Below are positions 1 to 64,000 of a stretch of DNA of 64,000 bases, piece by piece. Below the pieces are notes generated by a model. That model saw only the letters and a program-made list of their open reading frames with translations. It ran no database searches and was not told where the DNA came from. This stretch comes from Eledone cirrhosa (lineage: Eukaryota), in the NCBI GenBank assembly GCA_964016885.1, contig OZ024743.1, positions 127,348,001-127,412,000 on the forward strand. Reading direction: 5' to 3'. The position numbers were made by a program, and so were the translations under genes. Positions within the stretch are counted from its first letter, which is position 1, and the number at the start of each line of letters is the position of its first letter.

Positions 1-47
1 TCACCCGGTCTGAGAATTGAACTCACAACCTTTTGATTGCAAGGCCA
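1..47 (-). mobile_element. Fragment of the tRNA-like head of the CORE-type SINE family (cut by the window edge)
   Basis: Nearly identical to 2627-2673; B-box GTTCAATTC on the minus strand. Confidence 0.75.
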
Positions 48-239
48 CTATATATACACACACACACTATATATACACATACACACACACAGATAACGAA
101 GTCAATATACAGAATGGTTTCCATAATGCAGACAGCCAGACATACAGAGACATATTATAAGGGTGCGACATTATAGCTATGTATCTATCTAAAAAGACAG
201 AGTAAGAAAGAGAGAGGAATGTTGTATAACTGGAAGTGT

Positions 240-444
240 TGACATTTGAAAATTTTAAAGAAGTGAATATTTAAATAAACAATAACATATCTTTAATCTT
301 TTAACGAAATTTAGTAGACAAAAATACCCTCACTTTCTTACTTGGCAAAAGTTACATCTATGGTGCAAATTTGGTGCCGTTTGGTCCAGCCCTTTGGTGA
401 AAAGTTTGTTACATACATACGGCCGTCAGCTTTATTAATATAGA
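240..444 (-). mobile_element. Possible non-autonomous Helitron 5' end
   Basis: Minus strand begins TCTATATTAATAAAGCTG, then a (TATG) microsatellite and ACCAAATTTG, the usual layout of invertebrate Helitron 5' ends; no 3' CTAG hairpin found. Confidence 0.4.
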
Positions 445-519
445 TTATTACAGAGTGTTAAGAATTAAGCCGCACTATACTTCACCATCTCGTACCCTCC
501 TTCACTATTATTGTGGAAT

Positions 520-840
520 TAGACAGATAGTTGATGTTCTCACTGTCTCTTACTGTTAGTTCTATAGTAAATTGACAGATATTGCATTGTAGTAGTAAAT
601 TGACTGATATTGAACTATAGTAAATTCATGGGTAAAGAATTATAGCAGATTGACAAATATTGAACTATAGTAAATTGACAGATATTGACCTCTAACTGTA
701 AATTGACAGAAATTAACCTATAGTATTAAATTGACAAATTTAGAAATGTAGTAGTAAACTGACAGAAATTGAGATCTAGTAAATGGTTAGTTATCAAACT
801 ATAGTAAACTACGGATCTGAATGATTTCTGACTATAGAAT
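520..840. repeat. Degenerate ~25-27 bp minisatellite (TATAGTAAATTGACAGATATTGAAC)
   Basis: About 11 recurring AAATTGACAGA / AACTATAGTAAA units. Confidence 0.75.
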
Positions 841-2367
841 TAATCACACACACGAGCATATTATATGTACACACATACTCACACATGCTTAAAGAAATTA
901 AACATGTCAGCATAAAAGGTTGCGTATTTTGACAAAAATATTTAAAACTCTATGCATGTGTGTGTGTGCTTGTTTGTTGTATGTGTGTGTGTGTGCTTGT
1001 TTGTTGTATGTGTGTGTCTCTATGAGAGTGCAGAGAAATCTCAGTGGATGGGACTCAAGGAAGAGACTCAAGGAAGAGGTAGACAGAGGAAGACATGGAA
1101 TATAATAGTGAAGATCAACCTGAAGAAACTGAATCTTATGACAGATAACAAAGGACTGTTAGTATTGGCAACTTGCTTTACTGTAGAAGACCAACCTACC
1201 AGCTTAAAAATGTGAGCTGACCCATCACACACATATATGTATGCATGTATGTAACTACCTCTATCTCTTTCCATATATGTGTATGTATATAAACTAAATA
1301 TCTATCACTGTTGTTTCTGTCAACAGTTTATAATTCTTAAGCTGCTCACTCCCACACTCCCTCCTGCCTTCCTACAATCCAACCATCCTGCCATCCCACC
1401 ATCCTGCCATCTCAACATTTTTCTCTAGGACTTGTTTGTATCAGAAGTAACATAAAACCTATGTTTACTCTTTGATTTATATTCTGATTCTGGTTTAGAA
1501 CTAACTTATCTTCTAAGAGTTTCTCCCCATCACACACACAAACACACACATGCACACAGCCACACACCAAACATTGTTTCAAGTTCAAATGCAAACATTT
1601 CTGTTGAGCGTTAAGAAAATTGATAAACTTCTCAATACTTTTTACAGTGTGTATCCAGTTAAGAATAAAAGTACATCATATTCCTGAAAGTTGTTAGAGT
1701 TGATTAAATGGGTTGGTGCCTAAAAGAGCACCTGGCTGTAAAACATTGCTTTGAAAATGACTCTATGATTAATATGAAGCGTCATGAGGCTCTCAAGACT
1801 AACCACTGCTTTAGCAAGGAAAATGGTCTCAAAATGCTTATTATTGGTGTTTAATCAAACTCAGTCCACAATATAAATTTTGCAATGTTAAGTAGAATGA
1901 CCCCAAAACCTCATGTATGAGAGTAATGCTGGGTGTCAAACTCTCTGCTCATGTATCAAATATTGATTTATACAAAAAAGATAGAACCATCATCTTCCTT
2001 CAACTCAAAAATCACTTGCCCACTGAGCTTTCTGGATGACACATTGAAGCTCTCAGAAACGGAGCCCATGTACAAATACATGACATACATTCCACCACAA
2101 GGTGTGAAGAAGCCAGACTGGTACCACAAGTTTGGGTTCCTGGGTCACACATTGGGACTCCCAGAAACAGAACTCATGCCCACAAATGCACGGTGTACAT
2201 CTCACAACATGGTATGAGAAAGCCAAGGCGAGAGAAAAGACAATATTTGGAGAATAACCAGGTGCTTTTGAGTGACCAAGACTATTGTAGTAATGGTAGA
2301 AAAGATGAGGATAGAGACATCTGTGAGCGACTCATTCTCTCTCTTTAGGTATGTATATATATATATA

Positions 2368-2702
2368 TCATCATCATCATTTTACGTCCGCTTTTCCCTG
2401 CTTGCAAGGGTGGGACGGGAACTGATTCTGGCTTGATTTCTACAGCTGGATGCCCTTCCTAACACCAACCCCGTTTACAGTGAGTGCTGGGTGCTTTTTT
2501 GCCGTGGCACCTCCACGACCACTTTGCAGTGGAATGAGGGGGACCCCAGTCCCTATCATCTCATTTCTACAGCTGAATAAACTGGAGCAATGTGGAATAA
2601 AGTGTCTTGCTTAAGGAAACAAAACATCACCCGGTCTGAGAATTGAACTCACAACCTTTCGATTGCAAGGCCAATGCTCTAACCACTAAGACATGTGCCT
2701 CC
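2368..2702 (-). mobile_element. tRNA-derived CORE-type SINE with RTE-derived 3' tail
   Basis: Head GGAGGCACATG..TTAGTGGTTAGAGC with A and B boxes; CORE-like block CCTT(A/G)AGCAAGACACTTTA..CAGCTGTAGAAATG; tail GGGCATCCAGCTGTAGAAA..GACGTAAAA(TGA)n; paralogues at 19346 and 32217. Confidence 0.85.
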
Positions 2703-2716
2703 ATATATATATATAT

Positions 2717-3856
2717 ATCATCATCACCATCATCATCATCACCGTTTTACGTCCGTTCTTCCACGCTAGCATGGGTTAGACGGGTTGTCCTGTTGTGGGC
2801 AGTGTCTGGTCGGCTGACCATGCCTTGCTCATACAGGAACTGATCTGGCTTGATTTCTACAGCTGGATGCCCTTCCTAACACCAACCTCATTTACAGTGA
2901 GTGCTGGGTGCTTTTTCGTGGCGCCTACACGTCCACTTTACAGTGTGGGCTGGGTGCTTTTTTGCCGTGGCACCTCCACGACCACCTTGCGGTGGGGGGG
3001 GAGGGGGGCATATTGTTTATATGCTTCAGCATGTACCCATGGGAGGTCGGGTACCCTGTATTACTGCGTGACGCCAGAAGTCACGGTCGTGTGTCATTGA
3101 CTTTGAGAGGTGTAGTTGGGTAAGGTCGGCTTTTATCACCTCATCCCAAGTCATCTTGGGTCTCCCCACTCCGCGGTTTCCATCAACTTCTAGTGCTCTG
3201 CACCTTTTTATGCAGCTGTCATCCTTCATACGCATCACGTGTCCATACCAGCGTAACCGCCTCTCCTGCACGCAGCATTTGATTCCTCTTATGCTCAGTC
3301 TCTCTCTCAATTCATTTATGCTTTGTCGTTCACGTATATTACTGTTACACATCCATCGGAGCATGCAGGCTTCGTTTCTCTCTAATCTACGTAGGTCTTC
3401 CACCTTCAGCGCCCAGGTCTCACTACCATGCAACATCGCTGTTCGGATACACGCATCATACAGTCTGCCTTTCATTCTGAGGGAGAAGCCTTTTGCAGCT
3501 AGCAGTGGTAGTAGTTCCCTAAACTTCTTCCATCCCGTTCTTACCCTAGTTATTGTACTTTCTGAGCACCCACCTCCGTTGCTAATTCGGTCACCTAGGT
3601 AGCAGAAGCTGTCTACTGTTTCTACAGGGCCCTCCCAGAGATTGGTGGTACTTGTTTCCTGTGGCTGTTTGCTTGCTGTTTCAGCACAGCTGCTGCATGT
3701 GAATCCTACATTCTTAATTAAGCTTCCTGAGATCCCGCTACATCTCTTGTGTACCCATTGTTTGCATTTGGGGCAAAGAATGGAGTTCCTACCTACACCT
3801 TTCCTACACCTTTCCTACATACACCTTTCCTACATACTGAGCAAGGCCATTTCCCA
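2717..3856 (-). mobile_element. 5'-truncated RTE LINE (PHD finger to C-terminus, plus 3' UTR)
   Basis: ORF 3026-3475 with MLHGSETW, RLRWYGHV and GRPK.TW motifs; (ATG)n tail at ~2717; 5' break at a TA run. Confidence 0.9.
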
Positions 3857-3870
3857 TATAAAAATATATA

Positions 3871-6800
3871 TAAAAGCTTTTCTGGGTGGGAAATGACAAT
3901 GGGCTGGGGGTGGGGTATGAATCATGTTAGCAGAAAAATGGGTGGATAAGATAATAGACGTAAATAGAGTGAATGACAGAATAATTAAAATAAGACTTGT
4001 CCTAAATAGAATTACTGTGACAGTAATATCTGCGTACGCACCTCAATCCAGACTGCCTGGCGCTATAAAAGACAGATATCTATGAGACACTGATGCTCAC
4101 TACCTCCCAAATAACCGACAGTGACTATATAATTATTGCTGGCGACCTAAATGGTCACGTTGGACAACATTGTGACGGCTATGACAGAATCCACGGAGGC
4201 TATGGGTTTGGTACTAGAAATGAGGAAGGCTCCAGATTCCTGTAATTCTGTGACGCAAATAACCTAACTATCTGTAACACTAACTTTTAAATTCCATCTG
4301 TGATAACATTTTACACGTTTTTATTGTATGTAAACTTCCCCCTTTGTATTTGTCCCCTTCTTTTGTGCCCCTGTGGCTAATAAAGAAATATATCTGTAAC
4401 ACTAACTTCAAAAAACGAGACAATCACTTGATCACCTACAGATCAGGGGAACATACCAGCCAGGTAGATTATATCCTTACCAGAAGACGTGACAGAGTGT
4501 CTGTTGTAAACACTAAATCCATCCCCCATGAAGAATGCACCTCCCAACATAGACTCATAATTAGCGACCTCATAGTCAGGATGAGACGTACTAGACAACA
4601 GAAGAGGACTATCCTCAGGAGAAAAATATGGAAGCTAAAGGACCCCACAGCCAGAAATAAATTTAAAAGCATATTACTTGATGCTTTCGACAGTAAAGAA
4701 GAGCATTTAGAGTCGTACAATATAGAGGAACAGTGGGAATTCCTGAAAGCAAACCTGCTGATGGCGGCAGACGAAGTCTGTGGCTGGAGCAGGCCTATAG
4801 GCAGGAGGAGAGTAACGTGGTGGTGGAACAGTAAGGTGGAGGAATCAATTAAGGCCAAAAAGCAGGCTTGGAAAGTATGGCAGGATGGGGGAAGTAGAGA
4901 AGACTATCAAGTGGCCAGGAGGGAAGCTAGGAGACAAGTGTACTTCGCAAGAAGGGAAGCAGAGGAAAGAAAGTTCAAGCATGTTCTACAACGCGAGGAC
5001 CAAAAACGTGAGGTGTTCAGGATTGCTAGGCAATGTGTCAAGGAAAACCATGATATTGTCGGGGAGAAGTGTGTCCTTAATGATGATGGTGTACTTGCCA
5101 TCACTGACGCTGATAAGAAGGTAGCTTGGAAGTGTCACTACGAAAGGCTACTAAATGAGGAGAATAAATGAGAGAAAGACAGTCTCCCCCACATCGATCC
5201 AATAGAGGGACCAGCAGTGTTAGTTGAAGGTAGTATAATAAGTAAGGCAATCAAAGATATGAAGACAGGTAAGGCGGCTGGGCCTTCGGAAATAGTTGCT
5301 GAAATGCTGAAAGCTTCTGGAACGGTGGGACACACCATGGTCACCCAGATAGTAAACCAAGTCATACAGAATGGGGTTGTTCCGAAGGACTGGCGTAGCA
5401 GCATCATCATTAACTGCTACAAGGGTAAAGGAGATGCTCTAGATAGGAGTAACTATAGAGGCATTAAATTAATCAACCAGGTCATGAAGGTCACAGAAAA
5501 AGTAATAGCGCAACTAATCAGAGAGAGAATTGATCCAGATGAAATGCAGTTCGGGTTTGTGTCAGGCAAAAGTACCACAGACGCTCTTTTCATTGTACGA
5601 CAACTACAGGAGAAGTACCTAGCTAAAAGTAAACCCCTATACTTAGCTTTTGTCGACTTGGAGAAAGCCTTCGACAGAGTCCCCCGTGCCATTATCTGGT
5701 GGGCTCTTAGAAAACTAGGTGTTGATGAATGGCTTGTGAGAGCTATACAAGCCATGTATAAAGAAACAGTCAGCAAGGTTAGAATTAGCAACGAATATAG
5801 TGAAGAGTTTAGCGTAAAAGTTGGTGTTCATCAGGGCTCAGTTCTTATCCCCCTACTATTTATTATTGTCCTTCAGGCTATAACAGTGGAGTTCAAGACC
5901 GGCTGCCCATGGGAACTCCTATATGCAGATGATCTAACGCTCATAGCTGACTCAATGGCTGAACTAGAGAAGAAATTCCAAACATGGAAGCATGGCCTAG
6001 AATCAAAAAGCCTTAAAGTTAACTTGTCTAAGACTAAAGTTCTAGCTTGTAGGAAGGAAAATAGGGCACCGGTCCCATCCGAGAAATGGCCATGCTCAGT
6101 GTGTAGGAAAGGAGTAGGTAGAAACTCCATTTTATGTCCCAAATGCAAACTATGGGTGCATAAAAGATGTAGTGGGATCACAGGTAAGCTAACTAAGAAC
6201 ATAGATTTTATATGTGGCCGGTGCTCTGGTGCAATAAGTAGCAGCAAGTGCCCACAAAATACTAGCTCATTCCATTGCACAGATTGTTCTATAGAAATAG
6301 TGGACACCTTCCGTTACTTGGGTGACAAAATCAGCAGTGGTGGAGGGTGCTCTGAAAGTACAGTAGCTAGAGTCAGAACTGGATGGAAAAAGTTCAGAGA
6401 GCTTATACCACTATTAGCAGCTAAAGGGTTCTCTCTAAAAATGAAAGGCAGGCTGTATGATGCCTGCATACGAACAGCAATGTTACATGGCAGTGAGACC
6501 TGGGCATTGTGTGCAGAGGATATACGCAGACTGGAGAGGAACGAAGCTTGCATGCTCCGCTGGATGTGTAATGGTAATATACATGAACGTCAAAGCATAA
6601 ATGAACTAAGGGAAAAATTAGAAATAAGAGGGATCATATGTTGTTTACTCGAGAGAAGACTACGTTGGTATGGTCACGTGATGCGCATGAAAGACGACAG
6701 CTGTATAAAAAAGTGCAGGGCAATAAAAATAGACGGTAGCCACGGATTAGGCAGACCCAGAAAAACCTAGGACGACTTGATAAATTCTGACCTCACACAC

Positions 6801-7198
6801 TTACACCTCTCCAAGACAATGTCACTGGACCGAGATCTTTGGCGCTACACAGTAATAGAGAAGACCCGCCTTACCTAAGTACAAAGTGAAACCTACTACA
6901 GTCAGTAGGCACCTCTAACAAAATACACCCCCGTCCCACTACCCCCACCCCTTTCAATGTAAAGTTATGTTGGCACCACAACATTCAGTCCGAAACAAAT
7001 GAGATCGTGTAGGTGACACGACAAAAAAACACACAGTCCACGCTGTAATGTGGCCGTGTAGGTAACACGGTAAAAACCTCCCAGTCCACACTGTAGAAAA
7101 CCCGCCAGACAGTCCTATGCGAGCAAGACAACCACTCTTGCCTCAAGTGGGAAAACTCCCGTCCAAACCCATGCAAGCGTGGAAGATGGACGTTAATA
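3871..7198 (+). mobile_element. RTE LINE, 5'-truncated within the APE domain, disrupted
   Basis: APE motifs (GDLNGHVG, SQVDYIL, SQHRL); RT motifs (DLEKAFD, QGSVL, YADD) in ORF 5217-6770; TGG>TGA/TAG stops at ~5171 and ~6770; 104 bp insertion at 4287-4390. Confidence 0.95.
4287..4390 (+). mobile_element. 104 bp 3' end of a non-LTR element (Tx1/L1-like) inserted in the RTE, with an 18 bp TSD
   Basis: TATCTGTAACACTAACTT at 4269-4286 and 4391-4408; insert ends AATAAAGAAATA; similar to ~52800-52910; absent from the RTE copy at ~24520. Confidence 0.8.
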
Positions 7199-7844
7199 AA
7201 TACATACACACATGCACACATATATATGTGCAATTTTTACACTCATTACAAATAACTTTTGGTAAGCAGTCTGAGTACAGATTTACACATTTAATACGTT
7301 TAAATCCTGTCTCATTGAGTAAGTAATAAGGCTAGAGGGGCACAGTGAATATTTTCCCCTATATATATATATATATATGATTCACCTTCCCTGCACCCCA
7401 ACACTTTCCCAACCCAGGAAATGACAGACACCACTTGATCCAAGCTGTATATAAATGCCTCTCTTTTAAGCCACCAAGTACAGTGAGGTACCATCATGAC
7501 CCTCACACCCAACATTGTAATGCTGATACCAAAATATCACTCCATCACAACTGTACACTGAGCACCATAGTGCTGTAATGAAATAATATGGTAATGAAAT
7601 AATATGGTAATGAAATAGTGCAGTAATGAAATAGTGCTGGTGTCACTACAAAAGTACTCAGTCCATTATGTAAGGTGGTAGTATCGGAGTCACGATAAGA
7701 TGCTCCCAGTACACTCTGTACAGTGGTTAGTGTTAGAAAGGGTATCAAGCTGTATACGTAAGTCAAAACAAAGTGATTGAGCATGTCACCTGACCTGTAC
7801 ATGACAGTCATCTAACCCATGTAATATATACATACATGCATATA

Positions 7845-8292
7845 TCATCATCATCATCATCATCAACGTTTAACGTCCGTGTTCCACGCTTGCATGGGTT
7901 TGGACGGGGGTAGTCCCACTTGAGGCAAGAGTGATTGTCTTGCTCGCATAGGACTGTCTGGCAGGTTTTCTACAGTTGGATGCCCTTCCTAACACCAACC
8001 ACATTTACAGTGTGGGTCTGGGAGGTTTTTATCGTGTTGCCTACACGGCCACATTACAGCGTGGACTGTGTGTTTTTTTTGTCGTGACACCTACACGATC
8101 TCATTTGTTTCGGCCTCGATGGCGCGGCACCAACATAACTTTACATAGAACGGGGTGGTGTGGATGGGGTGGGGGCGGGGGTGGTGGGACGGGGTGTATT
8201 TTGTTAGAGATGCCTACTGGCTGGAGTAGGTTTTACTATATATTTAGGTAAGGCGGGTCTTCTCTGTTACTGAGTACCGCCAAAGGTCTCGA
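7845..8292 (-). mobile_element. Young RTE 3' end (mostly 3' UTR), 5'-truncated
   Basis: Near-identical to 58245-58686; flanked by TA runs. Confidence 0.9.
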
Positions 8293-8483
8293 TATATATA
8301 TATTGATGTTAGTTTATTGCTGGAGTGTTGTATTTTATTGGTGTTATCAGGTTTAAGCACTCCACGTCAGTTGTATCTAAATAAAATCTGGGTTCGCTTT
8401 GACTAGTGACCAATGGAGTATTAGTATGTTAATAAATCTGAAAACCCAGTTTTACTTTTTCATACTTCAATTAATTAAATAAT

Positions 8484-8663
8484 TGTTTCTACTTTAGGCA
8501 CAAGGCCAGCAATTACCCAGTGCATTACTGGTACTTTATTTTATCGACCCCGTAAGGATGAAAGGCAAAGTCAACCTCGGCGGGATTTGAACTCAGATCG
8601 TAAAGGGACGTAACTATGCTGGAAAGCATGGCGTCCGACCCACTGCCAATCCACCGCCAATCG
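8484..8663 (-). mobile_element. tRNA-derived SINE with a Meta-domain-like middle
   Basis: GAGTTCAAATCCCGCCGAGG..CTTTGCCTTTCATCCTTACGGGGTCGATAAA; TSD ATTAATTAAATAAT at 8470-8483 and 8664-8677. Confidence 0.9.
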
Positions 8664-8678
8664 ATTAATTAAATAATG

Positions 8679-8757
8679 ACTGTTATGTGCATTTCAAATG
8701 TGTCAGACGATAGTGACATAAGAATAACATAACTTCAACAAGTCATCGTCAGACAGT
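8679..8757 (-). ncRNA. Type I hammerhead ribozyme motif (degenerate)
   Basis: actgt CTGACGA [stem II] GAAA tgcaca TA acagt; stem I actgt/acagt. Confidence 0.6.
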
Positions 8758-9039
8758 ATTTCACGAAGTTGATGACATGAAAACCATAAGACATAGGTTG
8801 TTGAGTATCCAAATATGTTGATCAAAATTTGGACTATCAACGACCTGAATCCTGCAATCTGCATATCACCAACTTTGTGAAATACTGCCTGATGATGATA
8901 TGTTAGAGTTATATTCTTACTTAACTATTGCTTGATACTTCTGAAATTTATATAATAGTCATAATTTAATGAATTGAATTATGGAAGCGTAAAATGGTGT
9001 CTTCATATTTATTAAAACACAACACACATGCACATACAT

Positions 9040-9230
9040 ACACACCTACACAAACACACATATATATACTTCATTTTTGTGTGTTGTCACAAAAACAAGA
9101 TGGTGTAGGACAGAACAAAGGAGAGACACAAAATAAAAACCCATTCACTGAGGAAGTCACAGAATGTCTGACAAAAGAGCTTTGACAATATATAAACAAC
9201 CATCCGATTATCGAACCAACCAACCGGAAA
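9040..9230 (+). mobile_element. Degenerate copy of the Penelope-like pLTR seen at 17930-18390
   Basis: GTAGGACAGAACAAAGGAGAG..CACTGAGGAAGTCACAGA..AACCAACCAACC. Confidence 0.7.
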
Positions 9231-9815
9231 CTGGGGTGCTGCTGTGAGAAGGGTTCAGCGTGGCCAACTGGCCTATCCATCCTCATAGTGGTGTCATCCA
9301 TTGTCGGGCCCTGAAACTGTGATTTCGCTGTGAGATGGGTTTGACATGGCCAACTGTCCTGTCCCTCCTCATGGTGGAATCATGTGGCTTCCAATACCTG
9401 AACTGAAGGTCCACTGTGTGAGGGGTTCGGCGCGGTCAACTGGCCTATTTCTTCTCATAGCTGTGCCATCCGATACTAGGCCAGAAAACTATGGCTATGC
9501 TGTGAAATGAGTTTGGCTTCTTGTCAATGCCATCCAGTACAAGGCTATAACTGGCACATAGTGGTGCCATCCATTGCCAGGCTCCCAAACTCTGGGTCTG
9601 CACCTGTCCCACCTCATTCAGTACTGGACTCAAAAAGGGTGATTACACTGTGAGATGGGTTAGGCTCCTTGTATCGGTGCCAGCCAGTACTGGGCTCCTA
9701 AACTATGGTTCTGCTGTGAGTTGGGTCGGACTCCAAAACTGTGGTTCCATTGTAAGACGAGTTTCGTGTGGCCAACAGGTCTGTCCCTTCTTATGACGGA
9801 ACCATCCAGTGCTAC
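9230..9815. repeat. Degenerate ~80-90 bp GC-richer minisatellite, followed by an RTE-type tail (to ~9960)
   Basis: Recurring CTGTGAGATGGGTT..TGGCCAACTGGCCT..CCATCCAGTACT..AAACTGTGG. Confidence 0.7.
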
Positions 9816-10774
9816 ACCGTAAATGTGGTTGGTGTTAAGAAGGGCATCCAGCTGTAAAAAAAACGGCCAAATTTACACTCCTCGCCAAAGGTGCAACATA
9901 GCCAACCATGGCTATCTAACCCATGCAAGCAAGGAAGAATTAATGCTAAACAGTAATGATAATATATATATATGTGTGTGTGTGTGTACATATCTTTAAT
10001 TGGATGAAATGCTTTGAAAGCACAAAGACATATCTGAGGAACTTGTGAATGCCAGGTCAGGTTTGATCTGTAACAGATGCCATTTCCCTGGGGGAATCTG
10101 AGTTTTGTTTTCTCATCTACTTACTAGGACCTTAGTCTTTGTCAGGTTGACTTTGAGACTCCTTCTTTCTAGTCCCTGCTTCCATGTTTGGAATATCTTC
10201 TCTAGTTCCACTGACACAGACCAATATTTACACTCACACACTTTCCTCATTTTTGACGAAAGTCTATTTATACTTCTCTCCTTTTGGAGTTAAAATTTAT
10301 GCAACTTGTCTGCACCATATCATATCCTGTTTTCAGTCATAACACTTATTGTTTGTGTATTTGTTTTGTTGACCTTGTGGAAAGACATTCCCTTGTCCTC
10401 TCTTTCATTGCTGTTGTGTTGTCTCATATACAACTTTCCGTTGTGCAACCTGGGGTCAATATTATGCAACTCTCATGTATGAAATTCCTTTGACCACGGT
10501 CGAGCTGATGCTTTTGTTCATTTTTTTTTCTATGTACAACTTTGATATATATATATAAATATAGTGTAACTAAATCTAGTTCTCAGTTTCTAGAAACAAT
10601 GTGAGACACCATTTTGGCTTAACATACGTTGAGTGGATTGCTGCTTATATATAGTGGTGTGTAAAATAATATATACATATATACCAGGTCTGAACACAAA
10701 GTAACCAAATTCCCACTGTCACTGCATCCATCACTCCCACTCTCCTCATCTTTCACTATCATGAGTAAATGGGG

Positions 10775-11335
10775 GGCCCACATGCTGGCTGCATAGAGAA
10801 GGCATTTTCCCTGGAGGATGGTGAGGGAGATGTATTGGAAGAGCCATTCCAGCTTATGAGGCTCACACCTGCAGGTAGCCAACTCTGTGCTGATGGTGGT
10901 GAGTAATGAGGTGGCCCTAGCTTCAAGGACACCAGAAGTCTCTACTGCTCTGGGATTGACCAGAGAACGACCGATATTTGGAGAGTTTATCCTCTTCGGC
11001 CCGAAGTGCAACAGAGCCTGGGTTAGTCACGGACTGCACCAGTTTGCTGCATGTGGCATCCCAGATGAGGGGTTTACCATTGTGAAACGAGAAGATAGTC
11101 ATGCCATCTGACCTTCAGTCCAACCCTACTGGCTCGAGCAGGGAGGGGAAGCCTACAGCATTCAAGCCATACTTTATGATGACCTTGTTGAGAGCATCAT
11201 GACGTGGAATGCAGCAGGCACTCTAGTGACAAGACAGCAGGTGGAACTGCAATGTGGCTCACAGATCCAGAGGGAAACCCCAATTTGTAGGCTATAATTA
11301 TCAGTCGAAAAGGAGGGTAAGGCATTGAGCCAGAC
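10775..11335 (-). mobile_element. CRE-clade non-LTR retrotransposon remnant (C-terminal restriction-like endonuclease)
   Basis: Minus-strand translation with frameshifts: RHDALN..GFPSLLEPVGLD..SDGMTI..GKPLIWDATC..AEEDKLSKY..AVETSG..WLFQYISLTILQGNA. Confidence 0.75.
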
Positions 11336-13301
11336 TAGCATGGGTTAGACGGGAGTTGTGCCACTTGAGGCAAGGTTGGTTGGTTGGTTGGGTGACCATG
11401 TCTCGCTCATATAGGAGTATCTGGCAGGTTTTCTACGACTGGATGCCCTTCCTAACACCAACCACATTTACAGTGTGGAACTGGGAACTTTTTACCGTGT
11501 TACCTACACGGCCACATTACAGCGTGGACTGTGTGTTTTTTTTCTCGTGACACCTACACGATCTCGATCTCATTTATTTGGACTGGATGTTGTGGTACCA
11601 ACTTTACAGAGAGAGGCTGGTGTTGGTGGGAGTGGGAGGATAGGGTAGTGGATTGGGGTGTGTATTTGGTTAAGAGGTGCCTACTGACTCTAGGTTTCGC
11701 TTTGTACATAGGCAAGGTGGGTCTTCTGTATTACTGCGTAGCACCAAAGATCTCGGTCCAGTGACATTGTCTTAGAGAGGTGCAAGTGTGTAAGGTCGGA
11801 ATTTATCAGATCGTCCCAGGTTTTTCTGGGTCTAGCTACTCTGTAGTTACCATCAATTATGATCGCCTGCACTTTTTTATACAGCTGTCGTCTTTCATGC
11901 GTGTCACGTGGCCATACCAACATAGTTTTCTCTTGTGTAAACAGCATTTGATCCCTCTTATTCCTAATTTCTCACTTAGTTCATTTATGCTTTGCCGTTC
12001 ACGTATATTACTATTACACATCCAACGGAACATGCATGCTTCATTCCTTTCCAGTCTGCACAGGTCCTCTGCATGCAAGGCCCATGTCTCACTGCCATGT
12101 AGCATTGCTGTTCATATACAAGCATCATACAATCTGCCTTTCATTTTTAGAGAGAAACCTTTTGTGGCCAACAGCGGTATTAGCTCTCTGAACTTTTTTC
12201 CTCCCGTTCTGACTCTGGCTACTGTACTTTCAGAACACCCTCCACCACTGCTGATTTCGTCACCCAGGTAACGGAAAGTGTCTACTATTTCTATAGAACC
12301 ATCTGGGCAATAGAAGGGGCTAGTATCTTGTGGATACTTGCTACCTATTGCACCTGAGCATTGGCCACATATAAAGTCTACGTTCTAAGATAGTTTACCT
12401 GTTGTCCCAATACATGTACCCATACTTTGCATTTGGGACATAAAATTGAATTTCTGCCTACTCCTTTCCTACACACTGAGCAAGGCCATTTCCCTGAGGG
12501 TAGCTGTGCCATGTTTTCCTTTCTACAAACTAGGACTTTAGTCTTAGACAAGTTAACTTTAAGGCCTTTTGATTCTAGGCCATGCTTCCATGTTTGGAAT
12601 TTCTTTTTGAGTTCAGCCATTGATTCAGCTATGAGCGTTAGATCATCTGCGTTTAGAAGTTCCCACGGGCAGCCAGTCTTGAACTCCTCTGTTATAGCTT
12701 GAAGGGCAATAATAAATAGGAGGGGGCTAAGGACAGAGCCTTGGTGAACACCAACTTTTACACTAAATTCTTCACAATATTCATTGTTAATTCTAACCTT
12801 ACTGACTGTTTCATTATACATAGCTTGTATAGCTCTCACAAGCCATTCATCTACACCTAGTTTTCTAAGAGCCCACCAGATAATGGAACGGGGGACTTTG
12901 TCGAAGGCTTTTTCCAGGTCTCAAAAGCTAAGTAGAGGGGTTTACTTTTAGCTAGGTACTTTTCTTGTAGTTGTCGTACGAGGAAAAGAGCATCTGTGGT
13001 ACTTTTACCTGACACAAACCCAAACTGCATTTCTCTAGATCAATTTGCTTTCTGATTAGTTGCGCTATAACTCTTTGTGTGACCTTCATGACCTGGTCAA
13101 CTAACTTAATGCCTCTATAGTTTCCTCTATCTAGAGCATCTTTTTTACCCTTGTAGCAGTTAATGATGATGCTGCTACGCCAGTCCTTCGGAACAACCCC
13201 ATTCTGTATGACTTGGTTTACTATCTGGGTGACCATGGTGTGTCCCACCGTTCCAGAAGCTTTCAGCCAGTCTTTTGGTGTGACCCCATTCTGTATTACT
13301 T
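11336..13301 (-). mobile_element. Degraded RTE LINE (RT to 3' UTR)
   Basis: ORFs 11857-12105, 12378-12839 and 12952-13248 are homologous to the other RTE copies; multiple frameshifts. Confidence 0.9.
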
Positions 13302-13365
13302 GTATGTGTGTATATATGTGTGTGTGTATATATATATATATGTATGTATGTAAGTATGTATGTAT

Positions 13366-16300
13366 GTTCTTCTGGTTTTATAATTTCACAAAGTTTTACC
13401 AATAGAGAGAGAGTCAGTTTATAACATAGACACAAGACTCTCTCATTGGAATTTACACAACATCAACTAGGTAGATATGTATGTATGCATGCATGTGTAG
13501 ATATGATGTTATTGTATGTGTGGATGTGGATGTTTTGAGTTGTATGTGTGCATGTGTATATGCTTTGTATCTGCACATGTGTATATGCAGTTATTAGATG
13601 CAACATTTTTGGAATGTTTTACATATTTTTACTGTTCCATTAATGGATTGTACTTGTAGTTTCCTAACTAGTTGTGTTCTTTCTGTTCCTGTGAAGCCTA
13701 GCTTCTCAAGATTTGTATTGAGGCAGTTACTAACATACCCCAGTGCCCCAATAATCACAGGCATAAATCTGAAGGTCTAATCAGGGTGGAGTATCTGCAG
13801 ATTTCTCATCAGTTCTGCATAAATATTCTCCTTTTCACTAATCTTTGATATTATATTGGCATCTGCTGAGCAGCTAATTTCCACTACTGAGCATGCTTTC
13901 TTCTCCCTGTCCCATATCATAATATCTGGTCTGTTATGCCTGCATTTTATTGGGGTTTTTACTGGAACATTCCACCAGTACTCTTTCATATTATGTACAT
14001 GGATGTCTTCCACATTGTTGTAGCTTTTAATGTGTTTATTATCGGGGCTGTCTTTTTTTATGAACTGCATTGTACAATGTTTTGGCCACTACATCATGCC
14101 TCATAGGTAGATAGTACTGCGATGATATCTTTGGACAGCTGCTGATGACATGGGTGATATCCTCTGCATTTGTTATCACATCTAGGTGTTTTGCCTGCAT
14201 CCCTATCTCTTTTGTGAATCAGGTATTTCGGGCTAATCTCCTGTTCTTGGATTGCAAAAGCGTATCCTACAAAGTGGGAGCCAATATAGCGGTTGTTGGT
14301 CCAAGATAGACTACTTTCCTTATCTATATTACTCTCACTCTGGAGCTTCCTGGCAACATATCCATGCATGATTTTTTGCTGATAGGCATGCAGTTTTTCA
14401 TCCATGGATTCACTGCTATACTGCTGAGCGACATCCCTTGGTGTGAGTTTTTGATTATCACACAGGGAATATCTCTCAAGGAGTTCCTTCCCAACTCTCA
14501 TGATCTTATCTGTTTCATGCAGATAGACTTGCTCGAGAAGAAGGCTCCTACGCTTCGAGGTTCGTAGATGTTGTCGGAGAGATATGATGCGACAATCAAA
14601 TGTTGTCTGGACTGATGTTAGGCCTCTGCCTCCCTGCTTACGTTTCAAGTAAAGGCGGTCTATGTCACTGTTGATGTGGAAGTTTCCGGTGTTGTTCAGT
14701 ATTTTTCGAGTTCCAACATCAACTGCTCGGATTTCGTCTATCGTCCAATTGAGTATTCCAAACGTTGGTGTTAGGACAGGCACAGCAAACACATTGTGAG
14801 CCACTGTTTTGTTTTGCGCAGAGAGTTCCGATGACCAGATCTTTCTTAATCGGGTGTAGTATTCCCTGGTTATGTGTTCTTTATTACAGATACCATTATA
14901 GGATATGTTCTCATCTATTCCCAGGTATCTGTAGCAGTCCTCATCAGATATCAGTGAAACAGTTAGACCATTGATGACAATGTTGCTAGATTGGGTTGTT
15001 GTTTTTTCCCGTTTTACAGTCATGTATGAGCATTTATCTTGGCCAAACTCCATTCCTATATCCTTTGAGAACGTTGTAACCAAGTCAAGATTTTTCTTCC
15101 CCCCATCCATGTTCTTGGCATAGAGTTTCAGATCGTCCACAAAGAAGTTATGGGTTAGGTTCGTATTTCTGTCCTCCTGTGAGCCAATGATGTATCCCTC
15201 ACATTTCTTGAGCAGAAAGGACAAGGGGTTTAATGACAAGATGAACAATATCACAGAGAGACTGTCCCCCTGAAATATACTCCTGCAATATTTTATTTTA
15301 TCAGTGAAAATAGAGTCCTCACTCTCTGTCTTTAACCTTAGGATAGTATCCCAAGAAGAAGACAGCCTCTCTATGGCTCTGACAATAATGTCTGGGACTT
15401 TAGCAAGTTGGAGGGCCTCTATCATCCAAGAGTGGGGAACAGAATCGAAAGCTTTCTTGTAGTCCAGCCAGACTGTAGTCATATTCCTCCGACATCGCAG
15501 TTTTGTTGATTAGGAGTTGTTCAGCACATCCCCAAACCCTTTTCTTTCCAGCTGCTTGTTCATCTGTGATGATGTTATTATTTTCACAGTGATCTTGGAG
15601 GAATAGGTTGAGGCAGGCTGTATACATCTTATTCATCAGGTTCTGGCATGCAATGGGTCGGTAGTTTTTTGCCAAGTGGGTGTCTTTGTTCTTGGGGACC
15701 AGTAACGTTTGTGCTAATGTCAACCATTCTGGTATAAGTGTATCACCCTTAAGAACTTGTTGGTAAAGGTCAGTAAGATACCTCCGATAGAATATTAGTT
15801 TTTTGTACCAGTAGCCAACAATCATGTCTCTTCCTGGTGTTTTCTTATCTTGGAGTTTTCCTATCACAGTCTCAAGGGTACCCTCACTTATTTCGTATGT
15901 TTTTGTTGTAGTGTAGGAGCAATAGTTCTTTTGGATTTCTCTTAGCCACACTGCATCTTGGTTGAAATTCTTCTTTTCACCCTATATTTTTCTCCAAAAG
16001 GAATCTGTCTTTCTGGGATGGGGCCTCAGTGACACTTATTATTTTGCCCTTCATATCTCTATAGACTGATGTTTGGTTTCGTCTGAATCTTTTATTAAGA
16101 ATTTTTCTGTCGTCTACCGTCTTCGGGTATCAGCGTTTTTCGCTAACAGCTCTCAATTCTTATTTGAGGGTGATGAGCTTATATTGGAGAGTTCTGGTTC
16201 TACTGTTACCAAACATCGTCTCCATTTTATTTTTCACTCTTTGTTGGTGAGGAGTGAGGTTTTTTTGTGTTTGTTTGCATGTAAGGAGCATTGTCACATG

Positions 16301-16419
16301 TCCTGTTTTTTCGTAGGTCAGCACTCTTTTTTTCTATTTTAGTTATATATGATGATATTTTTGGTGGTGTTTTGTTCTTGTTAATATCTCTGCTATCACC
16401 AAGATAATGCTTCACTGTC
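13366..16419 (-). mobile_element. R4/Dong-like non-LTR retrotransposon (RT, zinc knuckle, RLE), 5'-truncated and frameshifted, in (CATA)n
   Basis: NYRPIAC, DYKKAFDSVPH, FQGDSLS, FVDDLK, GGRGL, HNRPDIMIWD..VEISC..K..Y; both ends abut (TATG)n. Confidence 0.9.
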
Positions 16420-16504
16420 ATGTATGTATGTATGTATGTATGTATGTATGTATGTATGTATGTATGTATGTATGTATGTGTGTATGTCTGTATGTCTGTC
16501 TGTC

Positions 16505-17000
16505 TGTCTGGTCACCAGTTGGTGCTACTGGTAACATGTATCCCAGTACAACCTGTCTCATGGTCGGGTCGTTGGCGACTAAACTGGCAACCCCACCAAG
16601 GTTTCGATGGTGACTTTGGACATCCTGCAGGACTAAAAACAAAACCTGTCAAAGGGCAAAGGAGCTCTTAAGAGTCAATGGCCATCCAAAATCACCGGGA
16701 GAGATGACCCCCTTAGCCTTTGTCAAGGCATAATTCTAGGAGAAGGAAAACTCTGATATAGCACCTGAGACCCTGATGGTATCCAATGATGTTGACTTGT
16801 TCTTCTTTTTGGTAAATATCATCTTGGTTAAGAGAGTGGGACTGGCTTTGTGCAGTGCCTTTGCTCACTATAAAAGCTTCATGGCACAGGCATTGCTTTA
16901 TATCTGGAGATCTCTCTGCACTTGTCGTCACATGGTACCATAGGCCTAGCACTATGTGTCAATAATTGTCACAAGTGTAGTGTTTGTACCAGAGTTTTCA
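16505..17000. mobile_element. Non-coding repeat homologous (reverse complement) to 48774-49265
   Basis: TGTCTGGT..CTACTGGTAACATGTA..GTCTCATGGTC..GGAAAACTCTGA shared with 49020-49265; abuts (TATG)n. Confidence 0.7.
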
Positions 17001-17234
17001 AGTTGCTGGCTGGACTAAAGAGTCATTCTATTCCAAAATTTGCTCCTATACAAATGACTTCCAAACATCTGATCCACCGAAACTCGGCCGTTTCGGACCA
17101 TACCAAAATCAACATACTGATTGCAGATTTGGTACGGGTGATGAGAAACATGTCCCGCATGTGCAACCCTGAAGAACTAGAGAGACACATACAACACTTC
17201 ATCCACCGTATGCAGTTCTCTGGCTACAATCAGA

Positions 17235-17930
17235 GTGTATAGAGGAGCCAGAACCAAATGGGAAAAAATGGTAAATAATGACATAAATGGGACCTGCCCC
17301 TTGTACAGGAGCAAATTTTGGAATAGAATAGAAAGAACTAGGAACAAGGCTAATAGAATAAACTCATGGTATGATAGCAATAAATACCAGAGTGTAATGT
17401 TCATCGATACAACCCCTAGAGGTGAATTAGCTTACAAATTTAGAAGGGCCCTAGATAAACATAAACTCAATATTAAGATAGTAGAAAGACCAGGTACCTC
17501 CGTAAAAACACTTATTAGCAAGACATACCCTTTTCAAAGACCCTCATGTATAGATAAGAAATGTATAACCTGTAAAATAAGCCCCCATATTAACTGTAAA
17601 ACTAGAAATGTAGTGTATAGCATAAGATGTACTGAAGGACAATGTAGAGACAAAAATATAGTGTACATAGGTAAGACAGCTCGTAGTGTAGGGGAACGGA
17701 TAAATGAACACTGGCGAGACCTTCAAGATAGTAAAGAATCATCTGTACTCTACCAACATGCTAAAATAGAACACAAGGGTAAATTAGAGAACATAGAAAT
17801 AAAAATAGAATCTACACACAGAAAAGACGCAATGTTTAGACAAATCACAGAGGCAATAAACATAAAAGAATTACAACCAAAATTAAATAGAAAATATGAG
17901 TGGAACAGCAACATCACAACTTACAATTAA
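17235..17930 (+). pseudogene. PLE polyprotein C-terminal fragment with GIY-YIG endonuclease
   Basis: VVY..YIG.T.R...R..EH...E...N motif order; no RT core upstream. Confidence 0.85.
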
Positions 17931-18130
17931 GGACAAAATGAAAATACACACACACATAGAACAAACAACCAACCAGTAACATATAAATAAACAAATAAAT
18001 AAATGAACATAAACACACACAGACACACGGATGTGGCGCATGCGCAGACTGAGCACACAACACACGCACAGAAACAAAATGGCGTAGGACAGAACAAAGG
18101 AGAGGCACAGAAACAAAGAAAGGAATCCCC

Positions 18131-18175
18131 AGTCACTGAAGAGGTCACAGAGTGTTTGACGAAAGAACTATGACT
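18131..18175 (+). ncRNA. Minimal type I hammerhead ribozyme in the PLE pLTR
   Basis: agtca CTGAAGA g gtcacagagtgtttgac GAAA gaac TA tgact; copies at 28472-28516 (-), 30007-30051 (+), 32845-32889 (-). Confidence 0.8.
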
Positions 18176-18391
18176 ATATATATATATAAACAACTATCTG
18201 GTTGTGGAACCAACCAACCAACCAGAAATTTATAAATTTATAAATTTATTATGAATTTATTATAATAAATTGAAGTGAAAGCAACTGGTGCGTGTATTTC
18301 TTATTGGCAACATAACCCTCCCAAAGTATAACAATATCGGTTTCAACACACGATTTCAGATAAAGAATCTTGCTAAACAAATTCAGAAACG

Positions 18392-18413
18392 ATATATATA
18401 TATAAATATACAT

Positions 18414-18444
<31 letters not shown>

Positions 18445-18621
18445 AATTTATATATATATATATATAAATACATATATATATATAAATACATATATATATA
18501 TATATAGTATATATAGTATATATATATATATATATAAATATATATATATAAATATGTATATAAATACATATATATATATAAATACATATATATATATATA
18601 TAGTATATATATATATAGTAT

Positions 18622-18652
<31 letters not shown>

Positions 18653-18716
18653 GTATATATATATATAAATATATATATATATAGTATATATATATATAAA
18701 TATATATATATATAGT

Positions 18717-18755
<39 letters not shown>

Positions 18756-18782
18756 AATATATATATATATAAATATAAATAC

Positions 18783-18817
<35 letters not shown>

Positions 18818-19068
18818 AATACATATATATATATATATAAATACATATATATATATAGTATATATATAAATACATATATATATATAGTATATATATATAT
18901 ATAAATATATATATATAAATATATATATATAAATATATATATATATAAATAAATATATATATATATATATAAATAAATATATATATATATATAAATAAAT
19001 ATATATATATATATATAAATAGATATATATATATATAAATAAATATATATATATATATATAAATAAAT

Positions 19069-19103
<35 letters not shown>

Positions 19104-19176
19104 AATAATTATATATATATAAATATATATATATATATAAATAAATATATATAAATATATATATATAAATAAATAT

Positions 19177-19275
<99 letters not shown>

Positions 19276-19280
19276 AATAA

Positions 19281-19312
<32 letters not shown>

Positions 19313-19342
19313 ATACTATATATATATATGTATTTATATATA
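18392..19342. repeat. Interrupted (TA)n microsatellite
   Basis: TA repeat with TAAA/TACA/TAGT variants. Confidence 0.98.
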
Positions 19343-19345
19343 GAT

Positions 19346-19690
19346 GGAGGCACATGGCTTAGTTGTTAGAGCATTGAACTTGCAATCGAAAGATTGTGAG
19401 TTCAATTCTCAGACCGGGTGATGTGTTGTTTCCTTGAGCAAGACACTTTATTTCACATTGCTCCAGTTTACTCAGCTGTAGAAATGAGATGATAGGGACT
19501 GGGGTCCCTATCATTCCACTGCAAGGTGGTCGTGGAGGTGCCACAGCAAAAAAAGTACCCAGCACTCACTGTAAATGAGGTTGGTGTTAGGAAGGGCATC
19601 CAGCTGTAGAAATCAAGCCAGAATCAGTTCCCGTCCCACCCTTGCAAGCAGGGAAAAGCGGACGTAAAATGAAATGATGATGATGATGAT
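19346..19690 (+). mobile_element. tRNA-derived CORE-type SINE with RTE tail
   Basis: Full-length paralogue of 2368-2702, embedded in (TA)n. Confidence 0.9.
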
Positions 19691-19728
19691 ATATATATAT
19701 AAATAAATATATATATATATATATATAG

Positions 19729-19797
<69 letters not shown>

Positions 19798-19868
19798 TAT
19801 ATATATATATATATATAAATATATATATAAATAAATATATATATATATAAATATATATATAAATAAAT

Positions 19869-19901
<33 letters not shown>

Positions 19902-19902
19902 A

Positions 19903-19933
<31 letters not shown>

Positions 19934-20042
19934 AATATATATATAAATATATATATAAATATATATATATAAATATACATAAATATATATATATATATAA
20001 ATATACATAAATATATATATATATATAAATATACATAAATAT

Positions 20043-20073
<31 letters not shown>

Positions 20074-20086
20074 AATATACATAAAT

Positions 20087-20118
<32 letters not shown>

Positions 20119-20119
20119 T

Positions 20120-20215
<96 letters not shown>

Positions 20216-20240
20216 TACATAAATATATATATACATAAAT

Positions 20241-20273
<33 letters not shown>

Positions 20274-20287
20274 AATATATATATATA

Positions 20288-20319
<32 letters not shown>

Positions 20320-20326
20320 AATATAT

Positions 20327-20410
<84 letters not shown>

Positions 20411-20432
20411 ATAAATATATATATATATATAT
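19691..20432. repeat. Interrupted (TA)n microsatellite
   Basis: Direct observation. Confidence 0.98.
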
Positions 20433-23314
<2,882 letters not shown>

Positions 23315-23529
23315 AAATATTAAAAAAATGATGAATAAAACGATGAAACAGTTCCTTATATTAAACAAAAAAAGTTCATTATTTAACGATCGTTTCTAGG
23401 ACATATATGTGTTAGAATTGGCATGCAAAGTGATTTTTGAATGCATCTCTTCTTTCCATGATAACCGGATTACATTGAGTTCTTCATACGGATTGGACAC
23501 TACCGTAAACTCTTGGTAGATTTATCTAC

Positions 23530-23758
<229 letters not shown>

Positions 23759-23761
23759 TTC

Positions 23762-26700
23762 GATATATGATGGATGGATGGATGGACGGACTGCGGAATC
23801 CTGGAGAGTGGAAGGGAGAGAAAAATCTGGACGCTCAGAGCGAAAATGCCAATGCTAAAGTCAAATTCACCTCGTGGACGAGAATGCGAGCACTCTTCTT
23901 TGTTTCGCCCGCGGATGGCTAACATAACCCCATCTCCCCCGCCCCACACCACCCTCCAAACGCGATCCAAAACTTCAGAGTTGGTACCATAAATGTAGGC
24001 ACCCTAAAGGGGCGCGCTAACGAGGTTGTAGAAATGCTTGAACGTAAGGAGGTCGATGTTTGTTGTATTCAAGAGACCAGGTGGAGGGGTGGGTCTGCTA
24101 GATTCATTGAGGGTAAAAAACGATGTTATAAGCTTTTCTGGGTGGGAAACGACGATGGGCTGGGTGGAGTAGGAATCATGGTAGCAGAAAAGTGGGCGGA
24201 TAAGATAATAGACGTAAATAGAGTGAACGACAGAATAATTAAAATACGACTTGTCCTCAATAGAACTACGGTGACAGTAATATCTGCGTACGCACCCCAA
24301 TCCGGACTGCCCGGCACTATAAAAGACAGATTCTATGAGACACTGATGCTCACTACCTCCCAAATATCTGACAGTGACTATATAATTATTGCAGGCGACC
24401 TAAATGGTCACGTTGGGCAACATTGTGACGGCTACGACGAAATCCATGGAGGCTATGGGTTTGGTACTAGAAATGAGGAAGGCTCCAGAATCCTGGAATT
24501 CTGTGATGCAAATAACCTAACTATCTGTAACACTAACTTCAAAAAACGTGACAATCACCTGATCACCTATAGATCCGGGGAACACACAAGCCAGGTAGAT
24601 TATATCCTTACCAGAAGACGTGACAGAGTGTCTGTTGTAAACACTAAATCCCTCCCCCATGAAGAATGCACCTCCCAACATAGACTGATAATTAGCGACC
24701 TCATAGTCAGGACGAGACGTACTCGACAGCAGAAGAGGACTATCCTCAGGAGAAAAATATGGAAGCTAAAGGACCCCACAGCCAGAAATAAATTTCAAAA
24801 CATATTACTTGATGCTTTCGACAGTAAGGAAGAACATTTAGAGTCGGACAATATAGAGGGACAGTGGGAATTTCTGAAAGCAAACCTGCTGTTGGCCACA
24901 GACGAAGTCTGTGGCTGGAGCAGGCCTGTAGGCAGGAGGAGAGTAACATGGTGGTGGAACAGTAAGGTGGAGGGGTCAATTAAGGCCAAAAAGCAGGCTT
25001 GGAAAGTATGGCGGGATGGGGGAAGTAGAGTAGACTATCAAGTGGCCAGGAGGGAAGCTAGGCGAGAAGTGTACTTAGCAAGAAGGGAAGCTGAGGAAAG
25101 AAAGTTCAAGCATGTCCTACAACGCGATGACCAAAAACGTGAGGTGTTCAGGATTGCTAGGCAATGTGTCAAGGAAAACCGTGATATTGTCGGGGAGAAG
25201 TGTGTACTTAACGATGATGGCATACTTGCCATCACCGACACTGATAAGAAGGTAGCTTGGAAGTGTTAGTCGAGGGGAGTATAATAAGTAAGGCAATCAA
25301 GGATATGAAGACAGGTAAGGCGGCTGGGCCTTCGGAAATAGTTGCTGAGATGCTGAAGGCATCTGGCACGGTGGGACACACCATGGTCACCCGCATAGTT
25401 AACCAAGTCGTACAGAATGGGGTTGTTCCGAAGGACTGGCATAGCAGCATCATCGTTAACTGTTATAAGGGTAAAGGAGACGCCCTAGATAGGAGTAACT
25501 ATAGAGGCATTAAATTAATCGACCAGGTCATGAAGGTCACAGAAAAAGTAATAGCGCAACTAATCAGAGAGAGAATTGACCTAGATGAAATGCAGTTCGG
25601 GTTTGTGTCAGGCAAAAGTACCACAGACGCTCTTTTCATAGTACGACAACTACAGGAGAAGTACCTAGCTAAAGGTAAACCCCTCTACTTAGCTTTTGTC
25701 GACTTGGAGAAAGCCTTCGACAGAGTCCCCCGCTCCATTATCTGGTGGGCTCTTAGAAAACTAGGCGTTGACGAATGGCTTGTGAGGGCTATACAAGCCA
25801 TGTATAAAGAAACAGTCAGCAAGGTTAGAATTAACAACGAATATAGTGAAGAGTTTAGCGTAAAAGTTGGCGTCCATCAGGGCTCTGTTCTCAGCCCCCT
25901 ACTATTTATTATTGCCCTTCAGGCTATAACAGAGGAGTTCAAGACAGGCTGCCCATGGGAACTCCTATACGCAGACGACCTGACACTCATAGCGGAATCA
26001 ATGGCCGAGCTAGAGAAGAAATTCCAAACATGGAAGCACGGCCTAGAGTCAAAAGGACTTAAAATTAACCTGGCTAAGACCAAAGTTCTAGTTTGTAGGA
26101 AAGAAAACAAGGCGGCGGTCCCTTCTGGGAAATGGTCGTGCTCGGTGTGTAGGAAAGGCGTAGGTAGAAACTCCATTTTGTGTCCTAAATGCAAAGTATG
26201 GGTGCATAAAAGATGTAGTGGGATCACAGGTAAGCTAACTAAGAACATAGATTTTACATGTGGCCGGTGTTCTGGTGCAATAAGTAGCAGCAAGTGCCCA
26301 CAAAATACTAGCTCTTTCAATTGCGCAGAGGGTTCTATAGAAATAGTGGACAGCTTCCGTTACCTGGGCGATAAAATCAGCAGTGGGGGAGGGTGCTCTG
26401 AAAGTACTGTAGCAAGAGTCAGAACTGGTTGGAAAAAGTTCAGAGAGCTTATACCACTATTAGCTGCTAAAGGGTTCTCCCTAAAAATGAAAGGCAGGTT
26501 GTACGATGCCTGCATACGAACAGCAATGTTGCATGGCAGTGAGACCTGGGCATTGTGTGCAGAGGATATACGCAGACTAGAGAGGAACGAAGCTTGCATG
26601 CTCCGCTGGATGTGTAACAGTAATATACGTGAACGGCAAAGCATAAACGAACTAAGGAAAAAATTAGAGATAAGAGGGATCAGATGTTGTTTACTCGAGA

Positions 26701-27294
26701 GAAGGCTACGTTGGTATGGACACGTGATGCGCATGAAAGTCGATAGCTGTATAACAAAGTGCATGGCAATAAAGATAGACGGTAGCCACGGAATAGGCAG
26801 ACCTAGAAAAACCTGGGACGAGCTGATAAACTCCGACCTCACACACTTACACCTCTCCAAGACAATGTCACTGGACCGAGACCTTTGGCGGTACTCAGTA
26901 ACAGAGAAGACCCGCCTTGCCAGTAGGCATCTCTAACAAAATACACCCCGTCCCACCACCCCCACCCCCACCCCATCCACACCACCCCGTCCTATGTAAA
27001 GTTATGTTGGTGCCGCGCCATCCGGGCCGAAACAAATGAGATCGTGTAGGTGTCACGACAAAAAAACACACAGTCCACGCTGTAATGTGGCCGTGTAGGC
27101 AACACGGTAAAAACCTCCCAGACCCACACTGTAAATGTGGTTGGTGTTAGGAAGGGCATCCAACTGTAGAAAACCTGCCAGACAGTCCTATGCGAGCAAG
27201 ACAATCACTCTTGCCTCAAGTGGGACTACCCCCGTCCAAACCCATGCAAGCGTGGAACACGGACGTTAAACGTTGATGATGATGATGATGATGA

Positions 27295-27298
<4 letters not shown>
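23762..27298 (+). mobile_element. Near full-length young RTE LINE (APE-RT-PHD), inactivated by small deletions
   Basis: [17 protein letters not shown] start; ORFs 24034-25269 and 25257-26936 are split by an 85 bp deletion; (GAT)n tail; (TA)n on both sides. Confidence 0.97.
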
Positions 27299-27331
<33 letters not shown>

Positions 27332-27622
27332 TATATATATATGAATATATATATATATATGAATATATATATATATGAATATATATATATATATCTGAAT
27401 ATATATATATATATATATGAATATATATATATATATCTGAATATATATATATATGAATATGAATATATATATATATATATATATAAATATATATAGATAT
27501 ATATATATATAAATATATATAGATATATATAGATATATATATATAGATATATATATATATATATATATATAAATATATATAGATATATAGATATATATAG
27601 GTATATATATATATATATATAA

Positions 27623-27681
<59 letters not shown>

Positions 27682-27912
27682 TATATATATATATATATAT
27701 GAATATATATATATATATCTGAATATATATATATATATCTGAATATATATATATATATATGAATATATATATATATATGAATATGAATATATATATATAT
27801 ATATGAATATGAATATATATATATATATATATATATGAATATGAATATATATATATATATATATATGAATATGAATATATATATATATATATATATATGA
27901 ATATGAATATAT

Positions 27913-27949
<37 letters not shown>

Positions 27950-27960
27950 AATATATATAG

Positions 27961-28003
<43 letters not shown>

Positions 28004-28060
28004 TATATAGATATATAGATATATATAGATATATATATATATATATATAAATATATATAG

Positions 28061-28107
<47 letters not shown>

Positions 28108-28196
28108 TATATAGATATATAGATATATATAGATATATATATATATATATAAATATATATAGATATATATAGATATATATATATATATATATATAA

Positions 28197-28242
<46 letters not shown>
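27299..28242. repeat. Interrupted (TA)n with GAAT/AGAT/CTGAAT variant blocks
   Basis: Direct observation. Confidence 0.98.
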
Positions 28243-28243
<1 letters not shown>

Positions 28244-30211
28244 TATATTTCGTTTCTGAATTTGTTTAACAAGATTCTTTATCTGAAATCGTGTGTTGAA
28301 ACCGATATTGTTACACTTTGGGAGGGTCATGCTGCCAATAAGAAACACACGCACACACACACCAGTTGCTTTCACTTCAATTTAATTTATTAAATATTTA
28401 TAAATTTACAAATTTATAAATTTCTGGTGGGTTGGTTGGTTCCACAACCAGATAGTTGTTTATATATATATAGTCATAGTTCTTTTGTCACACACTCTGT
28501 GACCTCTTCAGTGACTTGGGATTTCTTTCTTCGTTTCTGTGCCTTTCCTTTCTTCTATCCTACGCCATTTTGTTTGTGTGTGGGTTGCGTGCTCAGTTTG
28601 CGCATGCGCCACATCCGGGTGTCTGTGTGTGTTTGTGTTCATTTTTCTATTTTTCTATTTATATTTTTCTATTTGTTTGTTTATTTATTTATTTATTGTT
28701 GGTTGGTTGTTTGTTCTATGTGTGTGTGTGTTTTCATTTTGTCTTGTGTGTGTTTTCATTTTGTGTGTGTTTTCAATTGTAAGTTGTTTGTTCTATGTGT
28801 GTGTGTGTTTTCATTTTGTCCTTAATTGTAAGTTGTGATGTTGCTGTTCCACTCATATTTTCTATTTAATTTTGGTTTTAATTCTTTTATGCTTACTGCC
28901 TCTGTAATTTGCCTAAACATTGCATCTTTCTTGTGTGTGGATTCTATTTTTATTTCTATGCTCTCTAATTTACCCCTGTGTTCTATCTTAGCATGTTGGT
29001 AGAGCACAGATGATTCTTTACTATCTTGGAGGTCTCGCCAGTGTTCATTTATTCGTTCCCCTATACTACGAGCTGTCTCACCTATGTACACTACATTTTT
29101 GTTTCTACATTGTCCTTCAGTACATCTTATGCTATATACTACATTTCTAGTTTTACAGTTAATATGGGGGCTTATTTTACAGGTTATACATTTCTTATCT
29201 ATACATGAGGGTCTTTGGAACGGGTATGTCTTGCTAATAAGTGTTTTTACGGAGGTACCAGGTCTTTCTACTATCTTAATATTGAGATTATGTTTCTTTA
29301 GGGCCCTTCTAAATTTGTAGGCTAGTTCGCCTCTAGGGGTGGAACAGCAACATCACAACTTACAATTAAGGACAAAATGTAGTATATAGCATAAGATGTA
29401 CTGAAGGACAATATAGAAACAAAAATATAGTGTACATAGGTGAGACAGCTCGTAGTATAGGGGAACGAATAAATGAACACTGGCGAGACCTCCAAGATAA
29501 TAAAGAATCATCTGTGCTCTACCAACATGCTAAGATAGAACACAGGGGTAAATTAGAGAGCATAGAAATAAAAATAGAATCCACACACAAGAAAGACGCA
29601 ATGTTTAGGCAAATTACAGAGGCAGTAAGCATAAAAGAATTAAAACCAAAATTAAATAGAAAATATGAGTGGAACAGCAACATCACAACTTACAATTAAG
29701 GACAAAATGAAAACACACACACACACATAGAACAAACAACTTACAATTGAAAACACACACAAAATGAAAACACACACAAGACAAAATGAAAACACACACA
29801 CACATAGAACAAACAACCAACCAACAATAAATAAATAAATAAATAAACAAATATAAAAATATAAATAGAAAAATAGAAAAATGAACACAAACACACACAG
29901 ACACCCGGATGTGGCGCATGCGCAAACTGAGCACGCAACCCACACACAAACAAAATGGCGTAGGATAGAAGAAAGGAAAGGCACAGAAACGAAGAAGGAA
30001 ATCCCCAGTCACTGAAGAGGTCACAGAGTGTGTGACGAAAGAACTATGACTATATATATATATAAACAACTATCTGGTTGTGGAACCAACCAACCAACCA
30101 GAAATTTATAAATTTGTAAATTTATAAATATATAATAAATTAAATTGAAGTGAAAGCAACTGGTGCGTGTGTTTCTTATTGGCAACATGACCCTCCCAAA
30201 GTATAACAATA
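28243..30211. mobile_element. Head-to-head inverted pair of 5'-truncated Penelope-like copies (minus 28243-29340, plus ~29375-30211)
   Basis: GIY-YIG ORFs 28822-29091 (-) and 29430-29699 (+) are nearly identical; pLTRs point outward; (TA)n on both sides. Confidence 0.92.
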
Positions 30212-30259
30212 TATATATATATTTATATTTATATATATATAAATTTATATATTTATATT

Positions 30260-30333
<74 letters not shown>

Positions 30334-30355
30334 AATATATATATATATTTATATT

Positions 30356-30447
<92 letters not shown>

Positions 30448-30589
30448 TATATATATATTTATATTTATATATATATAAATTTATATATATAAATATATAT
30501 ATATATTTATATTTATATATATATAAATTTATATATATATATATAAATATATATATATATTTATATTTATATATATATAAATTTCTATT

Positions 30590-30647
<58 letters not shown>

Positions 30648-30771
30648 AATATATATATATATTTATATTTATATATATATAAATTTATATATTTATATTT
30701 ATATATATATAAATTTATATATTTATATTTATATATATATAAATTTATATATTTATATTTATATATATATA

Positions 30772-30803
<32 letters not shown>

Positions 30804-30828
30804 AATATATATATATATTTATATATAT
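30212..30828. repeat. (TA)n with a higher-order TATTTATATTTATATATATATAAAT unit
   Basis: Direct observation. Confidence 0.95.
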
Positions 30829-31120
30829 AACTAGCAAAGTCAATCTGTAAACGCAGAACTGGATATTTCAAAAAACGTTGCAACCGGAGGAAGACAGGAA
30901 GACGATACTTTGGTTCGTGGAAAAATATCCAGTTCTGCGTTTACAGATTGACTCTGTTAGTTTCAGAAGATCCCGTTAAGGGTGAAAGCAGCGATTTTGC
31001 TTAAACTTTAATCTGTTATTTTAATAAATATTTGCTCTACGGTTCTAATATATTTGATATATATTTATCCTTCTCGAGCCTTCTTTGGATTTTAGTCTTC
31101 AAATTTATTATTATTATTAC
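30829..31120 (+). mobile_element. Second copy of the 20433 hammerhead element, with a fold-back 5' end
   Basis: 30829-30870 pairs with 30924-30962; HHR motif at 30959-31007. Confidence 0.75.
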
Positions 31121-31197
31121 TATATATATATATATAAATATATATAGAATAAGTAAAAGCAAAGTAGTTTCAGATGTTCAAGTCCTTTAATAATAAT

Positions 31198-31383
31198 TGT
31201 TTCTACTTTTGGCACAAGGCCAGCAATTATCCCAGTGCATTATTGGTACTTTATTTTATCGACCCCGTAAGGATGAAAGGCAAAGTTAACCTAGGCGGGA
31301 TTTGAACTCAGAATGGCAAGGGCCGTAACTCTATGCATCAAAGCATGGCGTCCAACCCTCTACCGATACTGCCAATTCACCGC
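31198..31383 (-). mobile_element. Meta-domain-like tRNA SINE
   Basis: TSD CCTTTAATAATAAT at 31184-31197 and 31384-31397; paralogue of 8484-8663. Confidence 0.9.
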
Positions 31384-31397
31384 CCTTTAATAATAAT

Positions 31398-31471
31398 GCT
31401 ATGATATATATTTCAATGACGACACTGGATACACTGTTCTGTGTGCGAGTGTCGTGACATCATCAGACAGC
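31398..31471 (-). ncRNA. Type I hammerhead ribozyme with palindromic stem III
   Basis: gctgt CTGATGA [tg..acgacact..agtgtcgtca..] GAAA tatata TC atagc; mirror copy at 31949-32022 (+) has CTTATGA. Confidence 0.75.
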
Positions 31472-32216
31472 TTGTTACATAATAAGGTTATGTTTCCGAG
31501 GCAATCCAAGTTTCTCACTCATAACTTCCAACGTAAAACCATGATACCTAGAATTAAGTATATTTTCTCTTGGGAGGTGATGGTCAGTCGTACTGTCCAT
31601 GCTTATTATGTAACAAGCTGTCTTGTGACCTGTAAAAACTAATACTCTCCCATCCCATCCCCTCTGGCTTTCGGCTGACTGCCACAGACGGGACGGGTAG
31701 CAGTAAACTATGCTACAGGCCTAAGTGTGTCATTGTTTTGGCTGAGAGGGTGAACTGACTAAGCGAATTTCGTTGAAATCGGCGGTAGCTAATGGCCAAC
31801 TTCCTTCAGACATGCGCCTGTGCAGACCGGTGGGGGTGAATCGGTACTCACAGGGGAACGGATGAAGAACCCAAAAGCACACACTTCGTCCGTTCCCATG
31901 TCGATTCAACTTGGATTGCCTCGGAAACATAACCTTATTATGTAACAAGCTGTCTTATGATGTCGCGACACTCGCACACAGAACAGTGTGGCCATCGTCG
32001 TCATTGAAATATATATCACAGCATTATTATTAAAGGACTTGAACATCTGAAACTACTTCGCTTTTACTTATTCGATATTTACTCCGTCACTCCTATGTGG
32101 AAAAAGTACGTTGAGTGCTTGAATTGAATTGCATCAATATTTACCCTAAGTATAAATATATATAAATATATATATATATAAATATATATATATAAATAAA
32201 TATATATAAATATACA

Positions 32217-32546
32217 TATCATCATCATCATCATTTTACGTCTGCTTTTCCCTGCTTGCAAGGGTGGGACGGGAACTGATTCTGGCTTGATTTCTACAGC
32301 TGGATGCCCTTCCTAACACCAACCTCATTTACAGTGAGTGCTGGGTGCTTTTTTTGCCGTGGCACCTCCACGACCACTTTGCAGTGGAGTTATAGGGACT
32401 AGGGTCTCATTTCTACAGCTGAGTAAACTGGAGCAATGTGAAATAAAGTGTCTTGATCAAGGAAACAACACATCACCCGGTCTGAGAATTGAAACAACAA
32501 CCTTTCGATTGCAAGGCCAATGCTCTAATCACTAAGCCATGTGCCT

Positions 32547-32548
<2 letters not shown>
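32217..32548 (-). mobile_element. tRNA-derived CORE-type SINE with RTE tail
   Basis: Paralogue of 2368-2702. Confidence 0.9.
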
Positions 32549-32620
<72 letters not shown>

Positions 32621-32686
32621 GTATGTACATTTATATGTATGTATGTATGTATGTACATTTATATTTATATATATATATATATATAT

Positions 32687-33555
32687 ATATTGTTATACTT
32701 TGGGAGGGTCATGTTGCCAATAAGAAACACACGCACCAGTTGCTTTCACTTCAATTTATTATATATTTATAAATTTACAAATCCACAAATTTATAAATTT
32801 CTGGTTGGTTGGTTGGTTCCACAACCAGATAGTTGTTTATATATAGTCATAGTCCTTTCGTCACACACTCTGTGACCTCTTCAGTGACTGGGGATTCCTC
32901 TCTTTGTTTCTGTGCCTTTCCTTTCTTCTGTCCTACGCCATTTTGTTTCTGTGTGTGTGTTGTGTGCTCAGTTTGCGCATGCGCCACATCCGGGTGTCTG
33001 TGTGTGTGAGTGTTCATTTATCTATTTGTTTATTTATTTACATGTTATTGGTTGTTTGTTCTATGTGTGTGTGTGTTTTCATTTTGTCCTTAATTGTAAG
33101 TTGTGATGTTGCTGTTCCACTCATATTTTCTATTTAATTTTGGTTGTAATACATATATATATCCTCTATACACTCTGATTCTATCTCTCTGATTGTAGCC
33201 AGAGAACTGCATACGGTGGATGAAGTGTTGTATGTGTCTCTCTAGTTCTTCGGGGTTGCACATGCGGGACACATTTCTCATCACCCGTACCAAATCCGCA
33301 ATCAGTATGTTGATGTTGGTATGGTCCGAAATGGCCGAGTTTCGGTGGATCAGATGTTTGGAAGTCATGGGTTTGGCATAATGAGAATGGAGGATTTGTT
33401 TTTGGTTGTTAATGGTATCTAACCAGAGCTCTGTGTCTAGTACAGGTAATCGATGGTTGGGGTGTCTACTTGGGTAGTCTATAGTAACTCTAATGCTCTG
33501 GTGGATGGAGTTTGCTATTTGCTGGATGCTTTCCAGCATCCAGCAAATAGCAAAC
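32687..33555 (-). mobile_element. Internally deleted Penelope-like (Nematis-type) copy
   Basis: RT thumb (LPVLDTELW..YAKPM..QFSGY) joined through a short TA filler at ~33150-33162 to the last codons of the ORF and the pLTR; GIY-YIG missing. Confidence 0.9.
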
Positions 33556-33784
33556 TGTTCGAAGGTAATATTAAGCCCTAGTTCTAAGAAAAGTTTCCTA
33601 ATGTTTTTACGTCGCCTTTCTAGGTTTTGTTTGTTTATATTCTTGACTAATAGAAGTGTATCGTCGCGGTATATTCCGCCGTGGAGGTCCGTAAATTCGC
33701 TCTGGAGTCTGTGGGCTATATAGATCCCAACCAGATCCGTGACCTCCGCCGAGGCTTAATATTACCTTCGAACACAATCTTAAG

Positions 33785-34894
33785 GTGGTCAACTTCTTGG
33801 ATGTCACCTTCAACCTTAATAACGGTAATATAGAGCCATTTCACAAACTTAATGAAAATCTCAAGTACGTTAATGTAAAATCGAACCATCCCCATTCCAT
33901 TATTAAATCTATCCCTAAAAATATATCCATAAGGATCTCCCGACTGTCGTCTAATTTGCAGACCTTCAACGAGCATGCTGAATATTATAATGACGCACTT
34001 AGAAAAGCTGGTTACTGCGAGAAAATAGAATATCTAGACGATAACCACATAAGTACTATGAATAAAACACATCTAAGTCGAACTAGTATTGCACCACACA
34101 CACACATCAATAGGCATACTAATAGGTGCAAACCAGCAAATAGAGTCAGACGTAGAGAGTACATATGGTATAACCCCGTGTACAATACTTCTATTAGCAC
34201 TAAGATTATCTCACAATTCTATACACTAATCAGTAAACATTTTACAACTTCACATAAATACTATAAAATCTTTAACTCGCGCACCATTAGACTCTCATAC
34301 TCCACTGCACCTAACATAGAACAACTAATTAAAAAACTCAACTCAGCAATACTAAATAAGTACATCCCTAATGACTCAGCGCACCAGCATAGCAACATAC
34401 AACGCACTAACACGCAACTACAACCCCACCAAACTATCCAGGATTCTACTGCAAAACATAAAAATAATTCTAACTGCACCAAACCAGGTACGTGCCCACT
34501 GAATAACCAGTGCCTAGCACGCAATATTGTCTACCGTTGTACAATAAATTTCGGAACCAACAAATGGTATTACGTCGGATGTACCGCGACTTCTTTCAAA
34601 GCTCGCCTATACCAATATCGATCTTCGATCAGGCACGAGAAAATGCGTTCCGTAACAACCCTCGCCGATAAAGCCTGGCAGCTCCGGAGGAACAATCAAG
34701 CATTCTCCCTTGATTGGCAAATTATTGCAGCTGCGCCTGCATATAAGCAGAATCATCGATTCTGCAAATTATGCAATTTGGAGATATACTGCATTTTAAC
34801 GTCGGTAAACAAACTTTTGAACAGCAAAATTGAACGTTCACTATACTGTAACCATCGTTTGAAAACGACTTTTTCTTTTTTTAAATGCATATAA
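33785..34894 (+). pseudogene. PLE RT thumb plus GIY-YIG endonuclease (open frame, N-terminus lost)
   Basis: Motifs as listed for the parent element. Confidence 0.85.
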
Positions 34895-35303
34895 TGTTAC
34901 CTTTTTACACCACCGTTTGCAAATTTCTGTTTTATATGTTTATACACAAGATATGGCTCTCTATAATAATAGTACTAAACACTGTTTTCTGGACCCCTTT
35001 AGAAATGACCTGCTACTATAATAGCCCCAATAACTTGTCTGTAACTTGTACCACTTTGACCCTTTTCACTAAATTTTGTCCGAACAACACCACTAGAAGA
35101 ATTTACCTCCCCCGCCAACCCTAACACGCCTCATTAAGCTAACTGCTGCCAAAACATTCTCTCCTTACAATCTCTACTAGTCTGACAGTCTTAAATCCTA
35201 GGACTCCCTCCACCTTACTCACTTCCCTCTTCCCCTTCTCTTCCTACCTTCTTCTTTCTCTTTTATCTAGTGTATAAAATATTTTCATATCATTCCAATT
35301 CAA

Positions 35304-35420
35304 AGGTCTGACGACATGGTGTGTTTGCTTACAGTGTACCTTTGGTTTATGATAATATTTTTATATTATTCAAATAGCGAGGTATAGGTAACCCATACAC
35401 TATAGAAACAATTGTTACCT
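35304..35420 (+). ncRNA. Type I hammerhead ribozyme with long stem II and palindromic stem III
   Basis: aggt CTGACGA [atggtgtg..tacactat] GAAA caattg TT acct. Confidence 0.75.
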
Positions 35421-35500
35421 AATAAATTCTTTATACCCGCATTTCCATTTCATAAACTTCTTCTCTATATATATATTTATATATATATTCATATATATAT

Positions 35501-36800
35501 ACAATTAAGTTAAAAATGTACATCCATATATGTATACTGAAATACTAGTATGCATATGAATACACACACGTATACATATATAGATGTACCAAGTCTTTCA
35601 CTGGTTACTTTACTGTGAGTATCCAGCTATTCTGTATGTAAACACACAGACAAACCGGTTTTTAGAGTCATACTGGTTTTTGAGGAAACACCTTTCCTCT
35701 ATTCTCCAGAAAGCCAGACAAGGAATATTGAACTAGTTTCATTGTTGTTACAACTCATCAGCAATATTTACCTATCTACCGGCCTTTCTGGAGAATCGTA
35801 AAAGCACATATCGTTATATGCTTTTTCTATGAAAATTAGTAGTGGGCAGACTAATTTGCATAGAGTGTGAGTACGTACCGGTTCAACGGAGACGATAAAA
35901 ACAAATAACGAAACGAAATTAAATTTCGCTTCGTTTGTAACTCACTTTTGTATGACTGACGCTTAAACAATTAAGTTAAAAATGTACATCCATATATGTA
36001 TACTGAAATACTAGTATGCATATGAATACACACACGTATACATATATAGATGTACCAAGTCTTTCACTGGTTACTTTACTGTGAGTATCCAGCTATTCTG
36101 TATGTAAACACACAGACAAACCGGTTTTTAGAGTCATACTGGTTTTTGAGGAAACACCTTTCCTCTATTCTCCAGAAAGCCAGACAAGGAATATTGAACT
36201 AGTTTCGTTGTTGTTACAACTCATCAGCAATATTTACCTATCTACCGGCCTTTCTGGGGAATCGTAAAAGCGTCAGTCATACAAAAGTGAGTTACAAACG
36301 AAGCGAAATTTAATTTCGTTTCGTTATTTGTTTTTATCGTCTCCGTTGAACCGGTACGTACTCACACTCTATGCAAATTAGTCTGCCCACTACTAATTTT
36401 CATAGAAAAAGTATATAACGATATGTGCTTTTACGATTCTCCAGAAAGGCCGGTAGATAGGTAAATATTGCTGATGAGTTGTAACAACAACGAAACTAGT
36501 TCAATATTCCTTGTCTGGCTTTCTGGAGAATAGAGGAAAGGTGTTTCCTCAAAAACCAGTATGACTCTAAAAACTGGTTTGTCTGTGTGTTTACATACAG
36601 AATAGCTGGATACTCACAGTAAAGTAACCAGTGAAAGACTTGGTACATCTATATATGTATACGTGTGTGTATTCATATGCATACTAGTATTTCAGTATAC
36701 ATATATGGATGTACATTTTTAACTTAATTGTTTAAGCGTCAGTCATACAAAAGTGAGTTACAAACGAAGCGAAATTTAATTTCGTTTCGTTATTTGTTTT
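35501..36800. mobile_element. 466 bp non-coding hammerhead-containing unit in tandem plus inverted array (retrozyme-like)
   Basis: 35501-35966 is repeated at 35967-36270, then reverse complemented at ~36268-36800; one HHR per unit. Confidence 0.85.
36464..36508 (+). ncRNA. Minimal type I hammerhead ribozyme
   Basis: aatattg CTGATGA gttgt aaca acaac GAAA ctag TT caatatt; copies at 35724-35768 (-) and 36190-36234 (-). Confidence 0.88.
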
Positions 36801-36879
36801 CATATATATATATTTATATATATATTTATATATATATATTTATATATATATATTTATATATATATTTATATTTATATTT

Positions 36880-37985
36880 AAGTAAGTCCAAAGAATCATT
36901 AGATAAAATATATACAGTATTTCTTTTCCCAATTAGTATAAATCAACCACATAAAAAATCATTTAAACGAGGCTTTAAGTTTAATATGTACTTATATATA
37001 TTTATACATAGTTTAAAATGTACTTATGAAGAAATAATAGATAAATGATATAGCTTTTACAGGAGTATATATATATAAATTAGACAAAGTCATAAATACA
37101 TATATCTGTTTTTGGCAACCATTTACGGTGTGGGTCAATGAAGAATTAACTAAATAATTAATAATCTGAGCAATATATAAAGAAGTAAGTCCAAAGAATC
37201 ATTAGATAAAATATATACCGTATTTCTTCTCCAAATCAATATAAATCAACCACATAAAAAATCATTTAAACGAGGCTATAAGTTAAAAATGTACTTATGA
37301 AGAAATAATAGACAAATGATATAACTTTTTTTCCGCAACATACAGCTACAAAATATTTACCTAATATTTCTACTAGCCTGTAGAAATTGACTAGACATAT
37401 AGTTAACTACACGGAATTAGGTACAAAATCGAAGTTAGAAGAAAAAATGTACATAAACTTTACCAAAATCTTCATAATCTCTACCACCTGGCGGTTTCGT
37501 TCCCTTTTTGGATATATCCGGTCTTGGATAAATCAACAAAGCTTGGAACTCATCAGGAGATATACCTCAATGGACTAAGATTTTTTCTACAATGATCCCC
37601 ACCAGAAATGAATTCAAAATGGCTAAGAATCATCACGTGGCCAGTGGTCAAGGCAGAAAGTTTATGACTGGTGCCAGTCGGCGAGTAGGCTGGTTGCTAG
37701 AAAGCTCAGCCGAATACTGCCTAAAGTTTTACTCAACATTACGGGAGTATATATAAATTAGACAGTCATAGATGCATATATATGTTTTTGGCAACCATTC
37801 ACGGTGTGGCTCAAAGAAGAACTAAATAATTAATAATCAGAGCAATATATAAAGAAGTAAGTCCAAAGAATCATTAGATAAAATATATACAGTATTTTTT
37901 CTCCCAATCAGTATAAATCAACCACATAATAAAAAAAAATCATTTAAACGAGGCTATAAGTTTAAAATGTACTTATATATATTTA
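36880..37985 (-). mobile_element. Tandem non-coding repeat (672 bp unit with a hammerhead, plus a deleted 303 bp unit)
   Basis: AAGTAAGTCCAAAGAATCATTAG starts at 36880, 37183 and 37855; HHR at 37477-37561. Confidence 0.75.
37477..37561 (-). ncRNA. Type I hammerhead ribozyme
   Basis: atctc CTGATGA gttcc...ggaac GAAA ccgccaggtgg TA gagat. Confidence 0.82.
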
Positions 37986-37993
37986 TATATATA

Positions 37994-38167
37994 TATTGTT
38001 ATACTGGGGGTGGGAGTCATATTGTTATAATATTGCCAGAAATAATAACAGAACACACTCACTGTTTGGTTTGGGTTGGTTTTCGTTTCTGTATCTTTTG
38101 TATCTCTATAGTTAATTTATCTGGCAATCAATGTTTATCATTGATTGACCAACGGTTAAAAATACAG

Positions 38168-38237
<70 letters not shown>

Positions 38238-38329
38238 TATCAAAGTTCTTTCGTCACACATCTGTGACATCATCAGTCGTACTATTATTTTTCCTCCCAT
38301 TGTATTGTAATGCCTACGCCATTTTTATT

Positions 38330-38372
<43 letters not shown>

Positions 38373-39130
38373 TTCTTGGCTCTGTCACTGTTTACACATG
38401 CGTTTGCTTGTGTGTTTCCTATTTGGTGTGTGTGTGTTCATGTTTGAGTGTATGTGTTTTGGTTTTTTATTCTATCTTTGTTCACTAGTGTGTTTTTATA
38501 TGTGTTTGTTGTTATTGTACTTGTGTATATATTTATTTATTTATTTATTCATTTATTTATTTATTTCCCTTAGCTCAGTATTGTTTGAATATAGTTGTTG
38601 TTATTCCATTCGTTCTTTCTGTTTAACTTTGGTTTTCTTAGTTCTATCTCAGTTGCTTCTCTGATCTGCCTGGCTGTTGAATGATTTCTATGCTTAGATA
38701 TTATTTTAATTTCTATATTGTCTATATTACCGTCATGTCTTTGTCTGGTGTGTTCATATAGTACTGATCCGTTTTTTTGTCCTTTTAGTTCCCTCCAGTG
38801 TTGGTCTATTCTTTATCCTATGCTTCGAGCTGTCTCACCTATGTATGTCGTTGTCATGTTTCTGCAAGTACCCTCTTTACATTTTATGCTATAGACTACA
38901 TTTCTAGTTTTACAATTTATCTGGGGGTTCATTCTACATATAACACATTTCTTATTTAAGAAAACCCACTGTACAAATAAGAAATGTGTTATATGTAGAA
39001 TGAACCCCTAGATAAATTGTAAAACTAGAAATGTAGTCTATAGCATAAGATGTACAGAGGGTACTTTCAGAAACATGACAACGACATACATAGGTGAGAC
39101 AGCTTGAAGTATAGGAGAAAGAATAGACCA
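37994..39130 (-). mobile_element. Older Nematis-type PLE subfamily copy with an inverted 5' duplication
   Basis: GIY-YIG remnant at ~38570-38970 (-), mirrored at ~38987-39130 (+); pLTR with CTGATGA..GAAAGAACTT at 38233-38284 (-). Confidence 0.8.
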
Positions 39131-39639
39131 GCTTCCTTCTAGATCGTATTTGTATAGGCCTTCATCTGTAGTTGTCTCACCAAATCCAGTCCACCTGATA
39201 TCAGGTATCCCTGGAATATTCTGTGTGTATTCACAAGTTTGTGTGTAGGTTCATTCATCATTCCACAAGCATGATGTGGACGTTCTATGGTATATAGCAT
39301 AGTATATAAGCCCTATTCTGAAGTCCCCTCAAAATATTGCTGTACACCACCTTGAAAAACATTGCCCTCAAGATATGAGTGATGTTGAAATTATGTGTAT
39401 TATAAACTGTTATAAACATACTTTGTAAACAACTAAAATATTACTGACAGGAAATAGATTCAAAGTTGAAAATCGTTTTTCTGTTTTTTTCTTTTTTCTG
39501 AGGCCAGGGTTATTCAGTGTTGGTTTGGTGTGAAATATGTTACTGGAATATTTTAGAAATAAAGATTTCATCACTTTCCATAAAATGAGGAAACATTTCA
39601 ACAATTTTCTTATAATTATAGCAACATAGTTATAGAGGT

Positions 39640-40100
39640 ATGGCAACACAGAACAATAGATACAGTCACAGCAAGACAGTTATAAAATCACATATAGCAA
39701 GACAAAGCAATAGATGTAGCAATGTTTATAGCAACACATTTGTAACAACACAGGTAAAGCAGTACATTTATTACAACACAGATAGAGCAACACTGATATA
39801 GCAATATTTATAGTAATACAGTTATTGTAACAGTTAAAACAACACAGTTATTGTAACACTAATAACACAGTTGCAGCAACATAGTTAGAGCAACATTTGC
39901 AGCAACATAGTTTGAGCAACATTTGCAGCAACATAGTTTGAGCAACATTTGCAGCAACATAGTTTGAGCAACATAGTTTGAGCAACATTTGCAGCAACAT
40001 AGTTTGAGCAACATTTGCAGCAATACAGTTATAGCAACAACTATAGCAACACAATTATAGAAACAGATATATCAATACTAGTAATACAGTTATAGCAAGA
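39640..40100. repeat. ~13/26 bp minisatellite (GCAACATAGTTTGA / GCAACATTTGCA)
   Basis: Homogeneous core at 39870-40020 with degenerate flanks. Confidence 0.85.
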
Positions 40101-40139
40101 TGTTTTCATTTGAGTCTATCTCAGATGATGGTGTAGAAA

Positions 40140-40232
40140 GGGTTCAGTCCCACTTGGGCAAGTATCTACCACTATAGCCTTGGGTAGACCAATGTTTTCT
40201 GAGTGGAATTTGGTAAATGAAAACTGTGTGTA
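40140..40232 (+). mobile_element. Degenerate SINE fragment (third family)
   Basis: GGTTCAGTCCCAC B-box-like motif, then TTGGGCAAGT..CTATAGCC..GTGGAATTTGGTA..AAAC. Confidence 0.5.
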
Positions 40233-40289
40233 AGTGTTTTGGGAAATTATATATCTAAGACTACATTATAGTATTATGTAACACTATTT

Positions 40290-41060
40290 TCAAAACTGTG
40301 GGGTTTGCAAAACCATTCAATGCCAGTGTTGGGCTCTATCAAAGGCATGTACTAACACCTTTCCTGTTCATAATCTTCATGATCAAGATTGGCATGTGCA
40401 ACCAGGTTGAAGCGGTAGAGAGACTGGAATTTGCAGACATCATGGCACTACTTAATTCATCCAAGGTGATCTTCGATATGCACTAGATAGTTTTGCTGCT
40501 TAGTGCTGCAGAAATGAAAATCAGTTTTGTGAAGACTGAGACTCTTGTCCTCTTAAGAAAGGCTGTGCAGTGCACTCTGTTTGTGAGTGGAGTTCCACTG
40601 AAGTAGGTGGACAACTTTCACAAGGGATGGAAGGCAGGAGGCTGAATTAAATAAAAGAGCTGGTGTAGTAATGGACCAGTTTCAGCATTCTGTCATCAGA
40701 AGAAGGTATGTGTAAAAGCCAAACTCATTATTTTCAATTAGTTGTTCAGGCTTACCCTGGTCATGAATCTTCGGTAATGACTAAAAGAACATGATTGTGA
40801 ATGCAAGCAGCCAAAAGATAGTTCCTCTGAAGGGTCCTTCAAGTAACATTACTCGGTGTAAGGAAAGAATCGCTAGACTGATTTGTATGGGTAAAATCAA
40901 CTGGCGGGAAATTCAGAAGTTATACCACAAACAAGATGGTTGGATAACATCCTTAAGATCAGTTGGCCATGCTTGGAGACAGTTGCTTCAGATAAGACCA
41001 GTTGGATGGAGTGTTTGTGGATTCTGCACTCATGACACTCCTAGGAATAAGTGGGCAAAG
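40290..41060 (+). mobile_element. Highly degraded RTE-type RT remnant of a different family
   Basis: F..SVGLYQ..VLTPFLFIIFM..FAD-like RT motifs. Confidence 0.6.
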
Positions 41061-41768
41061 AAGGAGTTTGTTTTAAGAGAAATTTAGCTGCTGTCTCTAA
41101 CAGTTCAAGTAACTACACAGACAGATACTGGTGGTAGTTGTGCTGCTGTTGCTGCTTAACCCATTTCAGCCATAATATAGACTGACAGTTATGATGGTGT
41201 GTGATACTGTTGGTGGTGGTGCTACAATGTTTGAAAAGAAATGTGATGTCTCCTGTATAACATCAACAGCAACATACAACAATATACAACAATACAACCA
41301 CCACCAACAACACTGACAACATGCAGCTTTTTTTGTGACAAGTAAAAAGTTCATTATATTACTTGTAATTTCTACCCTATCTTTACCAACCAACCAACAA
41401 GGGAGTGTCTGCCTCTGTGATCACTTGAAGCAAACCCAGTCTTAAAAAGCGTGATGCATCAGATTATAATGTAATCTTTCCATCGTCCCTGTTGACAATT
41501 GATGATACCAAGTGCTACAGCATGGCCTTGACTGCAGTCACTATAAAACACATAGAAATGGCCAAAACAGATGAGGATGGCTAAAGCAAACTAGAATGAC
41601 TAAATGAATCTGTGATGGCTAAAACACACTGGGATGACACCACACAGTCTGTAATGGCTAACACAAACTAGGTTGGTTAAGACAAATTGTGATATCTAAC
41701 ACAAACTGGGATGGCTAAAATAGAGATGGTTAAAGAACGAACAACTTAAAAAAGGTGTTTGTTTAGAA

Positions 41769-41912
41769 CAGAGTTTTTCAAACTGTAGATCCCAACCCAT
41801 TAGTGGATTGCAGAATAAATAAAATGGGTTACAACATTAAGAAAAATCTACAAAAATGGCTCACAATACAAAATATAGCTCTTGCTATAAAAATAAAAGT
41901 TTGAAAACATTG
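41769..41912. mobile_element. Degenerate hAT (Charlie-like) MITE
   Basis: CAGAGTTTTTCAAACT...AGTTTGAAAACATTG termini; flanks GTTTAGAA and ATCTAAAT resemble an NTCTAGAN target. Confidence 0.5.
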
Positions 41913-42532
41913 ATCTAAATAATATTTTTAGTGGAAACTAAGAACTTATGTGTGAGAGTTCACTTGAAGAAATTATTGCCATCTCTATCTGTTCCCTGTT
42001 TAACTTGGCACCTTTCAGTGTGTTTCTAAATAAATTCAGTAATTTAATAGGAGGGTGCCTTCTCTGATGTTTGTTTTCATAGTGTTTATAGAATCATTCT
42101 ATCTCTTTAACTGAAAGCAAATGATTTCAACCCAGAGATAAAATAAATCTCATGCTTGAAAAAGCAAGAAATAATAAAAATTGTTTATCTGTAGGTATGA
42201 GTGAAGTTAGTGACACCACCTACTTCTGTTTTAATGAATAAATTTATAAAGGAGAGAGAGCTGGCCATTTTTATGGGAGAGCTATTGTCACTCTGTATCT
42301 GATAGTGTTACTGTTCTGTTATAGGAGAGTTACTGTAAGTCTCTACCTGTTGTTACTATCGTTATGGGAGAGCTTCTGTTACTCTCTACCTGATGGTGTT
42401 AATGTTGCTATCATGGCACCAACAGTAGTGAGGTTTTCATGTCCTTGAATATACCATTCAAACACCAACCACTTTACAGTGTGTGGTGGGAATATTTTAT
42501 TGTAGTATTTTATTATATATATATATAATACT

Positions 42533-42581
<49 letters not shown>

Positions 42582-42582
<1 letters not shown>

Positions 42583-43870
42583 GAGGGGAGGATCAAAAAG
42601 TTTGCGGAATTTTTCAGAAAATATTCTATTTTTCAAAAAATATGATTTACCTTCAATTTATTTTTCTACATAGTTGCCATCCAGGTCAATACACTTCACA
42701 AGGCGATGCTTCCAGCTTCATAAGCCGTCTCTAGCCATGTGTTGGCAGTGTTTTTAGCTTCTTCAACACCACTAAAACGGGTTCCTTTTAGCATTTCTTT
42801 AAGTTTTGGAAAGAGGAAAAAGTCTAATGGGACTAAATCTGGACTATAAGGCGGGTGAGGAAGCACTTCCCATCGAAATTCTCAAAGAACTTCTTTTGCA
42901 ACCCGCGCAGAATGTGCTGGTGCATTGTCATAGTGAAACAAGATCCCACCATGAAGTTTCCCTTTTCGTTTCTTGACTAATGCCTCTTTCAGCTTCCTTA
43001 AAACATTTGCATAGTAAGCTCCTGTCACAGTTCTTTGACCTTCAAGATAATCTATTAGTATCACCCCATCTGAATCCCAGAAAATGGTGGCCATCACCTT
43101 TTGATCCGACTTTTGAGATTTGAACTTGATTGGCCCCGATGATCCACGTGGAAGCCACTGTTTTGACTGCTGTTTGGATTCAGGATCATACTGGTAGTTC
43201 CAGGTTTCATCTCCGGTGATGATTCTCGTCAGGAAATGCTCTTCATCAACTTCAATTTTGTTTAATATTGCCAAAGACAGATCACTTCGAAGAATCAGCT
43301 GATCTGGGCGCAACACTTTTGGGACCCATCGCGCTGAAAGCTTGCTTAGTCCCAAATTATCGTGCAGAATTGAATTTGCCGAACCATATGAAATGTCTAG
43401 GGACTTAGCTAACTGATTAACTGTTATTCTTCGATCTTCTTCAATTAAAGTCTGAGCAGCCTCAACTTTTTGGTCATTTTTTGATGTTCCTGGTCTTCCA
43501 CTGCGATGGTCGTCTTCAAGGTCGTCTTTCCCTTGTTTGAATCGCTGAATCCACTTGTAGACAGCAGTTTTCTTTGGAGCAGTAGTACTGTAAACTTTAA
43601 CTAAAGCCTCCATAATCTGTGTCCCTTTCCATTTGAGTTTCACCAGAAACTTGATATTCGATCTTATCTCAAAATAACTATTTTCCATTGTTCCAAAAAG
43701 AGGTTTTTTAAAGAGTGTCAGTACTGTACAATAGTCCACGTATAACTGACTGCAAGGGACTAATAACAAGATAAACACCCAGTGACAATGTTCTGACATG
43801 TTTAATATTGTTTTAACCTGATTTTTTTCTTGCTACGATAAAATTCCGCAAACTTTTTGATCCCCCCTCG
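42582..43870 (-). mobile_element. Mariner (DD34D) transposon, near full length, inactive
   Basis: ~31 bp TIRs CGAGGGG.GGATCAAAAAGTTTGCGGAATTTT; TA on both sides; transposase motifs WVPKVL, TGDETW, HYDNA, YSPDL. Confidence 0.95.
42658..43688 (-). pseudogene. Mariner transposase with a premature stop at ~42882 and a C-terminal deletion
   Basis: ATG at 43688; the frame continues past the TGA as EFRWEVLPHPPYSPDLVPLDFFLF. Confidence 0.9.
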
Positions 43871-44119
43871 TACACATAGATATAGACAAAAAGTGGAAGT
43901 ATACAATCAAATCTCAAAGGAGAGTAGAAACAGATATATAGGTTGTAATTGCCAGCCACGGACTGAAGCAATTGCTCAATGTTTATCTCATATGAAAGAA
44001 GCGTAAAGAGAAGAGTTTGGTTAGAGCTTGGAAAACGTTAGGGATGCATTTAGGAAATAAGCAGAGCATGTATATTCAAAAGTATTTGAAGAAAATCAAC
44101 CAACTTTCATTAAAAATTG

Positions 44120-44515
44120 TTTAACGTTTATCTTCCATGCTAGCATGGGTTAGACGGGTTTGTCTCACTTGGGGCAATTTGGGTCGGGTGACCGTGTCTC
44201 ATTCATATGTGACTGTTTCTGGCTGGTTGTTTACGGCTGGATGCCCTTCCTAACGCCAACCACATTTACAGTGTGTGATCGGTGCTTTTCACCTTGTCTC
44301 CTACACAACCACTTTACAGTGTGGGCTGGGTACTTTTTGTCGTGACACCTACATAACTACTTTACAGTGTGGGCTGGATGCTTTTTTGTCGTGACACCTA
44401 CACGACTACTTTACAGTGCGGGCTGGATGCTTTTTTGTCGTGACACCTACACGACTACTTTACAGTGTGGGCTGGGTGCTTTTTGTTGCGACACATGACT
44501 ATTTTACAGTGTGGG
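44120..44515 (-). mobile_element. RTE 3' UTR with a ~48-49 bp unit amplified about 5-6 times
   Basis: TTTACAGTG starts at 44265, 44313, 44361, 44410 and 44459. Confidence 0.85.
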
Positions 44516-45589
44516 ATTGTGAAATGAATTTGTACAATGGGCAAAACCATAATGTTTTATGTGACTGTTTATTGAAATAAGTTCATTCCACCCTGATGAA
44601 AGTGTTTTGTTTATGGATTTGCCCATTGTACAAATGGACAAATTTAATTCAGATGTTTATGGTATCTTTACTTGTAGAAAGACTTTGGTGAAAATTTGCA
44701 GTATTATTGTAAGGACATGATATAGCTATAGTGCTGCTTTGTACGTCTTCTTGGTGTGGTTTTATACAGTGTAGAACATTAAGAGTTAAACATGCGGGTT
44801 GAGGGTCTCAGTAGGGAAGGGTCTCAGTAGGGAAGTGACAGTGAACTGACTAGAAAAGATAAAGATTTATCTCTTTACCCTCTGATCCACCAACATTTAG
44901 ATAACAGCACCAACATACCAAACATTTAGATAACAACATATCAAATAATTAGATAACTACATAGCAAATAATTTGCAATATTTCAAGCATCCAAACCAAC
45001 AAACAAACAAAATCCTGAGTTGTTCTACTCAGATTACTTAGACTTTATCAAAAGAACCTTTGTTATTGGTAAATACACACTTCTTTAAAATAATAAGCAG
45101 GAATAAAGAAACAAATGAAATAATGAAAAAAAAAGGTAAAGAGAAAGGGAGGGAGCAAACTTTACACCATTGGCCAGGTGGTATATCTCAGCTATTCACC
45201 ATGGAAAAGATTGTGAAACCATTACTGTATCAGCAATTCTACCTTATGGGGCTCCTTCATCAGGTGGAATATACTCCTACTGGTTTTATAGAGGAAAACA
45301 TCAGTCTGGTGATTAAGAAGACCAGAAATCTCAAAGGCGGCCAGCATGAAAAGGGAGCAGTTGGTCAAATCCTGATATTTGACCAATCTTCTGCTCTTCT
45401 GAATTATGGGTATCAGTGTCTAGGCTTGTGACCAAAGCAATAAAGTTACAGAATATTAGAATAGAAAATGAGAAAGCTTTTTCATTAAAATGGTAGAGGT
45501 TGTTGTCATACTTGGTCAGGTTCTTAATAGAAGACAAACTTAACTCTTTTACCCTTTTATTGATATTATTATTATTGCGAGACCCAAGG

Positions 45590-46085
45590 CAAACTCACAA
45601 GTGCTGATGCTATGATATAATACACCCAGTAGACCCTGTAAAATGGTAGTGCTGATGTCATGACAGAATACACCCAGTAAAATAGTAATGCTGATGCCAT
45701 GATAAAATACACCCTGTAAAATGGTTATACTGATACCTAGATAAAGTGTACCTAATACTCTCTGTAAAATTGTAGTGTTGGTGCCACAATGAAATGTTTC
45801 CTGTACATTCTGTAAAGCGATAGTAACTGAACTAGTACACTTTTGGGTTGAGAGGACCCATTAGTCTTACTGAGGACACAACAACCTCTCTAAGTTTGGT
45901 ACCATGATAAAATGCATCCAGTACACTCTGTAAAAGGATTAGCATCAGAAAGGACATTCACATGTAGAAACAATATAAAAATTGTAACATTTAATTAGAG
46001 ATGATCCTCCAACACATCTTGTTTTAAACTATGATGATCTATTCAACCCAAACCAGCATGGAAGGTGGATATAAAATGATAATGA
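45590..46085 (+). repeat. Degenerate minisatellite of the RTE 3' UTR unit, ending in an RTE tail
   Basis: GTGCTGATGCCATGATAAAATACACC..CTGTAAA units, then CAGCATGGAAGGTGGAT..ATGATAATGA. Confidence 0.65.
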
Positions 46086-46309
46086 GATATGTGTGTGCAT
46101 ACACTTATAATATGTACTCTCTCTTTCTCTTTTTCTTTTTCCTGCAACACTTGAGGGAGTCGTAGGGGTGCCATATTGGCATACAGCATTCTTGGGCATT
46201 TTTAAATCTGGCGGAGCCCATCTCCTCTCCAGGTCTGAATACAGAAAATTTCTTCCAGAGAAGGATAGGGAAGGAGAGAATGGAAGTGAGAAAAAGATAT
46301 AGAGGAAGA

Positions 46310-46470
46310 ATTGATCCTAGTACTTGACTGGTACTTTTTTTATCAACCTCAAATGGATAAAAGGCAAAGTTGACCTCAGCGCGATTTGAACTGAGAGAGC
46401 AGAGAACTGAAATGAATATCACGAAGCATTCTATCTGACATTCTAATGATTCTACCAATTCACCACCTTG
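46310..46470 (-). mobile_element. Older Meta-domain-like SINE copy
   Basis: CTGGTACTT..GGATAAAAGGCAAAGTTGACCTC..GATTTGAACT. Confidence 0.75.
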
Positions 46471-48159
46471 TAATACGTACTAAGCTTGGTTTAATTAACT
46501 AACCCCTCCAAACTAATTTCTGGCTTTGTGCCTTTGTTGCAATCAACCTCTACTACCACCACTGCCATTCTCACGACCACCAGTGCCTCCTCCACCAACA
46601 CCATCATGATCAGGCCAAGTAAATGGTAGAATAATTAGAGTGGCAAAGTCAAAACTTAGACACAATTATTGGTTGGTCAACCTCTCTGATATTACACAAC
46701 CATTTAGTAGATGAGATTGGGAATTCACAACATTTTAGTGTACGGTATCAGGGTTACACAATCATTCAACTGAAAAAAGCGATAGATTTGGCTGAATTCT
46801 TAGAATCTTGGATATTTTTTCAGTATTGCTTACCAAACAAAGAATTAGGAGGACCCTCCGGTTGTGTCAAAGACATTAGTACTGACTCGGTCTGTGAAGA
46901 CCCATCCAGCCATTGCTAACAGGGAAAGTGGATGTTAAATGATGATATATATATCATGATCAATATATATCATCATCATTTAACATTTACCTTATGTGTG
47001 TCTGTGTGCATGCAACATGCAGTAAATGCTGAGGATATGTCCAAAATGCTACACATTTGCAAGCACACTTTTATTATGTTTCTTTGTAATCATAATCCAC
47101 ACATTCCTGATGATTTTATAGGAACAAAATAGTTTTAGTTTCTATATAATGAATATGCTTATTCTCAACTTATTTAACTGTCATTGTTACCCCCAATGCC
47201 TTTGTGAATACTATCTTTAATTGTATATGTGTGTGCATGTTTCTTTATTATCAATATTGTCCTCTATTAGTGACCTAATTAATAATTCAGCATTTATAGT
47301 TCTTTCCTTAACTTTCCTATACAGTCAGATCCACCCTTCTTTACCCCTTCCCCTTTTTTACATTTCTTAATTTTGTTTTTATACTGTTTTAATATTTTCA
47401 TCCTTATATAACTTTTGTTCAATAAATTCCTCCAACTTAGCCTAAGTGAGGAAGGAGCTCCACGACATTGAGTGACTGTTGCAGCAGGTGTTGCTGGCCA
47501 TTGTCTGAGGAAATACCTTTACAGTTTTTTCCATGGGATGCAGTCAAAACACCTATAATGGTTCCTATTATACCATGTTAGATGCTGGGATGAAATGGGA
47601 TTGTGTTGTGGTGTTGATTCGGTTGTTGTGTGTACTCACTTGGATTGGTTGTGAAGAGCATAGGCGAAAGAAGATTGGTGTGCCTGATACAGTGTGACCA
47701 GAGAATGCGGGTGTGAGAGTAAATGAGTAAGTGTTCATTATGATAATGATGATGAATCCTTGGGTAAGTGATTTACCCTGATTACATAGGAAATTAAATA
47801 TATCAACCACAATAACACAAAGCCGCTATGTTACTAATTTATTGAATATTTCTTTTGTCGAAGTTATCCGACAATACATGAAGAACAAATAACCAGAGTT
47901 GAATTGTTATGATGTGTATGCATGTTTGCTTGCAAAAGAATTATTTAAAATGTTTTTACCAAACTTCTGTTAATGCAGAGAGAAAGAAAAACTGAACATC
48001 TATATGCTACAAGGTTAGCATGTGGTCACACTGACCTACTTTGCCAATATCCCTCTTTCCTTCCTTTTTTTCTCATGGCATTTATAGTCCTCTCCTTTAC
48101 TTTAATATACAGCCAGTTCTGACCTTCTTTACTCCTTCCCCCTATTTTTCATTACTTAA

Positions 48160-48379
48160 CCCTTTAGTATCTACATTACCCTATATATACTATTGTATTT
48201 TCACAGTAAAGGCTTTATCTTCCATAATATCACAAACAATATTGAATCTATGAGATTTTGATATTATGTAGTTTGAGAACAATGCCTTAACATCAGTATG
48301 AGTGGCTAGTTACAGCTGGTTTGAACTGAAAGAGGTGAGAGAATTCTGGCCATATACAGCCGGTTTAATTGCTAAAGGG
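48160..48379. mobile_element. piggyBac-type MITE
   Basis: TTAA-CCCTTTAG ... CTAAAGGG-TTAA. Confidence 0.7.
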
Positions 48380-48773
48380 TTAATTTGTTTTTTTATCTTT
48401 TTTTTTTATATTTTCCATCATTGTATAACCTTTGTTTGTAAAATAAAGTAGATCTACAATGCTAAATTAATCAGAATAAGCAGAAAGAAAGCAATAAAGA
48501 GAGCAGGAATATATTGTTCATATTGGAATTGGAAGGCTGGTAAATAGCTATATGACAGAAATAAGAAACTTATCCAACTGCTTTTGTTATACTTACTATA
48601 AATGAGATATTTCAGTCTGAGTTTTTAATAAAAGGCATTGGAAAATCACACACACATATCTACACATACATCAACATACACTCCTACATACACACAGACC
48701 TACACCCACACACACCTACACCCACACAACATACATACACATACACGCACACCACACACATACATACATACAT

Positions 48774-49504
48774 GATGGCTGTAAACTCTGCTAAGAGTAC
48801 TGCAATTGCTTGTCAGGTTATAGAGTTTGGTGCACTTATAGGCTACGGCCAGTCACACAAACCTGTAACAGATCCTGAACTAGCAATGCCTGTAGTTTGA
48901 AGGTTTTTTAAGTGAAGAAAGGCCTTGTACTCGACCAATCCCACTCTCTGAGCATCGAAAACACTACCCGAAAAAGAGAACTGGTCAACATCATCGGATG
49001 CTTCCGAAGCCGCAGGTTTTTTTCAGAGTTTTCCTCTCTTAGAAAGGTGTTGTGACAACAGGGGGCCTTTCACTCCCAGGTTTAAAAAAAAAAACGTACT
49101 ATTTGGATGGCCGTTGACTCTGCTGAGTTCCTTCGCCCTTTGCCGGCTCTTGTATTTCATTTTGCAGGGTGTCCAAATATCACCAGTTTAGTTGCCGACT
49201 ACCTGACCATGAGACACGTTGTACTCGGTTACATGTTACCAGTAGTACTCGAGAGTAACCAGACACATACATGATGGCTGCAAACTCGTGTTCGAGCATT
49301 GCCATCGCCTGATAAAATGCTCAAAAATGTGAGGCACGAATGTGGCTCTTTAAACCAGCCAAAGACTTGCACCTTCTGGCACATATATGACAACTGTAGG
49401 CTCCCCCGGGACTTTCCATTGCTTTGTTCTCATGTGGTTTTTGAGATCTCCCATACTAACACATTCCTTGCACCTTTTCAGTAGCACCCGAGAGCGACCT
49501 GACA
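48774..49504. mobile_element. Two tandem non-coding elements (48774-49265 and 49273-49504) with shared termini, each flanked by CATAC
   Basis: Both start GATGGCTGYAAACTC and end CAGTAGYACYCGAGAGYRACCWGACA; interiors differ. Confidence 0.75.
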
Positions 49505-49522
49505 CATACATGCATAAACCCC

Positions 49523-51352
49523 TGTCATTAAACCCCTTGTCCTTTCTGCTCAAGAAATGTGAAGGATACATCATGGGCTCACAGGAGGACAGAAATACAA
49601 ACCTAACCCATAATTTCTTTGTGGATGACCTGAAACTCTATACCAAGAACATAGATTGGATGAAGAAAAATCTTGACCTGGTTACAATATTCTCAAAGGA
49701 TATAGATAAATGCTCATATATGACTGTAAAGCAGAGAAAAACAACAACCCAATCTAGCAACATTGTCATCAATGGACTAACTGTTTCACCGATATCTGAT
49801 GATGACCGTTACAGATACCTGGGGATAGATGAGAACACATCCTATAATGGTATCTGTAATAAAGAATGCGTAACCAGGGAATACTACACCCGATTAAGAA
49901 AAATATGGTCATCGGAACTCTCTGCGTACAATAAAACAGTGTGTTTGCTGTGCCTGTCCTAACACCAATGTTTGGAATACTCATTTGGACGATAGATGAA
50001 ATCCAAGCAGTTGATGTTAGAACTCGAAAAATACTAAACACGGAAACTTCCACATCAACAATGACATAGACCGCCTTTACTTGAAACATAAACAGGGAGG
50101 CAGAGGCTTAACATCAGTCCAGACAGCAATTGAATGTCGCATCATATCCCTCCGACAACATCTACGAACCTCAAAGCATAGGAGTCTGTCTCTCGAGCAA
50201 GTCTATCTGCATGAAACAGATAAGATCATGGGAGTTGGGAAGGAACTCCTCGAAAGATATCCAAAAACTCTCACCCTGGGAAGTCGCTCAGCAGTTCCGC
50301 AGTGAATCCATGGATGAAAAACTACATGCTTGTCAGCAAAAAATATGCATGGATATGTTACCAGAAAGCTCCAGAGTGAGAGTAATATAGATAAAGAAAG
50401 TAGTCTACCTTGGACCAACAACCGCTATATTGGCTCCCACTTTGAAGGATACGCTTTTGTAATCCAAGAACAGGAAATCAACACGAAATACCTGATTCAC
50501 AAAAGAGATAGGGATGCAGCCAAAACACCTAGATGTGATATCAAGTGCAGACACAGTGGAATTAACATCTAAGATGTCACCCATGTCATAAGCAGCTGTC
50601 CAAAGATGTCATTGCAATACTATCTACCTATGAGGCATGATGTAGTGGCCAAAACACTGTACAATGCAATCCATAGAAAAGATAGCCCCGATAATAAACA
50701 CATTAAAAGCTACAGCAATGTGGAAGACATACATATACATAATATGAAAGAGTACTGGTGGAATGTTCCAGTAAAAACCCCAATAAAATGCAGGCATAAC
50801 AGACCAGATATAATGTTATGGGACAGGGAAAAGAAGGCATGCACAATAGTGGAAATTAGCTGCCCAGCAGATGCCAATATAATATCAAAGATTAACGAAA
50901 AGGAGAATATTTATGCAGAACTAATGAGAAATCTGCAGATATTCCACCCTGATTATACCTTCAGATTTATACCTGTAATTATTGGAGTACTGGTATATGT
51001 TAGTAACTGCCTCAATACAAATCTTGAGGAGCTAGGCTTCAACAGAAAGAACACAACTAGTTCGGAAATTACAAGTACAATCCATTAATGGAACAGTAAA
51101 AATATGTAAAACATTCCAAAATGTTTGCATCTAATAACAGATACAAAGCGTATATACATGCACACATACAACTCAAAACATATACGTCCACACATACAAT
51201 AACATCCATATCTACACATGCATGCATGCAGACATGCATACATATCTACCTAGTTGATCTTGTGTAAATTCCAATGAGAGTCTTGTAACTTTGTTAGAAA
51301 CCAGCTCTCTCTCTATTGGCAAACATTTGTGAAATTATAAAACCAGAAGAAC
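49523..51352 (+). mobile_element. R4/Dong-like element, 5'-truncated and degraded
   Basis: FVDDLK, GGRGL, KCR..THVISSC, RHDVVA, HNRPDIMLWD; ends AGAAGAAC-(ATAC)n. Confidence 0.92.
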
Positions 51353-51497
51353 ATACGTACATACATACATAACGTCTTGCTTTCTGCTTCTCTCTTTGCT
51401 ATGTGTACTTGATGACTAGCTTCTCCTGTTATTCCACTCCAATATCCCTTTTGTCATTTTGAGTCACACAGTTTTAGTAGCAATAGGTATATATTCA

Positions 51498-51634
51498 TAA
51501 TTGTTTCTACTTTTGGCACAAGGCCAGCAATTATCCAGTACATTACTAGTACTTTATTTTATCGACCCCGTAAGGATGAAAGGCAAAGTTAACCTCGGCG
51601 GGATTTGAACTCAGACTGTAAAGGGACGTAACTG
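51498..51634 (-). mobile_element. Meta-domain-like SINE lacking its 5' head
   Basis: Paralogue of 8484-8615. Confidence 0.85.
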
Positions 51635-51639
51635 TGCTA

Positions 51640-52444
51640 GTGCTGCCTACACGTGCCGAAACAAGGTTAAGTTGAAAAAAAGAAAAATTTCTATTGCGCG
51701 AGAAAATGGTGCGAAAATGATAGTGCAACAGGTCGTTGGCAGCCATTTTGAAAAATGTGTGTGTGAACGTGACAATATGATGAAAAAGAAAGAAAGGCTT
51801 CACTTAGTATAACAAATATGGCGAGTTCAATTTTTTTGTGAACGATGAAAAAATAAACTTGGTGGAAAGAATAAGCAATAGTTGAGATTCAGCAAAAATA
51901 AATGTTCATGTTGAAAAAGAGTCTGTATGAACTAGAATTTCACATGTGCGTGTGTTCGTTTCTGTGTCTGCGAATTTTTCCTAGTTTGTTAATAAAATTT
52001 GCTGCGTATTCGAAATGTTGGTCGACACATTCCAAAGAAAATGGGGTACTGCTAATTAATTTTTTTATATGTATTCACACAACACCAGATCTATCATTTT
52101 TTTCTTTTTTCGGGGTCACCACTTATAACAATATTTGTTACCATTCTGTTGTTAGCTCGCAAGAGACCATGTTAGGGTTGCCAGTCGAACGCGCCTGGCC
52201 GCAGGGCCAGGCAGGTTAGAAGGCCAGGAGCCGAAAGGCAAATGAGAGGTAGAGATCGCTCTGAGTATCCCTTTTATAGGGTCTCAAGACGGAAGTGACA
52301 AAAAGGGTTCTGCCACCCCAACGGGAAGTAACTCCAGCTACTTCCTGTCTAGAGAGCGTTAATCTATTTATATATTCATAATGAAAAATCTCTCTTGACT
52401 TTTGCTTATGCAATATTAACCGAAATGATCTATAAACGGTTACA
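51640..52444 (-). mobile_element. LTR retrotransposon 5' remnant: LTR (52444-52124), tRNA-Trp PBS (52121-52110) and leader
   Basis: Minus strand TGTAAC...TATAAAAG...GTTATA-AG-TGGTGACCCCGA; the PBS is complementary to the tRNA-Trp 3' end (..UCGGGGUCACCA). Confidence 0.7.
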
Positions 52445-52521
52445 AATTTGGTTAAAAAGTATATGCTCAGAAGCAAACTTCATGTTCTGATCTCCATCTC
52501 CTTATGTACCTATCTATCTAT

Positions 52522-52910
52522 CTATTTGACTCTAAACTTGTCTGTCTACCGAGTACTTTAGAAGGAGAATCAGAGTGGTGAGAGAGGCACTGCACCCCAG
52601 TAAATAAGGTGGGTGAATGTAGCAAAAATGGTCTGAGTGATTGGGCCTTCTCTGTATATAAACTTGTGGGTTGAAGATGAGAGAAAAAGGAAGAAAGGAA
52701 CACTTGCACAACATGCCCCTGGAGTTGAGGGTTGTTCTATCGATGGGGTATTAAACAACCCATTTGTAACGCCTCCCCTCTATTGGGGATTTCGATTGTT
52801 AAATTTGCTTGTTTTAATAATATTTTTACACGACGATTGTATGTAAAATCCCCGGCATGTGTCTTTGTATTGTCCCCTTTTCTTGTGTGCCCTTGTGGTA
52901 AATAAAGAAA
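52522..52910 (+). mobile_element. Tx1/L1-like 3' end
   Basis: Degenerate RRRIRVVREAL..RWVNVAKMV C-terminus; 3' end TTGTCCCCTTTT..TGTGGTAAATAAAGAAAT shared with the 4287-4390 insert; TATC runs on both flanks. Confidence 0.55.
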
Positions 52911-53575
52911 TGTATCTATATCTATACTTGTCTGTATCTAACTATTATTATACCTTCCTCTCTATCTATCTCTATACCTATCTATATCCTTACCTAGCTA
53001 TCTATCAGCGTTTGCTTCAATATAAGTACTGACTTGGTCTGTGACAACCCATCTAAATTTTGCTAGCAGAAGAAATAGATATTAAATGGTGGTGATAATG
53101 ATGAAAGTATTTCTGTAATTTATTCTGTTCAGATATTGATAGCATGATCCCTAACATCATTGCAGCATATTGAGTTTAGGGTTAGGATTTAAGCTTTATG
53201 GTTTAGAGTTTACAGTTAGGGTTAAACAGAGTCAGAGTAATTGAAAAAAAATGAAAGTATGAACTTTCTTCCCAGCCAACATCAAGTATATATACACACA
53301 GATATATATCTATCTTTGATGCGAGCAGTCATACATATGGTGTGGGAGACTATTCACAAAATTTAAGGTGAATACTATCTCCAACAGTAATGTCACATTT
53401 ACCAGCCTTGTTAAATAACTGGACATTCTTCTGATGATATTCATTAAAGAAACATTTTATTCAAAACCATAGAGATATCTGTCTAAAAATTGGATTCACT
53501 TTACAAGGATTTGCTACAAACAACATAACTGGACACAGCAACATCAACAACACGAATGAAGAATCAAGTAAAACC

Positions 53576-53817
53576 AAGAAAGATAAACAGAATCTTTTTA
53601 GTTGTAGTTACAGAAGAAACCGAAAGAAAGATAAACAGAATCTTTTTAGTTGTAGTTACAGAAGAAACCGAAAGAAAGATAAACAGAATCTTTTTAGTTG
53701 TAGTTACAGAAGGAACCGAAAGAAAGATAAACAGAATCTTTTTAGTTGTAGTTACAGAAGGAACCGAAAGAAAGATAAACAGAATCTTTTTAGTTGTAAT
53801 TACAGAAGAAACCGAAA
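53576..53817. repeat. 48 bp tandem repeat, 5 copies
   Basis: AAGAAAGATAAACAGAATCTTTTTAGTTGTAGTTACAGAAGRAACCGA. Confidence 0.97.
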
Positions 53818-54044
53818 CTATAAATTGCATTTTTCTTGGAATTTTGAACTCAATAACAACCTATTTAATTGTTATAAAATGACAAAAAGACCCCTCCGTT
53901 GGCTATATAAACAAAATGAAGCTACACTTGGACAAACTTCACGCAAAGCGCTAAATTATTTCGCAGTCAAACAATTATACCAATATGCAGGGTTTGTTGA
54001 ACATAAAAATAACAAACATAAACATTAGTCAAAACAATAATTTA

Positions 54045-54796
54045 GTAGCTCCCAATGTGTGTGCTGTGCTTGTGCTGACACCAACATTTGAACTACTTGA
54101 CTGGATGTTAGATGAGATCCAAGCCATTGATGTTAATTAAAGCCCCAAATGTTCTAACTGGTACTGGAAATTTCCACATCAATAGTGATATAGACCTTCT
54201 GTACCTGAAATGTAAACAAGGAGGCAAAGGCTTAACATCAATCCAAATAGCATTTGAGTGTCACATCATATTCTTCCAACATATATGAGCCACCAAATGT
54301 AGAAGCCCATCTATAGAACAAGTCTGTCTACATAAGGCAGATAACATCATAAGAATTGGGAAGGAGTTCCTTGAGAAATACTCCCTGCATGGTAGCCAGA
54401 AACTCACACTCAAGGAAATTGCACAGCAACACCACAATGAAACCATGGAGGAAAAGCTGCTTGCTTATCAGCAAAAAATCATGCAAAGTTATGTTGCCAG
54501 AAAGCTTCAAAGTGAGAGTAATATACATAAGCAAAGCAATCTATCTTGCACCATCAACCAGTATATTGGCTCTCACTTTGAAGGATACACTGTTGCAATC
54601 CAAGAACAGGAAATAACAAAATATGCACAAAACAGATAGGGATGCAGGTAAAACACCTAGATGTGACAACAGATGCAGACATACATACATATTTACCTAG
54701 TTAATGCTGTCTAAATCCCAATGAAAGAGTTTCTATGTTAGAAACTGACTCTTTCTCTATTGATGAAAACATAGAAAATAATAAAACTAGAAGAAC
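54045..54796 (+). mobile_element. Old, internally deleted R4/Dong-like copy
   Basis: YQQKIM.SYVARKLQSESNI..GSHFEGY..IQEQEI; ends AGAAGAAC-(ATAC)n. Confidence 0.85.
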
Positions 54797-55789
54797 ATAC
54801 ATACATACATGCATACATACATACACCTCAGGAGAAATATTACAATTTCAATGCTATTTTTAATAGATTAAGGTTGTTAATTATTTGATAATTTGATGAT
54901 ATTAAAGTAGTAAAATAAAGGATTTTAATAAATCAGGGATGGTAGATTAGGTAATGTTAATTCTTTTGATACTAGACTGTCTGAAACTGCATTTGATTTT
55001 ATAATAGAAAACTTTATATTAATCTAAACACCTTCCATCATAAAAAACCTTTGTTAAATTATGTTCCAAATACCATCTCAATTATGAAAAAGTTAATATT
55101 TCTAAATCCCTTGAAATATGGTAAGGAAACGGTTGTGTTAGAAAAAGTATTTTATAAATCTTATTTGTGATATTATCTGTAATAAGCTAAAACTGGATTG
55201 TTGTTTTTTTTTTGTTTATTGTGCTCTGCTGTCTTTCATTCTGTCTAATTGTTTAAAAGTCTTACCAAATATAGAGTATTTTTTCTCACCAGAATTCATG
55301 ATTTTCAAATGGTTGAACTGCTTTTGTCTCGATGATAATCTAGACAACCATCTAATCACTGGCTACTACTACTATTACTTGTTTTTTCCTCATCATCATC
55401 AACATCATGATGATGATCATCATCTCCACCACCACCACCACCATCACTAACATCATCAGTTAGAAACAGCCTATCAATAAATATAAAGCAATATTTTTTA
55501 AAATTGCTCTCTAGAGTCAATAGCATAGTTGTTGATCACTCTTACACCCAGTTTCTCTCTCTGTTCATTTATACTTTGCCATTTATCTATGTTACTATTA
55601 TATATCCATTGGAGTAGGCAAACGTCATTTCTTTCCAGTCTTCCCAGGTTCTCTGCACATAGCACCCAAGCCTTGCTACCATGCAGCATTGCTGTTCGTA
55701 GGTGTTTGCTGCTTATGGCTCCTGTGCAATAGCCACTTGTAAAACGCAAGTTCTTAACTAACGACCAAGCATAGACGAGTTGAGAGAGA

Positions 55790-56097
55790 AAGTGTGTATA
55801 AGAGAGATAAGTTGTAGTGTGCGGGAGAGAAGACTGCGTTGGTATGGACATGTGATGTGCTTGGAGGATGACCGCTAGGTAAAGAAGTGCCAAGAAATCC
55901 CAGGAGAAGGAAGCCGCAGTAGAGGAAGACCACAAAAATCATGGGCAGAGGTAGTGAAAGCTGACCTCAGGTCGCTGAAGCTCACAGAGGAGATGACGAA
56001 GACCGTGACGAATGAAGTGATGCTGTGCTGAATAGGACCTGTCCCACCTTTGCAAGCAGGAAAAAACAGACGTAAAATGATGATGATGATGATGATA
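55790..56097 (+). mobile_element. RTE 3' end of a short-UTR subfamily (a minus-strand RTE fragment lies at ~55530-55740)
   Basis: RLRWYGHV..GRPQKSWAEVVKADL; tail CCCACCTTTGCAAGCAGG..GACGTAAAA(TGA)n. Confidence 0.85.
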
Positions 56098-56111
56098 GGT
56101 ATCATTTAAGG

Positions 56112-56767
56112 TAATCCAGTTAGAGGTTATGAGTACTCTGTGTCGAGAATAGTTTTAATGTACGGCATTGTTTGACTCAACAAGAAGTTTCCTTAATCGG
56201 GTGGCGAGTTTAAGAAAGTTCCTAGGCAGGTGGTTCTTGGAGTAATAATAGCAAAAGAATGAGGAATAACATGGTCGGCTGTACAATAGGGTTTATTTAC
56301 AGTATTACAATTGTTTCTTTAATCAGGTGAGTCTAAAAGCCGCTGATCATTAGAAGTTATGTCACTCGATCTATTACAGTTCAGAATACTGAAGCGTACA
56401 TAACACAGAGCACTGATATTTATAGATACATGGGAGATAAATACCAGTGCCCTGCGTTATAAATGCTTCAGTATTCTGACGATTTGATCGGGTAGGAACT
56501 GTAATTAAGGTCAAGTGATGTAACTTCTAATGATCAACGGCTTTTAGACTCACCTGATTAAAGAAACAATTGTAATACTGTAAATAAACCCTATTGTACA
56601 GCCGACCATGTTATTCTTCATTCTTTTGCTATTATTACTCCAAGAACCACCTGCCTAGGAACTTTCTTAACTGGCCACCCGACTAAGGAAACTTCTTGTT
56701 GAGTCAAACAATGCTGTACATTAAAACTATCCTCGACACAGAGTACTTACAACCTCTAGCTGGATTA
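56112..56767. mobile_element. 656 bp near-perfect palindromic non-coding element with a hammerhead motif
   Basis: Arms are reverse complements about ~56428; HHR at 56469-56580 (+). Confidence 0.85.
56469..56580 (+). ncRNA. Type I hammerhead motif with palindromic stem III
   Basis: cagtatt CTGACGA tttgatcgggt...acctgattaaa GAAA caattg TA atactg (1 nt bulge in stem I). Confidence 0.7.
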
Positions 56768-56949
56768 TATATGTGTGTGTGTGTGAAGTAAGAATGGAAA
56801 CAGCACAGAAGTTTATTTAAAGAATCTTTTTTCTTCTTTAATCCATCAAAGTGTCATTATAGTAAAAAAGGAGAAAAACAATTTTTAAAAATATACATAT
56901 ATATACACACACACCTATGTATATATATGTGTGTGTATATCACACCATC

Positions 56950-57285
56950 TGTTGAGTCAGTGTTGTTGCATGGATCAGGTACATGGACCCCGACACAAGC
57001 ACTTGTACACTAAGTTGCTTAGGATTGTACAAAACATAAACTGGCATCGATGTATTACAAATGAAGGAAACTTGCCAAAGATGACAACTACAATTGCTCA
57101 AAAACAATTACGATTTGTTGGACATTACTAAAGAAATAAGCAGGAAGTTATACACAAGCTGCTATTGTGGCAACTAAACTCATGGGAGATGCAGTAGAGG
57201 AAAACCTGCTCAAACATTCATCGACCAGCATTCAAATGATACAAACCTCAGTAGAGAGCAGTTGCCAGGAATAATAGAAAATTGG

Positions 57286-57328
<43 letters not shown>

Positions 57329-58241
57329 CATCATCATCATTTTATGTCCATTTTTCCGTGCTTGCATGGGTTGGACTGGTCCTGTTCAGCACAGCATCTC
57401 TCCACATGCTGCGATCCTTCGTCAACTCCATTGTGAGTTTCAGTATTTTGAGATCAGCTCTCACCACCTCTGCCCATGTCATCCTCTACTACAGCTAACT
57501 TTTCATTTGGAGGGAGAATCCTTTTGTTGTCAACACAAGTAATAGTTCCTTAAACTTCTTCCATCCTATCCTTATTCTAGCTACTATACTCTCGGAGCAG
57601 CCTCCTCCACTGCTAATTAAATCACCTAGATTCTATGGATCCTTCTTAGAAAAGATTTATATCATTGTCACTTCTATTTTCAATTAACCTTGAACATCTA
57701 CATACAGTTTTTCTTGTTAGTTTTTCCTGTTAGTCTACTATTATTCCATTATGTCTCTTTGTGTACTTAAAATGTACATTGTATAGAGTTTATGTCTGCT
57801 CCTTTTCTACATATTGAGCAGGGCCACTTTCATGAAGAAGCTAGAATCCTCTCATCGCTTCTACTTACTAGCACTTTAGTTTTGGCTAACTTTACTCTCA
57901 GCCCTTTTGATTCCAAATTCTGTTTCCACAGTCAGAATTTAATCTCTAGTTTCATGTATGAGGACCAAATCATCAGTGTACAGAGGTTCCCATGGACAAC
58001 CAGTCTTGAACTCTTCTGTTATGGCCTGGAGAACTATGATGAACAGAAGTGGACTGAGGACAGAGCCATGATGAACTTCTACCTGTTCCTTAAATTCCTC
58101 ACTAAACTCATATCCTACTCTCACTTTACTGACAGCTCCACTGTACATGACTTACACCACTCCCATAAGACACTCTTCTACTGCTACTTTCTTTAGAGAT
58201 CACCAGATGACAGATCGAGGTACTCTGTCAAAGGCTTTTTC
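56950..58241. mobile_element. Degraded RTE fragments (plus ~56950-57285; minus ~57328-58241)
   Basis: LRFVGH-like C-terminus; GSVLSPLLFIIVL..GCPWE..YTDDL. Confidence 0.75.
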
Positions 58242-58244
58242 TAT

Positions 58245-60364
58245 ATCATCATCATCATCAACGTTTAACGTCCGTGTTCCACGCTTGCATGGGTTTGGAC
58301 GGGGGTAGTCCCACTTGAGGCAAGAGTGATTGTCTTGCTCGCATAGGACTGTCTGGCAGGTTTTCTACAGTTGGATGCCCTTCCTAACACCAACCACATT
58401 TACAGTGTGGGTCTGGGAGGTTTTTACCGTGTTGCCTACACGGCCACATTACAGCGTGGACTGTGTGTTTTTTTGTCGTGATACCTACACGATCTCATTT
58501 GTTTCGGCCTCGATGGCGCGGCACCAACATAACTTTACATAGAACGGGGTGGTGTGGATGGGGTGGGGGTGGTGGTGGTGGGATGGGGTGTATTTTGTTA
58601 GAGATGCCTACTGGCTGGAGTAGATTTTACTATATATTTAGGTAAGGCGGGTCTTCTCTGTTAGTGAGTACCGCCAAAGGTCTCGGTCCAGTGACATTGT
58701 CTTGGAGAGGTGTAAGTGTGTGATGTCGGAGTTTATCAGCTCGTCCCAGGTTTTTCTAGGTCTGCCTATTCCGTGACTACCGTCTATCTTTATTGCCCTG
58801 CACTTTGTTATACAGCTATCGACTTTCATGCGCATCACGTGTCCATACCAACGTAGCCTTCTCTCGAGTAAACAACATCTGATCCCTCTTATCTCTAATT
58901 TTTTCCTTAGTTCGTTTATGCTTTGCCGTTCACGTATATTACTGTTACACATCCAGCGGAGCATGCAAGCTTCGTTCCTCTCTAGTCTGCGTATATCCTC
59001 TGCACACAATGCCCAGGTCTCACTGCCATGCAGCATTGCTGTTCGTATGCAGGCATCGTACAACCTGCCTTTCATTTTTAGGGAGAACCCTTTAGCAGCT
59101 AATAGTGGTATAAGCTCTCTGAACTTTTTCCAACCAGTTCTGACTCTAGCTACAGTACTTTCAGAGCACCCTCCCCCACTGCTGATTTTATCGCCCAGGT
59201 AACGGAAGCTGTCCACTATTTCTATAGAACCCTCTGCGCAATTGAAAGAGCTAGTATTTTGTGGGCACTTGCTGCTACTTATCGCACCAGAACACCGGCC
59301 ACATGTAAAATCTATGTTCTTAGTTAGCTTACCTGTGATCCCACTACATCTTTTATGCATCCATACTTTGCATTTAGGACATAAAATGGAGTTTCTACCT
59401 ACGCCTTTCCTACACACCGAGCACGACCATTTCCCAGAAGGGACCGCCGCCTTGTTTTCTTTCCTACAAACTAGTACTTTGGTTTTAGCCAGGTTAATTT
59501 TAAGTCCTTTTGACTCTAGGCCGTGCTTCCATGTTTGGAATTTCTTCTCTAGCTCGGCCATTGATTCCGCTATGAGTGTCAGGTCGTCTGCGTATAGGAG
59601 TTCCCATGGGCAGCCTGTCTTGAACTCCTCTGTTATAGCCTGAAGGGCAATAATAAATAGTAGGGGGCTGAGAACAGAGCCCTGATGGACGCCAACTTTT
59701 ACGCTAAACTCTTCACTATATTCGTTGTTAATTCTAACCTTGCTGACTGTTTCTTTATACATGGCTTGTATAGCCCTCACAAGCCATTCGTCAACGCCTA
59801 GTTTTCTAAGAGCCCACCAGATAATGGAGCGGGGGACTCTGTCGAAGGCTTTCTCCAAGTCGACAAAAGCTAAGTAGAGGGGTTTACCTTTAGCTAGGTA
59901 CTTCTCCTGTAGTTGTCGTACTATGAAAAGAGCGTCTGTGGTACTTTTGCCTGACACAAACCCGAACTGCATTTCATCTAGGTCAATTCTCTCTCTGATT
60001 AGTTGCGCTATTACTTTTTCCGTGACCTTCATGACCTGGTCGATTAATTTAATGCCTCTATAGTTACTCCTATCTAGGGCGTCTCCTTTACCCTTATAAC
60101 AGTTAACGATGATGCTGCTATGCCAGTCCTTCGGAACAACCCCATTCTGTACGACTTGGTTAACTATGCGGGTGACCATGGTGTGTCCCACCGTGCCAGA
60201 TGCCTTCAGCATCTCAGCAACTATTTCCGAAGGCCCAGCCGCCTTACCCGTCTTCATATCCTTGATTGCCTTACTTATTATACTCCCCTCGACTAACACT
60301 GCTGGTCCCTCTATTGGGTCGATATGGGGGAGACTGTCTTTCTCCCATTTATTCTCCTCATTTA

Positions 60365-60366
<2 letters not shown>
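58245..60366 (-). mobile_element. Young 5'-truncated RTE LINE with an uninterrupted RT-PHD-C-terminal frame
   Basis: ORF 58638-60366 nearly identical to 25266-26917; 5' end abuts (TA)n at 60366-60450. Confidence 0.97.
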
Positions 60367-60453
<87 letters not shown>

Positions 60454-60581
60454 GAAAAGCAAGCGTGTTGTTTTGAAGACAGCAAGTGAAGTTTGAAATT
60501 GAGTTAGAATAGAAGCTTTCGCTGTATTTTGACTAAAGAAAATTAGTGGAGTTTAAAACCTAAATGTATGTACATATATAT

Positions 60582-61788
60582 ATCATCATCATCAAAATCA
60601 CCATTTTATGTCCATTCTTCCACACTAGCATGGATTAGATGAGTTCTCCTGTTGTAGGCAATGCCACGTCAGGTGACCGTGCCTTGCTCATAGAGAACTG
60701 ATTGTGGCTTGGTTACTGCAGCTGGATACCCTTCCTAACAACAACCTCATTTACAGTGAGTAATGGGTGCTTTTTACCATGGTACCTACATGACCACTTT
60801 ACAGTGTGGACTGGCTGATTTTTTGTTGTGACACTTACACAACCACTTTACAATGGAAAGGCGGTAGGGGCATACTGTCTATATGCTTCAGCTTCAGCTT
60901 GTACCTGTGGGAAGTCGGGTCTTCTCTATTACTGCGTGACGCCAGAGGTCTCAGTCCTGTGTCATCACCTTTGAGAGGTGCAATTGGGCAAGGTCAGCTT
61001 TTATTACCTCACCCCAGGTCTTGGGTCTCCCCACTCCAAAGCATCCATCAACTTTTAGCGCTCTGCACCTTTTTATGCAGCTGTCATCCTTTATATGCAT
61101 CACATGTCCATACCCACATAATCTCCTCTCCTGCACACAGCATTTGATTCCTCTTATGCCTAGTCTCTCTCTCAATTCATTTATGCTTTGCTGTTCACGT
61201 ATATTACTATTACACATCCATCGGAGCATGCAAGCTTCGTTTCTTTCCAATCTATGCAAGCCTTCTGCACACAATGCCCAAGTCTCACTACCATGACAGA
61301 TTGCTGTTCATATGCATGCATCATACAGTCTGCCTTTCATTCTGAGAGAAAATCCTTTTGTAGCCAGCAGTGGTAGTAGCTCCCTGAACTTCTTCCATCC
61401 CATTCTTACCCTGGTTACTATACTTTCAGAACACCCACCTCCATTGCTAATTCAGTCACCTAGGTAGCAGAAGCGGCCTACTGTTTCTACCAAGCCCTCC
61501 AAGAATTTGGTGGTGCTTGTTTCCTGTGGTCGTTTGCTGCTTACCATTTTGGTGCAACTGCTACATGTAAAGCCTACATTCTTAACTAACTTCCTGAGAT
61601 CCCACTACATCTCTTTAGTACCCATAGTTTGGGGCAGAGGATGGAATTTCTATCTCCATCTCTCCTACATACTGAGCAAGACCATTTCTCGGTGGGGATC
61701 TGGGTTCTGTTTTCTCTTCTACTTACGAGGACCTTAGTCTTTGACAGGTTGACTTTGAGACCCCTTCTTTCTAGGTTCTGCTTCCACT
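60582..61788 (-). mobile_element. Older 5'-truncated RTE copy (subfamily of 2717-3856)
   Basis: RLERNEACMLRWMC..GRPKTW; frameshifts. Confidence 0.9.
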
Positions 61789-61805
61789 ATATGTATATGT
61801 GTGTG

Positions 61806-61836
<31 letters not shown>

Positions 61837-62316
61837 AGGTAGATTATATGAGTTGATGATACAATTGTATAAGGCAGTCAGCTATTTAAAGCTCTAATGT
61901 AATTTTATCCACATCAGGATTGGTGAAAGACAGTTCAGAATTAAATCTAATTTGTAAGTCATCTTAGTATTACAAAAGCACATAGCATTCATAAAGGAAA
62001 AAATGCTAATCCCCGAGGTTCAATACATTAATACATTATTTAATTTATTCACATGTTTCATTTAAATACAAAAGGAGGTAGCATTTAATTCCTTTGTAGA
62101 TAAATCGTCAGAATCACTAGATAATATAAAAAACATATTTATTTACTGACCACATGTTTTTGTCTCCAGATATGAAGTTTGAAAAACGTAAACAAGTTTT
62201 AGGGAAAGTGTTAAAAATTATTGAAGGCTGAATACGTAAAAAAAAGTTTTTAACTGTATAAATTATCTAGTGGTTAGTATGACTGGTATACTGAACACTC
62301 ATTATTTTGACTTGAA

Positions 62317-62502
62317 GGGCGGTGGATTGGCAGTATCGGTAGAGAGTCGGACACCATGTTTTGAAGCATAGAGTTACGTCCCTTTATGATCTGAGTTCAA
62401 ATCCCGCCGAGGTTAACTTTGCCTTTCATCCTTACGGGGTCGATAAAATAAAGTACCAGTAATGTACTGGTTATTGCTGGCCTTGTGCCTAAAATAGAAA
62501 CA
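62317..62502 (+). mobile_element. Full-length Meta-domain-like SINE
   Basis: TSD ATTATTTT(G/C)ACTTGAA at 62301-62316 and 62503-62518. Confidence 0.9.
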
Positions 62503-63018
62503 ATTATTTTCACTTGAATATATTATAGGAGTGAAGTTAGGACTTATCAATCCAATACCATTTATTCCATAAAGTTACAATCAAATTTAATTTTAAGTAT
62601 ATAGTATTTTAAGAAAAAAAACATTAAAATTATGGAAGCCTATATTAGCTATAATATATCAGCTTGTAAGATGATTTAATTTTTTTAGAATTATTTACCT
62701 GGAGGTTACAACTATTTATATTAAATTGTGTACATGTGCACATACTCATCTAGGTACACACAGACATAAAAGCACACACATGTATGGGTACATGTGTGCT
62801 CACATAGACACACATACACATGCCGTATTATATTACTATGGTAATGATATGTAAGAAAGATGTGTACTAGTTGACTAGTTCTATATGCGTGTATTGTTGC
62901 ACACTCGCATTATCCACATACTTACACACTTAGATGTATAAATATATATATATAGACACCTATACACTGATGAAAGCACACGCAAATATATACATAACTG
63001 GCCAGAGATAAACATTTA

Positions 63019-63880
63019 TAAGGTGGTATAAAAATGTTTCTGGACTAGTTCTGTAGCGCACCAATCAATGGTAACACACAGTTCTGCACACAGTGAGAGC
63101 TAGCAGTGACCTTCATGCACCAGTGTGCTGAGTAACATCACTGTGTTCACTTTGCAAACTGTGAAATTTGGGTTTTGTGATCATGTGTATGCTGTAGCCT
63201 GCGATTTCTTTCATGAACAGGAAGTTAAAACAAAATGCCAACGTGAAATTTTGCATTCAACTTGGGAAGTCTGCTACAGAGATATTGAGCATGCTTTGGT
63301 AAGCTTATGGTGATGATACAATGGGTTGTATGCAATGTTTCAAGTGACATAGGCACTTCAAAAGGCACGACAGAGCCACAGCTCAATCATGAGCATGCTC
63401 ATCGTTTTTTTCGACATGCATTGAGAATTTGTTCCCCAGGGCCAGACCGTCAATCGAGAGTTCTACTGCAACGTATTGAAGCATTTGTGGAGCGCGAAGA
63501 ATTGGATTCTTCACAACGATAATGCACCCTGTCACCAAGCTCTCGTTATTCGAGTTTCTCTCCCAAAACAACATTATATCATTTCCGCACCTGCCCTATT
63601 CACCAGATTTAGCACCTGTCGACTTCCATCTCTTCTCCAAGCTGAAAATGCAGTTCAAAGGTCGTCATTTTAACACCGTTGTCAAGATCCAAAGCAAATT
63701 GCAGAAGGTCTCCTTAATGGAAAACAACTTCCAGGCCGGATTCCAAAAGTTGCAAGAATGCTGGGACTGGTATATTGTTGTGCAAGATGACTATTTCAAA
63801 GGAGATAATGTAAAAACTTAGTTAAATATATTAATTTTTTTTAAACATAACTAGTCCGGAAATATTTTGATACCACCTCG
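63019..63880 (+). mobile_element. Internally deleted mariner
   Basis: TIRs (TA)AGGTGGTAT.AAAAT.TTTC.GGACTAGTT and AACTAGTCCGGAAATATTTTGATACCACCTCG; TA flanks; HNDNAPCH and PYSPDLAPVDF motifs. Confidence 0.9.
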
Positions 63881-63932
63881 TATATCATCATCATCATTGT
63901 TTAATGTCCATCTTCCATTATCTGCAATATAG

Positions 63933-64000
63933 ATGGTGAATTGGCAGTATCAGTAGAGGGTCGGACGCCATGCTTTGCAGCATAGAGTTATGGCCCTTTA
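63933..64000 (+). mobile_element. 5' part of a Meta-domain-like SINE (window edge)
   Basis: Matches 62317-62385. Confidence 0.8.

Follow-up and report, generated by a model that had tools for sequence, protein, structure and literature searches.

Hammerhead repeats in a nest of Penelope-like elements of Eledone cirrhosa include non-coding units with a Penelope-type insertion footprint

Two classes of animal hammerhead repeats bear on the present locus, and both are already known: the Penelope-like elements (PLEs), which carry hammerheads in their pLTRs, and the retrozymes. The inverted-pLTR and tail structure of PLE insertions (PMC3846280; PMC8557442 Fig. 2; PMC11167929) comprises an inverted 5'-truncated arm, a tail at one end and an AT-rich target, the tail being the span between two reverse transcriptase (RT) start sites. 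Opposite-strand hammerhead pairs 100–700 bp apart were also noted earlier (PMC4209133). Non-LTR retrozymes are a named class that covers non-autonomous ribozyme RNAs of the kind considered here, and the enzyme moving them in animals has been argued through co-occurrence, shared hammerheads and pLTR trees (PMC7229834; bioRxiv 10.64898/2026.07.22.740005).

We analysed a window of 64,000 nucleotides from the E. cirrhosa genome, in which most of the hammerhead motifs belong to ordinary PLE stubs. We read the window as a nest of PLE insertions in (TA)n, in which five repeat families represent ends of PLEs with coding capacity, whereas D, E and F are ORF-free units likely retrotransposed in trans by PLE enzymes; we give this reading a probability of about 0.78.

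Hammerhead motifs and repeat families of the window

Each of the 18 positions listed in the first-pass annotation carries a hammerhead-shaped motif. Ten of them pass a full descriptor requiring the core, GAAA, UH and three stems (C3 at 18136+, 30012+, 32884-, 31466-, 35308+, 35761-, 36227-, 36471+, 37556- and 56476+). An initial strict descriptor had returned 4 motifs and was then loosened, under shuffle control, for a long loop II and one extra base; 100 block shuffles yielded a mean of 0.06 and a maximum of 1 match, and the reversed window yielded 0. The remaining eight motifs are imperfect within the window: G12 is lost in 28511- and 9148+, G5 is altered in 31954+, stem II is poor in 8752- and 8889+, stem I is weak in 38276-, and position 4 is an A in 20947+ and 30964+, the last being a family-wide trait. 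The family H motif at 56476 misses one cleavage-site T that is present in most other aligned H copies. The sole Rfam matches were to HH9 on the three E copies, at a sub-threshold 34.4–38.6 bits against a gathering value of 52. The predicted minimum-energy fold of the F hammerhead is a three-way junction. Stem II shows a compensatory change in E (U-A 39, A-U 12, broken 0; n=51) and in H (A-U 13, G-C 12, G-U 2, broken 3; n=30), these being counts of copies that probably reflect one event per family. E and F possess a canonical core with a G-C pair at the base of stem II.

The motifs fall into nine repeat families (Table 1). In every family but F, the arms were confirmed to be inverted, with the ribozyme strand directed outward. 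The view that most of the motifs lie in non-coding elements was not confirmed: at other genomic sites C and H have coding copies, and G retains a GIY-YIG remnant at 38.6–39.1 kb. Nor was the tandem-only array proposed at 36.9–38.0 kb, which is one minus-strand F arm with a single hammerhead.

Table 1. Features of the window, in window coordinates; motif boundaries were read by hand from motif listings
Feature	Position	Strand	Remarks
Family B head-to-head pair	8661..8977	both arms	old; arms 72% alike
Family B hammerhead-like motifs	8679-8757, 8884-8959	-, +	Hydra-type U.U base of stem II; 8-nt palindromic stem III
Decayed A-type pLTR fragment	9088..9225	+	hammerhead G12 lost; C3 9148
Family A (Neptune-like PLE, by motifs), 5'-truncated copy	17054..18399	+	RT-thumb/GIY-YIG ORF 17181-17930; hammerhead 18131-18175
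Family C (Hydra-clade PLE) head-to-head stub	20411..21016		
C stub, minus arm	20411-20547	-	tail only; long 3' end
C stub, plus arm	20547-21016	+	U4A hammerhead 20942-20992; short 3' end
Family A head-to-head pair	28243..30207		GIY-YIG ORF pieces; hammerheads 28472-28516 (-, G12 lost), 30007-30051 (+)
Family C stub	30829..31143		short inverted arm 30829-30920; plus arm with U4A hammerhead 30959-31007
Family D head-to-head insertion (non-coding ~1.26-1.32 kb unit)	31139..32153		hammerheads 31398-31471 (-), 31949-32022 (+, G5 changed)
SINE inside minus arm of D insertion	31192-31390		
Family A copy, internal deletion	32692..33535	-	hammerhead 32845-32889
Family I (Hydra-clade PLE) head-to-head insertion	33556..35470		inverted RT piece 33556-33752
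I insertion, plus arm		+	RT-thumb/GIY-YIG ORF 33743-34894; long-loop hammerhead 35304-35420
Family E head-to-head insertion (non-coding 466-bp unit)	35498..36803		
E insertion, minus arm	35498-36271	-	1.7 units; 3' end = unit position 233; hammerheads 35724-35768, 36190-36234
E insertion, plus arm	36260-36803	+	1.2 units; 3' end = 302; hammerhead 36464-36508
Family F (non-coding ~700-bp unit)	36880..37976	-	~1.4 units plus short duplicated piece; hammerhead 37477-37561
Family G (sister of A) head-to-head insertion	37990..39130		GIY-YIG remnant 38596-39125; hammerhead about 38233-38281 (-)
Family H (older Hydra-clade PLE) head-to-head stub	56098..56767		long-loop hammerhead 56469-56580 (+); minus-arm core deleted

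Coding elements behind five of the families

Families A, G, C, H and I are the pLTRs or ends of coding PLEs and adjoin RT/GIY-YIG coding sequence. The endonuclease C-terminus lies at most 1.2 kb upstream on the same strand in 25/101 motif contexts of C, 11/16 of I, 4/17 of A and 3/31 of H; H is joined to GIY-YIG sequence in loci L174, L188, L191 and L197, and G in locus L503. Long natural ORFs occur in C (585 aa), A (570 aa) and I (468 and 430 aa). The first-pass annotation had proposed that families without an ORF in the window may be non-autonomous ribozyme RNAs moved by PLE RT/GIY-YIG, and had named as the contrary outcome that the families turn out to be pLTRs belonging to coding PLEs at other loci. 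This is what we found for five of them, C, H, G, A and I; the proposal is supported for D, E and F by their closed tandem units and PLE-type footprint.

C and I are assigned by their motifs to the Hydra-clade PLEs, which include Hydra-1_Obim (Craig et al. 2021, PMC8557442): they share RWR, DKT, CxCX5C, CxxC and CxH with this clade and resemble it in their (TA)n targets and in a unit length of ~3 kb. RWR is read in the translation of I and in the codons at the pLTR-ORF junction of C, DKT is present in both, and by eye both end in a GIY-YIG domain with the CxCX5C linker, CxxC and CxH and without CCHH; H copies are too broken for motif reading. A Pfam search of the C and I ORFs found no family. 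C, D, B and most H copies have a U.U pair closing the base of stem II, the form that prevails in File S2 of that paper. By eye, Hydra-1_Obim differs from C, I and H in its hammerhead, as given there, and in its N-terminus. H and I, which are 37–59% identical over their aligned pieces and have a canonical core, depart from the Hydra-clade PLEs by a loop II of 55–75 nt. C departs by an A at core position 4 (U4A), found in 25,949 genome matches, or ~26,000 copies, and in none of the Hydra rows of File S2. A canonical-core C subfamily was considered and dropped, as 20/20 inspected of 893 canonical-looking matches were inversion junctions; the sequence also raised the idea that a splice acceptor restores the C core, which was rejected, with no spliced copy among 20 genomic copies inspected.

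A and G appear to be Neptune-like PLEs, a label based on motifs. They resemble the Neptune/Nematis-type PLEs (Cervera and de la Pena 2014, PMC4209133) in the CX4CxxC linker before GIY-YIG, in an extra nucleotide between A9 and G10.1 with a two-pair stem III, and in the many solo or opposite-strand pairs. The linker was read in A, which has the RT upstream; G would belong to this type through its similarity to A. The A ORF scored 21.4 bits for RVT_1 and 21.6 bits for GIY-YIG in Pfam, each below the cut-off, and a PDB sequence search with the C and A ORFs found nothing. B, whose copies are highly diverged, showed no common upstream ORF in 21 and 13 loci (overlapping sets).

Non-coding units and their insertion footprint

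D, E and F form closed, ORF-free units of 1262–1322 bp, 466 bp and about 700 bp, respectively, in which the tail runs back into the unit's own hammerhead. Since they loop into themselves in this way, they would work like animal non-LTR retrozymes. An endonuclease C-terminus within 1.2 kb upstream was found in 0/96 E, 1/59 D and 1/24 F contexts, the E and D samples being drawn from at least 6,255 and at least 984 motifs; both exceptions are non-contiguous, the endonuclease being separated from the motif by a G element or by a D arm of opposite orientation. By tblastn the units showed no RT/EN similarity, and comparison with the resident coding PLEs recovered here gave no similarity, the best E value being 0.05 or worse and of low complexity. 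The longest stop-to-stop frames are 60 aa in E, 76 aa in F and 141 aa in D, the last hydrophobic and AT-rich. D is probably derived from the Hydra clade, as its hammerhead type suggests. A second ribozyme considered in the GC-rich part of D had no Rfam support.

As described by Cervera and de la Pena (2020, PMC7229834) and Li et al. (2026), animal non-LTR retrozymes likewise consist of ORF-free tandem units, each with a single type I hammerhead, with low GC, copies ranging from dispersed monomers to long arrays, and co-resident PLEs; E also shares their high self-pairing. The units of D, E and F are larger than the about 170–400 bp of retrozymes, for which Li et al. report up to 972. Head-to-head multimers with two fixed 3' ends, as observed here, were not found described for retrozymes in what is available of these two sources.

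Downstream of the hammerhead, each unit ends against (TA)n at two fixed 3' positions, 233/302 in E, 64/139 in D and 308/435 in F, and so do the coding PLEs (29/117 in C, about 50/163 in I, about 55/220 in H). In head-to-head insertions, one arm uses each site: in 37/37 scorable E insertions (23/23 scorable among 25 in a top-hit set, 14/14 in a pattern-drawn set), 8/8 scorable of 11 in F, 4/4 scorable of 9 in D and 17/18 scorable of 20 in the coding family C, where the exception (L240) has both arms at the short end. As all 10 E insertions inspected have (TA)n on both sides, the target-site duplication is unreadable. D, E and F therefore carry the same two-ended footprint as PLEs and were likely copied by Penelope enzymes. 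This footprint on non-coding units is direct genomic support for the proposed mobilisation of retrozymes by PLEs.

The head-to-head arms correspond to the published structure of inverted 5'-truncated PLE insertions (PMC3846280; Fig. 2 legend of PMC8557442). The tails, at about 70–170 nt, are longer than the 30–40 nt of that structure, and the rule of one arm per site, unlike in those reports, now has counts behind it and holds for non-coding units too. It provides a simple account of the head-to-head structure. In 9 of the 17 C insertions each arm has sequence that is missing from its partner, so that one arm is no snap-back copy of the other, and this argues against the self-priming reading in PMC3846280. 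A literature search, which covered few subscription papers, returned nothing on these families, on a natural U4A hammerhead or on a PLE footprint on retrozymes, and non-coding hammerhead units with such a footprint seem to be new.

Proposed mechanism and alternative explanations

In the mechanism that we propose, GIY-YIG would cut both strands of (TA)n, and the ends so produced would each prime cDNA on the element RNA at one of two internal start sites, by analogy with in vitro results on an anole PLE, which has two internal RT start sites (PMC11167929). Both cDNAs would stop at variable points and then be joined, often via a few shared bases, giving outward-reading inverted arms with a tail at one side only; short products would remain as non-coding-looking stubs. 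Since E arms cross the cleavage site for up to 31 units, the E template was most likely either a circle made by self-cleavage and religation or a multimer that stayed uncleaved. A PLE footprint is resolved to the nucleotide on young non-coding units beside young coding PLEs with long ORFs. This enables an in vitro test in which the RNA is defined, its two RT start sites are predicted and the candidate enzymes number three (A, C and I).

Two accounts that dispense with retrotransposition of non-coding RNAs in trans fare poorly. If all nine families were truncated ends of coding PLEs, as five of them are, the parents of D, E and F would have been missed, and the genome searches do cover the best 40 candidates scored or the first matches listed, and B may be such an end as well. 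However, what lies upstream of the D, E and F hammerheads is the unit's own tail, multi-unit arms lack an ORF, and none of the 96 E contexts has an upstream endonuclease; we consider this account very improbable. We rate as equally improbable that D, E and F are satellites that each arose once or rarely from a PLE end and spread at the DNA level by unequal crossover or extrachromosomal circles, the inverted arms being later fold-backs. The dispersed copies, which number in the hundreds to thousands, stop against (TA)n at either of two fixed nucleotides, and DNA-level rearrangement has no evident route to the one-arm-per-site pattern of the E insertions, which largely refutes it for dispersal. 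It may still account for growth of the longest arrays, where recurring variants (31 E units, alternating D units) resemble post-insertion expansion, a kind of local amplification that Li et al. (2026, bioRxiv 10.64898/2026.07.22.740005) discuss.

With trans-retrotransposition by PLE enzymes retained, the form of the template is the only point on which the next alternative differs. D, E and F could be internally deleted PLEs, copied by PLEs from uncleaved linear multimers made by source arrays, with the hammerhead as a passenger and no circle, which is a real but minority prospect. Arm 5' ends are not in excess at the cleavage site (E 7 versus 9 in the control, C 136 versus 130); this speaks against a cleaved linear RNA as template, a candidate that we rejected, and fits a circle and a never-cleaving RNA equally. 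The passenger account also draws on the spread of C with its non-canonical core, on anole PLE insertion in vitro being unaffected by hammerhead mutants (PMC11167929) and on Xenopus retrozyme dimers, only 1/9 of which cleaved (bioRxiv 10.64898/2026.07.22.740005). It further draws on array heterogeneity. In the D array at C1:130.88 Mb, units are up to ~95 substitutions apart, two types alternate and the arms are unlike; in the 31-unit E arm, variants recur in non-adjacent units; neither fits copying of one circle. Against it stand the compensatory change in E stem II, the canonical core and G-C stem II base of E and F, and the strong self-pairing of the E unit (z -10.5 linear; -15.9 circular, from 12 shuffles). 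The E insertion at C1:30.83 Mb also counts against it, with 17/17 full units identical across both arms and private variants in common, an identity that assembly could also produce. We tentatively suggest, at somewhat less than even odds, that E, and perhaps D as well, exists today as an active circular RNA with a hammerhead, on which a resident PLE dimer performs twin-primed rolling-circle reverse transcription, one cDNA per fixed start site, yielding head-to-head multimers of one RNA molecule. In the same tentative scheme, C would either possess a U4A hammerhead that is naturally active or show that the PLE with the greatest success in this genome spread while its ribozyme was not functional.

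The other units give a more varied picture. F (701 nt) folds with z -3.0, no better than a coding-PLE control (-2.6), and D (1262 nt) has a folding energy slightly below 4 shuffles. D reaches 6 units per arm; F occurs as partial tandems of up to ~1.4 units, two consecutive full units not being seen in the F copies examined. Arms stop at the 5' hammerhead edge in 11/30 C and 12/30 H cases as against 0/30 in D, 0/29 in F and 1/38 in E. A rule that only coding PLE arms stop at this edge, as the transcription start, was discarded when it failed an independent test in I (2/30) and G (none of 20 loci, two A-type copies set aside). A small local hairpin in C and H could cause fold-back, so the 5'-edge stops are no evidence for circles. 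Among contigs of four sequencing runs, their kind unrecorded, one of 496 nt steps back 466 in E, where tandem and circle would look alike, and in one run (TA)n loose ends lie at E 233/302, as genomic DNA would give.

Hammerhead families in the window

The window (G000:C4:127348001-127412000, on contig C4 of the 3.0-Gb assembly G000) is nearly all repeats, including long (TA)n tracts, RTE-like and other LINE pieces, a SINE and mariner pieces. All 18 hammerhead motifs listed in the first-pass annotation were found, and its estimate of at least eight families became nine, A to I, on self-comparison and mapping. A descriptor comprising core, GAAA, UH and three stems was passed by 10 of the 18 motifs, against a mean of 0.06 in 100 block shuffles and 0 in the reversed window; the window copies of the remaining eight show damage or atypical features. 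Thirteen motifs cluster at 28.2-38.3 kb, in a nest of elements inserted into one another's (TA)n flanks. Genome-wide copies were counted as exact-pattern matches (reversed-pattern control, 0 for each), which undercount old families, F and H having about 3,000 first-look candidates each. The summed matches correspond to about one motif per 53 kb, and the window is therefore locally rich.

Hammerhead families and other repeats, with window coordinates unless a contig or outside locus (L) is named, and exact-pattern matches genome-wide
Feature	Position	Matches
A-type		21,260
B		13
C (positions of window copies)	20942-20992; 30959-31007	25,949 plus 893
D		984
D, GC-rich hairpin-forming segment upstream of hammerhead	31640-31930	
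D array (L431, L432)	G000:C1:130882144-130893766	
E (position of window unit)	36262-36790	6,255
E, duplication in minus arm (L225)	G000:C1:407944000-407951500	
E, copies 440 bp apart (L480, L481)	G000:C1:218587436 and 218587876	
F		29
G		237
H		376
I		872
A/I junction	33535-33556	
A/I junction, open frame (minus)	33090-33755	
A/I junction, small palindrome	33509-33556	
SINE-like repeat	8471-8661; 31192-31390; 46309-46396; 51497-51638; 62294-62509; 63935-64000; L224:7072-7172	
LINE pieces with C-terminal restriction-like endonuclease, R4/Dong-like by motif	13347-15981; 49354-51371; 54030-54681	
RTE-like LINE copies	3026-7196; 11335-13267; 23923-27289; 58245-61786	
RTE-like pair, 98-99% alike, opposite orientation	25262-26921; 58641-60300	
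Mariner-like transposase remnants, by motif	42882-43832; 63480-63821	
5.4-kb AT-repeat region broken by insertions	18392-23759	
48-bp tandem repeat, five copies	53576-53817	

Coding and non-coding families

Most families had been assigned to non-coding elements; this was not confirmed, as five of the nine families (A, C, G, H and I) adjoin coding sequence of Penelope-like elements (PLEs) and are PLE ends. Of the sampled motif contexts, a PLE endonuclease end lay in the same orientation and no more than 1.2 kb upstream in 25 of 101 for C, 11 of 16 for I, 4 of 17 for A and 3 of 31 for H. In several loci, walking upstream from one H copy led into sequence of the GIY-YIG domain and RT thumb, and an A-like endonuclease was contiguous with G in one of 20 loci and in the window copy. 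C forms a 3,259-bp tandem with a 585-aa frame; I has frames of 468 and 430 aa, and A one of 570 aa. C and I carry the motifs given as defining the Hydra clade in section 11 of PMC8557442, while A has the CX4CxxC linker, as in Neptune-type elements.

At the A/I junction, an internally deleted A copy abuts, within one open frame, the inverted RT piece of the I insertion, which may reflect a nested insertion or a template switch between PLEs of two clades. In the H and I pLTRs (L059, L204), TATA-like boxes precede the hammerhead core by about 35-40 nt; a transcription start at the first stem I bases is plausible, with 5'-end data backing it only for H.

D, E, F and B yielded no contiguous PLE ORF in the sampled contexts. 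An upstream endonuclease end was scored in 0 of 96 contexts for E, 1 of 59 for D, 1 of 24 for F and 1 of 12 for B; in the D and F cases another arm or element intervenes before the ORF, and the B case is in fact a D copy that matched the B pattern. The units of D (1,262-1,322 bp), E (466 bp) and F (about 700 bp) show no likeness to PLE proteins or to the coding families' DNA, and the tail of each leads back into sequence upstream of its own hammerhead. Arms reach 31 units in E and 6 in D; F was seen only in partial tandems. D, E and F, with predicted hammerheads, are new families of the retrozyme kind. B is old, its copies being 69-81% identical to the window copy, and past about 100 nt upstream no shared sequence was found. 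Stem II of D and B has a U.U base, as in most Hydra-clade hammerheads of PMC8557442 File S2, which suggests that both may derive from that clade.

The SINE-like repeat lies in the AT-rich stretch that immediately follows the cleavage site of D (at two separate loci) and of B, and within the microsatellite upstream of H at several loci. The GC-rich, hairpin-forming segment of D contains a GC-rich motif that resembles one upstream of the A hammerhead and perhaps an NRF1 site; Rfam gave no match for this segment in the L224 copy. Both E copies at L480 and L481 are missing the bases that precede the cleavage site and possibly form a tandem of ribozyme-less units. The E unit also occurs in public runs, of unrecorded kind, that carry codes for three organisms (A, B and C).

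A PLE insertion footprint on non-coding units

Copies of C, D, E, F, H and I stop at either of two fixed 3' ends, both lying downstream of the cleavage site and abutting (TA)n, and in head-to-head insertions each end is used by one arm. For E, this held in all 23 scorable among 25 head-to-head cases from 29 top-hit insertions, one reference shifting coordinates by up to 36, and in all 14 scorable among 23 insertions from a pattern list, many of them chosen as paired-looking, which biases the head-to-head share and leaves end type unselected. The same was found in 8 of 8 scorable cases among 11 for F, 4 of 4 among 9 for D, and 17 of 18 among 20 for coding C. The outward-reading arms seen at first pass are real; their geometry is that published for PLEs, and most window features are ordinary PLE stubs. 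The proposed mobilisation of non-coding ribozyme RNAs by PLEs is supported for D, E and F by this footprint and by their closed units. The counted footprint seems new and is a useful addition, making the retrozyme-PLE link directly testable.

One site per arm agrees with a PLE tail at a single end (PMC8557442, Fig. 2 legend), and two 3' ends agree with the two internal RT start sites and extension of both target strands described in PMC11167929. Simple self-priming (PMC3846280) is argued against by this one-arm-per-site usage and by C, where, in our reading, each arm has sequence absent from the other in 9 of 17 cases, indicating that both were copied from RNA.

As to the template, a circle or an uncleaved multimer, arms freely cross the cleavage site, and 5' ends of copies are not enriched there (E, 7 versus 9; C, 136 versus 130). 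All 17 units of one E insertion, spread over its two arms, are identical and carry private variants; two further insertions come close, with identity in 4 of 6 units and in 3 of 4. Variants recur in the 31-unit E arm, however, and a D array with 10 motifs is heterogeneous with unlike arms, which argues against a single circle. Coding and non-coding families seemed to differ in their 5' stops, but this contrast, which held in C and H, failed in I and G and was dropped. The E unit is predicted to fold far better than shuffles, and it shows a compensatory stem II change.

In the 10-motif array (L431 and L432), the plus arm alternates two D unit types about 6% apart and the minus arm has a third, reflecting either a higher-order repeat or mixed templates. 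Two adjacent E units at L225 carry an 18-bp duplication that ends at the short RT start site (position 233, the other being 302), possibly left when E re-inserted into an array of itself.

The variant core of family C

A second useful addition is the U4A hammerhead of C. The 25,949 matches, among them copies just 78-90% like the young reference, have A at core position 4, and the stems can still pair in aligned copies, although the predicted fold of the monomer is not a hammerhead. The canonical-core subfamily (893 matches) was rejected, all 20 inspected cases arising from an inversion junction. Either the variant core cleaves or C spread without cleavage; the latter would parallel the hammerhead mutants of PMC11167929, which inserted in vitro without cleavage. 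Arms of C stop 0-9 nt upstream of the core in 11 of 30 cases, these often being near-perfect palindromes.
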